Part shown: in pieces, positions 1-64,000 of the stretch
How the letters are laid out: each line of letters begins with the position of its first letter
How positions within the stretch are numbered: the first letter of the stretch is position 1
Virus record (IMG/VR): IMGVR_UViG_3300020442_000005
Coordinates: 1-64,000 of that record
DNA length: 64,000 bases
Reading direction: 5' to 3' (one strand)
The notes under the pieces: generated by a model
Databases searched by the model: none
Seen by the model: only the letters and a program-made list of their open reading frames with translations
What the model was told of the DNA's origin: nothing
Made by a program: the position numbers and the translations under genes

Positions 1-540
1 GATCTTACCGTAGTTAATGATGCCGCGACAGCCTTAAATGAGTATGAGGACATGAGATATAGTTCCGTATTGCCCAGGATACCAACCGTCGTAGTTTCTG
101 ATTCGTATAACACGAGAAATCCACGCAAAGAAACATATAAAGACGGAACTGAGATGATACACATTGTTCGCAAACTGCCAAATGTTGTTGCATATATTCA
201 GACTACAAAAGGCAGAGAGGTCAAATCGCGTGATGAGTGGAACAAATTAATGCAGGGAAGACAACCAACTGGCGAGCTGACTTCTACAGACATCCCGCTG
301 AAATCGACAAAACTTTCACGATATGGCGCGCCAATTGCAAAGGTAATTAGAAAAGCACAGCAAGAAACTCGTACATATGATGAAATTGCGGTATACGCAG
401 ATATTAAACCGGCCATAAATAAGTTTTCCGGCAAGGCACGAAAGTGGGGCGGCGAAGTTCGTTACACTTTCTTTATAATCGTACCAAAAGAAACTTATGT
501 GCCAAGATCTAAGTTGAAAACTAAGAGAAAGTCGAAATGA
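1..540 (+). CDS. Hypothetical protein, 5'-truncated (frame is open from base 1: DLTVVNDAATALNEYEDMRY...)
   Basis: Frame 1 has no stop from 1 to 540; its stop overlaps the next ATG (ATGA). Confidence 0.7.
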   Translation, partial: DLTVVNDAATALNEYEDMRYSSVLPRIPTVVVSDSYNTRNPRKETYKDGTEMIHIVRKLPNVVAYIQTTKGREVKSRDEWNKLMQGRQPTGELTSTDIPLKSTKLSRYGAPIAKVIRKAQQETRTYDEIAVYADIKPAINKFSGKARKWGGEVRYTFFIIVPKETYVPRSKLKTKRKSK

Positions 541-1232
541 AAGTTACAAGAAGACAAATCAGAGAAGCAATAAGACGTGTGATAACAGAAAGCAAAATTA
601 CTCCAGAACCGCCATACATTACGCACGGTAATCCTGGATATCAAGAAGCGTCGTCCAAATGGAACATATGGTTTTTTGAAAACACTCGTGATTGGGCATG
701 GACAAACATGCCCGAACAAAAGGGGTGGAATACTGAAAATCTCATGTATGATTTTAGAACTTCCGATACTGGTGGTGCTGAAATAAAATACGGTATTGGT
801 TTTGGATATCGATGGAGCAAATATAGGAATAATACCCTGCGGTTAATTGTTATTCCGGAACCCGGCTATGGTCAGCCAGAAGGTATATATATGCGATTTG
901 AAATTGGGCTAGGTGGTATGAGGGATATGGATGCTCGATCAATGGCCGAGATGTATTTCCCGTTTAAGAAATACAAGCCGGCAAGGGCAAGGGATAAAGG
1001 TATGTCGGCTCCGGAGATTATAGAAGAGCTATCTTTTTACCATGACGAAATTGTAGAATGCATGCGTATCCTTGTACCTTTGGGTAGTAAAACCGTAAAA
1101 AGTCTGCCGGCTTCAAAATTTTACGATATAGTTTGGCCAAAGTTAGAAAAATATGCAGCGCCAGGTATGGACGAGCATATAAGATTAAGAGAAGAACGTA
1201 TATCACTACGAAACAAACGAATGGGATTATAA
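537..1232 (+). CDS. Hypothetical protein with MKVTRRQIREAIRRVITES leader
   Basis: ORF track; the leader matches the family at 9389-11533. Confidence 0.85.
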   Translation: MKVTRRQIREAIRRVITESKITPEPPYITHGNPGYQEASSKWNIWFFENTRDWAWTNMPEQKGWNTENLMYDFRTSDTGGAEIKYGIGFGYRWSKYRNNTLRLIVIPEPGYGQPEGIYMRFEIGLGGMRDMDARSMAEMYFPFKKYKPARARDKGMSAPEIIEELSFYHDEIVECMRILVPLGSKTVKSLPASKFYDIVWPKLEKYAAPGMDEHIRLREERISLRNKRMGL

Positions 1233-1309
1233 AGATTATTAATTAATTTTTGTAAAAGCTTGGTCACAACATAAATTTCTTTCATACTTAAATTAGGGAG
1301 AGTTTATGT

Positions 1310-2872
1310 ATGTTGTTTTTATTATCACTACTGGTGGGCTGCAGTGATATCAGTCTGGGTAAGATAGAGCAAAGAGAAGCTGAGATCCTTGTTCATCCTA
1401 CTCACATAGATTTTGGTAACCTAGTTTCTGGATTCGAATCAGACCAGAAGTCATTCACGGTAATAAATACAGGCGATGATGATTTAATAATCACGTCGCC
1501 ATTTTTATTATCTGGTGAGGACAAATTCGCTATCGACGATTCAGGAGAAGAGGATATAGTTGTAGCAGCTGGAGAGCTTGTAGAATTCCATGTTACATAT
1601 ACTCCAGAAACGTTTGAGCATAACTCTGGAATGATTGAGTTTCTATCGTCCGATGAAGACGAACCAGAGATACAGGTATCACTTGAAGGTTTCGGAGACG
1701 CTCCAGTCATGACTGTGGATCCAGTCGACTTTGACTATGGCGATATATCGATAGGGTGCGATAACGAGGAAAGAATAACGATAACAAATGATGGTAATCT
1801 ACCGCTTACCATTGATAGCGTAGTTCAAATGGTTACTCAGCCGGCAGACATTGTATTGGAGTTTGGATCATTACCAGATCTGCCATGGCATTTAGATCCA
1901 GGTCTCAGTGTTGATTTCTTAGTTTCATATATACCCAACGACGTCGGGCAAGATGATTCTATAATTACAATTGCCGGCAATGATCCATACACCCCGGAGA
2001 TCGAGGCAATTCAATATGGCTCTGGTGACGTTGAACAATATTATTCTCAACGTCATATTCAGCAAGAGATACAGGTTCTAGATATTCTATGGATCATCGA
2101 TGATAGCGGATCGATGAATCGGGTTCAGTCTAATCTTTCTGGCAACATGCAAATGTTTATGAATGTTTTTGTTCAGTCACAGGCAGATTATAGAATGTCT
2201 GTTATAACAACATCAGATCCAATGATATATCAGATCGTTGATGCCACAACCCCTAACGCGACTCTGACTATGCAACAGATGGTTTCGGTTGGAGTACATG
2301 GCTCTGGTGTTGAAATGGGTCTAGAGATGGCTTACCAAGCTTTAAACGATGTAACAAGTGCTGGTCCTGGTGGTAGCTTTTTTCGAAACAATGCAGACTT
2401 AGTTTTGATATTTGTTTCAGATGAACCTGATCATAGTCCTGAACCAGTTTCATATTATACGTCGTTCTTTTCTGGATTGAAGCCTTCCGGTATGTTTTTT
2501 CCATATGCGGTTATTGGCGATATGCCTGGTGGATGCTTAATGCCAACCATGTTTGGAAACTACAATGTCCAAGCCGGTGAAGGATACTGGGATGTAGTTG
2601 ACTACTTTGGAAGCCAATGGTTTTCTCTGTGCGCAACCGACTGGGGAAACCAGTTACAGAATCTTGCAAACAACATTACCGGTCAATGGTCATATGAGCT
2701 ACATGAAAGTGATCCAATAGAAAACACAATCGAAGTGTATGTTAATGGTCAGATAGAAACTGGGTGGGTTTATAACCCTGCTAGAAACACTGTTGAGTTT
2801 ACAGAGGGTAACATACCCGAACCTGGTGACACAATTGAAATTAACTACGCTTTATGGGGGTGCTATGAATGA
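1310..2872 (+). CDS. Lipoprotein with two Ig-like (choice-of-anchor D type) repeats and a vWA domain
   Basis: Lipobox LLVGC at residue 11; repeats HPTHIDFG / DPVDFDYG..ITNDGNLPL; MIDAS-like DDSGS; later FVSDEPD; GGAGAG RBS. Confidence 0.8.
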   Translation: MLFLLSLLVGCSDISLGKIEQREAEILVHPTHIDFGNLVSGFESDQKSFTVINTGDDDLIITSPFLLSGEDKFAIDDSGEEDIVVAAGELVEFHVTYTPETFEHNSGMIEFLSSDEDEPEIQVSLEGFGDAPVMTVDPVDFDYGDISIGCDNEERITITNDGNLPLTIDSVVQMVTQPADIVLEFGSLPDLPWHLDPGLSVDFLVSYIPNDVGQDDSIITIAGNDPYTPEIEAIQYGSGDVEQYYSQRHIQQEIQVLDILWIIDDSGSMNRVQSNLSGNMQMFMNVFVQSQADYRMSVITTSDPMIYQIVDATTPNATLTMQQMVSVGVHGSGVEMGLEMAYQALNDVTSAGPGGSFFRNNADLVLIFVSDEPDHSPEPVSYYTSFFSGLKPSGMFFPYAVIGDMPGGCLMPTMFGNYNVQAGEGYWDVVDYFGSQWFSLCATDWGNQLQNLANNITGQWSYELHESDPIENTIEVYVNGQIETGWVYNPARNTVEFTEGNIPEPGDTIEINYALWGCYE

Positions 2873-3387
2873 CTTTAAAAAATTGTATGCTTATTTTGGG
2901 TGTAGGAATACTTGGCTTTGCGTTAGGTATCTCCGGCAAATACATATACGAAAGTTCCTCCGTGCACGCGTACCAGTGGAAAACACCTCCGATAATAATT
3001 AATTGCTACGGTGAAGACTTTAGCCAAACTGCAATGATAAGAGCAATACACTATTGGACCGTAAGAGGATATCCAATTGGATTTTACGAACACAATCCGC
3101 CACCCTCCGTTTGTGAAAACGATTGGCTTTATGGAATGATTATTATACGTAAGGCTCCACTTCTCAAGCTGGCACCAGAGACTCTTGCTTCAACGAGAAG
3201 ATATACTGCTTTAAACGAGATGCGTGGTGCCGTTATAGAGTATCGCCGCGGGTCTTACAACCTTGACCTTTTAAACGAGCACGAACTTGGACACGCCTTG
3301 GGTATGACCCACGTTGAAAGGCCTGGTCATATCATGCATCCTATTTACGACCAGATGGGTGAACTGTTCGATCTCAAAAAGAAATAG
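2869..3387 (+). CDS. Matrixin-family (M10-like) zinc metalloprotease, N-terminal membrane anchor/signal
   Basis: HELGHALGMTH (HExxHxxGxxH) plus Met-turn HIMHP; hydrophobic N-terminus. Confidence 0.85.
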   Translation: MTLKNCMLILGVGILGFALGISGKYIYESSSVHAYQWKTPPIIINCYGEDFSQTAMIRAIHYWTVRGYPIGFYEHNPPPSVCENDWLYGMIIIRKAPLLKLAPETLASTRRYTALNEMRGAVIEYRRGSYNLDLLNEHELGHALGMTHVERPGHIMHPIYDQMGELFDLKKK

Positions 3388-3389
3388 CC

Positions 3390-3608
3390 ATGCTTCTTAT
3401 GACTGGTGATGTTTTTTTACTGAGAGAAAAATACAGATCAAATGGATCGAACGGAATGGGCATTGTAATCATGATTGAAAGCCATGAAGGTCCTAATTTT
3501 ATCTGTTATGACTACATCGTTATGTTAGATAACGGAAATCTTATGAGAATAACTGAAAGCTGTGTTGAGGAAATTTATACCAACATTAATCAGCAAACAT
3601 TTGAATGA
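3390..3608 (+). CDS. Small hypothetical protein
   Basis: ORF directly follows matrixin; GD(V)F start typical of small phage beta-barrel proteins. Confidence 0.6.
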   Translation: MLLMTGDVFLLREKYRSNGSNGMGIVIMIESHEGPNFICYDYIVMLDNGNLMRITESCVEEIYTNINQQTFE

Positions 3609-3945
3609 TTAGGATGAGAAACGCAAGAGTTACACAACTCATAGTTTTTACTGTAAACATCGATTCATTCATATAGTACCATGTCATAATCGGAAAGGTG
3701 ATGTAGGAAAACACTGCTGCAGTGAATCTCACACTCCACAGTTCTCCAGTGGCTTCAAAACAAAATTTCGTTCCATACCAAAACGCAAGACCGGCCGGGA
3801 TCCCAAACAACACAGTTGCAAGGATAGGTTTGTTTTGCCAATAATCCCAAACAAACTGAGAGTTCCCGGCAAACCACCCAAAAATGTGACCAATAATAAA
3901 AAGTAAACAACCGTAAACCATTCTTATATCGTTAAATAGAAGCAT
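3586..3945 (-). CDS. 4-TM small membrane protein (SMR/DMT-like size and topology)
   Basis: Four hydrophobic segments in 119 aa. Confidence 0.7.
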   Translation of the reverse strand: MLLFNDIRMVYGCLLFIIGHIFGWFAGNSQFVWDYWQNKPILATVLFGIPAGLAFWYGTKFCFEATGELWSVRFTAAVFSYITFPIMTWYYMNESMFTVKTMSCVTLAFLILIIQMFAD

Positions 3946-3962
3946 AATCCTATCCTAAGTTT

Positions 3963-5360
3963 TTAAGTATCTTTCGGGTCCTCGTACCATTCTTCAATAA
4001 ATGACTCCCCTGTAAGCTCTTCAAGTTTGCGAATCATTTTCTCCATATTGATTCTTACAACTTTTCCAGTCCTAGTGTTCCTAGAAAAGTAATGCCACTC
4101 ACCTTCAGGATTGTGAGGTGATATTTGGGTCACGTTCTGTTGAGAATCACTAACAAATATCTCTGCGTGGCCGTTCACAAGCTTGGAGTATATTTGTGCA
4201 TGGTTGACAGTCAACGAAGGATCAGTTGTACCCTGGCAATTTAAGTGAAGATAATTAGAAATTGCAGCATCACCGGTAACATCCAGCTTGAAGTTCGGAG
4301 AAGTATTTCCTATTCCTATGTTACCATCAACCGTCAGGTTTGTGCTGTTTACGAGTTGTAAAGAGTCGTGTCTGAGTCGGGCTGTAATACCACTCGAGCC
4401 ATTCTTCATATTAGCAAACTCTATAATACCCTGTTCAGAACCGTCGGCGACAGAACCAATTTTCCCAGTTATCTTTGCGTAAGTCACATTTTGGTCAGCG
4501 TCGTTTTCACCTTGAAACTTAAGTTGGCCAAGATAGTCAGCGTTTGCTGGGGAAGAACTGTTTCTTTTTAGTTTGATGACAGGAGAAGCGCTACTTGAGT
4601 CTTCTGTTGTTTCTAAAAACAGCAGATCATCGGTCGTAGTGTTGTTCACGTGCAGTTGTGCGCTGTTAACTTTAACCTCATTCGGCCCTGAGCTCATTTT
4701 TTCTACTGTAAATAGATTAACCCCGCCAGCATCTAAATCGATTCTGTCATCCGTGAAATTAATTAACGTGTCGGTGTCACCGGTGTGCCTGATGTGTTGG
4801 TCAACGTATACGTTCCCTCCAAAAACAGCCGGTCCTGGAGATGTAAAAGCATCATTTGCATGGAGACTGCCTGATATGTATACAGAGCCACCAAACACTG
4901 CTTTGGCGTCAGTGGATCCAGATACGAAAAACACGACATCCGAAGGAAGAGCCTCAGCAGCTGCGGCAGTGTCGCTTTGACCATGTTCAAACTTTGCCTT
5001 ACCATCATCGTATATACGAAAGGGAAATTTTTGCGGATCACTACCAACGTTTGTTCTAGTTTTTAGGAAAAAATCTTGACTTCGTCCGGGAGATAGATAA
5101 ATGTTTTCTGCCTGGTCAAAAGCAAAAGATGCATACCAAGAGCTAGGATCGTCATCGTTTATAAATCTTAGAAAAGCGGTGTCCGGTTCTTTTTTAAATA
5201 TTGTAAGCCCGCCACCGCCCTCGGCATCGATGAACTGTGATCCTGTTACCACAAGTGCGTAATCTGAAGAATAACCATTACCATGGGCTGTGTTCCCGGT
5301 TACAATTGCGCCTTCACTAAACTTCATAGTGGCAGTGCCCATATTCTTTATTCTAGCCAT
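3963..5360 (-). CDS. Virion fibre-like beta-rich protein
   Basis: G/S/T/D-rich; shares FFVSGS..AVFGGSVYISGSL and HTGDTDTLINFTDDRI modules with 43876-49833; GIGNTSPNFKLDVTG fibre-type repeat. Confidence 0.7.
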   Translation of the reverse strand: MARIKNMGTATMKFSEGAIVTGNTAHGNGYSSDYALVVTGSQFIDAEGGGGLTIFKKEPDTAFLRFINDDDPSSWYASFAFDQAENIYLSPGRSQDFFLKTRTNVGSDPQKFPFRIYDDGKAKFEHGQSDTAAAAEALPSDVVFFVSGSTDAKAVFGGSVYISGSLHANDAFTSPGPAVFGGNVYVDQHIRHTGDTDTLINFTDDRIDLDAGGVNLFTVEKMSSGPNEVKVNSAQLHVNNTTTDDLLFLETTEDSSSASPVIKLKRNSSSPANADYLGQLKFQGENDADQNVTYAKITGKIGSVADGSEQGIIEFANMKNGSSGITARLRHDSLQLVNSTNLTVDGNIGIGNTSPNFKLDVTGDAAISNYLHLNCQGTTDPSLTVNHAQIYSKLVNGHAEIFVSDSQQNVTQISPHNPEGEWHYFSRNTRTGKVVRINMEKMIRKLEELTGESFIEEWYEDPKDT

Positions 5361-5480
5361 AAAATTGTACCTCCAAGTTCACCTACAACTTTTTACCCAA
5401 TTATATTTTTCTATTTATCATTAATTATGTATATTAGCGTGATAATTATATACATTCGTTCATATTTGTGGAGTTACTTT

Positions 5481-8108
5481 ATGTCTATACCAGACAGTAA
5501 AAAATTAAGAAAATATATAACGCAATTATTGAAAGAGCATATGCTACTCGAAGCCGCCGGTTCTATGGGTTTGGCAGCTGTACTTGCACGTGCCTTAGCC
5601 GACAAAATACTTGACGACGTCGATCGAATTGGCTTTGTATACATAGTTCAAAAACATAATGCACAATCGCGATGCAATATACCACTACTAGACGTCGTTG
5701 AAGATTTGGTGAAAAAAGACCAAGTTATAGCATTGAAAGTGCGTCCAAAGAAAAAGGAGTATAGCGTTATTGCTACTAGCTTCTCCAAGCGCATGTTGCC
5801 GAATGAGTTAGGCGCAGATAACGCAATTTTCGTGCAAAGCATAAGAAATCATGCATATCAGGATTACCCGGGCGATGCTATTGTATTGGGCAACGCTTAT
5901 TTTAACGATGTTAAAATCCCGGGATCGGGCGCGCATGGTTTAAGAAAGGAAGATTTAGACAAATTTGAAGCTATAGGGAATGATTTCCTTTCGAAGTACG
6001 TTAAATCCGCAGAGAATGAAAAGAAGATTCTCGAAGTGTTCGAATCCGTGGGCGCAGTTGGTTACTTTGCAGCTGCATTTATGGTATTTATAACCCAGGC
6101 CGAATCTGATGGCTCTCGTGGCCACGTATCCAGCTTATCGGCCACAAGCATGGGTGGAAAGCTAGTTATTGGTACCAATGCAATGACAGTTACAGCTGAG
6201 ACAACTGGCATATGGAATATGGGTATGTCATTTTTTTCGAATGATCAAATAGAACACATTAAAAAATCCATGGACTTACCTATCGGTCTTAACGTACCTA
6301 TAACAGTATCTCCAAAGCAGAGTTTTAATAATTTATCTAAACAAATGGTCGCATTTGACGAAAAGTTTCGTAGGATTATCGCTAGCAACACGACCTATAT
6401 ACACGAGTTGCAACACTTGATTCAACATGCCGGCTACCATACGCCATCTTCACAGTTAGATCCAGGCGCCGACGTCGACATAACCTCACCAACGCACCCG
6501 CTACATCCCTATAATGGTGACCCTCCAAACACTGCCGCAAGAGAAGCTGGTCTTGCGAAATCAAAAAGACCACCAGCCCAGCATATAAAGATTGTGTCTC
6601 AGATGCTAAAAGAACTGAACATAATAAAAGGTGAAGAAATAAAGATTTCCGGAATCAACAGCCCAGCATTCGAACTGGATGACGCAGCATTTTCATCCAC
6701 TACTATCGGGCTGTCGACAAGCATCTTTGTTAAAGAAAATGTATATCTAGAAGTGAACGTCGCCGATCACTTAAGTGATGTAGTTTTAAAACACATGTCG
6801 GATACGTATTTATCGGCACTTCCGTCAAAAAACATGTTTCCCGAGGAAAGAGAGGCTCAAATAAAAAGGTATGGTTCTGCAGCCGGGAAAAAATCGGTTG
6901 CAAGAAAATATCGTTTATTTCTAGCCGATATTCTTGCAGATATTGGAATATACACTTATCAAAAGTACATTTTTGATCGTACGGATCAAATAAAGGCTGA
7001 TATGGGGATTGGACCAAGAGATAAAACTATACCCGACGCATTAAAAGTCGCCTCTGAAAGGTTTCCGGACAGAACAGAAAAGGCGATCGAGCGTTTAAAT
7101 AAGTCTTTGTTAAATAAAGGCGGTAAACTATCAAAAGATTTAATCGAAAAAATGCGACCTGTATTTCCAACCATGGTTTTTTATTCGCGTAAATTGGGCG
7201 TTTTTATAGGTAAAGGTAAATACGGCCCACCCGGATGGATTAAGCAGCACCTATATATTGAATTCTTAGAAAATTATGATATAGACGAAGATCTATTGAA
7301 TGAGTTGAAAAAAGGGTCTGAAGACAGATATTATCTAAGTAAAAACCAAAAAGACCTAGGTCTCAGGTTATTAAAAGAGTTGGATTTAGTTTTGGTGATT
7401 GCACAGTCAGGTGCCGATACAGCTTTCATGGGTGAAGATGAAAGGCTTGAAGCAGAGGCCGGCCGGTCAGGCCGAGTAAGCCGAGGATATGCTTATTCAG
7501 GCTCACAATGGTATCAAAGGGCTAATGGATACACATGGCGAAGATTACAGACAGAATATGACGCTGAGTTTGTGACACAAACAGCTGGTTTTTTGTATGG
7601 CATCTATATACTAGGCACAGAGGACGATGCAACCGCAAATCGTATTTTAGCTCCAACGTATCTTATGGATTATTTTAGGCGATCTCCAAAGATTCAGCCT
7701 ATGATCGAGTTTTTGTTTGCATTGCTTGGAGAAGATATTACAAAGGTAATATCTGGTATAAAAAACTTTTCCAAGAAATCTAGACACAATTTCCAAGGAT
7801 TTATCGATCGCGATTTAGCAAAACAAAAGTCTGATCAGTACCGACGTTTGGCGATTGACATGATAGATAAGATTCAAAATATATCAGACGAAGAATTGAA
7901 TGACTTGCGAATAGATATAGCAAACAATAGCGTGGAAATGATATACGGTTCTAGAACAAAAAAAGCTACTCCAAAGCAAATCAATGATTTAACACCTGTA
8001 ATTAATGAATTTCTTGCAAGTGGAGGCTCGGTCGACCGCTTAACTCATTTACATGTAGAGACTGTAAAGGCTATAATAGGATTCGTTGGTAAAAAACTAT
8101 TGGAGTAA
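5481..8108 (+). CDS. Large hypothetical protein with HExxH motif (875 aa; start reassigned from 5283)
   Basis: GGAG RBS before ATG 5481; upstream extension is low-complexity intergenic DNA; YIHELQH at 6396-6416. Confidence 0.75.
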   Translation: MSIPDSKKLRKYITQLLKEHMLLEAAGSMGLAAVLARALADKILDDVDRIGFVYIVQKHNAQSRCNIPLLDVVEDLVKKDQVIALKVRPKKKEYSVIATSFSKRMLPNELGADNAIFVQSIRNHAYQDYPGDAIVLGNAYFNDVKIPGSGAHGLRKEDLDKFEAIGNDFLSKYVKSAENEKKILEVFESVGAVGYFAAAFMVFITQAESDGSRGHVSSLSATSMGGKLVIGTNAMTVTAETTGIWNMGMSFFSNDQIEHIKKSMDLPIGLNVPITVSPKQSFNNLSKQMVAFDEKFRRIIASNTTYIHELQHLIQHAGYHTPSSQLDPGADVDITSPTHPLHPYNGDPPNTAAREAGLAKSKRPPAQHIKIVSQMLKELNIIKGEEIKISGINSPAFELDDAAFSSTTIGLSTSIFVKENVYLEVNVADHLSDVVLKHMSDTYLSALPSKNMFPEEREAQIKRYGSAAGKKSVARKYRLFLADILADIGIYTYQKYIFDRTDQIKADMGIGPRDKTIPDALKVASERFPDRTEKAIERLNKSLLNKGGKLSKDLIEKMRPVFPTMVFYSRKLGVFIGKGKYGPPGWIKQHLYIEFLENYDIDEDLLNELKKGSEDRYYLSKNQKDLGLRLLKELDLVLVIAQSGADTAFMGEDERLEAEAGRSGRVSRGYAYSGSQWYQRANGYTWRRLQTEYDAEFVTQTAGFLYGIYILGTEDDATANRILAPTYLMDYFRRSPKIQPMIEFLFALLGEDITKVISGIKNFSKKSRHNFQGFIDRDLAKQKSDQYRRLAIDMIDKIQNISDEELNDLRIDIANNSVEMIYGSRTKKATPKQINDLTPVINEFLASGGSVDRLTHLHVETVKAIIGFVGKKLLE

Positions 8109-8110
8109 AC

Positions 8111-8374
8111 GTGGCGGATAAAAAAGATAAATGGGAAGATAATGTTGGTGGTTTTTCAATTGTAGCTGGAAAGAAAGTTTCTTTTTATGTTGATAAAGAG
8201 TGTATTTTGTGTTCAGTCTGCGAAGAGGTAGCGCCTTCCAATTTTAGAATGAACGATGACGACAGCCACGATATATGCTTTAAGCAGCCAGAAAACGAAC
8301 AGGAACTAGAAGAGTGTTATGAAGCGCTTGACAGTTGCCCGGTAGAGGCAATTGGTGACGATGACATCGAATAA
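8111..8374 (+). CDS. Single-cluster [4Fe-4S] ferredoxin
   Basis: CILCSVC (CxxCxxC) ... CPVEAI; GTG start with GGAG RBS. Confidence 0.9.
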   Translation: MADKKDKWEDNVGGFSIVAGKKVSFYVDKECILCSVCEEVAPSNFRMNDDDSHDICFKQPENEQELEECYEALDSCPVEAIGDDDIE

Positions 8375-8388
8375 AATGGCATAAATAT

Positions 8389-8417
8389 TTGTAAAGATAT
8401 ACATAGTTCTGTATTAT
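8389..8417 (+). promoter_or_regulatory. Sigma70-like promoter TTGTAA-N17-TATTAT
   Basis: Exact 17-nt spacing upstream of tk; same geometry recurs at 7 other sites. Confidence 0.7.
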
Positions 8418-8437
8418 TTATTTGCAAAGGAGCAAAA

Positions 8438-8995
8438 ATGAAACATGAATTTAGAATGTATGTCGGACCAATGTTCGGCGGCAAAACAACACGTATGTTA
8501 TCTCAACTTGAGCGATATGCATATATGGGTGAAGATGCGTTGATATTCAAGCCTAGGGTCGACGAAAGATACGAAACAGATTGGGTCTGTTCACATACTG
8601 GAGTTAAACGCCAAGCGCAGAGAGTTGAAACCGGTGCAGATATTCGTAAATGGGTTGCAACATATGTCGGCCGCACACCATCCGTGATTGCAATAGACGA
8701 AGCGTTCATGATACCAGGCGTAGGATTTGCTGCCATAACCTTGTTCAGAGAAGGTCATACGGTTCTTGTTTCTTCCTTGCAGTTGTCTTCCGATGGCACT
8801 CCATACGAGGAAGTGCAACGGATGTTTCCATACGCGACCTATGTTGCCGTATGCCCTGCTGTCGATCCAATTTCAAAGCAAGACGCTTACTATACCGAAA
8901 AATATGGTGGTAGGAAAGATCATGCAATCGAAGTTGGTGGCGCAGAAATGTATAGACCACGTGACTGGGAGGGTTTCTTTGGTAGTGATCGATGA
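8438..8995 (+). CDS. tdk: Thymidine kinase (type II)
   Basis: GPMFGGKTT Walker A, IAIDEA Walker B, lasso IEVGGAEMYRP. Confidence 0.92.
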   Translation: MKHEFRMYVGPMFGGKTTRMLSQLERYAYMGEDALIFKPRVDERYETDWVCSHTGVKRQAQRVETGADIRKWVATYVGRTPSVIAIDEAFMIPGVGFAAITLFREGHTVLVSSLQLSSDGTPYEEVQRMFPYATYVAVCPAVDPISKQDAYYTEKYGGRKDHAIEVGGAEMYRPRDWEGFFGSDR

Positions 8996-9007
8996 ATAAG
9001 TGAATAA

Positions 9008-9366
9008 GGGGCCGTAATGGCTTCGACGGGGTAGAATCAAGAGGAGTGTGCATGCAGGTAAGATACGACCTTAACAGTTCAAAACAAATAGTTGCAAACA
9101 ATAACGACAACTTCGAAGTAGCTTTAGCTGCATAATCGACGCCGGTGTCTCTTCCGGTGTGAAACAAGAGGCTTAGCCAGTTAGTCGAGGCAAACATATC
9201 AAGACTACAATGGTTATCCTGGTAACAGGTGGAATCTCCAGCCAGAGGGAGATTGGTGGAAAATTATTTGGCTAGTTTGTTAATTAACAACATAATTAAC
9301 TATGCATGTGAATGACACAAATTAAGACTGCTGCGGACGCGGGTTCGACTCCCGCCGGCTCCACCA
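9008..9366 (+). ncRNA. ssrA: tmRNA, tag reading frame ANNNDNFEVALAA* at 9094-9135
   Basis: 5' GGGGCCG pairs with 3' CGGCTCC-ACCA with a G3:U pair; T-arm GCGGGTTCGACTCCCGC; AAATAGTT before resume codon GCA; ALAA C-terminus. Confidence 0.96.
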
Positions 9367-9388
9367 CTTACTTACTATTGAGCATAAA

Positions 9389-9661
9389 ATGAAAATTACG
9401 AGAAGCCAACTAAGAAGAATCATTAGAGAATCGTACAAATACAAAGATCCATACCCATCTCGCCGGAGACAGCAAAAGAAGCAGAATTGGGTAATTGTGT
9501 GTGATTGGACACAACATTCTGATCCTTCAAAGCATAAGTATGGCGAAGCTGTATATGCTGAATATTTTGGCACTAAGAGAGATGCTGAACGTAAGGCTTT
9601 GCAATACGCAAGGGAAGAACATGCACCAATGTATGTTGAACCAGGTTTTGAAGAGGGCTAA
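9389..9661 (+). CDS. Leader-family protein (MKITRSQLRRIIRES)
   Basis: ORF track, shared leader. Confidence 0.85.
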   Translation: MKITRSQLRRIIRESYKYKDPYPSRRRQQKKQNWVIVCDWTQHSDPSKHKYGEAVYAEYFGTKRDAERKALQYAREEHAPMYVEPGFEEG

Positions 9662-9662
9662 G

Positions 9663-9962
9663 ATGAAACTAACAAAACGCCAACTTCAATTAATTGTTAG
9701 AGAATCTCTTGTAGAAGCTTACGAAAAAACTGAGTATATTCAAGCAGGTCTTGGTGAAAGGTACAGAATGAAAGAAAGTATGGATATGGATCCCTCGTTC
9801 TATGCTGATGTATCGGAACGTTATGATGGAGACATAGCCTATGAACGCGTCATGGCAGTAATTGAGGTTTTAGCAGCATATCCCGCCGCACATTCATATT
9901 TAGATATAGAGGACGTTGCGAGCGAAATCATCGACTCACTAGAAGAAAAAGGTTTAATTTAA
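9663..9962 (+). CDS. Leader-family protein (MKLTKRQLQLIVRES; start reassigned from 9495)
   Basis: ATG 2 nt after the previous stop; leader begins here. Confidence 0.85.
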   Translation: MKLTKRQLQLIVRESLVEAYEKTEYIQAGLGERYRMKESMDMDPSFYADVSERYDGDIAYERVMAVIEVLAAYPAAHSYLDIEDVASEIIDSLEEKGLI

Positions 9963-9991
9963 CCATAAACATAAAGTCATAGAGGAAAACA

Positions 9992-10249
9992 ATGAAAATC
10001 ACAAGAAGACAATTGAAAAAAATCATTAAAGAAGAGAAAGCAAAACTTATACAAGAGGCACAGTACGGAGGCGGACAGTACGGTTTACGTAGTGATGACA
10101 GAGCCGGACAGCAAAAAGCAATTGAGATCGCATTAGCTCATTTGCAAATGCTTGATGACGCATTGTATGAAGCCGGCATTGAAGTTGGAATGGGTCAACT
10201 TAGAGGTATAGTGATGGATGCATTGAATCACCCAACATCCGGATATTAA
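9992..10249 (+). CDS. Leader-family protein (MKITRRQLKKIIKEE)
   Basis: GAGG RBS, shared leader. Confidence 0.85.
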   Translation: MKITRRQLKKIIKEEKAKLIQEAQYGGGQYGLRSDDRAGQQKAIEIALAHLQMLDDALYEAGIEVGMGQLRGIVMDALNHPTSGY

Positions 10250-10557
10250 TGATGAAAATCACAAAAAGACAACTTCGAAGAATTATTAAGGAAGAAAAAT
10301 CAAAGATTATGTCGGAGGCTTTTGGAAGTCCATCCGGCAAAGATTTTGGCTTATATGATCAGATTCAAGAAAAACTTGAATATGAACTATTGATTAATAT
10401 TCAAAGTCAAATATTAAATACTCTTCCTCCTGCAATTCGTCGTACCATTGATTTAGGAACAGAAGCAGAGATGATGGGCTTTGATGATTTAATGGAACAA
10501 GTCCGAGAATGGTTTGAGAATTATGTATCGGCGATGACAGATCTGGATCGGAGATAA
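10249..10557 (+). CDS. Leader-family protein (MMKITKRQLRRIIKEE)
   Basis: TAATG coupling, shared leader. Confidence 0.85.
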   Translation: MMKITKRQLRRIIKEEKSKIMSEAFGSPSGKDFGLYDQIQEKLEYELLINIQSQILNTLPPAIRRTIDLGTEAEMMGFDDLMEQVREWFENYVSAMTDLDRR

Positions 10558-10560
10558 ACA

Positions 10561-10980
10561 ATGAAATTAACAAAAAGACAACTTCGAAGAATTATTCGTG
10601 AAGAAAAGAAAAGATTGATCAAAGAAAGCTCTATGGAGTTGTCATATCAATACGCAGAGCAATTGCTGCAAGATGCCGCCCGTGAATTAGCCGATAATTT
10701 TAGCGAGGGTCAATTAGGCAATGGTGCGCATGACGCCAAAATGAACGGCGAAAATGCGCTCTATGAATTACTGACTCTAGCTGCAATGAGAACAAGAGGG
10801 TTAATAGAACATAAGAAAAAAGCAAATTTGCTCAACGAGTATATTGATCGCGATTATCTCTTAGATCGTCTCATGGAGGTACTCATTGAAGAAGGCGCAG
10901 TTAAACCGGGGCCGGGTGCGCGTGATGATGCTTTACAATACTTAGGTTTCTTAGTCAAGGTATATGACAGAGGCAGATAA
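10561..10980 (+). CDS. Leader-family protein (MKLTKRQLRRIIREE)
   Basis: GGAG RBS, shared leader. Confidence 0.85.
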   Translation: MKLTKRQLRRIIREEKKRLIKESSMELSYQYAEQLLQDAARELADNFSEGQLGNGAHDAKMNGENALYELLTLAAMRTRGLIEHKKKANLLNEYIDRDYLLDRLMEVLIEEGAVKPGPGARDDALQYLGFLVKVYDRGR

Positions 10981-10981
10981 A

Positions 10982-11533
10982 GTGAAGATAACTAGAAAAC
11001 AACTAAGACTAATTTTAGAGACAGCTGCTAAGCAAAAAGATAAAGAGGCTGTGTTTTCAATTATATACACTTCGGCATATGTCCAAGAATATATGGAAGA
11101 TCTTTATAATGCCATATGGTCCTCTTTTGAAAATCGCGGCGAACAAGATGATTATAAGATTGTTAATGTACTTGAAGATCTAACTAGCATGCTTACAAGA
11201 CCGGTCATGGACTTGGGATCTGAATACAGCCTATACACAAAAGAATTGGATGCTGCTGATGATGAGGGAATAGAATTCGAAGCCGGCAATGCCGAAAAGT
11301 TCGATTTCGAGGAAAGTGTTTATCTGGGAATAGAGAATATTAATCGCTTTATTAACGAACAGACTCCGATGGGAATGAGCGCGCTTGAAGCATTAAGGCA
11401 TGTTAAAGATCGTAAGATCAATATCGGATTGATTAAAAGAACTACAGATTTTTTACTTTCTCTAATGGATGATGATAGAGTCTTATCTGTTCTTGACCAA
11501 ATCGATTATGAGTATCAGAGGATGAAGATGTGA
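10982..11533 (+). CDS. Leader-family acidic protein (GTG start: MKITRKQLRLILET)
   Basis: GTG 2 nt after the previous stop, GAGG 8 nt upstream; the ORF track start 10964 is in the same frame. Confidence 0.8.
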   Translation: MKITRKQLRLILETAAKQKDKEAVFSIIYTSAYVQEYMEDLYNAIWSSFENRGEQDDYKIVNVLEDLTSMLTRPVMDLGSEYSLYTKELDAADDEGIEFEAGNAEKFDFEESVYLGIENINRFINEQTPMGMSALEALRHVKDRKINIGLIKRTTDFLLSLMDDDRVLSVLDQIDYEYQRMKM

Positions 11534-12450
11534 TCACTAACGGTAACGTACTTTATATATTTGATTTCGATGATACTTTAGCAATGACTAATAGCGCAGT
11601 TCGCGTTATTAGCGCGTCAGGCCAGGTAAAAAGACTTGATAGCAGAGAGTTTGCTAAATATCGATATCAAGCAGGTGATCAACTAGACTTTTCAGAGTTT
11701 ACTCGAGCTGAAGGAACATTGATCGATAACACAGTACAAGAGATGCAAGAAGCAATTTCCCGGTACGGGATAGAAAATGTCTTTATTGTAACAGCCCGGG
11801 CTGAAGATGAGCCTGTGTTTAACTTTTTAGACTCTTTTGGGCTGGTTGTGCCTCAGGTGATCGCAACAGAAGGTTCAGCCGGAAAAGCACCATGGCTAAC
11901 AAAAACCCTTCTTTTGGGAAATTACGACAAAGTGATCGTTTATGAAGACTGTCGTAAAAACATAAAAATGCTCAGAGATGTTGTAGAAGCCTACAACGAA
12001 GAATTAAATAGAGAAGTACTGTACAGTGCAGTATGCATTTTACCGGATGGTAGACAACAAATGATTGAATCAAGAATTAGAAGGTTTGTAAGAAAAATTA
12101 TTCTAACAGAAGGAGTTAGAAATACAACTCAAGGCGCAAATGCGATTATAAACGTCATGTTGGATAATCCAGACTATAGTATTCGGAATGCTGCAGCTGA
12201 CGTATTTTGGAACTTTGAACAGCTTGGAAACCGCCGAGCTGCTCGATTTCATAGGGCTTCTATGGATAGGGTCGGCGAACAGATACAAAAACGGCTAGCG
12301 AAGACTGGAGCTGATCCACATAATCAACCAGAAGGGTTTGTGTATACGCCAGAAGAAAAAGCGCTAGTCGATCTATACCATAGCCGGGTTCCTACGAATC
12401 AACACGGTGAGTACGGCATTAAACTGGCTGATTGGAGAAAATTTAGATGA
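11530..12450 (+). CDS. HAD-superfamily phosphatase-like protein with C-terminal extra domain
   Basis: FDFDDTL (DxD motif I), IVTAR motif II, GK..W, YEDC..N motif IV. Confidence 0.8.
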   Translation: MITNGNVLYIFDFDDTLAMTNSAVRVISASGQVKRLDSREFAKYRYQAGDQLDFSEFTRAEGTLIDNTVQEMQEAISRYGIENVFIVTARAEDEPVFNFLDSFGLVVPQVIATEGSAGKAPWLTKTLLLGNYDKVIVYEDCRKNIKMLRDVVEAYNEELNREVLYSAVCILPDGRQQMIESRIRRFVRKIILTEGVRNTTQGANAIINVMLDNPDYSIRNAAADVFWNFEQLGNRRAARFHRASMDRVGEQIQKRLAKTGADPHNQPEGFVYTPEEKALVDLYHSRVPTNQHGEYGIKLADWRKFR

Positions 12451-13457
12451 GAGCAAAAAAAGGCGAATGGTTTAGTTTGTCTTGGGATATAAATGATAAG
12501 TATGATCCAATAGCTTGGGAACAGTTTAAAAATTGCCCTAGATTTCTTTATGCCGAAGAAAATAGTAATCAGGTTGAAGGAAAAATAATTAATGAGTTTG
12601 ATAGACTTAGGCTTACTAGTATTTTTCTTACTTCAATGTTTCTTAAAAACGAAGACGGTCTTAAAGTACCCACTCATTACAGAGTAGGAATATTTATGCC
12701 TGGAGACAACACAGCCTATGATAAGTGGATAAAGGAATACCACAGATTGAATCACGAGGTAACAGAGCAAATCCGTGCTAAGGAAATGTTACAACAAAAA
12801 AGTATATACCTAGAGCATGCTGCTAGAATCATCAGGCATGATATGCATTCAGGAATAAATACCTACATTCCTCGAGGTTTAAAATCACTGCTAGATAAAC
12901 TGCCGGAAGAGGTAATCAAAGAGCACCGTCTAGAGCTAAGCATTAAATTATTGGAAGAGGGCTTGAATCACGCTCAAAAAGTATACCAAGGAGTGTACGC
13001 ATTTACGAATCTAGTAAAAGACAAGTCTCAGATAGAGAAACAAAAACATAACATCAAAGACATCCTGGTTGAACATTTTAGTTCGAACGCTTACGGTCAT
13101 CTAATTGACATACAGGACATGGGTGATTTCTATGTTAATAAATCACTTTTTTGTACAGCTATTGAAAATTTTGCAAAGAACGGTTTAGCATACAACGATT
13201 CAGGTCCAGACAGAAAGGTTAGAATTTACAGCAGATATGTAGATGAAATAACAATTGCTGATAACGGCCGCGGATTAAGTCAACAGGAATACGATTATCA
13301 AACAATGCCTTTCTTGAGAGAAGAAACAAACAATGTGAATCAAATAACTGGATTGGGCATAAATATAGCTAACGCCATCCTAGTAGAACATGGCTTTAAA
13401 GTGTCAGTCGATGAACTTGAACACGGCACTGCAATTCGAATCACGATGAAAAATTAG
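12447..13457 (+). CDS. Soluble sensor histidine kinase
   Basis: RHDMHSG H-box, ENFAKNG N-box, DNGRG G1, GLGINI G2. Confidence 0.88.
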   Translation: MRAKKGEWFSLSWDINDKYDPIAWEQFKNCPRFLYAEENSNQVEGKIINEFDRLRLTSIFLTSMFLKNEDGLKVPTHYRVGIFMPGDNTAYDKWIKEYHRLNHEVTEQIRAKEMLQQKSIYLEHAARIIRHDMHSGINTYIPRGLKSLLDKLPEEVIKEHRLELSIKLLEEGLNHAQKVYQGVYAFTNLVKDKSQIEKQKHNIKDILVEHFSSNAYGHLIDIQDMGDFYVNKSLFCTAIENFAKNGLAYNDSGPDRKVRIYSRYVDEITIADNGRGLSQQEYDYQTMPFLREETNNVNQITGLGINIANAILVEHGFKVSVDELEHGTAIRITMKN

Positions 13458-13466
13458 GCCAAAAAA

Positions 13467-14744
13467 ATGTTAACAAAAAGATCCAAAGCGTGTTTAACCA
13501 TTTCGCTGTCCGTGATGGCAGGATTTTTTATTGAGCAAACTCTGGTTATTTCTGGTTTTGTTTTGCCATCATACTTCTCTGCTCTTTTTGGATACGCATG
13601 CACTATTTTGTTTACTGTGTCTTTTATATGTTTTGCAATCGATTTTTTATATACAGTAAAATCAAAAAAGCAAATTTATGATGACAAGTTAGCAGCGATC
13701 CATACGTCTAACATGGTTGCAATATATGATAACGAGGGCTTGATAATTTCAGCAAACCAAAATTTTTGTGATACTACCGGTTACAGCAACTCTGAGCTCG
13801 TTGGTTCAACCCACTGCATGGTTATGCCAAGAGAATTGATTAGATCAGAAGAGTACAGATCATTTTGGGAACAATTGAACCGGGGCATTTTCCTTAGAGG
13901 TAAATATAGACGACGAAAAAAATGTGGCAACGACTATTGGTGTTATGCAACATACAGCCCCATTCGCAACGGATCTGGAAAAGTTTATCAAATAATCGAA
14001 ATATCGTCGGACGTCACAGAAGAATATTTAGCCCAACAAGAACTTGCTCACAAAAACATATACCTAGAACACGCAGCCAAAATTTTAAGACACGACATGC
14101 ATTCCGGTATAAACACGTATATCCCGCGCGGAATTCGTAGTCTAGAAAGACGAATTAATCAAGATGTCATCGATGAGTTACATATTGAGTCACCTTTAAA
14201 ACTTATAAAGGAAGGCCTTCTACATGCACAGAGGGTTTACAGAGGGGTTTATGAATTCACAAACCTGGTAAAAAAAGATGCAGAAATGCAAAGATCAAAA
14301 TATGATCTTAAATCAATCTTGGAAGAATACATATCTAAAACAGCGTACGCTGACCAAGTTATTATTGAAGAGTTGATTAATCTTGAGGTTAATGAGGCGT
14401 TATTCTGTACTGCAATAGATAACTTGATCAGAAATGGATTAAAATACAACGATTCAGTGTCAAAACTTGTAAGAGTAAAAATGCACGACCAGTCTCATAT
14501 TGCGGTAGAAGACAACGGCCGCGGATTATCTCAGAAAGAATTCGAAGAGTTTTGCAAGCCTTACCAACGCAAAAAAGGTCAAAAGGAACCGGGTTCTGGC
14601 CTGGGATTAAATATATCAGTCGCAATATTTAATGAGCATGGCTTTAGAATGTCGATTGATGAATTGCAACAGGGAACAAGGATTCTTATTCAACTAAACG
14701 AAGATTATCTAGATGATTGCACATTGATAAGAAATTTAAAATAA
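13467..14744 (+). CDS. Membrane PAS/PAC sensor histidine kinase
   Basis: 2 TM; PAS ANQNFCDTTGYSNSELVG..H..FW..L..G; PAC YW..ATYSPI..SDVTE; HDMHSG, DNLIRNG, EDNGRG, GSGLGL. Confidence 0.93.
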   Translation: MLTKRSKACLTISLSVMAGFFIEQTLVISGFVLPSYFSALFGYACTILFTVSFICFAIDFLYTVKSKKQIYDDKLAAIHTSNMVAIYDNEGLIISANQNFCDTTGYSNSELVGSTHCMVMPRELIRSEEYRSFWEQLNRGIFLRGKYRRRKKCGNDYWCYATYSPIRNGSGKVYQIIEISSDVTEEYLAQQELAHKNIYLEHAAKILRHDMHSGINTYIPRGIRSLERRINQDVIDELHIESPLKLIKEGLLHAQRVYRGVYEFTNLVKKDAEMQRSKYDLKSILEEYISKTAYADQVIIEELINLEVNEALFCTAIDNLIRNGLKYNDSVSKLVRVKMHDQSHIAVEDNGRGLSQKEFEEFCKPYQRKKGQKEPGSGLGLNISVAIFNEHGFRMSIDELQQGTRILIQLNEDYLDDCTLIRNLK

Positions 14745-14785
14745 TTTCATATATTTATATTCGTGGATCTTTGTTGGAGTTTGTA

Positions 14786-15217
14786 ATGATAAAGTCGATA
14801 CTTTTAGTTGATGATGAAAATTTATTTCATCTTGTTTTTGAAGATGCTTGTAGCCTGCTTGATATAACCTTGGATCTGCGCAGCATTACATCATCAGATG
14901 CTGCAGCAAAACTTTTTGCCGAGTGGCAAAACGACCCAAAAGGCAAACCAGAATGTGTTTTCGTTGATTTAAATATCATAGGATCATCATTTGATGGTAT
15001 TGAACTTATTAAAAAAATTAACTATGAATATGGCAATGGCGTTGTTGTTGGAATCATATCATCTTCTGCTGACCAAGCCGAGATAGAAAAATCAAAACTG
15101 GCAGGATCCCAATTTTGGATTATTAAATCAGATGATATCGAACCCAGATTAGAACTTTTTAAGAACGATTATGCTGGATATAAAAACCGCACTAACGAGT
15201 TCAAAGTATATCGATGA
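14786..15217 (+). CDS. Single-domain response regulator (CheY/Rcp-like; start reassigned from 14717)
   Basis: ILLVDDE acidic pocket, VFVDLN phosphoacceptor, DGIELIKKI, ISSS, IIKS; GGAG RBS. Confidence 0.92.
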   Translation: MIKSILLVDDENLFHLVFEDACSLLDITLDLRSITSSDAAAKLFAEWQNDPKGKPECVFVDLNIIGSSFDGIELIKKINYEYGNGVVVGIISSSADQAEIEKSKLAGSQFWIIKSDDIEPRLELFKNDYAGYKNRTNEFKVYR

Positions 15218-15810
15218 AACTTACAAAAGAAATAGAGGATTCTTTTATTGCTTTATTAGAGGATCGTGGTGTACAACTAGAAGGAAACATTTTAAAGCTA
15301 ATAAAGACTGATAATCCAGAATTTAAAAAATACATCGACAACGCCAAAGAAGCCGATGCTAAAGCAAGAAGAGATAGACTTGCAATAACTAAACAAGTTC
15401 AATCTCAAATGCAAGATCTAGAACTAAAAAAAACTCAGTTAGAAGAAAAAGCAGTCGAAAACGAAGACCTTTTAAAAAATTTAGAAGAAGCGCTTGAAGC
15501 TGCTGAGGGTGCAAAAAAGGCTGCAATAGACGATCTAGATCTACTACAAAAGAAAACTCAGTTTGAACTAATAGGAAACATTGTAAACGTTGCCCTTTGG
15601 GTCATCATGGCAGTAGGCGTTACAACGACTGTTCTTTACGTTGTGGCACTTTTTCTAAATGGAAATGGTCCGGACACAACTCTGATTGGCAATACATGGT
15701 CAAATTTGCTTGGTATATTATTGACAAATTCTTTTTCTATAATTGGCACAATTATGGGCGTCAAATATGCAAGTGAAACGACTCCAAAAAAACCGGGTGA
15801 ATCTGTGTAA
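15214..15810 (+). CDS. Coiled-coil protein with two C-terminal TM helices
   Basis: Heptad-rich AKEADAKARR..LEEALEAAEG; two hydrophobic helices; ATGA-coupled to the receiver gene. Confidence 0.8.
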   Translation: MKLTKEIEDSFIALLEDRGVQLEGNILKLIKTDNPEFKKYIDNAKEADAKARRDRLAITKQVQSQMQDLELKKTQLEEKAVENEDLLKNLEEALEAAEGAKKAAIDDLDLLQKKTQFELIGNIVNVALWVIMAVGVTTTVLYVVALFLNGNGPDTTLIGNTWSNLLGILLTNSFSIIGTIMGVKYASETTPKKPGESV

Positions 15811-15884
15811 AACTGTTCGGTATAGATTAAATTAGATATAAAAGTTTATATCATATAATTAGTTAAGATAACGAGGAGATAATT

Positions 15885-17957
15885 ATGGGTGGTGCCGGCG
15901 GCCATATGGCGCATTTACACGAAAATACTTGGTTAACTTTTGGTGAGATTAAGTCGTTCTTAACCCAAGTTGCATCTGCAGAGTTATCGCCAATAGAAAA
16001 GGTTGATGGCCAAAACATACATTTTCGATGGACTCCAGAGGGAGTAATGTGCGCTAGAAATGCGGGGCATTTGAAGAAAGGTGGTATTGCAGAAGCAGAA
16101 TACAGAGCAATGTGGTCTGGCCATCCGGCTGAAGATGCGTTTATCAAGGGTTTTGAAAAAATTAAGTCGGCCGTTGAAAATCTGTCGGAAGAGGCAAAAG
16201 AAGCATTCAAGTCTCTACAGCCGAATTCGTATCGGTTCTGCAACTGTGAAATCATGTATCCGGAAAACGAAAACCTAATTCTGTATGACGGAAATTACAT
16301 AGTGCTCCACAATTTAAAAGAAATTACAGTCATTGGTGGTAAACCTGTACAGACTGATATATATCTCACTGGCAACCCTGAGTTCGATGTAATCGTTGAG
16401 TCGCTAGAAGATACAATAAAAACAGAAGACGCTGAAGAGTGGCAACTGTTTGGACCAAAGTTCGTTCAGTTAAACCGTCTTTCAGATGGCACTGTACTCC
16501 AAGAAACCATAGCCGGAATAAATGGTCTTGGATACGCCGACGAAGAAAAAATATTTAGATTGGTTGAGGACAAGTTTAATGGCGAGTATGGTGTTGGGTT
16601 ACCCCAAGAGAAGTCATCGCTTCTGCTTGAAAGAATAAGACTTATTTCTGAGGGTGCAAAAACCAAAGATTTGCCAGCCGTTAATACAATAAAACAGGGC
16701 TTGAATGCGGATCAAAAATCTTTGGTAACAGAGATAGGCAGTGTCGCCAAAGCAAAAAAGTTCATTGGAGAGGCAACAGTTCCGTTAGCCCGGGCTATAA
16801 GTGATTTTGCCATTGAGGTTCTACGAGGCTTAGAATCCTTTTTTGTAACGGATACCACTGCCGAGGTAGAAAGACTCCGGAGTGTATTGGGTGATTCAAT
16901 CGAGGATTTGCAAAACTATACCGGTGATGATTCTGCAAAATACGGTGAAATGCTTGAACGTCAGCTAGAAAAGTTGGGTGATATTGAAAACATTGCATCG
17001 TCACTTGAGGGAATAATTTTCGAGTATCCACCAGGCTCAAAGAATCTAGTTAAACTAACTGGCTCTTTTGCCATGGCAAATCAGATTATTGGACGAGCCA
17101 AAAGATTGCCAAATCCTCAGATAAGATTAAAAGGACAGCCAGCAGTCGCCGACGAAGCTGTTGACATATCAGAGAGCATATATTCGCTCGAGGAGCTTGA
17201 GATGTTATATGAAGCAATAAATGGGCAATCATTTGATTCAGTTGCAGTTATTCCAGGCGCTTTCAAACCTCCTCACATCGGCCATGCAGGAATGGTTGAT
17301 TACTACTTGACGTTGGCTGATAAGGTTGTTGTATATATTTCGGATCCGCAAAAACCTGCGTCACAGAGATCCATTGCAGGATCTAGAATTACTGCACAAA
17401 TGTCTAGGGATATGTGGCGTATATTATTGGACGGTAAGCCAAATGTTGAAGTTCTTATTAGCCCACAGCCAAGTCCAGTATCCATTGCGTATGATTCAAT
17501 CATGCCGGCAAACCCGGCAAAAAATTATGCAGGAACGCCATATCAGCCTGGTACAACAGTATATCTAGGCTCGTCGCAAAAGGGAGATGACGCAAAAAGA
17601 TTTTCATATGCGTTAGCCAGTGCCAGCCCTGACTTAATAGTTCCAGATCCGGTAGCCAATGCAGCCCCGGCCATTGAGCATGAACCAGCTTATCTAGCTG
17701 CTTTAATGAGCTCAAAGTATAGTACGACCATGCCATCAGTCTCAAACCCATCAAAAGACCCTGCCGACTTTCACGCATCAGATTTCAGATATATTCTCGA
17801 ACAGGCCGTAACAGATCCAGAAGCAAGAGAACTAGCTGCATACTTTGTCGGCGGCCGTCAAAAACTATTGGCGTTCATGGACGTTCTAGGTCTGATGCCC
17901 ATTATGGAGTCTCAATCAAAAAAATACTCACTATTAGCTCAAATGTACGGTGAATGA
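15885..17957 (+). CDS. Fusion of a ligase-like (KxDG) domain and an HxGH nucleotidyltransferase domain
   Basis: IEKVDGQN near the N-terminus; PGAFKPPHIGH in the C-terminal third. Confidence 0.7.
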   Translation: MGGAGGHMAHLHENTWLTFGEIKSFLTQVASAELSPIEKVDGQNIHFRWTPEGVMCARNAGHLKKGGIAEAEYRAMWSGHPAEDAFIKGFEKIKSAVENLSEEAKEAFKSLQPNSYRFCNCEIMYPENENLILYDGNYIVLHNLKEITVIGGKPVQTDIYLTGNPEFDVIVESLEDTIKTEDAEEWQLFGPKFVQLNRLSDGTVLQETIAGINGLGYADEEKIFRLVEDKFNGEYGVGLPQEKSSLLLERIRLISEGAKTKDLPAVNTIKQGLNADQKSLVTEIGSVAKAKKFIGEATVPLARAISDFAIEVLRGLESFFVTDTTAEVERLRSVLGDSIEDLQNYTGDDSAKYGEMLERQLEKLGDIENIASSLEGIIFEYPPGSKNLVKLTGSFAMANQIIGRAKRLPNPQIRLKGQPAVADEAVDISESIYSLEELEMLYEAINGQSFDSVAVIPGAFKPPHIGHAGMVDYYLTLADKVVVYISDPQKPASQRSIAGSRITAQMSRDMWRILLDGKPNVEVLISPQPSPVSIAYDSIMPANPAKNYAGTPYQPGTTVYLGSSQKGDDAKRFSYALASASPDLIVPDPVANAAPAIEHEPAYLAALMSSKYSTTMPSVSNPSKDPADFHASDFRYILEQAVTDPEARELAAYFVGGRQKLLAFMDVLGLMPIMESQSKKYSLLAQMYGE

Positions 17958-18106
17958 TGGAAACTATTGATTATCAAAAAATGCATGTTCTCATAAAAGA
18001 AGTTTCAAAATATATCAAAAGAGAAGATAGCTACCGAGCCGGCAAAGCACTTGATGCATTATCGAAACATGTCAAAAAATGTCAGGCTAAAAAAAATAAA
18101 AATTAA
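17954..18106 (+). CDS. 50-aa basic hypothetical protein (below the ORF-track cutoff)
   Basis: ATGA overlap with the previous stop; MMETIDYQKMHVLIKE...KNKN*. Confidence 0.5.
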   Translation: MMETIDYQKMHVLIKEVSKYIKREDSYRAGKALDALSKHVKKCQAKKNKN

Positions 18107-18107
18107 T

Positions 18108-18136
18108 TTGTAAAAATTGAACGTGCTTTATATTAT
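18108..18136 (+). promoter_or_regulatory. Promoter TTGTAA-N17-TATTAT
   Basis: Same hexamers as 8389-8417; upstream of hsp20. Confidence 0.7.
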
Positions 18137-18198
18137 TAAATTGTTCGATCAAAAACGAGCGTTACAGTTTAACTTAGCAAAGACAGGAGATATAAAGC

Positions 18199-18654
18199 AT
18201 GTCTAATCTTATTAAAAAAACTTATTTCGGATCTACATATCCAAATACTATTTACTCTGATTTTGATTCTATTTTTACGCCTTTCATGAGGCAGTTTACA
18301 CGTAATGACAATAAATTCTACCAAACAGTTCCCCGCGCGAATGTTTACTATCGTGACAACGAAGGTTATTCTGTAGAGATGGCAGTACCTGGATTTGCTC
18401 GAGAAGACTTCAATCTCGACATTGAAAATGGTACGCTCACCGTTTCACTAAATGGAAAAGTGGAAGATACCGAGTCTGAAAACGATAGCATCAGACAGAG
18501 AGAGTGGTCGTATTCAACATTTAAACGTTCATTCTCGCTGCCAGATAATACTAATCTAGATGGTATTACTGCACGATATGATGCTGGTATTCTATATATC
18601 CAAGTACCAGTTGAAGACAATCAAAACCGTCGAACAAGAATCACTGTCGATTAA
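18199..18654 (+). CDS. Small heat-shock protein Hsp20/alpha-crystallin
   Basis: EMAVPGF.REDFNLDIENGTLTV, FKRSFSLPD, ARYDAGILYI; AGGAG RBS. Confidence 0.95.
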   Translation: MSNLIKKTYFGSTYPNTIYSDFDSIFTPFMRQFTRNDNKFYQTVPRANVYYRDNEGYSVEMAVPGFAREDFNLDIENGTLTVSLNGKVEDTESENDSIRQREWSYSTFKRSFSLPDNTNLDGITARYDAGILYIQVPVEDNQNRRTRITVD

Positions 18655-18685
18655 TCTGTATACACTTGACATGTGTTCGACATCT

Positions 18686-18712
18686 AAATGCCCGGTTTTC
18701 CGGGCATTTTTT
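18686..18712 (+). terminator. Rho-independent terminator
   Basis: AAATGCCCGG-TTTT-CCGGGCATTT followed by a T run. Confidence 0.9.
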
Positions 18713-18753
18713 GTTTTTGCATATAATTATATTTATAGAACAGAGAGGTACAT

Positions 18754-19431
18754 ATGTTGTTGCTTTTAGCATGTTTAGCTTTTGCAGAAGAACCAGAAGC
18801 CATCGAAACTGTAGCTGATGCAGAAATAGAAGTGGTTGCAAGTAAAGATATAGAAGTATTTGTTGCGCCAATAAAGATAAATAACCTGAGCACAGGCCAG
18901 ACTATTGAGGCGGTTATCGATGAAGATTCTGCTTTTGCATATACCGGTTCATATGCTCCGAGAAACGTAAAGACCGTCAATGACCGCGGAATATATGAAC
19001 CACTTTCGCTCGCCGGTGTTGAAATGATGGTATATAACGAAAGAACGATAGGCTATCATTGGCCTGACTGTAATTACCGTAGAGATCCTTTAAAGTGCAC
19101 AATCGCTAATTCTCAGTATTTTATGGAAACAATAATTACCATTGATGACAATCAATTAGTTGTAAGATCGACCTTGTATGATTCATATGCACAAGTTGTA
19201 TCAACATCAACGCAAACCGATAACAAGATTGTCCGCTGGATTAAGCAACAAGAAACAACTGTCGTTGTAAATCAGCAGAATGGCGGCTTGCTCGGAGGCG
19301 GTGGTACTACCACTACGATTCATCAGCCGAAAGAAGAATTGCCGCTTAAATGGGAAATACCTCATATGCTAACTGATAAAATGATAAGAGATACTGTTGT
19401 GGGTCTTTGGACTGGACTTAGATTGAAATAG
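18754..19431 (+). CDS. Exported hypothetical protein (signal peptide)
   Basis: MLLLLACLAFA-EE signal; GAGG RBS. Confidence 0.75.
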   Translation: MLLLLACLAFAEEPEAIETVADAEIEVVASKDIEVFVAPIKINNLSTGQTIEAVIDEDSAFAYTGSYAPRNVKTVNDRGIYEPLSLAGVEMMVYNERTIGYHWPDCNYRRDPLKCTIANSQYFMETIITIDDNQLVVRSTLYDSYAQVVSTSTQTDNKIVRWIKQQETTVVVNQQNGGLLGGGGTTTTIHQPKEELPLKWEIPHMLTDKMIRDTVVGLWTGLRLK

Positions 19432-19481
19432 ATTTTATTGATTTGTATGCATATTTATAATGTAATGACGGAGAAATAACT

Positions 19482-20507
19482 ATGGTATCATACAGCTTGG
19501 TTTCAAATACTGGCTCTCAGTTAGGATTGATTGATCAACAAACTATTTTAGAACAAAAGCTAGCTGATTTTTGGGATTCACCGTATGAAATACACCAGTT
19601 AAACGAATATTGTGAGCTGGTTTGCGAAGGTGATTTGCTACTTGAGTTTAGTCTCAAAGATTTTGTTATGGAACATCTGGTCAACGTTCTGCAGGCCTCA
19701 ATTGGCGCAGCGCTAGAGGCTGGAATAACCATTGGGACCGCTGGAGTGGGAACTGGTGGTGGTGTTGTTGCTGAAACTTTAAACGATCTTATATTCTTTG
19801 GATACTCTGTTGGTGACTTTGTAGTATCTGCCAAGGGTATATTTTCGGACTTGATGGAACTCAAGGAATTGTTGATTGAAATATTTAGTACCTCTATCGA
19901 AGATGAGCCGCAAGACATATACGACGCGGTACAGGAAGCAATTTCAGGTGCTGGTGATTTAATCAACCGTTTAGGTTTTGATTTTGATGAAATGATGGAA
20001 AAAATAACAAATGCATTTCAGTCACTTACAAAAAAAATCGCTAAGCCAGCCGGAGATATGATTGCGATTTTTAGCCCTGTACCAGGCACTGATGCCGCCG
20101 TACAAACGTTTATGAGTGAATTTGCGGATGATGCATTTAAGCTGTTTATAGAAAAATACGATTTAATTCCTGATTGGCTTAAAGAACTTTTACATGATCC
20201 AGATAGTTTACTCAATTTCGTCGAAGAAGGAATTGACGCCACTGTTAATTTTCTTGATGATATGATGAATACATCTGCAGAAGAAGCAGAGTCTCTGCTC
20301 GGTGCGATCGCATCCATAGGCCAAGATATTACAAATCCAGTTCTTGCAGTTCTTAAAAGAACGGGTCATGTCGAAAAGCTAATTAAATTTCTGAAAGGAG
20401 CTGCACTTGATGCCGCCGAATTTGCAGTTGAAACTATAGAAAAAATATATCCAATTATGATGGCTGGATTATCCGCATTGACTGTTATAACCACTGAAGA
20501 TTACTAA
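19482..20507 (+). CDS. Acidic helical hypothetical protein with Gly-rich hydrophobic segment
   Basis: ORF track; IGAALEAGITIGTAGVGTGGGVVA. Confidence 0.75.
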   Translation: MVSYSLVSNTGSQLGLIDQQTILEQKLADFWDSPYEIHQLNEYCELVCEGDLLLEFSLKDFVMEHLVNVLQASIGAALEAGITIGTAGVGTGGGVVAETLNDLIFFGYSVGDFVVSAKGIFSDLMELKELLIEIFSTSIEDEPQDIYDAVQEAISGAGDLINRLGFDFDEMMEKITNAFQSLTKKIAKPAGDMIAIFSPVPGTDAAVQTFMSEFADDAFKLFIEKYDLIPDWLKELLHDPDSLLNFVEEGIDATVNFLDDMMNTSAEEAESLLGAIASIGQDITNPVLAVLKRTGHVEKLIKFLKGAALDAAEFAVETIEKIYPIMMAGLSALTVITTEDY

Positions 20508-20818
20508 TGTCTAAACTACGTGAAGAGATTGGTCGCAATTATAGTACGATTGACCTGGATTTTAACAAGCCATACAGCATGATGGACAACACCGACGTTG
20601 ACGTCAACATGTTTGCAATGGACAACGGTAAATGGTCAGCTGAAGTAAAATGCATAAGTAACCCAAAGCTATCAACGCACATGAGAATCTTTAATGACGA
20701 AGCATCTGCGAATCATTGGGCAAGAATGCAAGTCGATCGCATAACAAGAAAGACCATGAATGAAAGTAAAATACGATTAATGGTAAGAACTGTTCTAAAA
20801 GAGCATTTTAGCCTGTAA
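20507..20818 (+). CDS. Hypothetical protein; C-terminal leader-like motif NESKIRLMVRTVLKE
   Basis: TAATG coupling. Confidence 0.75.
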   Translation: MSKLREEIGRNYSTIDLDFNKPYSMMDNTDVDVNMFAMDNGKWSAEVKCISNPKLSTHMRIFNDEASANHWARMQVDRITRKTMNESKIRLMVRTVLKEHFSL

Positions 20819-20841
20819 AGTTTAAGCACGGCCATTATAAT
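20813..20841 (+). promoter_or_regulatory. Promoter CTGTAA-N17-TATAAT
   Basis: Perfect -10 box, 17-nt spacer. Confidence 0.7.
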
Positions 20842-20868
20842 GAAATGTACTTTTATAATGGAGGAAAT

Positions 20869-21462
20869 ATGTCACTAAATGGCGTAAGTGCGGAATATAC
20901 TGTTAAGAAACTTTACGAGGTGTCGACCGGGTCTTCGGAGGATTCAAAAACGTTTGAATCAATGTGGGGATATTCTTTGTCTTATTTAGGCAAAGTGGAA
21001 ACAGGCAGAGTGCGAATTAGAATTACCAAAATGTCGGCTAGCGATTTCTTAGCTGCGTTTGGCAAAAATCCGGATGCCGATGAATACGCATCATCCGATC
21101 TTTCTGGTTACTCTATTTCTGGCTATTTAGAGAAGTGGCAGAAAGATAGAGGATGGGTTATGTGTTTGGACTGGCTTGGAGAACCTGAGGCATCTAATCT
21201 TACAATTGAGCAGGAGCTGCTCGACATGTTTAAGGCGTTCGTCACTGGCATGCCTAGTAAGATACTCATGAGCGATCCAGATGATTCGCCGGGATTTTCA
21301 AAGCCAAGATATAAGTCGACAATCGATTTTTCAAAATACATAAAACCTAATGAATACGATAAAGAAGAATTTCCAGAAGATGATGCACCAAAAGCAGCTG
21401 CCAAAAAGCCGAAGCCGAAGCCGAAAAACGATTCTGATGATGACGATATAGACTGGATTTAA
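20869..21462 (+). CDS. Hypothetical protein (start reassigned from 20845)
   Basis: GGAGG RBS before ATG 20869; acidic/basic tail. Confidence 0.75.
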   Translation: MSLNGVSAEYTVKKLYEVSTGSSEDSKTFESMWGYSLSYLGKVETGRVRIRITKMSASDFLAAFGKNPDADEYASSDLSGYSISGYLEKWQKDRGWVMCLDWLGEPEASNLTIEQELLDMFKAFVTGMPSKILMSDPDDSPGFSKPRYKSTIDFSKYIKPNEYDKEEFPEDDAPKAAAKKPKPKPKNDSDDDDIDWI

Positions 21463-21473
21463 TTTGAAATTTT

Positions 21474-21502
21474 GTGTATAACCTTTACGAGCAGGCTAAA
21501 TT
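21474..21502 (+). promoter_or_regulatory. Promoter GTGTAT-N17-TAAATT followed by ATATATGTAA
   Basis: Shares TAAATTATATATGTAA with the site at 22050. Confidence 0.6.
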
Positions 21503-21543
21503 ATATATGTAACAATCAAGTTATAGCAAAAAATGGAGTTACC

Positions 21544-22035
21544 ATGGCAAGAAGAAAACGTTTGGCCGGCATTTCTAGAAGTGAAATACGTGAAGCCATC
21601 AAAAACATCAAGCAAGAAGAGTCGGCTGAAGAATGTGTATCTGACACTAATTCAGCTGACATTCGTCCAAGTCAAGAATGGCGATCTGAGAAGATTCGTG
21701 CTAGAAAAGAAAAAATGCATCAAATGAGACAGGCTAGCCGTGAATTAGATTCTATCGTCAGATCAGAGTCAGTTGATGAGGTAACTCACATCGTCAGACA
21801 AAACTTCATCAGTGAAGGTGACATGGTCACATGGCGAAGTCGACCACAGATCATAAGAGAAGGTGAAGACCATGCCGGTGAAAAGTTTGGACTTGTGCTA
21901 GAAACAGAGGATTATGTCCATGAACGTTATCCATCTGGTACTCCAAAACGTATCACTAAATGTCATAAAGTCACAGTTCTCGTTGGTTCAACTGTTGAAG
22001 TTTGGCCGGCTAAAGCTGTAAATGTTTGTGAATAA
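21544..22035 (+). CDS. Hypothetical protein (start reassigned: MARRKR...)
   Basis: GGAG RBS; C-terminal SH3/KOW-like ISEGDMVTW. Confidence 0.7.
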   Translation: MARRKRLAGISRSEIREAIKNIKQEESAEECVSDTNSADIRPSQEWRSEKIRARKEKMHQMRQASRELDSIVRSESVDEVTHIVRQNFISEGDMVTWRSRPQIIREGEDHAGEKFGLVLETEDYVHERYPSGTPKRITKCHKVTVLVGSTVEVWPAKAVNVCE

Positions 22036-22049
22036 AATATCTAAAAACC

Positions 22050-22078
22050 GTGTAACCTGTATAACAACAAGATAAATT
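22050..22078 (+). promoter_or_regulatory. Promoter GTGTAA-N17-TAAATT followed by ATATATGTAA
   Basis: 16-nt identity with the preceding promoter's -10 region. Confidence 0.6.
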
Positions 22079-22122
22079 ATATATGTAAGAAGAAATCTTA
22101 CAGCTAACCTCTAGGAGACAAT

Positions 22123-23223
22123 ATGTCAGCAAAAAACCCGATCACTATTGCAACTTTCAATGTAGTTGCTCCAAATCTTCCGGCCTCTATTGCAGTTCTG
22201 ATGCGAGGACCAACTGGTGTTGGTAAATCACATCTAGCAAAACAGATCGCCGATCACCATGGCCTCCCGTTCATCGATGTCCGCGGTTCTACAATGTCTG
22301 AAGGTGACGTTGGCGGCTATCCCGACATCGAGTCAATGAAAGAGTCTGGTATCATGACGTTCTGTATGCCATCTTGGTTTGTCCGCGCTTGCAACGAACC
22401 AGTTGTTCTTATGCTTGACGAGTTGAATCGCTCTCTTCCAGGTGTTCAACAAGCATTCTTCCAGATTGTTCTTGACCGCGAGCTCGGTAACGATAAGAAT
22501 GGTAAGCCATACCGTTTGCATCCAGATACTCGAGTTATTGCTGCCATCAACTTCGGTTCTGAATACGACGTCAACGAAATGGACCCCGCTCTTCTTCGTC
22601 GATTTTGGGTAGCTGACATCGAGCCATCTACTGAAGACTGGCTGTCTTGGGCCGGTAACAATGACATCGACCCAGTGATGATGGACTTTATTCGCCAAAA
22701 TCCTGCTCATCTCCGTGTTGATCCTTCAACTGTTGAGCCTGGTACAGTCTGTCCAAACCCTGCATCTTGGGACCGTCTCAATCAAGCATTGACTCACATG
22801 AATATGAGTCCAACATCGGTTGCCGGCGCGCCGCGGCCTGATGGGATATATGCATTGTCTATGGGTATGGTTGGTACAGAAGCCGCTATTGCATTTTGCG
22901 CTTTCATGGAAAACTATGCTCGCCAAATCTCTGCAGAAGATGTTCTAGATGGTAAGGTTACAAAAGAAGTCATCAAAGATGCTCAAGTGTCAATGATGAA
23001 CAGTGTCATTGCGAAAGTATCAGAACACTCAAAAACAAATCAGTGGACTAAAAAGCAGGCTCGTAACGTTGCTGACTTCATGGAAGCATTGCCTGGTGAA
23101 ATGATGGTTGACCAGTGGAACAAAATCACTGAATCTCAGAACATCGCAAACATTCAGGTTATGCACAAACTCATCGGTCAAAAAATCGTTGAAGCTGTTA
23201 AGAAAAGCCGACAACTCAACTAA
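22123..23223 (+). CDS. MoxR-like AAA+ ATPase
   Basis: GPTGVGKS Walker A, LMLDELNR Walker B, DPALLRRF arginine finger. Confidence 0.9.
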   Translation: MSAKNPITIATFNVVAPNLPASIAVLMRGPTGVGKSHLAKQIADHHGLPFIDVRGSTMSEGDVGGYPDIESMKESGIMTFCMPSWFVRACNEPVVLMLDELNRSLPGVQQAFFQIVLDRELGNDKNGKPYRLHPDTRVIAAINFGSEYDVNEMDPALLRRFWVADIEPSTEDWLSWAGNNDIDPVMMDFIRQNPAHLRVDPSTVEPGTVCPNPASWDRLNQALTHMNMSPTSVAGAPRPDGIYALSMGMVGTEAAIAFCAFMENYARQISAEDVLDGKVTKEVIKDAQVSMMNSVIAKVSEHSKTNQWTKKQARNVADFMEALPGEMMVDQWNKITESQNIANIQVMHKLIGQKIVEAVKKSRQLN

Positions 23224-23228
23224 GTTGG

Positions 23229-23260
23229 ATGGGGGAGGCTAGTCCTCCCCCATTGTGTTT
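23229..23260 (+). terminator. Hairpin terminator
   Basis: ATGGGGGAGG-CTAGT-CCTCCCCCAT then TGTGTTT. Confidence 0.75.
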
Positions 23261-23274
23261 ATTGGAGAATACAT

Positions 23275-23547
23275 ATGGACAGAATATACAAAGGTGATTT
23301 AGTCATGGTGAAATCAACGCAGCAATTTGGTATTGTTGTTGAGATCGTCCGACGATCACCTCAAAACCCTGATTGGGATTTGATTTGTGTTCATTATGAC
23401 GGAAGTATTGACGAGGTGAGTCCTCGTACACTTACAAAAAATGTAAATAAATTCGTAAAATCTGTGAAAGACGTAGAAAAAGTGGATAAATTAAGTATGT
23501 ACCTAGCAAAAAGGAGTGAATATGTCAAAGAAAGAAACCGGAAATGA
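23275..23547 (+). CDS. Small KOW/SH3-like hypothetical protein
   Basis: YKGDLVMV..FGIVVEI; GGAG RBS. Confidence 0.65.
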   Translation: MDRIYKGDLVMVKSTQQFGIVVEIVRRSPQNPDWDLICVHYDGSIDEVSPRTLTKNVNKFVKSVKDVEKVDKLSMYLAKRSEYVKERNRK

Positions 23548-24931
23548 GGCATTAGTCTCGCGAGAAGTTTCTGCTGAAGAAGTCAGCAATTTCAAACTTG
23601 ATGAGTATATTATTCGTCTTATGTGGAAAGAGCCATTCTTTGCAGAGATTTTTAGAATTATGAAGAAAAAATCCACGGATCGCATTCCAACAGCCGGCGT
23701 GTTTATTCAAGACGGCGAAATGCATCTTTGGTACAATCCAAAGTTCATGGCCGGCCTAACAAATGCTCAGATTATTGGTTTGCTTAAGCACGAGTGTTAT
23801 CACTTAATCTATCAGCATACAACAAAGAGGCGACACAAGCCGCACATCATCTGGAATTATGCAACTGATCTTGCAATCAACTCATTGATTGATGAAAACG
23901 AGCTGCCTGAAGGCGGACTTATTCCAGGTAAAGCATTCTCTGCACTCACTCCTGAACAAAAGCAACAAATGGGTCCAAAGGCCGCTGAGCGTTACGAAAT
24001 GATTTCGGCCAAGATTGCAAGTTTTCCAAAGTTTGAATATTCTGAATGGTACTTTGCGCAGCTAATGGATGACGAAGACGTCAAACAAGCGATCGAATCT
24101 TCCGAGGCTATGGGCGGCAAATCACTTAGTGAGGCTCTAGCCGATGGCGACGTTATGATCGATGAAGACGGTAATCTGATCGATGCTGACGGCAACCCGG
24201 TAACAGTTGTCCCAGGTGCCGGTGCTGAAGGTTCTATGGATTCGCATGAAGGCTGGGATGAGCTAACTGACGAGCAGCGTGACGCTGTAAAGGCAACCGT
24301 TCAAAAGGCAATCGAAGACGGCGTCAACAAATGCAACCAATCTAATAAGTGGGGTTCTGTTAGTACAGAGATGCAGCAAGAGTTGAGAAAAATGATTTCA
24401 AAAGAAATCCCATGGCAGTCAGTGCTCAAACAGTTCTGCGGTATGACAAGAAGAGCTGACAGAACATCTTCAGTGCGCCGACTGAATCGTAAGTATCCTG
24501 CTATTCATCCAGGTACTCGTCGAAACTACAGGGCATCGATCGCTGTTTATCTGGATCAATCAGGTTCTGTTTCTGACAGCGACTTAGAAATGTTGTCCGG
24601 TGAGCTGGAAAGCCTTGCAAGCCGAGTTGAGTTTACGTTATTCAACTTTGACACTAGTGTTGATGAGGCATCTGAGAGAACTATCAAGCAGCGTTCGGCT
24701 GTCAGCCTGAACAGAACAAGATGCGGTGGAACTGATTTTCAATGCGTACAAAACCATGCCAACAAAAATGCAAAAAGATTTGATGGCTATCTGGTTCTAA
24801 CTGATGGTTTTGCCCCCGCCACGACCGGCCACAACAAACTGAAAAGAGGTTGGGTGATTGTACCGAACGGCGAGTTACAGTTTGCAAAACCTGGACGTGA
24901 CTTTGAAATCAAAATGCAAGGCAACCAATAA
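23522..24931 (+). CDS. DUF2201-type metallopeptidase-like plus vWA protein
   Basis: HECYH (HExxH), N.A.DLAIN, acidic linker, LDQSGS MIDAS, GGTDF, LTDG; AAGGAG RBS. Confidence 0.88.
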   Translation: MSKKETGNEALVSREVSAEEVSNFKLDEYIIRLMWKEPFFAEIFRIMKKKSTDRIPTAGVFIQDGEMHLWYNPKFMAGLTNAQIIGLLKHECYHLIYQHTTKRRHKPHIIWNYATDLAINSLIDENELPEGGLIPGKAFSALTPEQKQQMGPKAAERYEMISAKIASFPKFEYSEWYFAQLMDDEDVKQAIESSEAMGGKSLSEALADGDVMIDEDGNLIDADGNPVTVVPGAGAEGSMDSHEGWDELTDEQRDAVKATVQKAIEDGVNKCNQSNKWGSVSTEMQQELRKMISKEIPWQSVLKQFCGMTRRADRTSSVRRLNRKYPAIHPGTRRNYRASIAVYLDQSGSVSDSDLEMLSGELESLASRVEFTLFNFDTSVDEASERTIKQRSAVSLNRTRCGGTDFQCVQNHANKNAKRFDGYLVLTDGFAPATTGHNKLKRGWVIVPNGELQFAKPGRDFEIKMQGNQ

Positions 24932-24941
24932 CAGTTGCCTT
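24918..24941. terminator. Hairpin at a convergent gene junction
   Basis: AAGGCAAC-N8-GTTGCCTT. Confidence 0.5.
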
Positions 24942-24946
24942 TTAGA

Positions 24947-25684
24947 TCAATCCTTTTGAATGCAGTATTTTTCACAAGTTGAACTTAGAAAAAGAAAGGT
25001 TTTGATCTTTTCAACACCAGGTCCAAGTACCAAATGAGCAAAATCCTCTGTGACGGATGAAATCACTCCAACGATTTCTCCGTCACTGTTTATTACAGAG
25101 CTTCCAGAGCTACCGCCAGTTACAGCTAGACTAAACATTGAAAACCCAGCTTTGTCTGTTCCAGAATAAAAGCCGGTGAAATGATGTAAATTTTCCGGCA
25201 TGTATAAACCCATTGGATAACCAGAGTACTGTACGTAGTCTCCAGATTCAAGCCTTTCGTTGCTGACAGAAATGGCTTTCGCCTGTGTATATATCCTGAG
25301 AAGACAAAGATCGGATTCAAAGTCTACGGCAATTAAATCTGCATCGTGTTCGTTACCATCAAAGTCAAATAGCTGATAGACATATTGAGTATCAGGTAAA
25401 TTAAAATAGTAGTCAATACAAACATGGCCGGCCGTTAAGACATCGGAGTAGTTTTTATTTGAAGACACAGCTGTGCCAGTACCAGATGATTGAGAAAGCA
25501 GCAGCGGCTCATTGTTTTCTACCATAAAGTCGGATCGATAAATAAAAAAGACGCTGTCTTTCACGTTTTTGAAAGAAGCGCCGTAGTTAAGATCGACTTT
25601 ATGTTTTGCATATCCACAACATGAAACCGAAAAAACGATTATCATAAGCAGCAGTATTTTTTTTATTGTTTCATTTACATTCAT
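24947..25684 (-). CDS. Trypsin-like (S1) serine protease, probable lipoprotein
   Basis: LTAGHV (His), DLCLL (Asp), GGSSGS (Ser); hydrophobic N-terminus ending FSVSC; GGAGAG RBS before ATG 25684. Confidence 0.88.
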   Translation of the reverse strand: MNVNETIKKILLLMIIVFSVSCCGYAKHKVDLNYGASFKNVKDSVFFIYRSDFMVENNEPLLLSQSSGTGTAVSSNKNYSDVLTAGHVCIDYYFNLPDTQYVYQLFDFDGNEHDADLIAVDFESDLCLLRIYTQAKAISVSNERLESGDYVQYSGYPMGLYMPENLHHFTGFYSGTDKAGFSMFSLAVTGGSSGSSVINSDGEIVGVISSVTEDFAHLVLGPGVEKIKTFLFLSSTCEKYCIQKD

Positions 25685-25713
25685 AATGTCTCTCCCCAAA
25701 GAAATATGAAAAC

Positions 25714-25742
25714 TTGTACACCCGTATAAAATTAAGTATGAT
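25714..25742 (+). promoter_or_regulatory. Promoter TTGTAC-N17-TATGAT
   Basis: Fits the recurrent class. Confidence 0.65.
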
Positions 25743-25762
25743 ATTTAAAACTGAGGATACCA

Positions 25763-26560
25763 ATGAAAAAAATTGTTTTGTTTGACATGGATGGCACTTT
25801 AACTCCTGCAAGAAAGAAAATGACAATCGAAATGTGCCGTAAACTTGATGAGCTGCAAAGACATGGATTTGAAATAGGTATTGTTACGGGTAGTGACATG
25901 GAATATCTTAAAGAACAGTGCGATTTAATGCTTGGTCTCGGACCGGTCAACGCGTCACGAGTTCACTATCTGCCATGTAATGGTACAAAATACTATAAAA
26001 TGTATAACAACAAATTTCAAGCAGTATACGAAAGAGACATGTGGCAGGAAATAGGTGATCAACAGTTTAAAAAGTTAAACTCTCTTTTGTGTAGTTTGCA
26101 AAACTCTATTGCGACTTTTTACGATATCTCTTTAGCTGGTAACTATATAGTGTATCGAGGATCAATGATAAACTGGTGTCCAATAGGACGATCGGCAACT
26201 GCCGCAAACCGAGCACAATGGTGTTTTAAAGATCGAAAACAGGAAATTAGAAAGCAGTGGTTAAGAATCACACGCCAAGCCTTGAATAACCACGATCTAG
26301 AGAACGTCGTTGTTAAGCTTGGTGGAGAAACTAGCTTCGATATATACCCAGAAGGATGGGACAAGACATACGCTTTCAGGAACTTTAATGATGAGGACAC
26401 TATTTATTTCGTGGGTGATCGTTGTCAGCCGTATGTCGGTAACGATTACGAGGCGTATATACACGCGAAAAATCGTGGCAATGGTAACGGTTATTCAACT
26501 ACTGGACCTGAAGAAACTATTCGAATAATTGACGAAATTATCTTTAATGAAACAAAATAA
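25763..26560 (+). CDS. Eukaryote-type HAD-IIB phosphomannomutase-like protein
   Basis: FDMDGTLTPAR, VTGSD, RGSMINWCPIGR, GGETSFDIYPEGWDKTY, GD..GNDYE. Confidence 0.88.
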   Translation: MKKIVLFDMDGTLTPARKKMTIEMCRKLDELQRHGFEIGIVTGSDMEYLKEQCDLMLGLGPVNASRVHYLPCNGTKYYKMYNNKFQAVYERDMWQEIGDQQFKKLNSLLCSLQNSIATFYDISLAGNYIVYRGSMINWCPIGRSATAANRAQWCFKDRKQEIRKQWLRITRQALNNHDLENVVVKLGGETSFDIYPEGWDKTYAFRNFNDEDTIYFVGDRCQPYVGNDYEAYIHAKNRGNGNGYSTTGPEETIRIIDEIIFNETK

Positions 26561-26792
26561 ACTACCGAAAGGCGACCTACTAGGAATTGTCGATGGCGAT
26601 CTTGTTGAGATTCATGAATCTTTTGAGTCAATGGCCAAATGTAAATATGCGTTAGTTGTAAGGGCTTATTGGACAAATCCAGCACCATCAACTCATTTAA
26701 AAAGAACCATGCTCGAAGTAATGAAAGAGGATGGTACAATTTCAAAAATACCATTATCATTTATAAAAACAGTGTATAGAAAAGATGATTAG
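26547..26792 (+). CDS. Small hypothetical protein
   Basis: ATG 26547 (MKQNKLPKGD) in the ORF-track frame. Confidence 0.6.
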   Translation: MKQNKLPKGDLLGIVDGDLVEIHESFESMAKCKYALVVRAYWTNPAPSTHLKRTMLEVMKEDGTISKIPLSFIKTVYRKDD

Positions 26793-27222
26793 TGCATACA
26801 ACGAAAATATAGAAAAATATAAAAACAATCCATTGTTCGCGCATTGTATTGAGATTACAGTACCACCTGGCTACGTTGAATTGTTTGATGAACTAGTTGA
26901 GTGGATTGAGAATTACAACATACAAAACAAAACGTTTATCGGGTTTTCTCAAATCAAACTAAAATTCGGTTTATTAACAATCTATGTCGAGCATTATGTC
27001 AATCGGATCCATGAGTGGCAAGAGGATCAAAAGGCTTTAGGTTGGCCAGATTACTACAAGATTAAAGCTGTACAGGACCACATAGCCAACGTCTGTGAAA
27101 AGTCTAGATTGTTGTGCAAAGTTTGTGGAAAACAAAAAACAGAATTAGTTGTCGATTCAAAAGTTAAACTAATTTGCTTTGAGCACATGAAAAATGAAGA
27201 TAAATGGTGGGACGCAAAATGA
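26785..27222 (+). CDS. Hypothetical protein (QIKxKFG.L family-like, C-terminal CxxC)
   Basis: FSQIKLKFGLLTIY; CKVCG..ICFEH. Confidence 0.65.
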   Translation: MISAYNENIEKYKNNPLFAHCIEITVPPGYVELFDELVEWIENYNIQNKTFIGFSQIKLKFGLLTIYVEHYVNRIHEWQEDQKALGWPDYYKIKAVQDHIANVCEKSRLLCKVCGKQKTELVVDSKVKLICFEHMKNEDKWWDAK

Positions 27223-27527
27223 CTTGGCATCCGTTACGGTATAGATACCAAATGAGAAATGAATATGAAATAGGTGATTTAGTTCTTGTTACACCAGATC
27301 TGACGTTATATACATACATCGTAACAGAATCTGGCTGTGTAGAGCAACAATATATATTTTTAGATGAGGACGATATCGCATTTGGTATAATATATGACAT
27401 TTGTTATGATGATAAGATTCCATATTGTCAAATCAAGTTTCTTGTAGGCAATGAGATATTTTATCTTGACTGCCACGAAACTTTTACACCAGGCTTAAAA
27501 ATTATAAACGAGGAGAAACAATGTTAA
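27219..27527 (+). CDS. Hypothetical protein
   Basis: ATGA coupling; YEIGDLVLV. Confidence 0.6.
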   Translation: MTWHPLRYRYQMRNEYEIGDLVLVTPDLTLYTYIVTESGCVEQQYIFLDEDDIAFGIIYDICYDDKIPYCQIKFLVGNEIFYLDCHETFTPGLKIINEEKQC

Positions 27528-28120
27528 CTGCAATGGGCGACGTTATGCGCCGGGCATATGAGAAAGGTTGGATAACTACGAGAGATGGAAACATATCTGT
27601 TCGTCGATCAGGTAAAAGCACGCTTTATATCACTCCCTCAGGCTGGAGAAAAACCATCATCCATCCAGAACATATCATAAAAATTAAGATGAAGGGCAGC
27701 GAGCTTTTAGTACCAAACGGAGCACTTCCGTCTGGAGAATTAGAAATGCATCATAAGCTGCAGCTTCTCAACAGAAACAAAACACAAGCCATAGTTCACC
27801 TGCATCCCACAAACATTATTGCGGCATGTTTTGCTGGCTGGGACATGCAAGCACTATCAGCTGAGTTTCCTGAGGTTTCTAGATACACTAGGGTTGGTCC
27901 TACAGTACCTGTACTACCGGTAACTTCGCCTGAGCTAGCAAATGCTACATTTCATGCAATGACCGGCTTTAAAAACGAGAACATAGAGTTTGATATTGTA
28001 GCCCAAGCAAATCATGGAGTATGCGCAATTGCACAGAATCCGTGGGACGCTTATGAGCACATTGAAAGGTTAGAACACATATGCGAGATAGCATTAAAAT
28101 CAGGCGTAAGGCCATATTAG
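27521..28120 (+). CDS. Class II aldolase/adducin-family protein
   Basis: DGNIS, ITPSG, SGELEMH, VHLHP, NHGV Zn ligands. Confidence 0.9.
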   Translation: MLTAMGDVMRRAYEKGWITTRDGNISVRRSGKSTLYITPSGWRKTIIHPEHIIKIKMKGSELLVPNGALPSGELEMHHKLQLLNRNKTQAIVHLHPTNIIAACFAGWDMQALSAEFPEVSRYTRVGPTVPVLPVTSPELANATFHAMTGFKNENIEFDIVAQANHGVCAIAQNPWDAYEHIERLEHICEIALKSGVRPY

Positions 28121-28143
28121 GCAATAGTTATATTTGGTGACAT

Positions 28144-28527
28144 ATGAGATACAGTGATAAGGTACAAGAGCATTTTAACAACCCAAAAAACGTTGGGTCA
28201 CTTGACAGGAACGATCCATCTGTTGGTACAGCCGTAGTGGGCGCACCGGCATGCGGTGATGTTATGCAGCTGCAGCTAAAAATCAATGATGAAGGAATTA
28301 TAGAGGATGCAAAGTTCAAGACGTTCGGTTGTGGATCAGCTATCGCATCATCATCATTGGTGACGACACTTGTAAAAGGAAAATCTCTAGAGCATGCCTC
28401 TCAAATAAAAAATGTAGATATTGCAGCGGATCTGGAATTGCCACCACAGAAAATTCACTGTTCCGTCCTTGCAGAAGATGCGATTAAGGAAGCGATCAGA
28501 AACTATAGAGAAAAAATGAACAAATAG
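28144..28527 (+). CDS. iscU: Fe-S cluster scaffold IscU
   Basis: YSDKV.EHFNNPKNVG, APACGDVM, FKTFGCGSAIASSS, KIHCSVLAEDAI. Confidence 0.97.
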   Translation: MRYSDKVQEHFNNPKNVGSLDRNDPSVGTAVVGAPACGDVMQLQLKINDEGIIEDAKFKTFGCGSAIASSSLVTTLVKGKSLEHASQIKNVDIAADLELPPQKIHCSVLAEDAIKEAIRNYREKMNK

Positions 28528-28536
28528 AAACCGTGA

Positions 28537-28565
28537 ATGTAAAACCTGTTAGTCATGTATATAAT
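28537..28565 (+). promoter_or_regulatory. Promoter ATGTAA-N17-TATAAT
   Basis: Perfect -10 box, 17-nt spacer, upstream of the helicase. Confidence 0.7.
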
Positions 28566-28589
28566 GTACATGTACAAACAGGAGCAAAT

Positions 28590-30194
28590 ATGACCAAATC
28601 ATGGAAAACATACTTTCCCTATAATCAACCACGACCAGAGCAAATTAGAGCAATAGATTTTTCGCTTGACGCATTTGACAATGATAAAAGATTCGTTATT
28701 GTTGAGGCTGGTACCGGTGTTGGAAAAAGCGCAATTGGATTTACAGTTGCGCAAGCAGTACTTCAGGCAGCCAACCCACACGACGCTGTATTTAGTCCCA
28801 GTGCATATTATTTGACAACTCAGAAAATCCTACAAGAACAATACATGAGAGATTTTAAGTCGAAGGGAATGCTATCGCTTAAGTCTTCAAGCAATTATAG
28901 GTGTCAGTATTATAAAAGCAAGTCATGCAGCGAAGCTAGACGAGAGTTATCAGCGAGCAAAGATCCAAACTTTCGAAAGTCTTGTACCGGCGGCTGCCAC
29001 TATGTGGTTGATAAAAATAAGTTTATTGCAGGTGAGCATGGAGTTACTAACTTTCCATATTTTCTAACAGAAATAAACCTTGCAGGAAACTTGCCACCAA
29101 GAAAAATTATGGTAATCGATGAGTGTCACAATATAGAGCTAGAAATGTCAAAGTTTGTCGAGGTTTCAGTTACTGAATACTTTGCAAAAAAGATGCTGAA
29201 ATTAAAACCGAACAATCTTCGCACGCAATTTCAAGTTTATAGTTGGATAAAGTCGACTTACATGCCAAAATTGACTGCAGTTCGTAGCCAAATGGCAAGA
29301 ACACTTGAAAACACTGGCCTAAAAAACAGACTAGACGAATTTGTGGCCTTGCAAAAAAAGTGGGCTGCCATTGATGGCCATTGGTCGAAATTAGACAGAT
29401 TTATCCAGCTTTACGATAAGGATAATTGGGTCATGAACATTGTTGATAATCCAAATGGTAAAAAGTTTGAGTTTAAACCGATTGACATTGCGCCTTTTAC
29501 AAACGATCTATTGTTTAGAAGAGCTGATAAAATATTTCTGATGTCGGCGACAATTATGAATAAGTCGGCATTCTGCAAAGTTCTAGGTATCGACGAAAAG
29601 GAGGCTGCTTTTATACACATTCCAAGCCCTTTCGATATCGAAAAGCGTCCAATTCACGCATTCCCGATTGCAAAAATGGGTGCAAAAGATATTGATGCTA
29701 ATCTGCCTAAAATGGCTGAAGCTGTTAAATCAATACTTGAGCAGCACAAAGACGAGAAAGGAATCATACATTGTCATTCATATAAAATAGCACGGTATTT
29801 AAAAGACAATATAAGGTCAAAGCGTCTATTAAGTCATGATTCAACAGATCGTGACAAGGTTTTGGCATACCACCAAGCAGATACTAGACCAACGGTGTTG
29901 TTGTCTCCATCCATGACAGAGGGTGTCGATCTCAAGGGAGATGCTAGTAGATTTCAAATCATATGCAAGATACCATATCCATACTTAGGTGATAAACTAG
30001 TGAAGAAGAGAATGAATAAATGGAAATGGTGGTATCCTTTACAGACAGCAAAAGTAATTGTACAATCTGTAGGACGGTCAGTGCGTAACGAAGAAGATCA
30101 TGCCATCACGTATATTCTTGATGCAGGGTGGGATTATTTCTTTACAAAAAACAAGGATGTGTTCCCAGAAGATTTTAGAAAAGCGTTGAGGTAA
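28590..30194 (+). CDS. DinG/XPD-family SF2 helicase with 4-Cys Fe-S domain (start reassigned from 28533)
   Basis: PRPEQ Q-motif, AGTGVGKS, IDECH, MSAT, EGVDL, QSVGRSVR; C-x7-C-x18-C-x3-C. Confidence 0.9.
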   Translation: MTKSWKTYFPYNQPRPEQIRAIDFSLDAFDNDKRFVIVEAGTGVGKSAIGFTVAQAVLQAANPHDAVFSPSAYYLTTQKILQEQYMRDFKSKGMLSLKSSSNYRCQYYKSKSCSEARRELSASKDPNFRKSCTGGCHYVVDKNKFIAGEHGVTNFPYFLTEINLAGNLPPRKIMVIDECHNIELEMSKFVEVSVTEYFAKKMLKLKPNNLRTQFQVYSWIKSTYMPKLTAVRSQMARTLENTGLKNRLDEFVALQKKWAAIDGHWSKLDRFIQLYDKDNWVMNIVDNPNGKKFEFKPIDIAPFTNDLLFRRADKIFLMSATIMNKSAFCKVLGIDEKEAAFIHIPSPFDIEKRPIHAFPIAKMGAKDIDANLPKMAEAVKSILEQHKDEKGIIHCHSYKIARYLKDNIRSKRLLSHDSTDRDKVLAYHQADTRPTVLLSPSMTEGVDLKGDASRFQIICKIPYPYLGDKLVKKRMNKWKWWYPLQTAKVIVQSVGRSVRNEEDHAITYILDAGWDYFFTKNKDVFPEDFRKALR

Positions 30195-30196
30195 TC

Positions 30197-31357
30197 ATGA
30201 AAAAAAGTCAAGAATTAGACAAAAAACTGTTAAAAATTCTTCAAAATGAATCAAACAGACAGCACGAAATGCATAACTTTATAGCATCAGAGAATTTTTC
30301 ATCTGATCAAGTTCGCCGCTTCGTTGGTTCGAAGTTTACGAACAAGTATGCTGAAGGGTATCCTGGAAGACGGTATTATAACGGCTGCGAAAACTATGAT
30401 GAGCTAGAAAAGTATGCAAATGGATTGCTTAAAAATTTATACGGATGCAAATTTGCAAATGTACAGCCTCACTCCGGGGCCAATGCAAACTTGGCAATAT
30501 ACAAAGCGTTTTTGAAACCGGGCGACAGAACGCTTGGAATGGACTTAACCGCTGGTGGACATTTATCCCATGGATCTGGAGCAAATTTATCTGGCCAGTG
30601 GTTTGATGCACACTTCTATAACGTTGGAAACCTAGGTTGGCTAGACTATGATATCATAAGAAAAACAGCGAAAGAAGTTCAGCCAAGATTAATTGTTGCC
30701 GGCGCATCAGCATATCCCCGACAGATCGATTGGCTAGCTTTTCGACACATTGCTGATGAAGTCGGCGCATACCTTTTGGTTGATATGGCACACTACAGTG
30801 GTCTCATAGCCGGCAACGTTTATCCTAATCCAGTGCCGTATGCTGATTTTGTAACATCGACAACACATAAGACTCTACGTGGGGCACGTGGTGGAATGAT
30901 ACTGTGGAATAATCCAGACTATCGAAGAAAAATAAACTCAGCTGTTTTTCCTGGCACTCAGGGCGGTCCTCTTATGAATCAAATAGCTGGGAAAGCGCAA
31001 GCATTTTTTGAGGCATCCCAACCGGCATTTAAAGAATATGCTCAGACGGTCATCGATAACGCCAAAGTCATGGTACATACTTTTCATTCGAATGGAATTC
31101 AAATGTCGACAAACGGTACGGACTCTCACATAATCCTAATCCATACGGGAGATAAAACCGGAAAGGATGTTGCCAATGAACTTGAGCAAAAGCATGGTAT
31201 AGTGTGTAACAAAAACACTGTTCCAAATGATCCAAGGTCGGTTATAGAGACGTCTGGCATTCGAATTGGAACTGCCGCAATGACAACTCGAAAGGGTGCT
31301 GACTACGATTATTTCAAAAACATTGCAACAATAATCTCAAAAGTCATAAAGGAGTAA
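30197..31357 (+). CDS. glyA: Serine hydroxymethyltransferase
   Basis: IASEN, YAEGYPGRRYY, QPHSG, GGHLSHG, DMAH, TTHKTLRG, FPGTQGGP. Confidence 0.97.
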   Translation: MKKSQELDKKLLKILQNESNRQHEMHNFIASENFSSDQVRRFVGSKFTNKYAEGYPGRRYYNGCENYDELEKYANGLLKNLYGCKFANVQPHSGANANLAIYKAFLKPGDRTLGMDLTAGGHLSHGSGANLSGQWFDAHFYNVGNLGWLDYDIIRKTAKEVQPRLIVAGASAYPRQIDWLAFRHIADEVGAYLLVDMAHYSGLIAGNVYPNPVPYADFVTSTTHKTLRGARGGMILWNNPDYRRKINSAVFPGTQGGPLMNQIAGKAQAFFEASQPAFKEYAQTVIDNAKVMVHTFHSNGIQMSTNGTDSHIILIHTGDKTGKDVANELEQKHGIVCNKNTVPNDPRSVIETSGIRIGTAAMTTRKGADYDYFKNIATIISKVIKE

Positions 31358-31360
31358 ACG

Positions 31361-31891
31361 ATGGCTATAGTTTCAAACATAAGTACACTAAGGACATATC
31401 TTAGCGAAAACAGTAACCAAAGACCGATATATATGACCTCCGGAGGATTTGATCCAATGCACGTTGGCCATGTCCGATGCATCGCCGGAACGTATGCCTT
31501 GGCTTCTAATAAAGACATCCACCCTTGGCAGATGAAAGGATTAGTTGTGGTTGTTGTTAATGCCGATTCGTTCCTTATTAGAAAAAAAGGCTATGCTTTT
31601 ATGCCTCTTGAAGAAAGAATGGAAATAATCGATGCCATCGAGGGAGTCGACTTTGTCGTGCCTTGGGAAACAGACGGTGACCAAACTGTTTGTGGTGCGA
31701 TCGAAATTCTAAAGCCCACATTTTTTACAAAGGGAGGAGATAGATTTGACGCGTCGACGATACCCGAGTGGAGTATATGCGAAAAAGTGGGTTGCGAGAT
31801 CATTACTGGCGTTGGTAAAGGCGGAAAAATACAGAGTAGCTCAGAGCTGATTGAAAGAGCAAACAAGTTTCTTGGTACCAACAATGAATAA
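31361..31891 (+). CDS. Cytidylyltransferase-like protein (TagD/RfaE-C type)
   Basis: SGGFDPMHVGH, ERMEII, KGGDR, SSS. Confidence 0.88.
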   Translation: MAIVSNISTLRTYLSENSNQRPIYMTSGGFDPMHVGHVRCIAGTYALASNKDIHPWQMKGLVVVVVNADSFLIRKKGYAFMPLEERMEIIDAIEGVDFVVPWETDGDQTVCGAIEILKPTFFTKGGDRFDASTIPEWSICEKVGCEIITGVGKGGKIQSSSELIERANKFLGTNNE

Positions 31892-32480
31892 ATCAATTGA
31901 TTATTTCGAGCATTATGATAAACATTTAATTATATTTGATTTTGATGAAACGTTGTGCCACAATCCGAGCGCAAAAGTATATATTGAAAATAATCGAACA
32001 GGTCAGACTATAGAAATGTCTCCAACCGAATATTCGAAATGGAGATCAACTGGCGAGTATGAAAAAAATAAGTCTGATTGGGAAATGAATTTTGAAGAAT
32101 TTCAAAAGTATCCAAAAAACGGCAAACCAATCACGAGTACTGTCGAAAAATTAAAGCATTACGCCTCACGTGATCATTACGTGGTTGCTTTAGTTACGGG
32201 AAGAGACAATCTTATTGGGCCAAAAAAGTGGATGAGTGATTTTTACATTCCTATAAATAAAATAACAATGCACTGTTCCGGCAGCCCTGATAAGCGAAAC
32301 TGTTTTCGTTCACTTATTAATACTTTTGAACCAATGCACGTTACAATATATGAAGATTCAGTAGAATACATAGAACAATGCCAGGAAATATGTGCATTTT
32401 TTGAAATACCATTTTCGGGTGTGTTAGTTAAAGACGGAGTCATAAATATTAATTGGAGAAAAAATGACACGAAAAGTTGA
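31884..32480 (+). CDS. HAD-like phosphatase, paralogue of 11530-12450
   Basis: FDFDETL, VTGR, YEDS; start ATG 31884. Confidence 0.78.
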   Translation: MNKSIDYFEHYDKHLIIFDFDETLCHNPSAKVYIENNRTGQTIEMSPTEYSKWRSTGEYEKNKSDWEMNFEEFQKYPKNGKPITSTVEKLKHYASRDHYVVALVTGRDNLIGPKKWMSDFYIPINKITMHCSGSPDKRNCFRSLINTFEPMHVTIYEDSVEYIEQCQEICAFFEIPFSGVLVKDGVININWRKNDTKS

Positions 32481-32817
32481 AAAACCATGGGGCCATGAAG
32501 TTATTTGGGCGGAAACAAAAGATTATGTTGGAAAAATACTACATATAAACTCTGGCCATCGATTGAGCCTACAATATCACGAAACGAAAGAAGAAACTAT
32601 ATACGTTTTATCTGGACAGCTAGCGCTATGGACATCTGAAGATGATAATAGCTACATCGTTCTGGGCGAGGGTGCATCGTATCACGTTAAACCAGGGCAA
32701 ATACACAGATTCGGCTCTCTTGAGAAAGAAAGTTTAGGTAAGCCAACAGTATTGATCGAGGTTAGTACACCACATTTGCAAGACGTTAAAAGATTAGCTG
32801 ACGATTACAAGAGGTAA
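32464..32817 (+). CDS. Cupin (mannose-6-phosphate isomerase type II C-terminal-like)
   Basis: VEKPWG, LSLQYH..KEET, HRF, EVSTP. Confidence 0.85.
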   Translation: MTRKVEKPWGHEVIWAETKDYVGKILHINSGHRLSLQYHETKEETIYVLSGQLALWTSEDDNSYIVLGEGASYHVKPGQIHRFGSLEKESLGKPTVLIEVSTPHLQDVKRLADDYKR

Positions 32818-32819
32818 AA

Positions 32820-33017
32820 ATGTATCACAAAGAGGAGTTGTTTAAAAAAATACTAGCTTGGAAACTAGTTTCTATTATGTCAACAACTTTTATAACTTGG
32901 ATTCACATCGGATCAATAATTAAGTCAGCATACTTTGCATTGGTATTGCATACATGCCTAACTATTTTGTTTTATTTGTTTTCATTTATTTGGGATAAGA
33001 AAAAGGAAGACCCATAA
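32820..33017 (+). CDS. Small 2-TM membrane protein
   Basis: Two hydrophobic segments. Confidence 0.6.
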   Translation: MYHKEELFKKILAWKLVSIMSTTFITWIHIGSIIKSAYFALVLHTCLTILFYLFSFIWDKKKEDP

Positions 33018-33053
33018 TTATCTACAGCGTTTATTAATCAACAGAGAGCAACT

Positions 33054-33830
33054 ATGAGATTGAATGAAAGAAGATTAAGAAGGGTTATTAGAGGCCTAGT
33101 TTTAGAATTTGTGTCACAAATCCCACAGCCGCCGCCGGCATTAGAAAAGCTGCCTGGATATGCAAAAAATAAAGAGATGAATATCTTCAATGATTTGCAT
33201 GACCTTGCTAACAGCGCATTGCGAGACGAAGTTTTCAAACCAATTGATGATTCATATAGAAAGGGCCTCGATCAACCAAACGCAGATATCCAAGAGCCGG
33301 ACCACCTAAGAGATCCAGCTAGAAACGACTACTCGGAGTTTCTAGTTTGGGACATTGATGATGATCCACATCCAGACGTAATCCGCGGAATGAAACCAAA
33401 GGCTGGATACATGAAGTTATCTTTAAGCGCAACGGATCTAAGTCGAGAAGCAGGTTTATACTCTAAGGCTGATACGGTCGCGCGACTCAAGGACGGCCGG
33501 CATTTTGCAGAAATGAGTGGTCCCGCAGCTGGTGTTGCAATGACCGCTGGTGTAAAAGCTATTTTAGATCCAGAAAAAGTTCAAGAGTTACTCGGAAGTA
33601 GAAAAAAGATTCAATGGTTTGGAGTACATCCACACGATCAAGGTCATCCGGATTTTCAGGATAAAAACTCACGCCTCGAGGCAGAAGGCGCAAGAAGAAA
33701 ATCATCGGCAGATTACAAACCAGAAGATGAGACGGTACGGACGCCTGGCATGTATGATGGATGGTATGTACGAATGCTCGGCATGCCACCAAAGCCACAT
33801 GCTAAAATGATTTTCGGTGAAATAAACTAA
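33054..33830 (+). CDS. Hypothetical protein with leader variant MRLNERRLRRVIRGLVLE
   Basis: ORF track; leader-like N-terminus. Confidence 0.78.
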   Translation: MRLNERRLRRVIRGLVLEFVSQIPQPPPALEKLPGYAKNKEMNIFNDLHDLANSALRDEVFKPIDDSYRKGLDQPNADIQEPDHLRDPARNDYSEFLVWDIDDDPHPDVIRGMKPKAGYMKLSLSATDLSREAGLYSKADTVARLKDGRHFAEMSGPAAGVAMTAGVKAILDPEKVQELLGSRKKIQWFGVHPHDQGHPDFQDKNSRLEAEGARRKSSADYKPEDETVRTPGMYDGWYVRMLGMPPKPHAKMIFGEIN

Positions 33831-33834
33831 TAAT

Positions 33835-34236
33835 ATGGCCGGTGCAGGTTTTATCATATACTCTACCAGAGACAAAACAATAAAGTTTCTTGGATTAGTT
33901 GGGCCGCGTGAAATGCAGGTTAATCATGACGGAATATTCGACATTCCTAAAGGCACAATAGACCCGGGTGAAGATACCCTTGCTGCAGCCTTGAGGGAAT
34001 TAAAAGAGGAAACAGGCATAATACTTCCAAAAAAGAATTACCCTTATACTAGCTACGAAGGTCTGACAATCTATTTGGCACACAGCGAGAAACAGGCAAG
34101 AATACAGCCTAACCCAGAAACTGGCATTGTAGAGCATCAGATGGCTTTATATGTAGCGCCAGACCTATTAGAAAACCAAGCCTATGATTATCTGAGGCCG
34201 GCTATCGCGTGGGCAAGAGATTACTTATCAAATTAA
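33835..34236 (+). CDS. NUDIX hydrolase
   Basis: PKGTIDPGEDTLAAALRELKEETG Nudix box. Confidence 0.92.
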   Translation: MAGAGFIIYSTRDKTIKFLGLVGPREMQVNHDGIFDIPKGTIDPGEDTLAAALRELKEETGIILPKKNYPYTSYEGLTIYLAHSEKQARIQPNPETGIVEHQMALYVAPDLLENQAYDYLRPAIAWARDYLSN

Positions 34237-34293
34237 TTTTATATATTTACCCATTGCGATATATAATTATGAGTATATATTAATGGAGTAAAA

Positions 34294-35454
34294 ATGTCAA
34301 GTGTATTTTCGCATCACAAAACAGTTGCAGATCGATCTGCGTCTGATAGGCGGCGTCATAAGAAAAAAATAGAAGAAGCCATTAAGGATGGTATACACGA
34401 CATTGTCGCAGAAGAGTCTATTATAGGACAGGATGGGAAGAAAAAAATAAAAATTCCTGTTCGCGGTATTAAGGAATATAAGTTTGTATATGGTTCGAAC
34501 AATTCCGGAACAGGTGCCGGTGGCGAACATGACGTCAAAAAAGGCCAAGTTTTAAAGAAAGGACAGAAAAAACAGCAGCAAGGCCAAGGTGACAAACCTG
34601 GAAATCAGCCCGGGCAGGAATATTATGACGTTGAAGTCACACTAGAGGAATTGGCAGATTACCTGTTTGCTGATCTAGAGTTGCCAGAGCTAGAGAAAAA
34701 ATCATTAAAACAAATCGTTGCTGAAAAGTGGAAGCGTAAAGGATACAGACCGCAGGGCATAAGACCTAGACTTTCGAAAAAAGAAACAGCAAAGCAGCGC
34801 ATACGAAGAAAGAAAGCGGCAGAGCGCGCGTCTAGCATAGACCCAGATGAGCCGTTTTCATTTATCGAATCTGATCTGAGATACAAGCACATTACAAAAA
34901 CCGAGAAGAATATCTCAAACGCTGTAATATTTTTTATTATGGATGTATCCGGATCCATGTCAAAGGACAAGAAATATTTGGCAAGGAGTTTCTTCTTCTT
35001 GCTATATCATTTTATAAGATCGAAGTATGAAAAAACGGATCTAGTCTTTATAGCACATGATACTAGACCCTATGAGGTAGATGAGGACAAGTTTTTCAAC
35101 AGAGGTACTGGCGGTGGTACTATGGTATCTCCTACCTTGGAATATGTTTTAGAGGCAATCAATAAAAGATATGATCCATCAGCATGGAACATATATGCTT
35201 TCCATTGTTCAGACGGAGATAATTGGTCGTCCGATAACGACAAAACCTTAGAGCTGACGCTAAAAATAGCAGACATATGTCAATTGTACGGCTATTGCGA
35301 AATTGATCCGATGGAAACGGTTGCTTGGCTCAAATCCGACAACTCTCTAGGAGCGCTCTATGACAAAATACATTCAGTCAAATCAGCATTCATCAATTCA
35401 AAAAAAGACGTCTGGCCGGCCTTCAAAGAGTTTTTTGGAAAAACATCCAGTTAA
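34294..35454 (+). CDS. yeaH: YeaH/YhbH (DUF444) vWA protein
   Basis: DRRRH..KI, MDVSGSM, FIAHDT, GGGT.VS, YAFHCSDGDNW. Confidence 0.93.
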   Translation: MSSVFSHHKTVADRSASDRRRHKKKIEEAIKDGIHDIVAEESIIGQDGKKKIKIPVRGIKEYKFVYGSNNSGTGAGGEHDVKKGQVLKKGQKKQQQGQGDKPGNQPGQEYYDVEVTLEELADYLFADLELPELEKKSLKQIVAEKWKRKGYRPQGIRPRLSKKETAKQRIRRKKAAERASSIDPDEPFSFIESDLRYKHITKTEKNISNAVIFFIMDVSGSMSKDKKYLARSFFFLLYHFIRSKYEKTDLVFIAHDTRPYEVDEDKFFNRGTGGGTMVSPTLEYVLEAINKRYDPSAWNIYAFHCSDGDNWSSDNDKTLELTLKIADICQLYGYCEIDPMETVAWLKSDNSLGALYDKIHSVKSAFINSKKDVWPAFKEFFGKTSS

Positions 35455-35704
35455 AGAATCGACATTAGTAAGATTTGGATGGTATTACAGAAACAAACCC
35501 ATTCCGGATGATGAGACAAAAATAATTGGAGTGGTTTTAGATTCTCCAGAATGGAGATATTTTAGATACGAGAAGTTAAGTTTTTCAAAAGGAAAATGGT
35601 GTATTATTGAAAAAGAAGAGAACACATTAGTTGTTTGCGTTTATACACTGCATGGTGAGTTTGTATACTATCCATTATATAATTTGATAAAGGTTGAGGA
35701 ATGA
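35360..35704 (+). CDS. Small hypothetical protein inserted between yeaH and spoVR (true start uncertain)
   Basis: Fills the 35455-35708 gap; aromatic-rich. Confidence 0.55.
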   Translation: MTKYIQSNQHSSIQKKTSGRPSKSFLEKHPVKESTLVRFGWYYRNKPIPDDETKIIGVVLDSPEWRYFRYEKLSFSKGKWCIIEKEENTLVVCVYTLHGEFVYYPLYNLIKVEE

Positions 35705-35708
35705 AAAA

Positions 35709-36992
35709 ATGAGCGATTGGAATCTACGTGATCTTGAAAAATGGGATGAAGAGATTTGTAAAATAGCAAAGGACCATGGTTTAGATTGGTATCCAATAAC
35801 GTATGAAACATGCGATTATTATGAAATGATTGGCAACATGTCATACCACGGCATGCCGACACATTATGGCCACTGGTCATTTGGTAAATCTTTTGAGATA
35901 CAACATTCACAGTACCAGCATGGTGTGACTGGATTGCCTTATGAGTTGATTATAAATTCTGATCCTTGCATTTCTTACTTAATGCGTGAGAATCCACTAT
36001 ATTTACAGATATTGATTATGGCTCACTGCGTTGGCCACAGTGATTTTTTCAAAAAAAATCGAATGTTTGGATTTACCCGAGCTGATACAGTTGTACCGAG
36101 AATGAGAAACGCAAAAAAGAGAATTCAAAAATATGTCGAAGATCCATGGATCGGTATTGAAAAAGTCGAAAAAGTGATAGATGCCTGCCAAGCTCTTTCA
36201 TATCAGGTACCTAGGCACCCCAAAGACGTTGTTTCTCTTAAGGAAGAGTACGAAGCTGATAAAATAGTAAACAAAAAAGCAGAACTAGAAAAGCCACCAT
36301 ACAAAGAGTATGATATATTAGGGTTCGTGCTAGATTTTGCAACAGACTTGCCAGAGTGGAAAAGGGATATCATATCAATTGTTCGTGATGAAGCTTATTA
36401 TTTTATGCCGCAAATAAGAACAAAAGTTATGAATGAAGGTTGGGCATGTTTCTGGCATTACAAAATCGTACATGAACTGAATTTACCGCAAAAGTATCAC
36501 ATTCCTTTTTTAAAATCTCATAATCAAGTTGTAAGACCACACGTTGGAAGAATCAACCCTTATCATTTGGGCTTTCATTTGTTTAACAAAATAGAAGAAA
36601 GACACGGCCTGAAGGAATGTTTTATTGCCCGTGAAGTCCATAATGATGAGTCTTTTATAAGACAATATCTGACACAAGAAGATTGCGAAGAACTTAATCT
36701 ATTTTCATATTCTAAAAACGATATTAATGATTTAGTTGTCGACGAAGTATCAGACTATGATGGTTGGAAAACGGTTAAAAACAATTTAATAAACCAGATT
36801 GGTTCGAACTCAATTCCGGTAATTTATGTAGAATCGATCGAAAAAGACAATACACTAATACTACACCATGAACACGACGGACGTGACCTACAGATTCAGT
36901 ATGCTGAACATGTTTTAGAACATTGTAAACATCTGTGGCAATCTGATGTAAGATTAATAACAATGCTTGACGAAGCACCATACGAAATTTAA
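35709..36992 (+). CDS. spoVR: SpoVR/YcgB family protein
   Basis: GMP.HY.HWSFGK, LPYELIINSDP, AH..GHSDFF, TKVMNEGWA, NPY.LG. Confidence 0.95.
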   Translation: MSDWNLRDLEKWDEEICKIAKDHGLDWYPITYETCDYYEMIGNMSYHGMPTHYGHWSFGKSFEIQHSQYQHGVTGLPYELIINSDPCISYLMRENPLYLQILIMAHCVGHSDFFKKNRMFGFTRADTVVPRMRNAKKRIQKYVEDPWIGIEKVEKVIDACQALSYQVPRHPKDVVSLKEEYEADKIVNKKAELEKPPYKEYDILGFVLDFATDLPEWKRDIISIVRDEAYYFMPQIRTKVMNEGWACFWHYKIVHELNLPQKYHIPFLKSHNQVVRPHVGRINPYHLGFHLFNKIEERHGLKECFIAREVHNDESFIRQYLTQEDCEELNLFSYSKNDINDLVVDEVSDYDGWKTVKNNLINQIGSNSIPVIYVESIEKDNTLILHHEHDGRDLQIQYAEHVLEHCKHLWQSDVRLITMLDEAPYEI

Positions 36993-37003
36993 GGGAGCAA
37001 ATA

Positions 37004-38929
37004 ATGTCGTCTAATTTTTTAGATATTATTAAAAAACAAAGAAAAAAATCAAAGGACAAGAAGTTCGAGGGAACGTTTCTGGAATATCTAGAGCTAGTTC
37101 GTGAAAACCCAGACATCGCAAAGCATGCGCATAAAAGATTGTATGATGCTATAAGAAGCCAGGGAGTACGAGAAATTTCAGATGAAGATCCACGTAAACG
37201 AAAAATTTTCGATAACGAGGCTGTTAGAGTATATGAATACTTCGACAAAGAATTCTTTGGAATGGAATCGGTCATTGAAAAGATTATGCGTTTTCTTAAA
37301 GGAGCTTCCTTACGCGGTGAAGAGTCACGACAAGTGCTTTTGCTGATGGGACCGGTTGGAGCGGGTAAGTCTGCTTTGACAGAACATATCAAGTCAGCGC
37401 TGGATGGTTTATCTTACTACCATCTAAAAAATGATCCGCAGCGAGGAGAACCACTACAATTGTTGCCAAGGTCTCTTCGAAAGCAGTTTGAAGATCTGTT
37501 GAGTGTAAAGATCGATGGAGACATATCTCCTGTTGCAAGATGGAATCTCCTAAATGAATATAGTGGCAAATACGAGAACTTCGATGTAGTCCAGTCGACT
37601 TTTTCTCAAAGAGGGCGCCGCGGCATTGCCTCTGTTCCACCTATGGATGCAAATTCTCAAGACGTCTCTGTGTTAATTGGAAGTGAAGACATATCTAAAC
37701 TTGATAAGTTCTCTGAGGACGATCCTCGTGTGCTTAATCTAACCGGTGCCTTTAACGTTGGGAATCGGGGACTAGTTGAACTGATTGAGGTATTCAAGAA
37801 TGAGATCGAGTTTTTACACACTATTATTACGGCAACGCAGGAAAAACGCGTTCCTGCTCCGGGTAAGCATGATATGGTCTTCTTTGATGGTGTTATCCTG
37901 GCTCACTGTAATGAAAGCGAATGGAATCGATTTAAGTCAGAGCATACCAACGAGGCAATCCTGGATCGTGTTGTTAAGATCAACGTCCCATACGTGTTAG
38001 AGCTTGACCAAGAAGTAAAAATTTACGAAAAAATACTTTCAAAGTCAGACTTCAAAGCGCATATAGCTCCGCATACTATCAAAGTGGCTGCAATGTTTTC
38101 CGTCATGTCGCGACTTAAGTCAACCGGAAAATGTGACTTGCTAACAAAGATGAAAATCTACAACGGCGAAGACGTGATTGAAAAGGGTAGAGTAAAGAAA
38201 ATTGATATAATGGATCTGAAAGAGGAAGTCCGAGACGAAGGGATGACCGGCATCTCTACAAGATTTATATCAAAGGCAATTGACCACGCGTTAACTGATC
38301 ATTCTAAGCAATGTGTTACTCCTATCGGCGTGATGAAATCGCTCACTAAAATGGTAAAAGAGCAGATAGTTGATAATGACTTCCGTGAGCACTGCCTTGA
38401 AATCATTCAGAAGATTGTCAGAGAAGAATATCTTCGCATCCTAGAAACAGAGATTGCAAAGGCATTTATCACTGCGTATGAGGAACAAGCTCAGTCACTT
38501 TTTGACACTTATCTTGACAATGCAGAAGCCTATACGACTAAGAGAAAAATAAGAGATGATGTTACGGGCGAAGAAAGAAACGTCGATGAAAAGTTTATGA
38601 AATCAATTGAAGAAGTAATCGGCATCACTGGATCTTCTCGTCAAGGATTTAGATCTGATGTGACAGCTTACATGTTTGCAAAAATCAGGCACGGCGAAAA
38701 AGTCGATTATACTTCATATGAGCCGTTGAAAGAAGCAATCGAAGCATACCTTATAAACTCGGTAAAAGATATGGCTAGAATTGTTACTAAATCAAAATCA
38801 CGTGATGACGACCAAAAGAAAAAGTATAGCGATATGGTAGAAACACTTATTGAAGAATACGGATACAACGAACATAGTGCCGAAGAGATTCTACGTTATG
38901 CATCTAATAATCTTTGGAGAGATTCCTAA
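37004..38929 (+). CDS. prkA: PrkA/YeaG AAA+ ATPase (serine kinase family)
   Basis: FFGME.VIEKI, GPVGAGKS, G.FNVGNRG, EAILDR, GISTRF. Confidence 0.95.
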   Translation: MSSNFLDIIKKQRKKSKDKKFEGTFLEYLELVRENPDIAKHAHKRLYDAIRSQGVREISDEDPRKRKIFDNEAVRVYEYFDKEFFGMESVIEKIMRFLKGASLRGEESRQVLLLMGPVGAGKSALTEHIKSALDGLSYYHLKNDPQRGEPLQLLPRSLRKQFEDLLSVKIDGDISPVARWNLLNEYSGKYENFDVVQSTFSQRGRRGIASVPPMDANSQDVSVLIGSEDISKLDKFSEDDPRVLNLTGAFNVGNRGLVELIEVFKNEIEFLHTIITATQEKRVPAPGKHDMVFFDGVILAHCNESEWNRFKSEHTNEAILDRVVKINVPYVLELDQEVKIYEKILSKSDFKAHIAPHTIKVAAMFSVMSRLKSTGKCDLLTKMKIYNGEDVIEKGRVKKIDIMDLKEEVRDEGMTGISTRFISKAIDHALTDHSKQCVTPIGVMKSLTKMVKEQIVDNDFREHCLEIIQKIVREEYLRILETEIAKAFITAYEEQAQSLFDTYLDNAEAYTTKRKIRDDVTGEERNVDEKFMKSIEEVIGITGSSRQGFRSDVTAYMFAKIRHGEKVDYTSYEPLKEAIEAYLINSVKDMARIVTKSKSRDDDQKKKYSDMVETLIEEYGYNEHSAEEILRYASNNLWRDS

Positions 38930-39111
38930 TGACTAAAATTACGATAGGCATGCCTGAGTTTTTACTTGCATATAGTTTTTGTATGTACAACGTCTCATGG
39001 GGATTGTCCGTTTTAACGCTTACAATTGCGGTAATCAGCAGATTAGCAAGCACACTGGTGGATTATGGTGACAAAAAACAAGATGGTTTGGTCAGCGACC
39101 AAATCAAATGA
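38929..39111 (+). CDS. Small membrane protein
   Basis: TAATG coupling; hydrophobic core. Confidence 0.55.
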   Translation: MTKITIGMPEFLLAYSFCMYNVSWGLSVLTLTIAVISRLASTLVDYGDKKQDGLVSDQIK

Positions 39112-40297
39112 TTTCGAAAACATAGTTCATGATATAAAAAAGCTTTCCACTTCTGGAATATACTCATCACAAAACGTGTTTTTCAAGAACGATGTTTTTA
39201 ATTACATACGTTCCCTAGAGTCCGATTCAAGTCTGGACTATGCAAAAAGAAACATCATTCTTGATACACTGCTTTGCGCAAGAAAATACTCACCCGGAAC
39301 AGAAGTATTGTTGGCTGATATGATTGTATCAGCCGACTCTTATAACAACGAAAGAGTGTGTCGAATAAGTTCCGGCGAAGCTGCCAGTCTTACAAAGTCA
39401 AAGATTCAAAATCGGGAAGCCCAGCGTATATTTCAATCGATAGTTGATTTAATGGGTACTACTGGGCGTATTCATATCACTGAAGAACCCATCGCGTCAA
39501 CAGAGATTAAGCTCAGTGAAGGATGCGAAATAAACATTACGATAGACCATAGATTTGCGGCTCAGTCAAATGTAAAAAATATAAAATTTGATTTTGTTAA
39601 AGTATGCATTATTGAAGGCGCACCAGCTTCAGTTTCTGAAATAAATAAACTTCTTACTCACTGTCATGAAAACAACACGGTGCTTCTTCTGTTAGCAAGA
39701 TCTTTTCCAGAAGAAGTAATCAACACCTTATCAGTTAATTGGAACAGCAAAAAACTGAGGGTTATGCCCTACGTATATGGTGACAGCGTTTACAATATTA
39801 ATTCACACGCAGATCTCGCTGCGGTGTCCGGTGCCATTCCTGTATCGCAAATGTTTGGTGATTCACTGTCTTCAGATTTAACAGAAAAATTTGGTTCACT
39901 GTTGCAGTTTGTTAACCACGGAAAAAAAGTAACAGCCAGACCGACCTGTGATCCAAAAAGATTAATCAATGACTTAAAAACAAAATTGAGTAAGGTCGAC
40001 TGGTCAAATCATGACAGTGTTGAAATTATAACCAGAAGAATATCGGCATTATCAGACAAAACTTTGTATGTGAAAATTGCAAAATCACAAGAATCCTGGC
40101 GAATAAAAAATGAAGTAGATATTGCAATTGCTCAGTACAACAGCTATTGTAGGAAGACAATTGTCGTAAAAAGAAACGGAAAATTAGAAAAATTACCTTA
40201 TGACATTTACAAAAAAGCAACCGAACTGCAGAATACTTTTAGAACGCTGACAGAAAAAATAGGTGGCTTTATTGTTTACTGTGATAAAAAACATTGA
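39065..40297 (+). CDS. Divergent, shortened GroEL-like chaperonin
   Basis: IVDLMGTTGRIHITE..EIKLSEG ~ GroEL AMDKVGKEGVITVED..ELDVVEG; apical LLLLARSFPEEVINTLSVN; DLAAVSGA. Confidence 0.75.
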   Translation: MVTKNKMVWSATKSNDFENIVHDIKKLSTSGIYSSQNVFFKNDVFNYIRSLESDSSLDYAKRNIILDTLLCARKYSPGTEVLLADMIVSADSYNNERVCRISSGEAASLTKSKIQNREAQRIFQSIVDLMGTTGRIHITEEPIASTEIKLSEGCEINITIDHRFAAQSNVKNIKFDFVKVCIIEGAPASVSEINKLLTHCHENNTVLLLLARSFPEEVINTLSVNWNSKKLRVMPYVYGDSVYNINSHADLAAVSGAIPVSQMFGDSLSSDLTEKFGSLLQFVNHGKKVTARPTCDPKRLINDLKTKLSKVDWSNHDSVEIITRRISALSDKTLYVKIAKSQESWRIKNEVDIAIAQYNSYCRKTIVVKRNGKLEKLPYDIYKKATELQNTFRTLTEKIGGFIVYCDKKH

Positions 40298-40339
40298 ATA
40301 ATAACTTATGAGCAATAATTATAACAAGGAGTATAAAAA

Positions 40340-40567
40340 ATGCCAAAAACAAAAGAACAGACAGCAAAAGAAAACGCTGTAAAAACATATCGTGAAGTAT
40401 CTGCAGTTTTTAAAACCAATCTTATTCAAGATGTAAATACAGCATTTACGCAGGGTACGGTAAACATTGAGGACAATGAAAAAGACAGATTTCTAAGTTT
40501 GTTGAGTAATCTTATTGATGTACATCAAGCCAATGGCCACGAGCAATTTACACGACTCAACAAATAG
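40340..40567 (+). CDS. Hypothetical protein
   Basis: AAGGAG RBS. Confidence 0.7.
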   Translation: MPKTKEQTAKENAVKTYREVSAVFKTNLIQDVNTAFTQGTVNIEDNEKDRFLSLLSNLIDVHQANGHEQFTRLNK

Positions 40568-40575
40568 ATAATACA

Positions 40576-41034
40576 GTGGAAGGGTACAAGCATCTTATAG
40601 AATGTCATTGCGTTTTACCGCAATACAGAAGCGCAAAAAATCCGCCATGGCATAAATTTGTTGTATTCAGTACAATTGATGATGGTGATACTGTAGTACC
40701 AAAGCATGCAAAATGCAACAACTGTGGTGTAGTTCACAACGTGTTCGATATAGGTAAATCTGAAATACTTCCAGGCCAAGAAACAGGGGCAGTTATGGAT
40801 ATTGATGATGTGAAAATAATGATGCCGGATTCTCTAAATAGAATGTTGTCAACATACAACTGCGATATCGCTACGTGGGAAAATGTGCTTTTTGTTTTAC
40901 AGCATAATAAGTTCCCAAGTAGTATAGTTTTAGATAGGAACGAAGAGAATGGTGTAATTTCCGGAAAAATACTGGATATGAAAGATTACGCAGTGTACTC
41001 TATAAGGCCATATTCTGGCAAGGTTGAGACATGA
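40576..41034 (+). CDS. Hypothetical protein with possible Zn ligands
   Basis: CHC ... CNNC..H; GTG start. Confidence 0.7.
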   Translation: MEGYKHLIECHCVLPQYRSAKNPPWHKFVVFSTIDDGDTVVPKHAKCNNCGVVHNVFDIGKSEILPGQETGAVMDIDDVKIMMPDSLNRMLSTYNCDIATWENVLFVLQHNKFPSSIVLDRNEENGVISGKILDMKDYAVYSIRPYSGKVET

Positions 41035-41273
41035 AAAGATTAAATAAAAATGACGAATTAGAGATTGAAGACAGATCAAAAGCTAGAGAAATTATACAGG
41101 TAATTTTGGATTATGGAATCAACCAGAACCAAATTTATCACATGATTTATTTATTGGCTTTAGAGCTGGAAAAAGTTGACGACATGAAAGATATTACAAA
41201 GTTGGTAACAAAGTTAACAAACACAACAAACAACAAAACAACTGGTCTTATAACAACAGGAGATGAACCATGA
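41031..41273 (+). CDS. Hypothetical helical protein
   Basis: ATGA coupling on both sides. Confidence 0.7.
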   Translation: MKRLNKNDELEIEDRSKAREIIQVILDYGINQNQIYHMIYLLALELEKVDDMKDITKLVTKLTNTTNNKTTGLITTGDEP

Positions 41274-41467
41274 GTAATCCAGTAATTGAAAAATGGCAAG
41301 AGCTAAAAGTTCTTATGGAATCTATCGATTTAGATGTACATAAAAACGCAAACGGAAATGCATCCGCCGGCGTGCGTGCACGCAAAGGCCTAAGATTGCT
41401 TAAAACGCAAGCTGCAGATTTAGTTAAGCTTACTGTCGAATTAGACAAGGCAAAAAAAACTAAGTAA
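41270..41467 (+). CDS. Histone H1-like Hc1-family small protein
   Basis: GNASAGVRARK motif, basic, 65 aa. Confidence 0.75.
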   Translation: MSNPVIEKWQELKVLMESIDLDVHKNANGNASAGVRARKGLRLLKTQAADLVKLTVELDKAKKTK

Positions 41468-41519
41468 GACTAAGTTTTTAGTCTTTGCAAATAAATGGAG
41501 ATCTTTGATCTCCATTTTT
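41466..41519. terminator. Tandem hairpins / bidirectional terminator between convergent genes
   Basis: AAGACTAA-GTTT-TTAGTCTT and AAATGGAGATC-TTT-GATCTCCATTT. Confidence 0.85.
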
Positions 41520-41544
41520 AGTTTTTACAGCATAATTATTAATA

Positions 41545-41799
41545 CTAACAATCGATCTTGAATACGTACTCTCGTATTTTTTTAAGAGCAGATTTTTCAA
41601 TTTGGCAAATGCGCATTCTAGTTAAACCACATAAATCACCTATCTGCTGCAAAGTCCTAGGACCTTCTCGAGACGCAATGATCGTACAATTATTAAACTG
41701 TTTACATGCCATCCACTGTCGACAAGACTTGTTTTGGCATGATTTATTATTATTCAAATGCTCTTTGAAGCATGTTTTGTTATTTAAGACTTTATCCAT
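41545..41799 (-). CDS. Stand-alone sigma70 region-4 HTH protein with Cys-rich N-terminus
   Basis: RTLQQIGDLCGLTRMRICQIEKSALKKIR matches sigma r4 TLEE.G..F.VTRERIRQIE.KALRKLR; GGAGG RBS. Confidence 0.85.
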   Translation of the reverse strand: MDKVLNNKTCFKEHLNNNKSCQNKSCRQWMACKQFNNCTIIASREGPRTLQQIGDLCGLTRMRICQIEKSALKKIREYVFKIDC

Positions 41800-41822
41800 T
41801 CAAACCTCCGGATACAATATTA

Positions 41823-41851
41823 ATTGTAACCAGGAAAAACAATTTGTACGA
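41823..41851 (-). promoter_or_regulatory. Promoter TCGTAC-N17-TACAAT (minus strand)
   Basis: 17-nt spacer, upstream of the sigma-r4 gene. Confidence 0.55.
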
Positions 41852-41859
41852 GGAAAAAA

Positions 41860-43218
41860 ATGAGTAGAAAAATATTCGTTGTTGATACATCAGTTATGCT
41901 TTATGATAAGCTAGCAATTCATCAGTTTAATGGTAACGACATTGTACTACCACTTTGCATTCTGGAAGAACTCGATAAGTTCAAAGAAAAAAGTGGACTC
42001 CTTGGAGAATCCGCGCGATATGTAAATAGATACTTAGATGCACTCAGAGACTCTGAAAAAGATTCTGCGGCATGGAGCATCTCCCCAGAAAACGACATTA
42101 GATATAAATTTGTTACAAAATCATTAAAGTCTTTTATTCCGGAAGGTCTAGACACAAGCTACACAGACAATCAAATAATCGCATGCGCAAAATACTTAAA
42201 AGAAATGCATCCAAACAAGGTCGTCTTAGTTATCACTAAAGACATAAATCTTCGTGTAAAATGTGATGCTGTGGGTGTCGTTGCTGAAGATTATTTTAAA
42301 GACCACATTGAATCCGACGTAAAATCGTTGCGTGGCTATAGAGAGATAGAGGTAGATTCGACTGTTATCGATGAGTTTTACTCAGAGGGAAGTGTGAAGA
42401 TTGACTGTGAAGCCGATCAAAAAATAGAGGAAAATTGTTTTGTGATTGCAAAATCCAACTCTGGATCAGGTCAATCTTTTTTGGGAATCAACAAAGGTTC
42501 TAGTATTAAAAAACTAAACTATGAAATGAACGGCTTTATAAGTGTAGAGCCAAGAAATTCAGAGCAACGTTTTGCAATAGAGGCCTTACTTGATCCAAGC
42601 ATTTCACTTGTAACATTAACTGGCTTGGCAGGTTCCGGAAAGACTTTTTTGGCACTTATGGCTGGATTATACAAGTTACAAAACAGCAATCGCGGCGTAG
42701 GTGGTATCAAAATACCAGAAGAATTTGCTAACTTTTCAGACAATTATGACAGATTAGTAATTACTCGGACGTTGCAGCCTGTTGGTCGTGATTTAGGATA
42801 TTTACCTGGTAGCATGGAAGACAAAATGCAGCCATGGCTAATGCCCATACTAGATAACGTACGTCATGCATTTAAGGATATATCATATTTTAAAATGATG
42901 ATAGACAATGGCGAAATTGAAGTTGCTCCTATTCCATATATCAGAGGTCGTACTTTCACAAATTCTCTAGTATTGGTTGACGAAGCACAAAACGCAACAA
43001 TACATGAGCTCAAAACTATTATTACGCGTATAGGATCGGGATCAAAAATAGTATTACTAGGGGACATCGATCAAATCGATACGCCATATATTGACAGACA
43101 GTCTTCGGGTTTGAGCATAGTTATAGACAAGTTTCGTAATTCAAAATTGGCTGCTCACGTCAATCTGTCAAAAGGTCAAAGATCTGATTTGGCATCTGCC
43201 GCGGGTATGATTCTGTAA
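41860..43218 (+). CDS. phoH: PIN-PhoH ATPase (PhoH2/YlaK-like)
   Basis: VVDTSV, TKDINLRVK, GLAGSGKT, IRGRTF, DEAQN, GDIDQID. Confidence 0.93.
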   Translation: MSRKIFVVDTSVMLYDKLAIHQFNGNDIVLPLCILEELDKFKEKSGLLGESARYVNRYLDALRDSEKDSAAWSISPENDIRYKFVTKSLKSFIPEGLDTSYTDNQIIACAKYLKEMHPNKVVLVITKDINLRVKCDAVGVVAEDYFKDHIESDVKSLRGYREIEVDSTVIDEFYSEGSVKIDCEADQKIEENCFVIAKSNSGSGQSFLGINKGSSIKKLNYEMNGFISVEPRNSEQRFAIEALLDPSISLVTLTGLAGSGKTFLALMAGLYKLQNSNRGVGGIKIPEEFANFSDNYDRLVITRTLQPVGRDLGYLPGSMEDKMQPWLMPILDNVRHAFKDISYFKMMIDNGEIEVAPIPYIRGRTFTNSLVLVDEAQNATIHELKTIITRIGSGSKIVLLGDIDQIDTPYIDRQSSGLSIVIDKFRNSKLAAHVNLSKGQRSDLASAAGMIL

Positions 43219-43230
43219 AGGAGAAATAAA

Positions 43231-43569
43231 ATGGCTGGTACCGCTTTTAAAAGTGTTGATAAACAAAGGTTTAAAAAAATATATCCAGCACATCGATTCA
43301 AGCCTGTGCTTGTAAAACAAACAAACAAGGGATTAACTTTTGAATCTACGTCATTGCAATTTACTGAAGCTTCTGGTACTACCAGTCAAACATACACGTT
43401 TACGCAACAGTATGCCCAGCTGCCTAATGTAACTCATGGAATTAGATCAACCAATGGTGATATGGTACTAGTAAAAATAACATCACTTACCACATCATCA
43501 GTAACAATTGAGATATCTGCAGCTTTCGATGGAGCCATAGATTTACAAATTGTGGAGATTGAGCCATGA
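43231..43569 (+). CDS. Small beta-rich probable virion protein
   Basis: T/S-rich; AAGGAG RBS; precedes the fibre gene. Confidence 0.6.
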   Translation: MAGTAFKSVDKQRFKKIYPAHRFKPVLVKQTNKGLTFESTSLQFTEASGTTSQTYTFTQQYAQLPNVTHGIRSTNGDMVLVKITSLTTSSVTIEISAAFDGAIDLQIVEIEP

Positions 43570-43859
43570 CAATTGGCAATATACAGGGATATCTAGAAAC
43601 CGGGTTTGTTGATTTCACAGGCGAGACAATACAGACGGTTACGTTGCAGACTGCATCAAACGCAGGCAGAATAAACATAATGGTGTATGAAAACCAGCCT
43701 TTAGGCGCTTCGGCTAATACTGAGACAGATATACCTACCAGAAATCTTGGTAATATACAGATATCAGCACATCTTGTTACCAACTCAACAAATCAGTTTA
43801 ATATATCAACTAGCGCAGAATTTTATGGAAGAGTTATTTGGTTCGTAATGGCTGAATAA
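43566..43859 (+). CDS. Small beta-rich probable virion protein
   Basis: ATGA coupling; similar composition to 43231-43569. Confidence 0.6.
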   Translation: MTIGNIQGYLETGFVDFTGETIQTVTLQTASNAGRINIMVYENQPLGASANTETDIPTRNLGNIQISAHLVTNSTNQFNISTSAEFYGRVIWFVMAE

Positions 43860-43875
43860 CGAAAGGAGTTTTTTA

Positions 43876-46800
43876 ATGTCAAAAGATTTTAGAATCAAAC
43901 AATTGCGTACGACTCAGGTCATAGTATCGGGATCCGCTGTAGGAACTACCCCGAGTTTGCTAATTTATTCAGCATCGGCTGCAACCAATCTAGATGGAGG
44001 CGTTCATGCAGATTTGCTGACGTCAGTAGGAAAAGATGTCTGGATGTTTGTATCTGGTGCAAAAAACGACTCAGATCAGGCCCAAACGCTACACAGTGAC
44101 AAGATTTTATTCGGCGGTGACGTTGTTATATCGGGTACTCTATACGCTGAAAAACAAGTTTTAGAAGTTGATTATTCTCAAAAATCCGATCTTTTTCTAT
44201 CTGGCGCAATCGTATTCGGAGACCAAGGTGCCGCCGGCCAAGATGCTGGACAGGCAAGATTGCTAGAGTCGGTTGGTAACAATTCAGGTTCGTTGTTTAT
44301 ATCGACTGGATCTTTATATTTAGGCCTTAAATCATCCGGAAATTACGCAGAAACAGAGTTAACTCCTAAGGTTTATGTGGCCGCTAACGGTTTGGGAGAG
44401 CAAGTCGCGACTGCGACAAATACGTCTTTTAATCTAGATATTAACAATCTCACCGGATCTCTTACGCAGGCAACTATAGCTTCTGGTGATTTATTCGCAG
44501 TAGCAGATATTAATGCCGTAAATAACGAATCTAAAAAAATTACACTTGCAAACGTTGCACTTAAGCTTGCCGGCACCGGTTTAGAAGCGACGGATGGAGT
44601 GGTCGCAGTAGACCTGAACGATTCTGGCGCTGGAACGATCAATCTAACAAATGATAGTATTGTATTTATTGATGCAGATGATTCGAACGCAACGAAAAAA
44701 CAGACAATAAGTGCGGTTGCGACAGCCCAGGCCGGAGACGGAATACAGGCCACAAACGGTGTTTTTGCTGTTGACGTTTCTGATTTTGCTGGTGACGGAT
44801 TGTCCGATGACGGTTCAGAAAATTTAAAAGTCGATCTCAACTCGCTAGCCACATCCGCAGCAATTAACCAAGCAGATTCAATTGCGTTCATTGACTCAGA
44901 CAATGTAACTAAAAAGGGCACAATCGATTCTCTTGTAACGGCAATTGCAGGATCTGGATTATCAAACACATCAAGTCAGCTAGCTTTAACAAGTAACGAA
45001 GTGACTGTCACGGCTGGTGACGGACTAAAAGGAGGAGGTGGCGTCAGCCTCGGAGGTTCCGTAACAATAAACGTTGAACCCAATGATTTTGCTGGTACTG
45101 GCCTAGAAGATGACGGATCGGACAATTTGCGAATAGCCGCTTCAGCAGCGGGTGACGGTCTAAGCGGTGGAGGTGGATCTGCTCTTGCTGTCTCTACGGG
45201 AACTGGCCTTAAAATCGTTGGTGATAACGTCGCGACCGACGATAGTGTAGTTGCACATCTGACTGGATCAGTTTTTACAGGTGTTGTTCAGTTTGACAAT
45301 ACCGTAAATGTCGCAGCTGATATTGCACATGCTGGTGGCGATACAGACACAAAAATTACATTTAATACCGATAGAGTGACTGTAACTGCAGGAAATGTAA
45401 ATGCGATTGACGTTATTGAGGACGGTTCGAATTCAGAAGTGGTTATCAACGAAACTGGTGATGCTACAATGGATTTTAGGGTCGAAACAGACAATCTGCA
45501 AAAGGCAATCTACACTAATGCCGAAATGGATTATGTGACCATAGGGGATGACGTCGGCGTAAAACAGGACATGCATCTGTTTGTTTCGGGTACCATCGGA
45601 GGTGTCGGTACCGAAGGTGTCGCTGTATTCGGAGGCGACGTTGTAGTAAGCGGTTCATTACTTGATGGTAGTCATAATCCAATAAAATTGTTGTCCTACA
45701 ATGAAAACGGTACATTCACAACTCCTCCAAATGCCACCGGGACAAATGCCGTTGCGATAGGTAATAACGCTGTTGCTAGTGGAAACAACTCTATAGCAAT
45801 GGGTACAAGCACGACAAACCAAACAGACGCTACAGGGATTCACTCACTAGCGATTGGAGGTGACGATGCAACAGCTTCCGGCCAGTATGCTTCCGCGATT
45901 GGTGGTTATCAAAATACATCCAGTGGAAATTATTCCGTCACTATGGGTCGCGGGAACACAGCTTCGGAATCTGATGCAATTGCAATTGGTAAGTCACTAA
46001 CCGTTAATACCGCTGACACTATAGCTATTGGAAACAGTTCAGACAATGCATCCATACAACTAAAGGGCAACGTTGCTGTCGAGGGAACATCAACTTTGGA
46101 AGGAGACGTAACCCTTGGTAATACTGCTGATTTAATTATTCCTACGTTTATAAAACACAAATCAGATCTTAATACTTATATTCAGTATAACACTGACCGT
46201 ATAAGACTGGTTACTAATGGTGCAACAGATGTCGACATTACGACAAATCAGATTTTACTCACCCCTGGAGCTGACGGTACACCAACAGAATCAGCAGGTT
46301 TGGACGTCGCATTTTATGTCTCTGGTTCTGTCGCCACTCAAGGTACCACAGTCCGGGCAACATCACTCTTCGGTGGCGATGTGCACGTCTCTGGTTCTTT
46401 ATCTGGGCCTGACTCCTTTACTTTTGGAAACGATAACACAAGGATATTTAGAGACGGCAATAATCTAAAATTTGATGATGGCAACAACACAGTAAAAACA
46501 TTATCAGAACTAGCAACCGTTCCGGGCGAAGGTGCATTTATAAATGGCGTACACGGTGGTTCAAATAACTCTAAAGCCGCAACCTCAGCATCGTTTGCGA
46601 TTGCTGGAACTCAGGGTGCTAGCTTCTATACTGAAAACATCGGATCTGATGTTTTGTTATATGTTTCTGGTGGTTTAAGATCTGATACTGCTGCATACGG
46701 AAAGACCGCGGCCGTGTTTGGCGGAGCAGTTGTGTTCTCAGGTTCAGCAACATATCTTGGTGAAACTAGTTTTAACGTTATAGAAGCAACGACTGCAATA

Positions 46801-49800
46801 AAAACACCGTCGATACAAGATGCATCTGGAAACGAATCGATTAGAATTAATTCACAAAAAGTTGCGGTGGGTAATGCTATCAATGCAAATCCAAGTGCTA
46901 TATTTGAAGCTCCCCTAGCTGATAATACTCAGGCTGCAGCAACAAACGAAATTAGTAACTTTAACATCTTCCTAAACAACAGATCAGTACAAACAAATGC
47001 CTTTGCCGGAATAGGTTTCGATGTGTCGACAGAAGTCGACGCTGATTCTATTGGCGCTGCAATTAGAGCCGAAAGAGACACGTCGGCTAGTACCACGGCC
47101 GCAAATCACGCTACAAACTTGACATTTGCTACAAACCCAAATACCGGGGATGATGCTCTTACTGAAAGAATGCGTATTACTCATGATGGAAAGGTTGGTA
47201 TCGGTGTTGATCCAGGTTACGCTCTAGATGTTTTTGGTGACGTACGTATCCGTGGTAATGATTTAAGAGATAATAGTGGTGCAGTGTTTATCAGTGCAGA
47301 CGGCAGCGCAAACACAACCGTTTCGTTGGATCTTACTGTCGCCGGCGGTAATATTTTTGGACCACCCACCGGTGACTTAAACATTAAATCCGACGGAAAT
47401 CTTACTTTTGTCCTAGATAACGATAACAATGAAACGTCCCAAAGACTATTGGTTCAAAACACATCAAGCGACATATTTGAAGTAACTGAAGCGGGAGATG
47501 TTGTTGTTGGTAACGACTTATTCGTTTATGGCAACGATATAAAGGATTCCGGGGATCACACTGTGATCACATTCAACGGCCTAGGAGAGACGTCAATAGG
47601 TAACCTCACCATCACCGGTTCGAACTTGGTTGTTGGTCCAGATGCTGATGGCGCCGATCGATCTATTGTGTTTGGTCATTCTACACTAAAATCAATCATG
47701 GGTATTGACGACGATCAAGATGTGTTTGCCATTAATACTGATGCAACGTTCGAATCTGTAAATGATTTTGAGATAGACGCATCAGGTAACGTTACAATAG
47801 GTAATGGCGATCTTCAAATCGGCGGCGATGATATTAAGGATTCAGGTGGAAATATAGCAATATCCTTCGACGGATCTGGTGCCATAGACAACAACGCTTC
47901 TTTCAGCGGAATTGTTGAGTTTACACGTTCAGGGCCAGGTTCCAATCCTGCCTCTATTAAGTTGGCAAAAGGTATAGGTAGTACAGACGAAGCAACCACT
48001 TTAATAGCTGTAAATGGCGACTCTGGAAGAAATATTGAACTACTTCCCGCAGGCATTAACTTCTTGAAGTGTAAAAACCCATCTTCTAGTCAGAAAGAAA
48101 TTGTTATCAACGATGACAGCAGCGACATTGACTTCAGGGTTGAATCTAACGCCGAAACACACATGTTTTTTGTTGATGGCGGCACGGATAGAGTAGGTAT
48201 TGGTATAGACGGTCCAACGACTACGCTTGAGATTAAGGGAGCAAACGCTGACGAGACTGCAGTTCAGATTAAAGATTCTCAAAGCTCAGATACAATTATA
48301 AAACTACATCACGAAAACGGTGAAGACGACGGTGTACTCGATCTATACGTTAACGGGACTGCAAACACAAGATTGCATGGAAACGGTACATTGAGTGTTG
48401 CTTCTGGAAATCTAACGCTAGAAACTACTGGAACTGATTCTGATATTATTTTCAAAGTCGATGATAATACTACTGAGTTTACGGCGTTAACAATCGATGG
48501 ATCAGACCTCGGAAGTTTATTACATACTCCGTTGGATGGCGGCTCTTTGCAGGTAAACGACACCGGTACTGACGGTTTCTCCGAGGTTAATGGAAACGGT
48601 GGATTGAATCTATATAGATATTCAGACAGTGCTTCTTCGACAGCGACTGTTAATTTTTATAAGGCTCGTGGCAATGAATCATCACAATCAGCATTAAGCA
48701 CAGATGACACAATTGGATCGCTTACCTTCTTTGGTTACGATACCGCTGCATCTGCAGCTGCGCGTATACAAGTGAAAGCCGCGGATGCTCATGGATCTCT
48801 CGGTGATACAACAGACTCCCCAGGAAAGATATTATTCCAAACAGTTCCAAATGGTAGTAGCACACTAACAGACGCTCTATTAATTGGTTCTGACCAGTCA
48901 TCAACTATTTACGGTGATATATTTTTGCCACAGACAAGTACTATCGACACTACCGGTAACCTAACTATCGAAGCATCCGGAGACATCAAGTTTACGCATG
49001 ACGGTACTCAATTCATGCAGATTGAAGATTTCACCGGTGACGTTGCGATTGGATCACACGATCCGACCGTTAGGCTTGACGTTGAAGATACTACAACAGG
49101 CTACGTAGTTGAGTTTAATAACGGAAGTACATCTTCCGGATGCGATATGTTGCTGATGAAATTTACCGGTGTAGTGAATCCTGGAGGTACTATAATAAGA
49201 GCTATCGGCTCAGCCTCTGGCCAGGTATACGCAGTCAACGGCGACGGCGACGGTACCAGTACAGTGTCTACGACGTTTACCGGATTCCATGATACTGCAA
49301 CACTTTCCTCTGATGATCTAATACCTGGAATGATTGTTGAGTCGACTGGAATTCCTTGGGTTAAGGATCCGACAAATAACTACCATAATATGCTGCCATA
49401 TACTAGAATATGCGCATCAAACGGATCATCAACTGTTTTTGGTGTAACTGCAAAGGACAATGCGCTCGATATATATGACGAGAATGATGATAAAATACCT
49501 AATCCAAATTTGGGCGGACTAAGACCAGGATGCTTCCCAGCGCTTTCGACAAACAATCCAATGGCATCTAATCATGAACATCTGTCTGTTATGTCACTGG
49601 GCGAAGGTGCAATCTGGGTAACAAACATAGCTGGAAATATAACAAATGGGGATTTGATTGAATCGTCTGAGATCGCTGGTTACGGAAGATTGCAGCCTGA
49701 TGACATTATGAGATCTAAAACAGTTGCAAAGTGTACAGAAGCAATTGACTGGGATTCGGTCTCCGCAGTTATCGAACATAATGGCCAAACTTACAAAAAG

Positions 49801-49833
49801 TATTTGACATCCTGCACTTTCCATTGCGGTTAA
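43876..49833 (+). CDS. 1985-aa tail-fibre/adhesin-like protein with YadA-head-like repeats
   Basis: A.G.NAVAIG repeats (~45730-46040), repeated VSG..FGGD.V.SG.L modules, C-terminal GEGAIWV..GDLIESS..GYG..Q..TVAK..FHCG domain. Confidence 0.8.
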   Translation: MSKDFRIKQLRTTQVIVSGSAVGTTPSLLIYSASAATNLDGGVHADLLTSVGKDVWMFVSGAKNDSDQAQTLHSDKILFGGDVVISGTLYAEKQVLEVDYSQKSDLFLSGAIVFGDQGAAGQDAGQARLLESVGNNSGSLFISTGSLYLGLKSSGNYAETELTPKVYVAANGLGEQVATATNTSFNLDINNLTGSLTQATIASGDLFAVADINAVNNESKKITLANVALKLAGTGLEATDGVVAVDLNDSGAGTINLTNDSIVFIDADDSNATKKQTISAVATAQAGDGIQATNGVFAVDVSDFAGDGLSDDGSENLKVDLNSLATSAAINQADSIAFIDSDNVTKKGTIDSLVTAIAGSGLSNTSSQLALTSNEVTVTAGDGLKGGGGVSLGGSVTINVEPNDFAGTGLEDDGSDNLRIAASAAGDGLSGGGGSALAVSTGTGLKIVGDNVATDDSVVAHLTGSVFTGVVQFDNTVNVAADIAHAGGDTDTKITFNTDRVTVTAGNVNAIDVIEDGSNSEVVINETGDATMDFRVETDNLQKAIYTNAEMDYVTIGDDVGVKQDMHLFVSGTIGGVGTEGVAVFGGDVVVSGSLLDGSHNPIKLLSYNENGTFTTPPNATGTNAVAIGNNAVASGNNSIAMGTSTTNQTDATGIHSLAIGGDDATASGQYASAIGGYQNTSSGNYSVTMGRGNTASESDAIAIGKSLTVNTADTIAIGNSSDNASIQLKGNVAVEGTSTLEGDVTLGNTADLIIPTFIKHKSDLNTYIQYNTDRIRLVTNGATDVDITTNQILLTPGADGTPTESAGLDVAFYVSGSVATQGTTVRATSLFGGDVHVSGSLSGPDSFTFGNDNTRIFRDGNNLKFDDGNNTVKTLSELATVPGEGAFINGVHGGSNNSKAATSASFAIAGTQGASFYTENIGSDVLLYVSGGLRSDTAAYGKTAAVFGGAVVFSGSATYLGETSFNVIEATTAIKTPSIQDASGNESIRINSQKVAVGNAINANPSAIFEAPLADNTQAAATNEISNFNIFLNNRSVQTNAFAGIGFDVSTEVDADSIGAAIRAERDTSASTTAANHATNLTFATNPNTGDDALTERMRITHDGKVGIGVDPGYALDVFGDVRIRGNDLRDNSGAVFISADGSANTTVSLDLTVAGGNIFGPPTGDLNIKSDGNLTFVLDNDNNETSQRLLVQNTSSDIFEVTEAGDVVVGNDLFVYGNDIKDSGDHTVITFNGLGETSIGNLTITGSNLVVGPDADGADRSIVFGHSTLKSIMGIDDDQDVFAINTDATFESVNDFEIDASGNVTIGNGDLQIGGDDIKDSGGNIAISFDGSGAIDNNASFSGIVEFTRSGPGSNPASIKLAKGIGSTDEATTLIAVNGDSGRNIELLPAGINFLKCKNPSSSQKEIVINDDSSDIDFRVESNAETHMFFVDGGTDRVGIGIDGPTTTLEIKGANADETAVQIKDSQSSDTIIKLHHENGEDDGVLDLYVNGTANTRLHGNGTLSVASGNLTLETTGTDSDIIFKVDDNTTEFTALTIDGSDLGSLLHTPLDGGSLQVNDTGTDGFSEVNGNGGLNLYRYSDSASSTATVNFYKARGNESSQSALSTDDTIGSLTFFGYDTAASAAARIQVKAADAHGSLGDTTDSPGKILFQTVPNGSSTLTDALLIGSDQSSTIYGDIFLPQTSTIDTTGNLTIEASGDIKFTHDGTQFMQIEDFTGDVAIGSHDPTVRLDVEDTTTGYVVEFNNGSTSSGCDMLLMKFTGVVNPGGTIIRAIGSASGQVYAVNGDGDGTSTVSTTFTGFHDTATLSSDDLIPGMIVESTGIPWVKDPTNNYHNMLPYTRICASNGSSTVFGVTAKDNALDIYDENDDKIPNPNLGGLRPGCFPALSTNNPMASNHEHLSVMSLGEGAIWVTNIAGNITNGDLIESSEIAGYGRLQPDDIMRSKTVAKCTEAIDWDSVSAVIEHNGQTYKKYLTSCTFHCG

Positions 49834-49912
49834 TTAAATTTTATACATCCCTGTTTTATTGATACAATATGGTATGAATTACTTGTTACAGTAAAACAGG
49901 AGTATAAATAAC

Positions 49913-51841
49913 ATGTTCAATACAAGCGTTTTCGAAGAAAAGCAAAAAGAAATCATAGTGCCGGCAGATTGCAACGTAGTGTTTGTGTCTGACGCTTTTG
50001 CAGAGGATTACGTTGGAGGCGCAGAACTCACAACTAAAGCAATCATAGACTCAGCTCCAGAGCACGTTAAGGTTTTTAAAATCCACTCATCTAACGTTAC
50101 AGAAAAAACAATTGAGACAGGCTATCAAAAATATTGGATTTTCGGTAATTATGCTGGACTGAATCCTAACCTTATTCCAGCTTTTGTAAGAAATTGCAAA
50201 TATTCCATTATAGAATATGATTACAAATTTTGCAAATACCGATCGATAGAGAAGCATAAAAACGAAACTGGAAGTGAATGTGATTGCAACGACTCTCCTC
50301 ATGGGAAAATAGTATCAGCATTTAAGCACGGCGCCAAAACAGTATACTGGATGTCAGAAAAGCAATTTAGGCGATACGAAGAAAGATTCCCATTCTTGGG
50401 TGACCCCGCCGAAGGTTCTAGACAGATTATTTTATCTTCTGTTTTTTCAGACCATACATTTGCTGCGCTAGCAGAATTAAGAAGAAAAGCTAGTAACAAT
50501 GGTAAGTACATAGTTTTAGGATCTGACTCTTGGATTAAAGGTAAAGAGGCTTCAATAGAGTACTGTAAAAATAATAATTTAGATTATGAAGTGCTATGGA
50601 ACATACCATATGCCGAGTTTTTGCAAAAGCTTTCAGAATCTGCCGGCTTAGTCTATATGCCTCTCGGTGGAGATACATGTCCCAGAATGGTCCTAGAAGC
50701 TCAGTTAATGGGTAAACAAACAATCGTTAACGAAAACGTACAACATGCATCAGAGTTTCCTTTTACGGGCGGAACAGATGAGGAAATATGGGACTACATG
50801 ACGGGAAGATCTCAACATTTCTGGGTCAACACTATTGATGACATGGATCTGTTCCCTCGTATCTCTGGCTATACAACTACATACAATTGCGAATCGCAGG
50901 GCTATCCATTCGTAAAGTCAATTAAGTCAATGTTACCGTTTTGTGCTGAGATTGTAGTGATGGACGGCGGATCCGATGATGGTACTTGGGAAACATTGCT
51001 TAAACTGGCGGAAGAGAACAAAAAAATCAATGTTTACCAGCATGTTGTTGACTGGAATAAACCAAGATCTGCAGTTGAAGACGGACTTCAAAAAGCAAGG
51101 GCTCGAGCACAGTGTACCCAAAAGTACTGCTGGCAACAGGATGTTGATGAAATCGTACATGAAGATCATTATGCCATGATTTTGAAATTAGCACCACAGT
51201 TTCCGGCATTTGTCGATTTAATATCTTTGCCGGTTGTCGAATATTGGGGAGACAAAGGTAAAGTCCGAATGGATGTTAACCCATGGAAGTGGCGTTTTTC
51301 ACGAAATAAGCCAAATATTACACATGGTATACCTAAGCATCTAAGACGACAAGACGATAATGGTGAACTTTACGCAGAGCAAGGAACGGATGGGTGCGAC
51401 TACATCGACGCTAATACGTATGAGCCTATTCAACATGCATCTTTTTACACGCCTGAGATGCATCAATTACGCTTAAGCGCATTTGATGGTGACTTAGAAG
51501 CCAAGAAAAATTACGAAGCTTTGTTTAATAACATGGTTAAAAAAGTCCCAGGTGTGTTTCATTATTCCTGGTTTGATCTAGAACGAAAGATAAAGACATA
51601 TAGAGGTTTTTGGCAAAGACACTGGGAAAGTCTATACAATGTCAAGCGTGAAGATACGGCAGAAAACAACATGTTTTTTGATAAACCGTGGAATGAAGTA
51701 ACTGATGAAGATATATCAAATCTAGCTACAAAAATGGAAAAAGAAATGGGCGGATGGATTTTTCATAAAAAAATCGATTTTAATTCTCCTACACCCCATC
51801 TTAATTTAGACGTGGCACATCCAGAGATAATGAATGACTGA
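49913..51841 (+). CDS. Bifunctional glycosyltransferase (GT-B-like N-half plus GT2 C-half)
   Basis: PRMVLEAQLMG; TTTYN..VMDGGSDDGT..QDVDE. Confidence 0.8.
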   Translation: MFNTSVFEEKQKEIIVPADCNVVFVSDAFAEDYVGGAELTTKAIIDSAPEHVKVFKIHSSNVTEKTIETGYQKYWIFGNYAGLNPNLIPAFVRNCKYSIIEYDYKFCKYRSIEKHKNETGSECDCNDSPHGKIVSAFKHGAKTVYWMSEKQFRRYEERFPFLGDPAEGSRQIILSSVFSDHTFAALAELRRKASNNGKYIVLGSDSWIKGKEASIEYCKNNNLDYEVLWNIPYAEFLQKLSESAGLVYMPLGGDTCPRMVLEAQLMGKQTIVNENVQHASEFPFTGGTDEEIWDYMTGRSQHFWVNTIDDMDLFPRISGYTTTYNCESQGYPFVKSIKSMLPFCAEIVVMDGGSDDGTWETLLKLAEENKKINVYQHVVDWNKPRSAVEDGLQKARARAQCTQKYCWQQDVDEIVHEDHYAMILKLAPQFPAFVDLISLPVVEYWGDKGKVRMDVNPWKWRFSRNKPNITHGIPKHLRRQDDNGELYAEQGTDGCDYIDANTYEPIQHASFYTPEMHQLRLSAFDGDLEAKKNYEALFNNMVKKVPGVFHYSWFDLERKIKTYRGFWQRHWESLYNVKREDTAENNMFFDKPWNEVTDEDISNLATKMEKEMGGWIFHKKIDFNSPTPHLNLDVAHPEIMND

Positions 51842-52568
51842 TAAACAGCTTAAAGTTTTAGTAACAATATGCAACTATAATCACAGTAAATATTTAGAAC
51901 AATCAATAAAATCTATTCAAGATCAGACATATCAAAACCTTGATATTTGCGTTGTTGATGATGGATCTAAAGACATTGATAAAGTAACAGAGCTAATAAA
52001 CCGGCTTCAAAAAAATGATAAAAGAATTCGATTTATAGATCTCGAGAAAAATTATGGTAAGTGGCATGCGCTCAACGAAGCAATAAGAACGACCGATGCG
52101 CATGTTTGTACTGCCCATGATGCTGACGATGTTTCATTGGTAGATAGAATACATTTGCAGTTGATGACAATGCTCACTTCAAAAACTCAGCACAACTTAT
52201 GTGGGTTTCACCACTGTTGGAATGAAGAGGACGTAAATTCAAGACTTCATGATCGTATCGATGCGTCAAAAGTAAAAATGATTCCACCAGCCGATGTACA
52301 AAAGCTCGTAACTGGTGGTTACAATCACCCTAGTATTAACCATTATTTTACCGGTGATTTTGAGACAGCAGGAGTTTCAGCCATGTTCTACAAACGTATT
52401 TGGGATTATGGGCTAAGATTTAACCCTCCTGGCATGGGATTACGCACTCTTCTTTCTGAGGATTCTGACTTTAATTTTCGTTGTACAGCAGTCACAAACA
52501 CGTCGGTACTTTTAGAAAAGCCGTATCTTTATCGACGAAATACTAGTACAAATCAAGAACTCAGATAA
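51834..52568 (+). CDS. GT2 glycosyltransferase
   Basis: CNYNH..SI..QTY..VVDDGS, HDADD, EDSDF. Confidence 0.92.
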   Translation: MTDKQLKVLVTICNYNHSKYLEQSIKSIQDQTYQNLDICVVDDGSKDIDKVTELINRLQKNDKRIRFIDLEKNYGKWHALNEAIRTTDAHVCTAHDADDVSLVDRIHLQLMTMLTSKTQHNLCGFHHCWNEEDVNSRLHDRIDASKVKMIPPADVQKLVTGGYNHPSINHYFTGDFETAGVSAMFYKRIWDYGLRFNPPGMGLRTLLSEDSDFNFRCTAVTNTSVLLEKPYLYRRNTSTNQELR

Positions 52569-52577
52569 TAGGTAGAC

Positions 52578-53480
52578 ATGTTTTACTCTGACAGAGCTAA
52601 TGTTAACAACCAGTATCTGACAAATGTTTTCTGCGTTGCGAAGACTCATGGCCTTAATTTGCCAGTCTATCAAATTAATTTTTGTAACAAAAACAAATAC
52701 AAGGGTTTAGGTGACATAAAATGTGACGCCTTTGTTCTGATGATATGTGGCAACGAAAATCATGAATCAGTCGAACACTATTTATCTGATTCTAGAGTTA
52801 AAATGATAGTAAAAAATTATCCTAGAATGTTAAACATCACAGACGGGAATGAAACCGGTCAAACGTATGAAACGTTTTTAGATCAAAACGGACGTGAAAA
52901 ATTTATTGTTGAAAAAGAAAGTGATAATATTATTACGATACCACTTGGCTATTGTAACGATTTTAATCCAGTTCCAACATTTAATCACCGGGAGCCTGGT
53001 GGTTTTATTGGGCAGTGGACTCAGTTTCGAAATGATAAGATTAAAGCTATTGACAAAGCTTTCGATGACAGTCCGTATGATTGGGTGTTTTATAGGGGGT
53101 TTGGACCATTTGTTCAATCTGACGTCGATAGCGATAATAAAAAAATTAGCTATAGCTTAAAGCCTAAAATATATTCAAATTTTATGTCAAGGATAGAATC
53201 AGCTTTTGTATTTTCTGGCCAAAGCCCAGAGACTTATAGGCTTTTTGAAGCGGCCATGGCCGGATGTATTATAGTTCATGATATACTTCCGGATACCTGG
53301 TATTATAATGATTTACCGTACGTACCATGTGATTTTGACAATTTTAAATCGGTGTACGATTATATAGAAACCCATAAGCATGACTTAAAATCATTAACTG
53401 GGATATGGTGGCAAAATTTTGCTAGCCCGGTTGCGGTAGGAAATAAAATAGCACAATTTGCAAAGAGCGTAGGTGTTTAA
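52578..53480 (+). CDS. Exostosin-like/GT-B glycosyltransferase-like protein
   Basis: SGQSPETYRLFEAAMAGCI. Confidence 0.6.
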   Translation: MFYSDRANVNNQYLTNVFCVAKTHGLNLPVYQINFCNKNKYKGLGDIKCDAFVLMICGNENHESVEHYLSDSRVKMIVKNYPRMLNITDGNETGQTYETFLDQNGREKFIVEKESDNIITIPLGYCNDFNPVPTFNHREPGGFIGQWTQFRNDKIKAIDKAFDDSPYDWVFYRGFGPFVQSDVDSDNKKISYSLKPKIYSNFMSRIESAFVFSGQSPETYRLFEAAMAGCIIVHDILPDTWYYNDLPYVPCDFDNFKSVYDYIETHKHDLKSLTGIWWQNFASPVAVGNKIAQFAKSVGV

Positions 53481-54200
53481 ATGAAAATACTATATAAATA
53501 TCCAACTAGAGATCGACCTCTAAAGTTTTCAAAATGTATTAACGAATATTACAGGTTGATGGATCGCACATCAGATTTTAATTTTATCGTTACAGTCGAT
53601 GAAGACGACAAAAAAATGAACGATGAAAACGTTATTGATTTCATGAATCAGATTCCTAAATGCAAACATGTCTTTGGGAATAGCTCAACGAAAATCGAGG
53701 CAATTAATGCTGATATTCCAAACGACGACTGGGACATACTGGTCTTAATAAGTGATGATATGATCCCGGAAGTCCCCGGCTTCGATGACATTATTAGGCA
53801 GAAAATGATAAAACATTTTCCAGATACGGACGGTGTGCTTTGGTTCTTTGATGGTTGGCGTAGAGACTTAAATACACTTTGCATACTCGGCCGAAAATAC
53901 TATGATCGATTTGGCTACATATATCATCCAGACTATAAGAGCTTTTGGTGTGATGCTGAATTCACAGAAGTAGCAACAGCGTTGGATAAGCAAGTGTTTA
54001 TAGATCAGGTCATCATTAGGCATTTACATCCGGATATAGTAATGCAAGACAAAGAAACGTACGAAAAGTTTGCATCTTTTTTGCCCGAGTACACGTCTCA
54101 AGGCTCATGTGGTCATGACAGTTTATGGCAAAAAAACGGAAAACTAGATTCCGATGATCATAAAACATACATAGAAAGAAAAAACAATGGATTTAAATAA
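53481..54200 (+). CDS. GT-A fold glycosyltransferase
   Basis: PTRDRP, KIEAIN, ISDDMIP (DD), FWCDAEFT. Confidence 0.75.
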   Translation: MKILYKYPTRDRPLKFSKCINEYYRLMDRTSDFNFIVTVDEDDKKMNDENVIDFMNQIPKCKHVFGNSSTKIEAINADIPNDDWDILVLISDDMIPEVPGFDDIIRQKMIKHFPDTDGVLWFFDGWRRDLNTLCILGRKYYDRFGYIYHPDYKSFWCDAEFTEVATALDKQVFIDQVIIRHLHPDIVMQDKETYEKFASFLPEYTSQGSCGHDSLWQKNGKLDSDDHKTYIERKNNGFK

Positions 54201-54889
54201 TGTCATACGTAGATTCACAGAAAAAAATATGTTTCACCCACATTGCAAAAAACGGCGGTAGGTCTGTAAGTAATTATTTGCTCGAGCTGTGTGGCCCTTC
54301 CGACCATTTTATTGATCAACGCCATCGCGGATGGTGGTTCCAAGGTTCAGGCCATTCGACATATCACTTGGCAAAAAACAATTATGATGAAAACAAAACT
54401 TGGTTTGCTTTTGCACATATAAGAAACCCCATAGATAGAGTATATTCGGCATGGAAAGGTTATGAAATGTATGGCCACGTAATTACATTTCCTAGGTTTT
54501 TAGATTACATTGAAAATTTAAAAGAGAATTCTCCACTTTGGAATGAAAAGGAGTGGGCCCACAACCCACATGATATTCGCGATATGCCAGAAATATATGC
54601 AGATCCGGTCGCTGTTAATGCACACATTGCACCTCAGTGTTTTTATTTTGATAAATCAGACAACATAAAGCTTTATTCTTTTAATAATTTGTTTGGTTTT
54701 GTTGATGATTTACCGGATCAAGAATGGAGACGAGCTGCAAAAACAACCACCAAGCCGCATGTCAAGGACCACGATTATGAGAAACCTACTCATGAAGAAA
54801 GTATAGTAGATCAAATAAAAAGAATTTACGCCAAAGATTTCGAGATATACGAGGAGATTGAAACCAATGAAAAAGCTAATATGTTATAG
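54200..54889 (+). CDS. Sulfotransferase family 2 protein
   Basis: FTHIAKNGGRSV (5'-PSB), IRNPIDRVYSAW (3'-PB). Confidence 0.85.
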   Translation: MSYVDSQKKICFTHIAKNGGRSVSNYLLELCGPSDHFIDQRHRGWWFQGSGHSTYHLAKNNYDENKTWFAFAHIRNPIDRVYSAWKGYEMYGHVITFPRFLDYIENLKENSPLWNEKEWAHNPHDIRDMPEIYADPVAVNAHIAPQCFYFDKSDNIKLYSFNNLFGFVDDLPDQEWRRAAKTTTKPHVKDHDYEKPTHEESIVDQIKRIYAKDFEIYEEIETNEKANML

Positions 54890-55541
54890 TCTCTGGGGAA
54901 AGGACCCAAAATACACAATAGGCGCAATCAGAAACGCAGAGCAAATCAAAAAAATATATCCAGGCTGGATTGCTAGGTTTTACTGTGGAACATCAGTACC
55001 AGATGATATAACATCTCAACTTCTCGATTTAGGTACCGAAGTAACCCTTATGCCAGAAGAAGGCAACTGGTCTGGAATGTTTTGGCGTTTTGCTGCTATA
55101 GCTGAGCCTGACGTTGAAGTAATGTTGTCACGCGATACAGACTCCAGGTTAACCAACAGAGAAGCTTTAGCAGTGAATCAATGGTTACAGTCAGACAAAC
55201 TGTTTCATGTCATGAGAGATCATCCTGAACATAATACTGAAATACTAGGCGGTATGTGGGGAGCAAAAAAACCTATACTGCAAGACATGATACAGCTTAT
55301 GAATTCCTATGAGAAAGGCGACTTTTGGCAAGTTGACCAAAACTTTCTAAGACAAGTCATTTGGCCCCGGGTAGCATATACAACCTTTACTCACGATCCG
55401 TTTTTTGCAAAAATTCCATTTCCCAGTCCGAGAAACGGATTAGAATTTGTTGGCCAAGTATGGAACGAAAACGAAGAAACAGTGGTAGAACATCAGCAGC
55501 TCTTAAAAGCCGCAATCGAGAGACAAAACAATGAAGTATAA
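54867..55541 (+). CDS. Putative glycosyltransferase-like protein (SLWG..KY..GA..N family)
   Basis: MFWRF, RDTDSR (DxD), MRDHP.H, ILGGMWG. Confidence 0.65.
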   Translation: MKKLICYSLWGKDPKYTIGAIRNAEQIKKIYPGWIARFYCGTSVPDDITSQLLDLGTEVTLMPEEGNWSGMFWRFAAIAEPDVEVMLSRDTDSRLTNREALAVNQWLQSDKLFHVMRDHPEHNTEILGGMWGAKKPILQDMIQLMNSYEKGDFWQVDQNFLRQVIWPRVAYTTFTHDPFFAKIPFPSPRNGLEFVGQVWNENEETVVEHQQLLKAAIERQNNEV

Positions 55542-56229
55542 ACAGACAAGTCAGTACGGTGAATGTAAAATCTTGCATGCGTTATTTTCAGGCAATCCTG
55601 CGGGGTACTTTATAGACATCGGCGCTGCTGACGGTATTAGATATTCGAATACGCTCAACTTGATCGATAGTGGCTGGAGTGGAATATTAGTTGAACCTTG
55701 CAAGCATTTTTTATCTACGTTAAACAAGAACAACTCAGATAATCCAAACGTGCACGTATTTGCAGGAGCAGTTTCAGACTACAATGGAGAATCAAACTTC
55801 TATGTTTGGAAAGAAAAAGGGGATTCTCAAATTTCCACTATTGAAGATGAACAATATGAAAGCATACGGAATGACGAGTGGTGGAAATCACAGGGTTCAT
55901 TTACTGATCAGTATCTAGTTGATGTTATTAGACCATCAGAATTACTTGAAAAATTTAATTGCCCAAAGAAAATAGAATTTGTTGATATCGATGCTGAGGC
56001 TTCTGAAATGAAAATATTAAATAATTGGCCATGGGATGATTATGCAGTTGAGTTATTTTGCATTGAGTTTTCTATGGGCAAAGATTTTATAACAAAGTTT
56101 ATGAAAGAGAAAAATTATGTTCCGATAGTACAAACCGGTGGAAATTTACTTTTTTGCAAAAAACAGCAGTATTCAGAATTTTTAGCAAGGTTAGAAGCAA
56201 ATTTGGCTGAGATGATGGTGAAATCGTGA
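55531..56229 (+). CDS. FkbM-family methyltransferase
   Basis: FIDIGAADG..SNT, VEP, DIDAE..E. Confidence 0.88.
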   Translation: MKYKQTSQYGECKILHALFSGNPAGYFIDIGAADGIRYSNTLNLIDSGWSGILVEPCKHFLSTLNKNNSDNPNVHVFAGAVSDYNGESNFYVWKEKGDSQISTIEDEQYESIRNDEWWKSQGSFTDQYLVDVIRPSELLEKFNCPKKIEFVDIDAEASEMKILNNWPWDDYAVELFCIEFSMGKDFITKFMKEKNYVPIVQTGGNLLFCKKQQYSEFLARLEANLAEMMVKS

Positions 56230-57086
56230 AAATATTAATCATTCAAGAAAACGGTAGAAACGACGCTAATAGGCACATGCGCGAATGCCATTCGCTGGCA
56301 TATTGGTTCGAACAGCTTGGCGCAGAAACAGCTTGTTGGGGCAAAGGTCATGACACGTTTCATATTCCATTTGAGCAATTTCAAAAGGATTACGATGTTA
56401 TATTTTGTCTTGAAAATTATGATGATGGATGGCTTCCAGATCTATCTAGCATAAAAAAATATAAAGTGTTTTGGTCGATCGACAGTCACATGGAACTGCA
56501 AAATCATTTAAAATTCTGTCAAAAATCTGGAATCAATTTGCATTTAAATGCTCAACTGCCGTATATCGAGCATTTTAAAGATTTTGCCGAGCATCACATG
56601 TGGTGGCCAACCGCTGTCGACACGCGCTGGTTCAAGCCGATGGATCTTTCGAAAGACATCGAAATAGGTTTTGTCGGTTCAATGATCGCCGATCGACCGC
56701 AAATAACAAAATTGTTGCATCAGTGTGTTGGTCTTCAAAGTTTTACAAACGTGCTAGGCCAAGAAATGGTAGATCTTACAAATCGATTTAAGATTGGTTT
56801 TAACAAAACAATATCAAACGACATCAACATGAGAACAGTCGAAACAACAGCATGTAATGTACCGCTAATTACAAACGTTACTCCAGGGTTAGAAAAAATG
56901 TACAATTTCGATAGTGACATTATGATATATAGGTCACTAAAAGAAATGATTGGAGTCTGTCAGTGGTTGACTTCTGATCATGCTGCGAGACAACAAATTG
57001 CTCAAAACGGGTATAAGCGTACATTAAGGGACCATACTTATAAAAATAGATGCCAACAAGTCTATGAGCATATAAAATCGATTTGA
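56226..57086 (+). CDS. CgeB/YkvP-like glycosyltransferase
   Basis: IGFVGS, KIGFN, INMRTVETTAC. Confidence 0.8.
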   Translation: MKILIIQENGRNDANRHMRECHSLAYWFEQLGAETACWGKGHDTFHIPFEQFQKDYDVIFCLENYDDGWLPDLSSIKKYKVFWSIDSHMELQNHLKFCQKSGINLHLNAQLPYIEHFKDFAEHHMWWPTAVDTRWFKPMDLSKDIEIGFVGSMIADRPQITKLLHQCVGLQSFTNVLGQEMVDLTNRFKIGFNKTISNDINMRTVETTACNVPLITNVTPGLEKMYNFDSDIMIYRSLKEMIGVCQWLTSDHAARQQIAQNGYKRTLRDHTYKNRCQQVYEHIKSI

Positions 57087-57095
57087 GAGAGACAC

Positions 57096-58580
57096 ATGAC
57101 AATTTGCCTAATAACTCCACCTTCGCCATTTCTTCTTGATGAACGCGTATTTATGCATTTGGGCATTTTAAAGGTCGCATCATCATTAGAAGCCCGCGGG
57201 CATAAAGTAGATTTTCTGGACCTCTCCGGTATTGACAATTATATAGATGTTATCACTGATTATTGCAAATCAAGGTCCGGTGTTACATTTGGTATCACAG
57301 CCACAACTCCACAAGTGCCCTTTGCTGTTAATGTATCGCGACAAATAAAGCTTTGCATGACAGATTCTAAAGTAATACTTGGCGGCCCGCATGTTACTTT
57401 AATGCATACTGCCGCTAAAAGAGAGGCAAAGAGAGGACTAGACAAGTCTGATCGAGCGTCGGTTGAAATTAGTAATTTAATTAACTTGTTTGATGTACTA
57501 GTTTGCGGTGATGGTGAACTATCTATATTTGAAGCGTTAGAAATTGACAAGGGGATTATCGATGCAGATGATAGAAAATCCAAATATTTTCTGTCAAATC
57601 AAGATTTTTCTGACCTGCCATTACCAGCGCGTCATCTAGTTGACGTTGAGTCATACAAGTATGCAATTGAAGGCAAAAAATCAACTAGTTTAATCGCTCA
57701 ACTTGGCTGTCCTTTCAAGTGCTCGTTTTGCTCTGGGAGAAACTCGCCATTTTTAAGAAAAATTAGACAAAGAAGTTCAGATTCAATAATCGAAGAAATG
57801 AAGCATCTTTATCATAACTACGGATACACCGGTTTTATGTTTTACGATGATGAGTTAAACGTAAACAAGGGTTTAATTGAGCTGCTAAATAAAATAACCG
57901 ATTTACAAATGGATCTCGGAGAAGAATTTCGACTACGTGGGTTTGTCAAAGCCGAACTATTTAAAGAGGAGCAAGCAGCTGCAATGTATAGAGCCGGCTT
58001 CCGATGGTTACTTACGGGATTTGAGTCAGGCGATGAGCGTATCTTAAAAAATATTAAAAAAATGGCAAAGAAAGAAGACAACACACGCGCAGTTGAGATT
58101 GCCAAAAAACATAATTTGAAGGTCAAGGCACTGATGTCAATAGGCCACGCTGGAGAAAGCTATGAAACAATTCAAAACACAAAACAGTGGCTGCTCGACG
58201 TTGAGCCAGAGGAGTTTGATTGCACAATAATTACAACTTATCCAGGGTCACCATATTTTGATGACGCCGTAAAAAGAAAAGACGGAACATACGTATATAC
58301 ATCAGACTTGACTGGTGACAAGCTGTATCAGTCTAGCATTGACTACTTATCAGAACTTGACTATTACAAAGGCGACCCGGACGGAGGATACGTTTCATAC
58401 GTTTGGACTGATCATATAAGTGCAAAAGATTTGGTTACGGCGAGAGATGAATTGGAAAGAGATGTACGTGACCAACTAGGCATAAAGTTTAATCCTGCAA
58501 ATCCAGCTGCAAAGTACGAGCATTCTATGGGTATGGGAAATATTAATATTCCAGAACACATACTAAGGAGATCAAAATGA
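57096..58580 (+). CDS. B12-binding radical SAM protein
   Basis: LG.LKVASSL, ILGGPH, GDGE, GCPFKCSFC, FYDDEL, GFESG. Confidence 0.93.
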   Translation: MTICLITPPSPFLLDERVFMHLGILKVASSLEARGHKVDFLDLSGIDNYIDVITDYCKSRSGVTFGITATTPQVPFAVNVSRQIKLCMTDSKVILGGPHVTLMHTAAKREAKRGLDKSDRASVEISNLINLFDVLVCGDGELSIFEALEIDKGIIDADDRKSKYFLSNQDFSDLPLPARHLVDVESYKYAIEGKKSTSLIAQLGCPFKCSFCSGRNSPFLRKIRQRSSDSIIEEMKHLYHNYGYTGFMFYDDELNVNKGLIELLNKITDLQMDLGEEFRLRGFVKAELFKEEQAAAMYRAGFRWLLTGFESGDERILKNIKKMAKKEDNTRAVEIAKKHNLKVKALMSIGHAGESYETIQNTKQWLLDVEPEEFDCTIITTYPGSPYFDDAVKRKDGTYVYTSDLTGDKLYQSSIDYLSELDYYKGDPDGGYVSYVWTDHISAKDLVTARDELERDVRDQLGIKFNPANPAAKYEHSMGMGNINIPEHILRRSK

Positions 58581-59257
58581 TTGACGTAATCATGCCAGCA
58601 TATCTACCGACCAAAGGTCATCATGACATGCTGTTGCGCGCTATTAAATCTTTAGAAAAACAAACATATAAAGATTTTTCTGTTATCGTCGTTTTGAATG
58701 GATGTTATACAGAATATAACACGATAATAGAATCTGTTGATTCTCCGCTTAGAATTACTTGGCTGACAATAGACGGAAAAGCATCGGGTGCTATTGCTCG
58801 TAATTTTGGCATCAACCACTCAAAAGCTAAGTACATTGCGCAGCTAGATGCCGACGATCAATACCATGAAGACAAGTTAAAAATACAATATGAGTTTTTT
58901 AAAAATAACAGTAGCTACGACTTTGTCGGCACTTTGGCAGCGGACTATTACGGACCGGACGATATTAGAGCTTCAATTTTTGACCCGGGTCAATTTCAAA
59001 CCCATATGCAGATATCTCGAGGATTGCTTTTGCAAAACATAATGTGTCATGGTTCAATCATGTTTAAACGAAGTGCGTTCTTACAGCTTGGTGGATATGT
59101 TGAAAAATATAAGCCAGGCGATGTTTGGCCTGAATATAATCGAAGAATGTGGGAGGATTGGGATTTATGGAAACGAGCTATACAAAACGGCTACAGGTTC
59201 TATAATATCCCAGAAAGACTGTATTATTGGTCGACTAACACTAGCGTCGAGAGGTAA
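58577..59257 (+). CDS. GT2 glycosyltransferase
   Basis: DVIMPAY, ARNFGI, LDADD, EDWDLW. Confidence 0.92.
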   Translation: MIDVIMPAYLPTKGHHDMLLRAIKSLEKQTYKDFSVIVVLNGCYTEYNTIIESVDSPLRITWLTIDGKASGAIARNFGINHSKAKYIAQLDADDQYHEDKLKIQYEFFKNNSSYDFVGTLAADYYGPDDIRASIFDPGQFQTHMQISRGLLLQNIMCHGSIMFKRSAFLQLGGYVEKYKPGDVWPEYNRRMWEDWDLWKRAIQNGYRFYNIPERLYYWSTNTSVER

Positions 59258-59260
59258 ACG

Positions 59261-59935
59261 ATGTATGATGAGCAACGAAGAGCAAATGAATCTTATTTAT
59301 GGAGATTCTTAGGACAGGAATATAGAAGATTTGATTATGGTCAAACAGTCGATAGCAACTATGGAAACGTATATACAGGGCTAATTTCAAAAGATCCAGT
59401 TTTCCTAGATTTAGGCGCTTTCAAAGGTAATTGGTCAAAAGAAATGGTGACTAGATACGGTGGTTGCGCGCATCTGTTTGAGGTGCAGCCTAATCTAGTT
59501 AAAAGACTCAAAGATGACCTAGGCGACGATATGCGATATACAGTGTATGACTATGGATTAGCACCAAAAAACGAACTAATTGATGTTGGATCGTACGATG
59601 ATGGAGAAGGTTTTAGTTTATCGAAACCAAAATCCGTTGGAATCTCAAACAAAGTCGAGCTTAAGTCATTTAAAGATTTTGTGGAACAAAACAACATCAA
59701 AGAAATTGACGTTTGTAAAATAAACATTGAAGGTTCAGAATACGATCTACTCGAAAACATGATTGAAAACAACTTGCATATGCTTTGTAGGAATATACAG
59801 GTTGAATTCCATAGGCAATATCCAGTACCAAACTGGTACAATAGATACAACTCAATCCGGAACAATCTATTGAAGACGCATACGCCAACTTTAGACTATT
59901 ATTTTTCTTGGCAAAATTGGTGTCGAAAAGATTAA
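59261..59935 (+). CDS. FkbM-family methyltransferase
   Basis: LDLGAFKG, FEV, KINIEGSEY, QVEFH. Confidence 0.88.
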   Translation: MYDEQRRANESYLWRFLGQEYRRFDYGQTVDSNYGNVYTGLISKDPVFLDLGAFKGNWSKEMVTRYGGCAHLFEVQPNLVKRLKDDLGDDMRYTVYDYGLAPKNELIDVGSYDDGEGFSLSKPKSVGISNKVELKSFKDFVEQNNIKEIDVCKINIEGSEYDLLENMIENNLHMLCRNIQVEFHRQYPVPNWYNRYNSIRNNLLKTHTPTLDYYFSWQNWCRKD

Positions 59936-59956
59936 TCACGCGTTAGGAGTAAATAA

Positions 59957-61183
59957 ATGAGTACTAGAGACGTAGCATCCCAGATCAAATACGTAGGTGG
60001 CCTGACATTGCCAGAGATGCTTAATACAGCAAACCCAGTCTGGGTTCAGGCAGCTGAAAACACTATCAACCTCATGAACAGAAGACAGTTTTCCGAAAAC
60101 CCTGATCGGAAAAACGTTACTATATGTTATAACAACATGGGTCGTGACATGGGAGATTTAGGCAATCAGCTGTTTCAATTAGCGTTTCTTGTTGGTATGG
60201 CTAAAGTTAACAAAACTTCTTTTAAGATTCCTAATGGAAATTCGCCATACTACAAAGAAAAGGGAGTAAAATTAAATTGTTTTGATATTCCAGAGCATTT
60301 ACTTCACGATATTCCTCTTACGGAAAATACGGTCAACCTGTCAGAAAAATCATTTAACTTAAGAGACGAAACATTATCAATGTTTTATTGTACGGCTCAC
60401 TATCTAGGAATACTTCCAAAAAATTGCAACATTAATATCTTCGGGTTTTTTCAAAACTACATGATAGCTGACTATTTGGATGATGATCTCCGAAAGCTCT
60501 TAACATTTAAAGAAGAGCATGAACAAAGAGCAGAAGATTTTATTAAGGCGCTAAAGTCAAAATACAAAGACCCGGTAGCTTTTGTACATGTGAGACTTGG
60601 TGACCAAAAGGACGACGAGGTCAACCACCCTGTACTAACAAAAGAGTATTACGACATTGCTTTTAAAAAATGTTTGGATTCAAACCCTAATACAAAGTTT
60701 CTTATAATTTCAGATGAGCCAGAAGACTGTAAGAAAATATACCATGGTCCGCAGTTTATTTATCAGAATGATATTTTTGAAAAAGAAATTAGTGACCATA
60801 GAACAGAGCAGGATTTGAAATCGTATTTTTCGGCACCCGTAGATCTATGCATTATGTCAAAAGCAGAAACTTTAATAATGGCAAACAGTACTTTCAGCTG
60901 GTGGGGAGCCTGGCTAGCAAAAGACGCTAAGATATATGCGCCAATCAGATCGAGATGGTTCGGTCAGGCCTTGAATTTTAAACCAATGACTGATTTTTAT
61001 CCCCCAAGATGGGAAGAGATTTGGTTTCCACAAATAGAAAATGCTAAATTTAACAAATCGCAGACATATATGATTCCTATTTTTGGAGATGATCGATCAC
61101 CAGTGAGTTTTGACGAGCTAGGATTATTGAAATCAGAACAAGAAATTGATAACTTTATTATTAAGGCAATGCAATTGCATTAA
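59957..61183 (+). CDS. GT11 alpha-1,2-fucosyltransferase-like protein
   Basis: GDLGNQLFQ, HVRLGD, ISDE, NSTFSWWGAWL. Confidence 0.92.
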   Translation: MSTRDVASQIKYVGGLTLPEMLNTANPVWVQAAENTINLMNRRQFSENPDRKNVTICYNNMGRDMGDLGNQLFQLAFLVGMAKVNKTSFKIPNGNSPYYKEKGVKLNCFDIPEHLLHDIPLTENTVNLSEKSFNLRDETLSMFYCTAHYLGILPKNCNINIFGFFQNYMIADYLDDDLRKLLTFKEEHEQRAEDFIKALKSKYKDPVAFVHVRLGDQKDDEVNHPVLTKEYYDIAFKKCLDSNPNTKFLIISDEPEDCKKIYHGPQFIYQNDIFEKEISDHRTEQDLKSYFSAPVDLCIMSKAETLIMANSTFSWWGAWLAKDAKIYAPIRSRWFGQALNFKPMTDFYPPRWEEIWFPQIENAKFNKSQTYMIPIFGDDRSPVSFDELGLLKSEQEIDNFIIKAMQLH

Positions 61184-61198
61184 ACGTAAGGGTTGAAT

Positions 61199-61864
61199 AT
61201 GAAAAAATTAAATTATAATTCTTCTAGATACAGATTTGCAGAGATAGTTTGCGAGCATTTTAAAGTTACTTCTTTAGAAAATTTACATATTGAAAGGAAA
61301 GACTTACTGCCACAAGAAAAATTAAACTTTGAAAATGAAAGCAAAACAAGATATCATGATCATTTTTACTCAAGGTTACGATCTGGCTGGGATGAAATAA
61401 CAACAGCGTATGAGACTTTTATAAAAAACGAAATAAAACCATTAGTTAGAGACGAGTTTGTATATCAAGCGTTTCCTACTGTGCGTTTTCATATTCCAGG
61501 TGATCAGGCTATACATTATTGGCATTACGATTCCGATGAAGATCATCGACACCCAGAAGGTGAAATTAATTTTCAAGTTGCATTAACCAATATACATGAT
61601 ACACAAGCCATGTGGATAGAATCAGTTCCGGGATTGGGGGATTATTCTCCAATGAATATGTCGTACGGCGAATATTACGTATTTAATGGCAACAAATGCA
61701 CTCATGGAAATAAATGTAATGAGACTAATAAAACAAGAGTAAGTTTTGATTTTAGAATATTGCCTTTAAAAAAGTACGAAAATTATTTAAAATCAAACAC
61801 AAATAAAAGTTCAGCAACAATGGACAGAAAATTTATTGTTGGAAGCTATTATTCAAAATTTTAG
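61199..61864 (+). CDS. 2OG-Fe(II)/StrG-like oxygenase
   Basis: YQ.FPT.RFH.PG, HYD, HGN..N....RVSFDFR. Confidence 0.75.
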   Translation: MKKLNYNSSRYRFAEIVCEHFKVTSLENLHIERKDLLPQEKLNFENESKTRYHDHFYSRLRSGWDEITTAYETFIKNEIKPLVRDEFVYQAFPTVRFHIPGDQAIHYWHYDSDEDHRHPEGEINFQVALTNIHDTQAMWIESVPGLGDYSPMNMSYGEYYVFNGNKCTHGNKCNETNKTRVSFDFRILPLKKYENYLKSNTNKSSATMDRKFIVGSYYSKF

Positions 61865-61874
61865 TGGGGATTAA

Positions 61875-62453
61875 ATGAGTACAGATGAAAAAAAACACTA
61901 TACATACGACTATTGGTTTAAAAACGATTTTCACAAATCATGGCATGAAGGTGGCGAAGAATATTACGTTAACCGATTTTATGAAGACATAGTTTTTAAT
62001 CTAGATATTCCGAATGAAGGATATATAGTTGTTTTAGGCACTTACAAATGCGTTTCTTTCGAAAAGCTGTGTAAAAAGTATGGCGCGGAAAGATGCATAG
62101 GGTATGATTTACATAACCCTACTAATCATCCAAGAGTAATTATAAAAAACGGTTTGGAGTTATCATCTGAAGACAATATCCCAATCGCGTTCTGCCATAA
62201 TGATTTTGGTGGTTTTCAACATACACCAAAGCTGAAAATCCACGGTCAGAAGTGGGCTGCCCAGAATATTATACCGGGAGGCTATTTTTTAGGCAACAGT
62301 AGCCAGAATAGCATAAATTTTGACATTGAAAAGTTAATGTCTGACATTGGTTTTGTTAATACACGATTGGTGGATTTACCACCAGAAAAGTTTAATTTAT
62401 CTAATCTACCAGAGTTTAGACATCATTCTTATATGCTGTCAAGGAGAAAATAA
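61875..62453 (+). CDS. Hypothetical protein (possible degenerate SAM-binding fold)
   Basis: VVLGT..IGYDL; weak support. Confidence 0.55.
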   Translation: MSTDEKKHYTYDYWFKNDFHKSWHEGGEEYYVNRFYEDIVFNLDIPNEGYIVVLGTYKCVSFEKLCKKYGAERCIGYDLHNPTNHPRVIIKNGLELSSEDNIPIAFCHNDFGGFQHTPKLKIHGQKWAAQNIIPGGYFLGNSSQNSINFDIEKLMSDIGFVNTRLVDLPPEKFNLSNLPEFRHHSYMLSRRK

Positions 62454-63116
62454 ATGTGGGCAGAGTTAAATGAAGTGATACCGCTCTTATCAGAACAAGG
62501 ATTTGTAATAAATGACCCATGGGACGTAGTAAAAGCTTTTGAGAAAAAAGTTGCAAACTACGCTGGAGCTAAATACGCAATTGCGCTCGATAATTGTACG
62601 AATGGTTTATTTCTGTGTTTAAAGTATTTAAAACATGAAGGCAAAACAATCGAAATACCTGCGTGTACTTATATTTCAGTTCCCTTTGCAATTATTCATG
62701 CTGGCTGTAAACCAAAGTTTGTAGACAAAGAGTGGTCAGGTAAGTATGAACTAGGAGACACTAACATTATTGATGGCGCCACAAGATTTTCCAAAAACAT
62801 GTATGAACCAGGAACTTTTCACTGTTTGTCTTTTCATTTAAAAAAAGTGTTAAAGTTGGGCAAAGGTGGCATGATTTTAACTGATGATAAAGAAGCCTAT
62901 GATTGGTTTCAGTCCGCATCAAAAATAGGAAGACATGTTGATCGATTATATAAAGACGACTACTTTGACATTGTTGGTTGGAATATGTTTATGCCACCCG
63001 AGCAGGCAGCAAAGGCGATTTTATTGTTTGAAAATCTAGCCGATGAAAATGCTGATGCTGGTGGCTCTAGTACATATCATGATCTTAGAAAACACAAAAT
63101 TTTTAGAGAATACTAA
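62454..63116 (+). CDS. Short DegT/DnrJ/EryC1/StrS aminotransferase-like protein
   Basis: AIALDNCTNGLFL, PACTY.SV, LSFHLKK, GKGGMILTDD. Confidence 0.85.
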   Translation: MWAELNEVIPLLSEQGFVINDPWDVVKAFEKKVANYAGAKYAIALDNCTNGLFLCLKYLKHEGKTIEIPACTYISVPFAIIHAGCKPKFVDKEWSGKYELGDTNIIDGATRFSKNMYEPGTFHCLSFHLKKVLKLGKGGMILTDDKEAYDWFQSASKIGRHVDRLYKDDYFDIVGWNMFMPPEQAAKAILLFENLADENADAGGSSTYHDLRKHKIFREY

Positions 63117-64000
63117 TGCAAAACGTTTACCTCTTTGAAATCAACGACATTCTTGCAAATCAAGCAAAATTGCCATATTCTACTGGCTTGATTTGGTCTT
63201 ATTGTTCAACGATACCTGAAATAGATAATGCTTATACCTTGGGAAATCTTTTCTTTTGGCGTCAAAGCACAGAAGATTATTTGAAACAAATAGAAAATCC
63301 GTCAGTTGTGGGTTTTAGTTGTTTTGTGTGGAATTGGACTAGCAACATCGAGATGGCAAAAGCAATTAAAGATAAATACCCTGATTGCTTAATTGTATTT
63401 GGCGGATGGCAAGTTCCTATGTCTGATCGTATACAAGGGTTTTTTCGAAAGCATCCGTACGTAGATATAGCAGTGCATGGCGAAGGTGAGCTTACATTTG
63501 CTGATATTTTGCTGGAAAACTTAAAAGGATTTCCTGAGTGGGAAAAAATCGAGGGATGTTCTGTTCCATATAGAATGCTACATAACAAAAAATCGATTAA
63601 TAGAATTGTAGATCACGGTTTGGTAACAAAAAAAGAAATATTCGCAAAATCTTACAAACCTCTTGATACGTTCACAACAAAACCAAGAGCAAGAATAAAA
63701 TCAATTGCATCGATGCCGTCTCCTTACTTAGATGGTTTATTTGACAGATTAATTAAGGACTGTAACTATGATTTAGAAGCTACGTTTGAAACGACGAGAG
63801 GGTGTCCGTATGCATGCACATATTGCGAAATAGGAACAAAATATTATCAAAAAATAAAATACCATGGATTAGAAAAAATATATGCTGAGATAGACTGGAT
63901 GTCAGAAAACAAGGTAGTATTTGTTTACAATGCCGACTCTAACTTTGGCATGTTAAAGGATCATCTTCCAATTACAAAATATCTTGTAGACAAAAAAAAG
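63116..64000 (+). CDS. B12-binding radical SAM protein, 3'-truncated by the window (absent from the ORF track)
   Basis: TAATG coupling; open frame MQNVYLFE..LPYSTGLIWSY..FGG..HGEGE..ETTRGCPYACTYC (63803). Confidence 0.9.
   Translation, partial: MQNVYLFEINDILANQAKLPYSTGLIWSYCSTIPEIDNAYTLGNLFFWRQSTEDYLKQIENPSVVGFSCFVWNWTSNIEMAKAIKDKYPDCLIVFGGWQVPMSDRIQGFFRKHPYVDIAVHGEGELTFADILLENLKGFPEWEKIEGCSVPYRMLHNKKSINRIVDHGLVTKKEIFAKSYKPLDTFTTKPRARIKSIASMPSPYLDGLFDRLIKDCNYDLEATFETTRGCPYACTYCEIGTKYYQKIKYHGLEKIYAEIDWMSENKVVFVYNADSNFGMLKDHLPITKYLVDKKK

Follow-up and report, generated by a model that had tools for sequence, protein, structure and literature searches.

In bacteriophage T4, the internal proteins IPI-III and Alt carry a short capsid targeting sequence (CTS) that is removed by the gp21 prohead protease, as are the short propeptides of gp24, gp22, gp67 and gp68. 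The internal proteins of T4 are diverse and fast-evolving and share only the CTS (PMC3012670; PMC5694885). In phiKZ-like jumbo phages such as SPN3US and 201phi2-1, many head-internal proteins, including paralogue families with conserved N-termini on otherwise diverged proteins, are cleaved after Glu at A/S/G-x-Glu sites, but their propeptides are mostly longer than 100 residues, and eight of about 50 head proteins are processed (PMC5694885). No short leader shared across dozens of genes has been described for them. Encapsulin cargo-loading peptides are short portable peptides that load unrelated enzymes into an HK97-fold shell in a bacterial compartment and not in a virion; they are usually C-terminal, sometimes usable in fusions, are not cleaved and bind the shell protein directly, and no sequence relation between them and the peptides studied here is known.

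The window analysed here (64,000 nucleotides, positions 1 to 64,000 of IMGVR_UViG_3300020442_000005) is the start of the genome of an uncultured T4-like jumbo phage of 273 kb. Profile searches of this genome identified a T4-type head module, with TerL, a T4-type portal (Portal_T4, PF07230, 9e-78), a gp21-type prohead protease (Peptidase_S77, PF03420, 8e-27; PHROG head maturation protease, 2e-49; gene at 125400-126011) and a gp23-type capsid protein (Gp23, PF07068, 8e-76). About 55 otherwise unrelated proteins of this phage (about 16% of its ORFs) carry one of two related short, basic, helical peptides ending in hydrophobic-x-Glu. We refer to them as the canonical leader, MKITKRQLRRIIKEE(KxKLLxE), and the class-2 leader, MKN-LRQYIRKIL(L)xE; about 26 canonical and 29 class-2 leaders sit on start codons. 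As in T4, a leader of 10-20 residues is shared by unrelated passengers, but T4 has only about 4-8 tagged genes, and the present phage further differs from it in its two leader classes, its long arrays and the copies that also occur internally, in tandem and at C-termini, with a second cleavage-type site upstream.

The initial annotation had reported variants of the array leader at 537, 5481 and 33054, an internal copy in a HAD protein at 12061 and a C-terminal copy at 20756, and had inferred a portable address tag, usable at any position, that loads enzymes (a phosphatase and an HExxH protein) into the capsid for injection. The observation is confirmed, as all five peptides (all on the plus strand) translate as described, are net basic (+2 to +4) and end in [LIV]-x-E. 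Their helical hydrophobic moment lies in the 86th-97th percentile of shuffles of their own residues for four of them and in the 72nd for 20756. However, when the genome was scanned with an HMM of the array leaders, as had been proposed with the original observation, 26 hits of 12 bits or more were obtained (shuffle maximum 10.6), all of them on start codons, and of the five peptides only 537 came close (8.8-10 bits) while the others were below noise. The five are not significant matches to the array leader but belong to the second class. A pattern derived from 18 other class-2 leaders gave 19 exact hits against 0.075 in shuffles and 19 one-mismatch hits against 2.5, and all five are one-mismatch hits, which corresponds to a false-discovery rate of about 13% for each. 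In separate pattern scans, class 2 gave 19 hits against 0.4 expected and class 2b gave 9 against 0.34, and class 2 always ends in [ILV]-x-E. An HMM of the 18 leaders scored the five at 8.9, 8.4, 5.7, 4.2 and below 3.3 bits, against shuffle maxima of 7.4-10.2, so that each is weak on its own and rests on context.

The peptides at 537, 5481 and 33054 sit at gene starts. The leader at 537..593 opens a 231-aa ORF (537-1232) and scored 8.4-10 bits in the HMMs, and this protein shares about 45 N-terminal residues (E = 4e-4) with the 258-aa ORF (33054-33830) that starts with the class-2 leader at 33054..33110. A CATAATTAT-like motif lies 41 nt upstream of the latter. The peptide at 5481..5555 is a weak class-2-like leader (4.2 bits) at the N-terminus of an 875-aa ORF (5481-8108), whose true start is the ATG at 5481 with GGAG 10 nt upstream and whose motif begins at residue 9. 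This ORF contains an HELQH string, but no Pfam or PHROG family was found for it, Atlas feature hits were 0.76-0.79, below the noise mark, and the Atlas model has a pLDDT of only 0.31, and the HExxH motif has no family or fold support as an enzyme such as a zinc metallopeptidase. The array in the window (9389..11533) consists of six small genes and not of four, starting at 9389, 9663, 9992, 10252, 10561 and 10982 (GTG), each of which begins with the canonical leader (20-40 bits against a shuffle maximum of about 12), and their cargoes are unrelated to each other.

The ORF at 11530..12450 encodes a predicted small HAD-type phosphatase of the MDP-1/T4 Pnk-phosphatase type, with a DFDDT motif at residues 12-16 and a match to phrog_415 (1e-05). 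In an AF2 model, the HAD domain (residues 1-178) is confident (pLDDT 86-98) and matches MDP-1, AphA (probabilities 0.96-0.99) and other HAD folds in the PDB, whereas a helical tail of 110 residues is of low confidence. The class-2b leader-like helix at 12061..12114 (residues 178-195; helix 179-194 in the model) lies between them, with M-I-E just before it and L-T-E at its end. This basic helix after the last strand and, in this phage, the further tail distinguish the protein from the known small HAD phosphatases. The same junction motif is present in a homologue of a related phage (G001, one of three related contigs considered below) and across a large HAD family (187 homologues), where it is the C-terminal helix of most of the 118 homologues examined. 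In this family the motif often lacks the final Glu and follows the last strand of the fold in nearly all members, and there it may simply be a structural helix.

The C-terminal class-2-like motif at 20756..20806, preceded by M-N-E|S, lies within the last 21 residues of a 103-aa ORF (20507..20818), for which no plausible frameshift into the next ORF was found. Although its HMM score is below noise, the motif and its stop codon are conserved in 14 of 15 homologue clusters, in which the length is also conserved, and the one cluster that lacks it has a class-2-like motif at its N-terminus instead. Among metagenome homologues, internal copies are common; leaders have a median of 10 open codons upstream, so that most are N-terminal, while about 10% are internal and a few are C-terminal. 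Of 26 internal copies, 14 have hydrophobic-x-E within 12 residues upstream, against a background of 18% (p = 4e-5), and the same holds at 12061 (MIE|S), 20756 (MNE|S) and 172431 (QLE|G). A Glu before a helix can, however, also be an N-cap.

When 51 tagged ORFs were compared by BLAST, their cargoes fell into 43 clusters and were mostly unrelated, and two cargo families occurred with both leader classes, indicating that the motif is a portable module. Selection acts on the protein and not on the DNA, as synonymous codons vary and the upstream DNA is only 32% identical. In 205 distinct metagenomic leaders, L8 is kept in 99%, I12 in 98% and E14 in 98%, nothing is conserved after about residue 23, and 74% have a second hydrophobic-x-E at residues 16-26. 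The leaders, of 14-23 residues with I/L/V at P3, differ in length and P3 preference from the long phiKZ/SPN3US-type propeptides, and the protease family differs as well.

Four lines of sequence evidence connect the leader with the head. A gp21-type protease is present, and the leader ends in the [LIV]-x-Glu that such proteases cut. The FLTE|A cleavage site of T4 gp23 (residue 65; PMC5694885) aligns with VLRE|A in the capsid protein of this phage, and the site is conserved as [LIV]-x-E|A in relatives. Finally, an HMM built only from the first 30 residues of a head-module protein from 29 other phages, the orthologue of the gene at 126392 that lies between the protease and the scaffold, retrieved the canonical leaders of this genome in register, with leaders making up 18 of the top 20 hits and 10 scoring above the shuffle maximum. 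In addition, the scaffold candidate and that head protein carry 2-4 times the expected number of [LIV]xE sites, and the scaffold is acidic (pI 4.6) whereas the leaders are basic (pI 10-12). T4 N-termini end in the same way (gp24 ...LLRE|S, Alt ...LFDE|D, gp22 ...LIAE|A), but those of gp24, Alt, gp22, gp67 and gp68 show no similarity to the leader beyond this ending, T4 leaders being acidic or neutral, and profile alignment (hhalign) of gp67, gp68 and gp22 with the head-module families gave no significant match (E = 0.12-0.61). A structure prediction of the protease-leader complex gave no answer.

We consider it somewhat more likely than not that the motif is a cleavable capsid-targeting leader of the T4 CTS kind, in a new sequence form and on an unusually large scale. 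In this view, the phage builds a T4-type prohead from a portal, an acidic scaffold core, a gp21-type serine protease and a gp23-type shell, and a basic amphipathic helix of about 14-23 residues, in two interchangeable classes, would copy the N-terminal motif of conserved head-core proteins and so carry its passenger into the core. The prohead protease would then cut after the Glu of the terminal [ILV]-x-E and free the passenger inside the head, which would later leave with the DNA. As non-N-terminal copies usually carry a second hydrophobic-x-Glu site just upstream, the helix could be cut out wherever it sits, which would explain fused cargo-leader-cargo proteins and C-terminal copies such as those on the HAD phosphatase and the 20507 protein. 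The analysis demonstrates the motif families, their enrichment and start-codon position, the unrelated cargoes, the conservation across a phage clade, the head-module resemblance, and the T4-type protease with its conserved site in the capsid protein, whereas binding to the core, cleavage, presence in virions and injection are inferred. There is no direct evidence that any tagged protein is in a virion or is cleaved, about 55 tagged genes is far more than any known set of packaged proteins, and most tagged genes lie in arrays far from the head module, in regions that look like early or accessory regions. The interpretation given in the initial annotation is thus partly supported, namely for a portable module that can occupy more than one position, while loading into the capsid remains an inference.

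A more far-reaching reading, which is possible but tentative, is that a clade of uncultured T4-related jumbo phages uses a position-independent capsid-loading helix that can be cut out because it is flanked by prohead-protease sites, that dozens of different proteins (about 55 here), some as cargo-leader-cargo polyproteins, are loaded with it into the head for delivery with the DNA, and that the leader arose by copying the N-terminal assembly motif of the phage's own head-core proteins. If the leader is a capsid ticket, it marks by sequence alone a very large and fast-changing set of proteins that a phage delivers with its DNA, which are candidate anti-defence and host-takeover factors. It would extend the T4 CTS principle to another leader sequence, to internal and C-terminal positions and to polyprotein-like cargo, would provide a simple tag for loading foreign proteins into large capsids, and turns the question of what is inside jumbo phage heads into a testable list of proteins and predicted cleavage sites.

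Among alternatives, the best surviving one, although unlikely, is that the helix is a general docking or oligomerisation module that brings many small accessory proteins to some other common partner, such as a host hub, nucleic acid or a phage factory, and that it has nothing to do with capsids, the hydrophobic-x-Glu ending being just part of the helix. Basic amphipathic helices often bind nucleic acids or acidic partners, the arrays lie in accessory regions at 9-11 kb, 170-178 kb and 237-264 kb, the cargoes are small acidic ORFans typical of host-takeover genes, and tandem and internal copies fit a repeated binding unit. However, this does not explain the in-register match to the head-module protein, the 98% invariant Glu with Ile at P3, the extra hydrophobic-x-Glu upstream of internal copies, or the five tagged genes directly after the capsid gene, a placement seen in relatives too. 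It is also unlikely, though somewhat less readily dismissed than the remaining alternatives, that some of the five peptides, above all 5481 and 20756, are chance look-alikes. Their scores of 4.2 and below 3.3 bits are under the shuffle maxima, and a hit of similar strength at 179633 lies inside an Fpg/Nei H2TH domain and is chance. On the other hand, the motif of 5481 starts 8 residues after a well-supported start codon, 20756 is conserved as described above, and the E-S-basic lead-in is shared with 12061, 115935 and 161205.

It is doubtful that the motif is only the conserved N-terminal (or C-terminal) structural helix of one fast-evolving superfamily of paralogues whose cargoes have diverged beyond recognition, without a targeting role. 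Arrays of tandem small genes suggest duplication, one 8-member paralogue family exists, and the position of the helix in the HAD family would fit, but the cargoes range from 50 to 850 residues and include HAD, PAP2 and GNAT-like folds that cannot be paralogues, the same cargo family carries different leader classes or carries the motif at the opposite end, and conservation stops abruptly after the leader. A peripheral membrane-binding helix that places the proteins on the inner membrane is very unlikely since, despite the high hydrophobic moment, the net charge of +3 to +4 and the assembly of T4 proheads on the membrane (PMC5694885), the hydrophobic face is only four or five residues, the conserved terminal Glu-Glu and the flanking cleavage-type sites would have no role, and no membrane-related cargo domains were found apart from one PAP2.

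The leader is found across the clade and, if it is a capsid ticket, would work as a marker across hundreds of uncultured genomes, with at least 592 matches in IMG/VR. In the three related contigs G001, G003 and G004 (167-289 kb), 26, 14 and 10 canonical leaders and 17, 7 and 0 class-2 leaders were detected, respectively, whereas the 160-kb Flavobacterium phage immuto has 1 and 0.

The 64-kb window is the first part of a single contig of 273,025 bp with 40% G+C and about 340 ORFs, of which 92% are on the + strand. At 120.9-132.4 kb the contig encodes a T4-type large terminase, a Gp20-type portal, a gp21-type prohead serine protease (Peptidase_S77) and a Gp23-type major capsid protein. The capsid protein has more than 599 relatives in IMG/VR at 60-88% identity, many of them on contigs of 140-290 kb, whereas the nearest isolates, Flavobacterium phage immuto, Microcystis phage Mel-JY01 and Rhodothermus phage RM378, are only about 44% identical, and the contig was assigned to an uncultured jumbo myovirus of the distant-T4 kind. 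When window DNA and an array protein were used as queries in blastn and tblastn searches of a collection of isolate phages, no match was found. The major capsid protein (genome 130393-132372; 16393-18372 of locus L001, a stretch of this genome) amounts to 659 aa, compared to 521 aa in T4, with extra sequence after the conserved N-terminal core (Pfam Gp23 matches residues 394-649 best), and a strong hairpin terminator follows the gene.

The five leader-like peptides described in the initial annotation, at window positions 537, 5481, 12061, 20756 and 33054, translate exactly as written there, and this observation therefore holds. The peptide at 5481 follows an ATG at 5481 that has a GGAG 10 nt upstream, and the long hydrophobic stretch that precedes it in the 5283 frame is not coding. 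The array of leader-bearing genes has six members in the window, with starts at 9389, 9663, 9992, 10252, 10561 and 10982, and not four. It begins 22 nt after a phage-encoded tmRNA gene (window 9008-9366, + strand) with the tag peptide ANNNDNFEVALAA. The proteins starting at 537 and 33054 share not only the leader but about 45 N-terminal residues (window 537-680 and 33054-33200), comprising a P-x-P-P ... P-G-Y ... N-I segment, and then diverge completely (pairwise E = 4e-4).

In order to determine whether the motif is more than a chance resemblance, we performed the test that had been proposed initially. An HMM of the array leaders, scanned over all six frames, gave 26 hits of 12 bits or more, compared to a maximum of 10.6 bits in residue shuffles, and every one of these hits started on an ATG or GTG. 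The five peptides did not pass this test, as 537 reached 8.8-10 bits and the others scored lower. In contrast, they fit a second motif of 11 or 12 residues, [LI]-R-x-x-[IV]-R-x-hydrophobic-hydrophobic-x(1-2)-E (class 2). A first pattern, written after seeing the five, gave 19 hits against 0.4 expected, and 9 against 0.34 for the 12-residue form; ten of the first 19 were new, and nine of those lay right behind a start codon. To remove the circularity, a strict pattern was derived from 18 class-2 leaders that exclude the five, which gave 19 exact matches against 0.075 in shuffles and 19 one-mismatch matches against 2.5. All five peptides are one-mismatch hits, corresponding to a false-discovery rate of about 13% each. 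An HMM of the same 18 leaders scored the five at 8.9, 8.4, 5.7, 4.2 and below 3.3 bits, which is within shuffle noise, and each of them therefore leans on its context. As a set, the peptides are far beyond chance; that they are variants of the array leader is true only through the second leader class, and 5481 is the weakest member.

The class-2 HMM also found six more class-2 genes and the strict-pattern scan added one at 248446, so that the right end of the genome (248.4-263.7 kb) is a run of about 21 tagged genes. In all, there are about 26 canonical (array-type) and 29 class-2 N-terminal leaders, or about 16% of ORFs, together with a few internal copies (12061, 172431, 178091) and one C-terminal copy (20756). 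Matches at 179633 (inside Fpg/Nei), at 34705 and 38405 (inside DUF444 and PrkA) and at 204891 were set aside as chance matches.

Also, the relation between leaders and the proteins that carry them was studied. After removal of the first 24 residues, 51 tagged ORFs fell into 43 BLAST clusters, namely 41 singletons, one family of eight and one pair, and since both multi-member clusters mix the two leader classes, the classes are interchangeable on the same cargo. In 205 distinct leaders from 61 other IMG/VR loci, L8 is kept in 99%, I11 in 93%, I12 in 98% and E14 in 98%, and conservation ends near residue 23. Codons for identical residues differ in 40% of pairs and the 30 nt upstream are 32% identical, and the constraint is therefore on the peptide, not on a DNA or RNA signal. 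Leaders have a pI of 10-12, while most cargoes have a pI of 4-5.5. Pfam and PHROG scans of the tagged proteins found nothing except a HAD/PNK-type phosphatase (phrog_415) and one PAP2 domain. The family of eight, with members of about 200 aa (genome 133826-134386 and 249584-262464; loci L001, L088 and L089 of this genome), is widespread in uncultured phages (Atlas 0.97) and has a weak GNAT acetyltransferase lead. One copy has a canonical leader and seven have class-2 leaders, and one is fused behind the PAP2 phosphatase domain in the 532-aa protein at 249584. Of the two enzyme cargoes proposed in the initial annotation, the phosphatase is supported, whereas the 'HExxH enzyme' is not, as the 875-aa protein contains an HExxH string but has no family or fold support.

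Whole related contigs were searched for both leader classes. Contig G001 (289 kb) carries 26 canonical and 17 class-2 leaders, G003 (255 kb) 14 and 7, G004 (167 kb) 10 and 0, and G002 (257 kb) 3 and 3, whereas phage immuto (160 kb) has one weak canonical leader and no class-2 leader. The pattern MK[IL]T[RK][RKS]QL hits at least 592 places in IMG/VR, and a word search found many unnamed metagenome proteins that match only in the leader. No paper containing the motif strings was found in a literature search.

The initial claim that the tag is usable at any position held up better than we had expected. Many metagenome homologues carry the leader twice, at the N-terminus and again in mid-protein. 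Among 235 leader instances in the 61 loci, the median number of open codons upstream is 10, but 26 instances have 40 or more and one sits 18 residues from the stop. Two proteins of this genome (177983-178279 and 172158-172835; locus L084) carry two leaders each, one N-terminal and one internal. In the case of the HAD protein, a homologue in G001 (53% identical) has a class-2-like helix at the same junction as the 12061 motif and a canonical leader further on, between a second and a third domain. This 477-aa protein (610-2043, - strand, of locus L093 in G001) is built as HAD domain, class-2-like helix, middle domain, canonical leader and third domain, and looks like three tagged genes fused into one frame. 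Of 118 HAD homologues examined, 97 end within 45 residues of the last strand, and in most of the family the motif is therefore the C-terminal helix, whereas 21 continue into various extra domains. The AF2 model shows a confident HAD domain (residues 1-178), the motif as helix 179-194 and a low-confidence helical tail; a Foldseek search of the PDB with this model confirmed the HAD fold only weakly and gave no aligned ranges. In the case of the protein starting at 20507, all 15 homologue clusters but one keep the C-terminal motif and the stop a few residues later. The exception lacks it but has a class-2-like motif at its N-terminus, and four others also start with an MKIT... canonical-like leader. 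A frameshift at 20756 was considered and rejected, as there is only a 2-codon window without a slippery site and the stop is conserved in homologues.

A possible link between the leader and the head came from the head module itself. In relatives, two small genes between the protease and the scaffold have leader-like N-termini; in this genome the protease gene lies at 125400-126011 and the scaffold candidate at 128606. An HMM built only from the first 30 residues of 29 distinct orthologues of the first of these genes, all from other phages, found its orthologue here (at genome 126392) with 54 bits, and the canonical leaders came next, aligned from the start codon; they make up 18 of the top 20 hits, and 10 score above the shuffle maximum of 7.3 bits. 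The second family gave the same ranking, but within noise. The 126392 protein has 9 [LIV]xE sites against 2.4 expected and the 579-aa acidic scaffold candidate has 25 against 12.7, as would be expected for core proteins that are degraded. Four of the 11 such sites of the capsid protein lie in its first 59 residues, and the last of these, VLRE/A (the slash marking the cleavage position, which is inferred for this phage), aligns with FLTE/A of T4 gp23 at residue 65 and is conserved in relatives (propeptide length from PMC5694885). Similarly, the protease N-terminus (…LLQE/W, …LLTE/W in relatives) resembles …LLIE/T of T4 gp21. Five tagged genes follow the capsid gene directly, and in three relatives the gene after the capsid gene also starts with the leader. 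However, comparison of T4 gp67, gp68 and gp22 with the two head-module families by hhalign was not significant. Complex prediction for the prohead protease with residues 1-45 of the protein starting at 10252 gave an ipSAE of 0.01, which is not evidence either way.

Cleavage-type sites occur on both sides of the motif. Internal canonical leaders are preceded by a hydrophobic-x-E within 12 residues in 14 of 26 cases, against a background of 18% (p = 4e-5), the typical form being x-E-[GS]-[KR]-x-M. The same holds in this genome, with QLE/GK before 172431, MIE/SR before the 12061 helix and MNE/SK before the 20756 helix, and longer N-terminal class-2 leaders start with L-T-E/S or L-N-E/R. The helix could therefore be released wherever it lies. 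However, a Glu at the start of a helix can also be a capping residue, and these sites are consistent with such a model without being decisive.

In T4, the internal proteins and Alt join the scaffold core through a CTS of 10-20 residues that gp21 removes after Glu, and the passengers are diverse and share only the CTS (PMC5694885; PMC3012670). The N-termini of T4 proteins that we retrieved end the same way. The present system has the same machinery and the same logic, but differs from that of T4 in its basic leader, which comes in two classes, in about ten times more tagged genes, in long arrays and in internal, tandem and C-terminal copies. We therefore regard the leader as working like a CTS, although it is not a sequence relative of the T4 CTS. 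The interpretation given in the initial annotation, a portable address tag that loads enzymes into the capsid for injection, is thus only partly supported: the portable and position-flexible nature of the motif is well supported by the sequence analyses, whereas binding to the core, cleavage, presence in virions and injection are all inferences. Capsid loading is the best-supported reading, slightly more likely than not, but it is unproven.

The T4 late promoter sequence TATAAATA occurs 13 times against 21 expected and is not placed before genes. A CATAATTAT-like motif does precede several structural genes and some tagged genes; in the form [CT]ATAATTA[TA] it lies 25-45 nt before the start codons of tail and scaffold genes and of some tagged genes (33054, 161205, 200480 and the 248446 cluster), at window positions 9291, 18722, 33013, 34262 and 41531 and at genome positions 76087, 96078, 98810, 128573, 161161, 200420 and 248408. 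This might be the late promoter, but it overlaps a generic -10 box and was not used as evidence of late expression. A repeated element of about 35-40 nt, TAAATTATATATGTAAG followed by a short hairpin-like GGAGAAACCTTGCAGG, sits 40-70 nt upstream of several genes (window 21497-21540 and 22073-22115; also genome 182124, 214514, 245203, 246217 and 247426) and may be a promoter or operator class different from the one before structural genes.

The window also contains a complete DUF444 (YeaH) - SpoVR - PrkA gene trio (34294-38929, + strand; Pfam E-values 1e-112 to 1e-136). A MoxR-like AAA_5 ATPase is encoded next to a DUF2201 protein (putative metallopeptidase plus VWA-like) at 22123-24931 (+ strand), and NifU/IscU at 28144, thymidine kinase at 8438 and PIN-PhoH at 41860 are further auxiliary genes.

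What the first reader, a model, noticed from the sequence alone, without database searches (positions are those of the whole stretch)
9389..11533. Tandem array of six unrelated proteins sharing one N-terminal leader: candidate capsid-targeted internal-protein cassette locus
Seen: six consecutive, tightly coupled genes start MKITRSQLRRIIRES, MKLTKRQLQLIVRES, MKITRRQLKKIIKEE, MKITKRQLRRIIKEE, MKLTKRQLRRIIREE and MKITRKQLRLILET. After a further hydrophobic-x-E (LVEA, LIQEA, IMSEA, LIKES) the bodies share no visible similarity. Established: T4 internal proteins carry a short N-terminal capsid-targeting sequence removed by prohead protease after (I/L/F)-x-E, they are injected with the DNA, IPI blocks the GmrSD nuclease, and the ipI locus lies beside the tRNA cluster and is hypervariable. 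Inference: this is an analogous but distinct system of fixed tag plus interchangeable payload, next to tk and tmRNA, and the payloads are candidate injected anti-defence proteins. It is the strongest novel-system candidate in the window.
Basis: partly seen in the sequence, partly recalled or inferred. Interest (0 to 1): 0.87.

Follow-up and report, generated by a model that had tools for sequence, protein, structure and literature searches.

The report
Shared head-targeting leader on variable phage proteins
Six neighbouring genes of a 273-kb uncultured T4-related phage encode unrelated small proteins that all start with the same roughly 20-residue leader. This leader marks over ten thousand protein families in environmental phages, and it most likely loads cargo into the forming capsid and is then cut off, as with the T4 internal proteins, though no experiment has shown this.

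Summary
Six back-to-back + strand genes (9389-11533) start with MK[IL]T[KR]xQL[RKQ]x[I][ILV][KR]E. Their bodies show no detectable similarity to each other or to any known family.

The window is bases 1-64000 of a 273-kb IMG/VR contig. Elsewhere that contig encodes a T4-type portal, a gp21-family (Peptidase_S77) prohead protease, a scaffold and a gp23-type capsid protein. A second leader array lies directly after the capsid gene and a third lies upstream of the terminase.

- **Spread:** the leader is virus-specific. It occurs in more than 120 IMG/VR stretches and in 10,565 protein clusters out of 1.84 billion. In cellular genomes it was found only in a few MAG contigs.
- **Position:** it often forms tandem arrays and often abuts the protease gene.
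- **Cleavage motif:** leader conservation stops at about residue 22, at a hydrophobic-x-Glu motif. That is the known cleavage motif of T4 gp21.
- **Origin:** the leader resembles the N-terminus of a conserved head-module protein.
- **Turnover:** a relative with about 87% identical flanks has a different array, with junctions at the leaders.

Best reading, at about 0.55: a capsid-core targeting propeptide on exchangeable cargo. That would be a new variant of the T4 capsid-targeting-sequence and internal-protein system. Cleavage, packaging, injection and anti-defence roles are all untested.

The parts
9389..9661 (+). g1, 90 aa: leader MKITRSQLRRIIRES plus a unique, mildly basic body (pI 8.1). 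It has only the first I-x-E site, at residues 12-14.
   Evidence: (34.9 bits to the independent leader HMM)
9663..9962 (+). g2, 99 aa: leader MKLTKRQLQLIVRES followed by LVE|A, then a unique acidic body. The ATG lies 2 nt after the g1 stop.
   Evidence: 20.7 bits; its first 27 residues recur in the 220-aa ORF of relative L122
9992..10249 (+). g3, 85 aa: leader MKITRRQLKKIIKEE followed by KAKLIQE|A, then a unique acidic body.
   Evidence: 32.7 bits
10252..10557 (+). g4, 101 aa: leader MKITKRQLRRIIKEE followed by KSKIMSE|A. The body has only 2 full-length homologues among 5.8 billion proteins.
   Evidence: 42.0 bits
10561..10980 (+). g5, 139 aa: leader MKLTKRQLRRIIREE followed by KKRLIKE|S. It is probably a fusion of two cassettes, because the relative L122 has leader plus only the last 58 residues.
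   Evidence: (31.4 bits)
10982..11533 (+). g6, 183 aa with a GTG start: degenerate leader (V/M)KITRKQLRLILE with a 5-residue deletion relative to homologues that carry the canonical leader. It has 4 homologues in 5.8 billion proteins.
   Evidence: (6.3 bits)
9008..9366 (+). tmRNA gene, the upstream boundary of the array. The same junction is kept in the relative L122.
   Evidence: (RF00023, 114.7 bits)
11530..12450 (+). Downstream boundary: a 306-aa ORF matching a phage polynucleotide-kinase family over its N-terminal half (phrog_415). It carries an internal leader-like stretch (RIRRFVRKIILTE) near residue 185. The orthologue in L122 stops just after that stretch. The stretch is not significant by the HMM.
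537..1232 (+). 231-aa protein that starts with the second leader allele (MKVTRRQIREAIRRVITES). It is a possible further member outside the array.
   Evidence: L254 is this site
33054..33830 (+). 258-aa protein starting MRLNERRLRRVIRGLVLEF, possibly a diverged leader. This is weak and rests on inspection only.
   Evidence: no family; it did not appear among the leader-HMM hits

Best explanation
**What it is.** Each of the six genes encodes a short basic amphipathic leader joined to an unrelated, usually acidic, small body. The leader is about 14-22 residues: MK[IL]T[KR]xQL[RK]xII[KR]E[ES], often followed by xxx-hydrophobic-x-E.

**Proposed mechanism.**
1. The leader is a capsid-core targeting propeptide of a Far-T4-type phage.
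2. During prohead assembly it docks the protein onto the scaffolding core.
3. The phage's gp21-family (Peptidase_S77) prohead protease then cuts after Glu, at I-x-E (residues 12-14) and/or at the second hydrophobic-x-E near residue 22.
4. The body is left free inside the head. By analogy with the T4 internal proteins, it would leave with the DNA at infection.
5. The leader-coding stretch repeated at every gene start also acts as a recombination point. Cassettes are therefore swapped, fused and split, and the arrays become hypervariable.

**Shown:**
- the tag and the arrays;
- the diversity and turnover of the bodies;
- the T4-type head genes in the same genome;
- the placement of leader genes inside head modules;
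- the cleavage-type motif at the boundary between conserved and variable sequence;
- the similarity of the leader to the N-terminus of a conserved head-module protein.

**Inferred:** docking, cleavage, retention in the virion, ejection, and any role in the host.
For: 1. **Same genome.** L055 equals window 1584-9592 with no mismatch, and L217 places the window at contig bases 1-64000. The contig encodes Portal_T4 (1e-68), Peptidase_S77 (8e-27, with catalytic His and Ser motifs aligned to T4 gp21) and Gp23 (8e-76).

2. **More arrays near the head genes.** A second array of 5 leader genes starts 76 nt after the capsid gene. A third group of 3 lies upstream of the terminase.

3. **Synteny elsewhere.** Of 118 independent IMG/VR leader loci (median length 7.7 kb), 49 hold a T4-type portal, protease, scaffold, capsid gene or the conserved 280-aa gene in the flank. 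In 22 of them a leader gene abuts the protease gene on the same strand. In 19 of those it lies directly upstream, where T4 has genes 67 and 68. In reverse, 25 of 77 protease-centred loci hold a leader gene, always on the protease strand.

4. **Where conservation ends.** Leader conservation falls to background after about residue 22. A [LIMV]-x-E ends at residue 22 in 34%, at 21 in 18% and at 18 in 15% of 187 proteins, against 2% per position in the bodies. T4 gp21 cuts after L/I-x-E, and T4 internal-protein propeptides are 10-19 residues long (PMC9026906).

5. **The capsid cleavage site is kept.** The capsid proteins of this clade keep LL[KR]E|[AS] at the position matching T4 gp23 LTE|A.

6. 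**Link to a conserved head gene.** The conserved 148-aa gene two genes downstream of the protease starts with a leader-like sequence. hhalign of the leader profile against that family gives E 5.5e-6 with no canonical member included, and 2.3e-9 with one. Its orthologue in L020 carries the canonical leader.

7. **Site content of bodies versus core proteins.** L-x-E is enriched in the scaffold (21 observed vs 10.3 expected), the 148-aa protein (8 vs 1.6) and the 280-aa protein (10 vs 3.8). It is not enriched in the leader-protein bodies (z -1.6).

8. **Body diversity.** 187 leader proteins fall into 146 body clusters, and only 2 of 158 same-locus pairs are similar. Where a domain is recognisable, it starts right after the leader, as with AAA_33 at residues 28-212.

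9. **Turnover.** Relative L122 has about 87% identical flanks but a replaced array. Only the leader stretches align, and one junction lies just after a leader.

Against: - There is no proteomic or biochemical evidence at all.
- The window's own array is not in the head module. It lies between a tmRNA and a polynucleotide-kinase-like gene.
- No T4-type late promoter was found near any array. Promoter and terminator counts are at shuffle level, so expression time is unknown.
- The bodies are mostly acidic (median pI 5.0), whereas PMC9026906 describes the T4 internal proteins as basic and DNA-associated.
- g1 and g6, and 41 of 186 leaders elsewhere, lack the second site.
- The leader also occurs inside long ORFs. 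Of 128 internal copies, 41 are not preceded by Met. An N-terminal position is therefore not obligatory.
- Close relatives by protease identity (L126-L129, 73-75%) have no canonical leader near their head genes.
- The leader shows no sequence similarity to T4 gp67 or gp68, or to the scaffold N-terminus.
Confidence: 0.55

Rival explanations
1. The leader proteins are accessory prohead-core or scaffold proteins, like T4 gp67 and gp68. The leader anchors them in the core, they help shape or fill the prohead, and they are then degraded and expelled. On this view nothing is delivered to the host.
For: - Many leader genes sit between portal and protease, where T4 has genes 67 and 68.
- The bodies are acidic, like scaffolds.
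- The conserved 148-aa head-module protein shares the leader and is rich in L-x-E.
- PMC9026906 notes a head-assembly phenotype for one T4 internal-protein mutant.
Against: - The bodies are not enriched in L-x-E, unlike the scaffold and the 148-aa protein.
- Body diversity is extreme, and content is replaced between phages with about 87% identical flanks. That fits dispensable cargo better than assembly parts.
- Some bodies are enzyme-like, such as the AAA_33 kinase domain.
- Arrays also lie far from the head module, as in the window.
Confidence: 0.2
2. The leader is a protein-binding or oligomerisation helix unrelated to the capsid. It might target a common host or phage partner, and the arrays would be host-takeover genes acting in the cytoplasm.
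For: - The window's array lies among nucleotide-metabolism and RNA genes (tk, tmRNA), not head genes.
- Small acidic unique proteins are typical of phage takeover genes.
- Internal leader copies show that the N-terminus is not required.
- No late promoter was found.
Against: - This does not explain the strong, same-strand association with portal, protease and capsid genes.
- It does not explain why conservation ends at the gp21-type motif.
- It does not explain the sharing of the leader with a conserved head-module protein.
Confidence: 0.15
3. The conservation is at the nucleic-acid level. The repeated gene start would be a translation-initiation or regulatory element, or a recombination cassette, and the peptide itself would have no role.
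For: - The leaders are direct DNA repeats of 65-76% identity.
- Junctions of rearrangements fall at them.
- Several genes lack a clear Shine-Dalgarno sequence.
Against: - 53 of 128 identical residues are encoded by different codons, and third-position identity (0.62) is lower than first-plus-second (0.70).
- The same peptide is kept across 10,565 clusters.
- It is kept in internal copies without a start codon.
- Recombination at the repeats is better seen as a consequence than as the function.
Confidence: 0.05

Closest known systems
T4 internal proteins (IPI, IPII, IPIII) with their capsid targeting sequence, processed by the gp21 prohead protease
   Same: - Unrelated small proteins share a short N-terminal propeptide-like tag.
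- The genome encodes a gp21-family protease.
- The tag ends in hydrophobic-x-Glu.
- The genes are not conserved between relatives.
- PMC3012670 describes the T-even internal proteins as a highly diverse set with only a conserved targeting sequence. PMC9026906 gives propeptides of 10-19 residues and the L/I-x-E motif.
   Different: - The tag has a different consensus and is longer (14-22 residues), with two candidate sites.
- The bodies are mostly acidic, not basic.
- Arrays reach up to 13 genes, and there are at least 14 tagged genes in this genome.
- Polyproteins with 2-4 tags exist.
- The tag is spread over more than 10,000 protein clusters in uncultured Far-T4-type phages.
- Nothing has been shown experimentally.
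- T4 internal-protein sequences were not fetched, so no direct alignment with the T4 tag was made.
T4 prohead core proteins gp67 and gp68
   Same: In 19 loci a leader gene occupies the same slot, between portal and protease. These are small acidic proteins of the head module.
   Different: No sequence similarity was found. The bodies are not L-x-E rich. The window's array is not in that slot.
Propeptide-bearing head and ejection proteins of giant phages (phiKZ, SPN3US), cut by diverged gp21 homologues
   Same: Many head-internal proteins carry N-terminal propeptides that are cut after Glu at a short motif, and redundant sites occur within propeptides (PMC9026906).
   Different: As far as the papers read here say, those propeptides are not one shared consensus tag. 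The phages belong to another lineage, and their motif differs.
Far-T4 phages (reference Rhodothermus phage RM378; Flavobacterium phage vB_FspM_immuto)
   Same: The closest cultured capsid proteins are immuto at 43.6% identity, Microcystis phage Mel-JY01 and RM378. immuto has the same head gene order and one leader-like protein, immuto35A_190 (23.3 bits).
   Different: The Far-T4 genomic survey (PMC4360716) contains no occurrence of 'prohead', 'motif', 'gp21' or 'internal protein', so it does not describe such a leader. The first 50 kb of immuto have no leader gene.

Membership tests
T4-type capsid-targeting-sequence / internal-protein system | One short N-terminal tag shared by otherwise unrelated proteins of the same phage | tested here: met
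   Six genes in the window, plus at least 8 more on the same contig.
T4-type capsid-targeting-sequence / internal-protein system | The genome encodes a gp21-family (Peptidase_S77) prohead protease and a T4-type scaffold and capsid | tested here: met
   Pfam Peptidase_S77 8e-27, Portal_T4 1e-68 and Gp23 8e-76 on the same contig.
T4-type capsid-targeting-sequence / internal-protein system | The tag ends in the protease motif L/I-x-E | tested here: met
   I-x-E at residues 12-14 in g1-g5 and in all leaders collected elsewhere, where the search pattern itself required it; g6 has I-L-E at 11-13. A second [LIMV]-x-E at residues 18-22 is 7- to 17-fold over the body rate. This is sequence evidence only.
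T4-type capsid-targeting-sequence / internal-protein system | The tag is actually removed by the prohead protease | not testable with these tools
   Needs N-terminal mass spectrometry or an in vitro cleavage assay.
T4-type capsid-targeting-sequence / internal-protein system | The mature proteins are in the virion and are ejected into the host | not testable with these tools
   Needs virion proteomics and ejection assays.
T4-type capsid-targeting-sequence / internal-protein system | Sequence similarity of the tag to the T4 tag | not tested
   T4 internal-protein genes were not fetched. The leader HMM found nothing in 15.7 kb of the T4 head region.
T4-type capsid-targeting-sequence / internal-protein system | Basic, DNA-associated mature proteins | tested here: not met
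   Median body pI is 5.0, and 64% are below 6. The window bodies have pI 4.1-4.9, except g1 at 8.1.
T4-type capsid-targeting-sequence / internal-protein system | The genes are poorly conserved between related phages | tested here: met
   L122 against the window. g4 has 2 and g6 has 4 full-length homologues in 5.8 billion proteins.
T4 prohead core proteins gp67/gp68 | Sequence homology to gp67 or gp68 | tested here: not met
   BLAST and hhalign find nothing.
T4 prohead core proteins gp67/gp68 | The gene lies between portal and protease | tested here: not met
   Not met for the window's array, which lies between a tmRNA and a polynucleotide-kinase-like gene. Met for leader genes in 19 other loci.
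Any curated protein family or solved structure | A significant match of the leader or a body | tested here: not met
   Pfam, PHROGs, NCBIfam and PADLOC. PDB for g5, g6 and the leader profile.

The most novel reading that the evidence does not exclude
The leader, together with its second allele M[KR]ITE[SR][KR]LRxIIRxVI[KA]ES, is a general and easily searchable packaging tag of Far-T4-type phages. On this reading it marks more than 10,000 families of proteins that are loaded into capsids, trimmed by the prohead protease and injected with the DNA. That would include enzyme cargo and multi-cargo polyproteins cut apart inside the head. It would be a large, unexplored reservoir of first-minute host-takeover and anti-defence effectors, exchanged between phages as cassettes by recombination at the tag.
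Probability: 0.3. Interest if true: 0.85.

Novelty: new variant of a known kind. Interest (0 to 1): 0.68.

Why it matters
What phages inject along with their DNA is known for only a few model phages. In T4 the injected proteins include an inhibitor of a host restriction nuclease (PMC3012670).

If this leader is a capsid-loading tag, one short motif would let anyone list candidate injected proteins straight from metagenomes. That covers more than 10,000 clusters, nearly all without known function, for an abundant group of aquatic phages that are mostly uncultured.

It would also give a natural tag for loading foreign proteins into these capsids, as was done with the T4 tag.

The locus further shows how a shared gene start can drive cassette exchange, fusion and splitting.

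If instead the proteins are only assembly helpers, the finding still defines a large uncharacterised family of head-module proteins.

Tried and rejected
- **Family and structure searches.** Pfam, PHROGs, NCBIfam and PADLOC on the six proteins, and PDB sequence searches on g5, g6 and the leader profile, found nothing significant.
- **Cultured phages.** Near and distant DNA searches of the region found no match. tblastn of g4 and of a 25-residue canonical leader found no match.
- **Literature.** A string search for six leader variants returned 0 papers. 'Capsid targeting sequence' together with marine and metagenome terms returned 0 papers.
- **Promoters and terminators.** The T4 late-promoter motif TATAAATA occurs nowhere in the head-module locus L061, which holds the start of array 2, and not within 4 kb of the window's array. 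Sigma-70-like promoters and terminators are at shuffle level.
- **Leader mimics the scaffold N-terminal helix:** rejected (hhalign E 0.21).
- **Leader or the 148-aa protein homologous to T4 gp67 or gp68:** rejected.
- **Leader-like stretches** at the probable start of the 5283-8108 ORF and inside the 11530-12450 ORF did not appear among the HMM hits. They are kept only as notes.
- **Contaminated model.** My iterated model of the 148-aa protein picked up leader proteins through the shared N-terminus. It was therefore left out of the synteny count, which fell from 55 to 49 loci.
- **Controls without the leader.** The T4 head region, the cyanophage P-HM1 head region and Pseudomonas phage Aura all scored 4.2 bits or less.
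- **More relatives of g6** in the JGI metagenome contigs: none found.
No folds and no fold searches were obtained.
Full report
**1. The observation**

The region 9389-11533 holds six + strand genes separated by 1 to 29 nt:
- g1 9389-9661
- g2 9663-9962
- g3 9992-10249
- g4 10252-10557
- g5 10561-10980
- g6 10982-11533, with a GTG start

All six begin with MK[IL]T[KR]xQL[RKQ]x[I][ILV][KR]E. g6 carries a degenerate version.

- A strict regex over all six reading frames of the window hits only these six genes.
- The degenerate DNA pattern hits five times against 0.00 expected in shuffles.
- A leader HMM built only from other contigs scores g1-g5 at 21-42 bits and g6 at 6 bits.
- More distant homologues of g6 carry the canonical leader, and g6 has a 5-residue deletion in it.
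- The bodies have no pairwise similarity.
- They match nothing in Pfam, PHROGs, NCBIfam or PADLOC, and g5 and g6 match nothing in the PDB.
- Conservation is at the protein level. Of the identical residues in codons 2-15, 41% are written with different codons.
- The array starts 23 nt after a tmRNA gene. Thymidine kinase lies upstream of that.

**2. What genome this is**

The window is bases 1-64000 of IMG/VR contig IMGVR_UViG_3300020442_000005, 273 kb long. No cultured phage is similar at the DNA level.

About 120 kb downstream, the contig has a T4-type head module. The order is terminase, portal (Portal_T4), a conserved 280-aa gene, a gp21-family prohead protease (Peptidase_S77), small genes that include a 148-aa protein, a very acidic scaffold, and a gp23-type capsid protein.

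- The catalytic His and Ser motifs of the protease align with those of T4 gp21.
- The nearest cultured capsid proteins are Flavobacterium phage immuto, Microcystis phage Mel-JY01 and Rhodothermus phage RM378.
- RM378 is the reference of the Far-T4 group (PMC4360716).

**3. The leader is general**

These hold 204 leader ORFs, often in tandem and with up to nine in one locus.
- A profile of the first 30 residues finds 10,565 clusters with E of 0.001 or better among 1.84 billion representative proteins.
- In 596 Gb of species-representative bacterial and archaeal genomes the pattern occurs in only 12 stretches. All are on MAG contigs. One is a 305-kb contig with 19 leader genes that is probably a mis-binned phage.
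- No paper in the searchable library contains the motif.
- A second allele, M[KR]ITE[SR][KR]LRxIIRxVI[KA]ES, is also widespread. It occurs in the window at 537.

**4. Anatomy of the tag**

Positions 15-22 were not constrained by my search pattern, yet they are still conserved. Glu is at 15 in 77%, a hydrophobic residue (L, I or M) at 16 in 70%, hydrophobic residues (L, V, I or M) in about 40-50% at 19 and 20, and Glu is the commonest residue at 21 and 22 (27% and 40%). After residue 22 the information content drops to background.

A [LIMV]-x-E ends at residue 22, 21 or 18 in 34%, 18% and 15% of 187 proteins. The rate in the bodies is 2% per position.

T4 gp21 cuts after L/I-x-E, and the T4 internal proteins have propeptides of 10-19 residues that target them to the core (PMC9026906). 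The capsid proteins of this clade keep LL[KR]E|[AS] at the position matching the T4 gp23 site LTE|A. The protease therefore probably keeps the T4 specificity. That step is an inference.

**5. Link to the head**

On the window's own contig:
- a second array of five leader genes begins 76 nt after the capsid gene;
- three more leader genes lie upstream of the terminase.

In other contigs:
- 49 of 118 independent leader loci carry T4-type head genes in flanks of a few kb;
- in 22 loci a leader gene abuts the protease gene on the same strand, and in 19 of these it is directly upstream, the slot of T4 genes 67 and 68;
- of 77 loci chosen only by their protease, 25 have leader genes, all on the protease strand.

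The conserved 148-aa head-module protein begins with a leader-like sequence. hhalign gives E 5.5e-6 without any canonical member and 2.3e-9 with one. Its orthologue in L020 carries the canonical leader.

L-x-E is enriched in the scaffold, the 148-aa protein and the 280-aa protein, as expected for core proteins that are degraded. It is not enriched in the leader-protein bodies.

**6. Cargo and turnover**

- 187 unique leader proteins fall into 146 body clusters, of which 124 are singletons. Only 2 of 158 same-locus pairs are similar.
- Of 150 scanned, only a few have Pfam domains: AAA_33 twice, DUF6321, FliG_C, DUF6745, tRNA_lig_CPD, EF-hand and PepSY.
- In one protein the AAA_33 domain starts at residue 28, right after the leader.
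- g4 and g6 have 2 and 4 full-length homologues among 5.8 billion proteins.

A Tara contig, L122, shares the tmRNA end at 100% identity and the downstream genes at 86-87%. Between them it has a different set of leader genes:
- only the leader stretches align;
- its g5 counterpart is leader plus the last 58 residues of g5;
- one ORF holds two leaders.

Many database proteins have 2-4 leader copies, and some internal copies lack a start codon.

**7. Interpretation**

The best-supported model is a capsid-core targeting propeptide on exchangeable cargo, removed by the S77 protease. That would be a distinct and far more widespread variant of the T4 capsid-targeting-sequence system.

I put this at about 0.55, because every functional step is inferred. 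The points against it are these:
- the window's array lies outside the head module;
- expression timing is unknown;
- the bodies are acidic rather than basic;
- internal copies of the leader exist;
- several close relatives lack canonical leaders near their head genes.

The rivals are as follows:

| Rival | Confidence |
|---|---|
| Expendable core or scaffold accessories that are not delivered | 0.2 |
| A binding helix of cytoplasmic takeover proteins | 0.15 |
| A nucleic-acid-level element | 0.05 |

**8. Limits**

- T4 internal-protein sequences were not fetched, so the two tags were not aligned directly.
- Loci are short, so absence of head genes in a flank says little.

Noticed in passing
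window 9008-9366 (+): A phage-encoded tmRNA (Rfam RF00023, 114.7 bits; ARAGORN tag peptide ANNNDNFEVALAA). The leader array starts 23 nt after it, and the relative L122 keeps this junction.
   Followed up: partly
window 12105-15784: This stretch holds the C-terminal extension of the 306-aa ORF, two histidine kinases (one with a PAS domain) and a receiver-domain protein, i.e. a phage-borne two-component set. It is absent from the relative L122, which otherwise continues collinearly at 87% identity.
   Followed up: partly
window 34294-38929: A DUF444 (YeaH-like), SpoVR and PrkA kinase trio, all with very strong Pfam matches, carried by a phage.
   Followed up: no
window 5283-8108 (probable start 5481): An 875-aa protein with a leader-like N-terminus (KKLRKYITQLLKEHMLLEA) and a HELQH metalloprotease-like motif. 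It matches no family in Pfam, PHROGs or NCBIfam, and the leader resemblance did not appear among the HMM hits.
   Followed up: partly
window 537-1232; L125:536-976; 62 IMG/VR stretches (L237-L298): A second widespread leader allele, M[KR]ITE[SR][KR]LRxIIRxVI[KA]ES, also sits on variable bodies and is sometimes in tandem. The conserved protease-adjacent family occurs with either allele.
   Followed up: partly
P0126, P0128, P0131, P0165 (protein database): Single ORFs carry 2-4 leader-plus-body units. Of 128 internal leader copies, 41 are not preceded by Met. They are either true polyproteins or fused cassettes. The residues before internal copies (such as E-N-K) look like translated ribosome-binding sites.
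   Followed up: partly
window 10561-10980 (g5) against L122:1808-2014: g5 looks like two cassettes fused. The relative has leader plus only the last 58 residues, and g5 residues around 80-92 (LIEHKKKANLLNE) resemble the remains of a leader.
   Followed up: partly
L205, L211, L212 (NHDW01000006.1, 305 kb) and L207, L210 (PBIO01000025.1, 101 kb): Contigs binned as Methylococcaceae and Halobacteriovorax MAGs carry 19 and 11 leader genes, including 13 within 8 kb. They are probably mis-binned phages.
   Followed up: no
L202 (Pseudomonas phage vB_PpuM-Aura, gene 5, 5261-6979): The body domain of the leader protein that sits upstream of the protease (EYQKFFKKALEK.GKSIP...) also occurs without the leader. 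It is in a 572-aa protein between portal and head protease of a cultured Pseudomonas putida phage.
   Followed up: partly
window 43876-49833: A 1985-aa protein with a YadA_head repeat match, probably a fibre or adhesin. It is followed by a long run of 190-300-aa ORFs that were not analysed.
   Followed up: no
L061:9280-9344: A strong GC-rich hairpin followed by a T run lies between the capsid gene and the first gene of the second leader array. That array is therefore reached by read-through or has its own promoter.
   Followed up: no

Follow-up and report, generated by a model that had tools for sequence, protein, structure and literature searches.

A phage-encoded set of predicted sensor kinases, receiver and virus-only membrane protein that recurs in hundreds of viral contigs

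We analysed a 64,000-nucleotide stretch of DNA (the window), which equals the first 64 kb of the 273-kb IMG/VR viral contig IMGVR_UViG_3300020442_000005 from a large uncultivated marine phage. Four contiguous, intact genes lie on the plus strand: the histidine kinase HK1 (12447-13457, 336 aa), the membrane-anchored PAS histidine kinase HK2 (13467-14744, 425 aa), a single-domain response regulator (14786-15217, 143 aa) and a coiled-coil protein with two transmembrane (TM) segments (15214-15810, 198 aa). The open reading frame of the receiver spans 14717-15217, but the real start is the ATG at 14786, which lies behind a GGAG. ATGA overlaps are present at 12447-12450, between the upstream gene and HK1, and at 15214-15217, between the receiver and the 2-TM protein, whereas HK1 and HK2 are 9 nt apart and HK2 and the receiver 41 nt apart. 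The original prediction, that the phage carries a complete two-component cassette with all motifs intact, is confirmed as an observation, with two corrections: the start of the receiver, and the presence in the kinase described as merely soluble of a conserved N-terminal domain.

Both kinases contain an ATP-binding domain that scores above the Pfam cut-off for HATPase_c (HK1, 40.9 bits, 3e-10; HK2, 49.6 bits, 6e-13), and HATPase_c is present in 90 of 90 relatives. The H box RHDMHSGIN, the N box DNLIRNGLKYN, G1 (DNGRG) and G2 (G[ST]GLGL) are found in both kinases and are invariant in 124 and 90 relatives. By analogy to the HisKA motif H-E-L-R-T-P-L, the phospho-acceptor is inferred to be His131 in HK1 (12837-12839), which is invariant in 90 kinases, and His209 in HK2 (14091-14093; N box at 14415-14450, G1 at 14511-14528 and G2 at 14592-14612). 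The AlphaFold2 model of HK1 (pLDDT 89.6) has a helical hairpin at residues 103-190 and matches the DHp-CA regions of ZraS, HK853 and CpxA with a Foldseek probability of 1.00. However, Pfam HisKA models match none of the 90 kinases, so this is a divergent DHp subfamily.

Hydropathy analysis shows no TM segment in HK1 or the receiver, and HK1 is assigned as cytoplasmic. Residues 1-100 of HK1 (12447-12746) form a putative sensor domain of no known family: it has no Pfam hit, is confidently modelled as beta-alpha-beta-alpha-beta3-alpha, and is conserved in about 10 clusters at 50% identity with the motifs WFSLxW, CPRF and PTHYRxGxFMPGD. The domain is also present in five of the related loci (L002, L011, L014, L044 and L054). 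HK2 begins with a TM hairpin (aa 10-65, 13494-13661) that has a loop of about 3 residues and positive residues flanking both ends, so there is no periplasmic sensor domain and the PAS domain (aa 80-190, 13704-14036; PAS_3/PAS_9, 2e-13) is cytoplasmic.

The best solved matches to this PAS domain are the FAD-binding redox sensors MmoS PAS-A (3EWK, 2.9e-21), Aer (8DIK, 2.9e-9) and NifL (TIGR02938, 3.5e-18, far below its cut-off), and a sequence relationship to this family is therefore present. The flavin-pocket residues named for Aer (T18, H53, N85 and R115) and MmoS (T103, H132, N164 and R195) (PMC9668731) map to Y87, H116, R149 and S180 in HK2. Only the His is kept: across 124 relatives the four positions are F/Y/L, H, R (121 of 124) and A/S, although the Trp is conserved as well. 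Flavin binding is therefore doubtful, and the redox-sensing role of the Aer/BdlA type that had been proposed for this domain is not supported.

Against Pfam Response_reg (PF00072) the receiver, searched as the long open reading frame, scores 27.2 bits, just under the cut-off of 30.2. All listed relatives carry a precomputed PF00072 assignment, as do 91-98% of the members of near-identical ESM Atlas clusters, and the family profile matches the closest solved receiver, 3ilh, at 7e-7. An Atlas model, which represents a near-identical cluster rather than the window protein itself (feature score 0.99, pTM 0.90), superposes on NarL- and NtrC-type receivers at TM 0.76-0.79. The acidic pair D9 and D10, the predicted phospho-acceptor D61 (14966-14968), S92, K114 and the aromatic switch residue W111 are invariant in 16 diverse sequences, and a C-terminal tail, GYxxRTxxFKVY, is conserved. 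The resemblance to Rcp-type regulators suggested in the original prediction remains a suggestion.

The fourth protein matches no Pfam family, and a fold search with Foldseek found nothing. Its N-terminal domain and the start of the coiled coil (aa 1-95) occupy 15214-15498. The two TM segments (aa 117-148 and 160-186; 15562-15771) comprise TM1 (15562-15657) and TM2 (15691-15771), the latter with the near-invariant sequence WSNLxGILLTNSFSIIGTIMGVKYA, and are followed by a short Lys/Glu-rich tail. The ESM Atlas clusters for both the receiver and this partner protein are 100% viral.

The same gene set is found in at least 468 viral contigs, far beyond chance. In all 80 IMG/VR loci examined, one or more kinases are followed by the receiver and the 2-TM protein on one strand, while the flanks are otherwise unrelated. 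The partner is not strictly obligatory, because the loci L005 and L006 carry kinase and receiver without it. At least 4,917 homologues of HK2, 3,829 clusters of the receiver and 3,872 clusters of the partner were found. Selection is strongly purifying: between the window and L002, dN/dS is 0.016 for the receiver and 0.06 for the partner, with dS saturated for the kinases, and a strain variant in other samples has 34 synonymous and 6 non-synonymous changes, none of the latter in the receiver. The condition set beforehand as refuting a phage cassette, a recent bacterial insertion with motifs decaying in relatives, is thus contradicted.

The inputs vary, whereas the kinase core, receiver and membrane protein stay constant. 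Of 90 kinases, 57 have PAS and 8 have GAF domains and the rest have other or no recognised sensors, yet the DHp helix after the His is identical in all of them. Receiver helix 1 is also invariant, and the mean column identity of the receiver is 79%.

The closest cellular system is an uncharacterised chromosomal module of Bacteroidota (locus L013, MAG contig CANIVF010000058.1), in which a triple-PAS kinase is followed by a 143-aa receiver and a kinase with the N-domain, HisKA and HATPase_c. The kinase core has the same RHDMHSGIN H box and is about 49% identical to HK2, and the receiver is 66% identical to that of the window and scores 44.2 bits against PF00072. The third gene overlaps the receiver gene by one base and encodes a protein that begins with the same N-terminal domain and coiled coil as the phage partner over its first 90 residues (hhalign probability 99.1, E 5e-19), but then carries HisKA and HATPase_c instead of the TM hairpin. 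The surroundings are cellular (T9SS cargo proteins, CreD). The phage module probably shares ancestry with this system, with no direction of transfer implied. The domain swap points to the third protein as the target of the receiver, and we propose its N-terminal domain as the receiver-binding input.

Lysis genes are frequent neighbours in relatives. A GH19 endolysin, a second endolysin-like family or a Phage_holin_4_1 gene lies within 6 kb of the module in 41 of 87 loci; among loci with full flanks the count is 21 of 41, against at most 8.3 expected, although these loci are not phylogenetically independent and the null model is crude. In 3 loci the endolysin directly follows the partner gene. 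No recognised lysis gene lies in the 64-kb window. The partner has two TM helices, small-residue spacing in TM2 (G167-T171-S175-G178-G182) and a short charged tail, which may parallel class II (2-TM) holins and the pinholin S21. However, it has no match among the Pfam and PHROG holin families, is larger than typical holins and has a 115-residue cytoplasmic N-terminal extension. Regulation of holins by phosphorylation has not been described, to our knowledge; in phage T4, lysis inhibition acts through the RI antiholin and the T holin, and a signal-dependent delay of lysis is the idea that we borrow here.

We hypothesize, with moderate confidence, that the cassette is a genuine, functional phage-encoded phosphorelay of a large family found almost entirely on viral contigs. 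In this view, HK2, through its membrane-tethered PAS domain, and HK1, through its novel N-domain, would autophosphorylate on the His of the unusual H box and pass the phosphate to Asp61 of the one stand-alone receiver. The phosphorylated receiver would then act by direct contact on the N-terminal cytoplasmic domain of the partner and change what its TM hairpin does in the host inner membrane. The most likely output would be control of membrane permeabilisation, that is, lysis timing of a holin- or antiholin-like kind, set by the physiological state of the infected cell. The integrity and conservation of the genes, their fixed order, the variable inputs with constant receiver and partner, the domain swap in the cellular homologue and the lysis-gene neighbourhood in relatives are direct results of our analysis. 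By contrast, autophosphorylation and phosphotransfer, the contact between receiver and partner, the signal sensed, any hole formation and the role in lysis are inferred from sequence, without biochemical or expression evidence (no RNA run was listed).

The interpretation in the original prediction is thus partly supported. Relay through protein-protein contact fits a receiver that has no output domain and is followed by the same partner, and lysis timing gains indirect support from the neighbourhoods in relatives. We found no evidence for a link to host motility signalling, and the cellular relatives found are in Bacteroidota. Single-domain receivers that act by binding a downstream protein also occur in the CheA-CheY, Cph1-Rcp1 and DivJ/PleC-DivK pathways, the last acting on DivL/CckA, and the cellular homologue has the receiver-to-second-kinase logic of DivK-DivL. 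There are, however, no chemotaxis, phytochrome or cell-cycle genes nearby, the DHp is not recognised by Pfam HisKA models, and the partner is a virus-only membrane protein. Among other viruses that carry signal-reception genes, the arbitrium (AimR/AimP) and VP882 VqmA-Phi systems are peptide- or autoinducer-binding transcription factors rather than His-Asp phosphorelays, and the hybrid histidine kinases of the phaeovirus EsV-1 belong to a eukaryotic virus that infects brown algae. Full-text literature searches, mostly directed at phage-encoded kinases, revealed no paper describing a phage module of kinase, receiver and membrane partner.

Several alternatives are less likely. The best of them is host hijack by mimicry, in which the phage kinases and receiver plug into the host's own relay, the receiver drives or blocks the host kinase that carries the same N-domain, and the 2-TM protein serves as a membrane decoy or sink for phosphorylated host or phage receiver, so that the real output would be host gene expression and not the membrane. 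The existence of cellular homologues with the same receiver (61-69% identical) and the same N-domain is in agreement with this model, and the extreme conservation of the receiver would fit a conserved host target. However, only two cellular loci were found in 185,579 species genomes, albeit with a strict pattern scan, and the near-invariant TM2 argues for a function of the partner in the membrane rather than a passive decoy.

It is also conceivable, but unlikely, that the cassette is an inter-phage conflict module, in which the kinases detect a competing or superinfecting phage or another stress and the receiver triggers the 2-TM protein to depolarise the cell or exclude the competitor. The layout of sensor, relay and small TM effector resembles that of bacterial defence systems with TM effectors, and the module sits in variable accessory neighbourhoods. 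On the other hand, it is near-universal and fixed across very different viral contigs, unlike patchy defence islands, and PAS and GAF sensors suggest small-molecule or metabolic cues. Slightly less likely still, the kinases could act mainly on host response regulators, as kinases or phosphatases, to reprogram host transcription, with the phage receiver only a phosphate sink or buffer. Cross-talk and sink receivers occur in bacterial systems, and kinase copy number and sensors vary while the core is constant. Yet a mere sink would not be expected to be the most conserved component, nor to be translationally coupled to a co-conserved partner, and the identical docking helix of the kinase paralogues together with the invariant receiver helix 1 points to a dedicated pair.

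That the locus is mis-assembled, mis-classified or very recently inserted cellular DNA is largely refuted: although a 99%-identical protein is filed under a Balneolaceae MAG and seven MAG contigs carry the receiver, those MAGs span five phyla, as expected for mis-binned phage contigs, several carry the virus-only partner or window-like phage genes, the neighbours include endolysin, holin and crAss-muzzle genes, a syntenic 242-kb relative from another study has the same cassette at 80% identity, a single 19-kb contig and independent samples span the region at 12-16 kb, and the window itself has uniform GC, dense co-directional genes and phage-family helicase, PhoH and PrkA genes.

Many phages therefore appear to carry their own signalling circuit, possibly one that times lysis. 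We speculate, tentatively, that a very abundant and diverse set of aquatic, mostly marine phages, probably infecting Bacteroidota, uses interchangeable intracellular sensors that converge on one receiver gating a dedicated membrane protein, so that the virus decides when to permeabilise or lyse the cell according to the physiological state of the host. If so, this would be the first phosphorelay-controlled lysis or membrane switch in viruses, and a virus-specific output class for two-component signalling.

Four contiguous ORFs on the + strand make up the cassette, which lies in a window identical to the first 64 kb of the 273,025-bp contig IMGVR_UViG_3300020442_000005. The first histidine kinase, HK1 (12447-13457, 336 aa), has a HATPase_c domain and no transmembrane (TM) segment. 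The second, HK2 (13467-14744, 425 aa), has an N-terminal TM hairpin (aa 10-65) with essentially no loop, so that its PAS domain (aa 80-190) is cytoplasmic, and a kinase core follows. The receiver ORF is listed from a TTG at 14717, but the plausible start is ATG 14786, located behind a GGAG, which gives a protein of 143 aa, the length of all relatives. The fourth protein (15214-15810, 198 aa), hereafter the partner, has no family and is modelled as a short N-terminal helical region, one long helix (35-149) that runs into TM1, and a return helix (153-188) that forms TM2. A fold search with this model was uninformative (best E 4.4). ATGA overlaps join the upstream gene to HK1 and the receiver to the partner gene, and the H, N, G1 and G2 boxes of the kinases as well as D9, D10, D61, S92 and K114 of the receiver are all present. 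The original prediction of a complete and intact two-component cassette at this position is confirmed, with a corrected start of the receiver. A promoter and terminator scan found nothing above background inside the cassette, and a search for RNA runs with which to assess expression listed none.

The surroundings of the cassette are those of a phage. Genes are dense and almost all on the + strand, and the GC content is an even 35-43% across the region. Matches to phage families include a DNA helicase (phrog_2488, 2e-115; best GenBank relatives are jumbo and Ackermannviridae-type phages), PhoH, PrkA, a DUF2201 metallopeptidase and an AAA ATPase, whereas a DNA similarity search with 11.5-16 kb found no match among GenBank phages. 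About 3 kb upstream of the cassette lies a phage-encoded one-piece tmRNA gene (9008-9366, +; Rfam RF00023, 114.7 bits), for which ARAGORN gives the tag peptide ANNNDNFEVALAA; the tag could not be tied to a host group. Between the tmRNA gene and the cassette, at 9992-11533 (+), there are four tandem small genes (85, 102, 139 and 189 aa) whose products share only an N-terminal motif, MK(I/L)T(K/R)RQL(K/R)RII(K/R)EEK, and look like a paralogous family. An ORF of 151 aa at 18199-18654 (+) reads, from its sequence alone, like a small heat-shock protein of the alpha-crystallin type, and is followed by the only strong terminator-like hairpin of the region (18686-18709).

Further from the cassette, an AAA (MoxR-like) ATPase is found next to a DUF2201 metallopeptidase/VWA-like protein (22123-24931, +), a pair that is also conserved in a related 242-kb contig (L002). 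A second signalling set (34294-38929, +) contains a PrkA/YeaG-type AAA serine kinase (37004-38929, Pfam 4e-136), preceded by two genes matching phrog_19072 and phrog_35217. The + strand also carries a serine hydroxymethyltransferase (30197-31357; 6e-136), a PIN-PhoH fusion (41860-43218), and a long run of glycosyltransferase, B12-radical-SAM and unannotated genes (49913-63116) that may form a glycan or modification cluster. Two large ORFs, of 1,985 aa (43876-49833, +) and 941 aa (5283-8108, +), have no PHROG hit, and the 941-aa ORF has no Pfam hit either.

The cassette is a conserved viral module and not a stray bacterial insert. HK2 has more than 4,900 homologues of the same architecture, mostly from marine metagenomes. 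The receiver has 3,829 clusters at 90% identity, of which the top 120 are 73-92% identical and 141-159 aa long (mostly 143-144), and the partner has 3,872 clusters; the near-equal numbers fit one-to-one co-occurrence. ESM Atlas labels the nearest receiver and partner clusters ‘Viruses 100%, Uroviricota’. A scan of IMG/VR with the receiver alignment confirmed at least 468 viral contigs of 4 to 430 kb. In all 80 loci fetched, the receiver is followed on the same strand by the 2-TM partner, with a gap of about 60 nt or less in 76 loci and of 500-800 nt in four, and a kinase core lies immediately upstream wherever upstream sequence exists. When the ORFs of 87 loci were clustered, only three families were universal: the receiver (87), the partner (85) and the kinase (83, the four missing being cut by contig ends), whereas the next most common family reached only 30 loci. 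One natural exception, loci L005 (10001-12405) and L006, has a GAF-PAS-PAS kinase and a receiver but no partner, and a guanylate-kinase gene on the opposite strand follows instead; the close relative L007 has the partner. Flanking genes of the window are not shared with most loci. The upstream ATGA-coupled gene (306 aa, HAD-like) and the downstream 690-aa gene were considered as additional components and rejected, because they are not conserved with the module outside close relatives. The 242-kb contig L002, which comes from another study, carries the same four genes (336/425/143/197 aa) at 80-96% identity, with syntenic flanks.

In 185,579 GTDB species genomes only seven loci appeared, all in MAGs, from five phyla. 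Four of them (L009, L010, L011 and L014) carry the virus-only partner, and L009 also carries window-like phage genes, including homologues of the PrkA-type kinase and its two preceding genes near the module, so these look like mis-binned phage. A fifth (L015) is a 2-kb fragment, and the remaining two (L012 and L013) are cellular. Searches (tblastn) with HK2 and with the receiver against 50,697 GenBank phage records gave only three weak partial kinase hits and no receiver hit. At least one carrier of the module is crAss-like, as a protein of 1,578 aa with a crAss-type muzzle C-terminal domain (PF25729) lies 7 kb from the module in locus L008 (18206-21233), which is consistent with Bacteroidota hosts. 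The probable source sample of the window also holds short contigs from other phages, which match only the conserved 5' part of the receiver gene (14798-14868) and diverge on both sides, so several module-bearing phages co-occur in one sample.

Selection on the module is strongly purifying. Between the window and L002, synonymous sites are saturated for the kinases (dN 0.12-0.14), and dN/dS is 0.016 for the receiver and 0.06 for the partner. Contigs from independent marine samples hold the cassette, and one strain variant differs by a 1-nt deletion in the HK1-HK2 spacer and, among the 40 listed substitutions, by 34 synonymous and 6 non-synonymous changes, none of the latter in the receiver. Every catalytic motif is invariant in the 124 HK2-type and 90 mixed kinases aligned. 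In a separate alignment of HK1-type kinases, however, some relatives (P0392, P0393 and P0397) have a degenerate G2 box (for example GFDSIEMNIA, NGQLDFNIA); these may have lost ATP-lid function and could act as phosphatases or pseudokinases, whereas HK1 of the window keeps TGLGIN. The refuting condition set in the original prediction, a recent bacterial insertion with decaying motifs in relatives, is contradicted by the invariance of the catalytic motifs in the 124 and 90 kinases.

The kinases share a core but differ in their N-termini. All 90 kinases scanned have HATPase_c; PAS domains occur in 57 and GAF in 8, and the rest have other N-termini, including the N-domain of HK1. None of the 90 matches Pfam HisKA. 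A single-sequence HMMER search of 1.84 billion representatives with HK1 found only 813 hits at E <= 1e-3 and 75 at E <= 1e-30, and the kinase core is therefore a small, divergent subfamily. The N-domain of HK1 (aa 1-100) is conserved in about ten clusters at 50% identity and is confidently modelled as a beta-alpha-beta-alpha-beta3-alpha unit, while the rest of the HK1 model superposes on the DHp-CA of ZraS, HK853 and CpxA. About 20 loci carry two kinases. On a kinase-core tree the HK1-type cores form one clade (support 100), and a second set of non-PAS kinases forms another (support 95). The DHp helix after the His (HDMHSGINTY-PRG) is identical in all paralogues, and receiver helix 1 (LFHLVFEDxCSLL) is invariant. 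These are the regions known to set kinase-receiver specificity, and we infer that several sensors feed one receiver.

The PAS domain of HK2 most closely matches, among solved structures, MmoS PAS-A (3EWK, 2.9e-21) and Aer (8DIK, 2.9e-9), and NifL is the best NCBIfam PAS match. The flavin-pocket residues named for Aer are T18, H53, N85 and R115, corresponding to T103, H132, N164 and R195 in MmoS (PMC9668731). In the HMMER alignment to 3EWK these map to Y87, H116, R149 and S180, and across 124 relatives the positions are F/Y/L, H (123 of 124), R (121 of 124) and A/S, so that only the His is kept. The domain has its own, nearly invariant set of residues (H116, W134, R149, K152) and thus probably binds something, but the Aer-like FAD redox sensor of the original prediction is not supported.

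The two cellular loci hint at what the receiver acts on. L012 lies on a 967-kb Bacteroidetes contig among TauE, SoxA-type cytochrome c, TetR, ABC1 and GFO genes, and has a multi-PAS kinase and a receiver 61% identical to that of the window, but no partner. L013 is a Bacteroidetes contig with two T9SS-tail proteins, CHU_C Ig domains and CreD, and holds a three-gene relay (5709-9090) that appears uncharacterised: a triple-PAS kinase with the same H box, a 143-aa receiver and, overlapping the receiver gene by one base, a gene for a 349-aa protein. Residues 2-90 of this protein match the N-terminal region of the phage partner (hhalign probability 99.1%, E 5e-19, 39% identity), and the rest is HisKA and HATPase_c; an Atlas search with the protein returned only generic kinases, dominated by its C-terminal part. 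The same N-domain and coiled coil therefore follow the same receiver in both settings, with two different outputs, a kinase in the bacterium and a TM hairpin in phages. This is the strongest available indication that the receiver signals to the N-domain, which is thereby a candidate receiver-binding domain, but it remains an inference. The two cellular kinases group together (support 95), but the tree, with a midpoint root, support of 83-84 and long branches, does not resolve whether the cellular pair is ancestral or derived, or who donated to whom.

The most conserved part of the partner is TM2 (WSN-x-x-G-I-L-L-T-N-S-F-S-I-I-G-T-I-M-G-V-K-Y), which is almost unchanged in 84 of 85 loci, while the rest of the protein is 41-65% identical to that of the window. 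It has small or polar residues every three to four positions and a short charged tail. In the neighbourhoods of the module, a PG_binding_1 + GH19 endolysin (phrog_181, 1.7e-68) occurs in 30 loci, a second endolysin-like family in 11 and a Phage_holin_4_1 protein in 10, together in 41 of 87 loci. Among the 41 loci with full 6-kb flanks, 21 have such a gene, whereas at most 8.3 would be expected if a single lysis locus were placed at random on a genome no shorter than the contig, and 0 of 200,000 simulations reached 21. The loci are related to one another, however, and the null model is crude; moreover, the partner matches no holin family, and no lysis gene was recognised in the 64-kb window.

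We hypothesize, with modest confidence, that the output of the module is phosphorelay-controlled membrane permeabilisation or lysis timing. The interpretation in the original prediction, a phage that senses host redox or energy state and relays it by protein contact, for example to lysis timing or to host motility signalling, is partly supported, with no evidence for the link to motility. The presence, conservation and intact motifs of the module follow from the sequence analysis, whereas signalling through the relay, the convergence of several sensors on one receiver, the action of the receiver on the N-domain and the membrane output are inferred. Hijacking of a host relay, an inter-phage conflict function and, as the weakest, cross-talk to host regulators are the rival explanations.

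The components themselves are ordinary two-component parts, with two marginal details: the DHp lies outside the Pfam HisKA models, and the receiver of the window scores marginally below the Pfam cut-off. What is new is the residence of the module in a very large set of viral contigs, the layout in which many sensors would feed one receiver, and the virus-only 2-TM partner that shares its proposed input domain with a Bacteroidota kinase. Full-text literature searches, most of them aimed at phage-encoded histidine kinases, found no description of the module, although this does not prove that none exists. A survey of jumbo phages mentions only a divergent receiver linked to NAD+ systems, which is stated never to be found with histidine kinases (PMC7824862).

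Two-component systems are regarded as cellular equipment, and phage decision-making is known mainly from repressors, peptide (arbitrium) or autoinducer receptors, and the T4 lysis-inhibition system. Here, a complete kinase-receiver pair with a virus-only membrane partner is conserved across thousands of sequence variants, and is nevertheless absent from the deposited phage genomes searched. If the module works as proposed, it would offer a compact set of sensor, relay and membrane effector for study, and would define an uncharacterised receiver-binding domain shared with Bacteroidota kinases. Lytic environmental phages would then read host physiology through modular sensors and adjust a membrane event, which would affect how latent period and burst size respond to ocean conditions.
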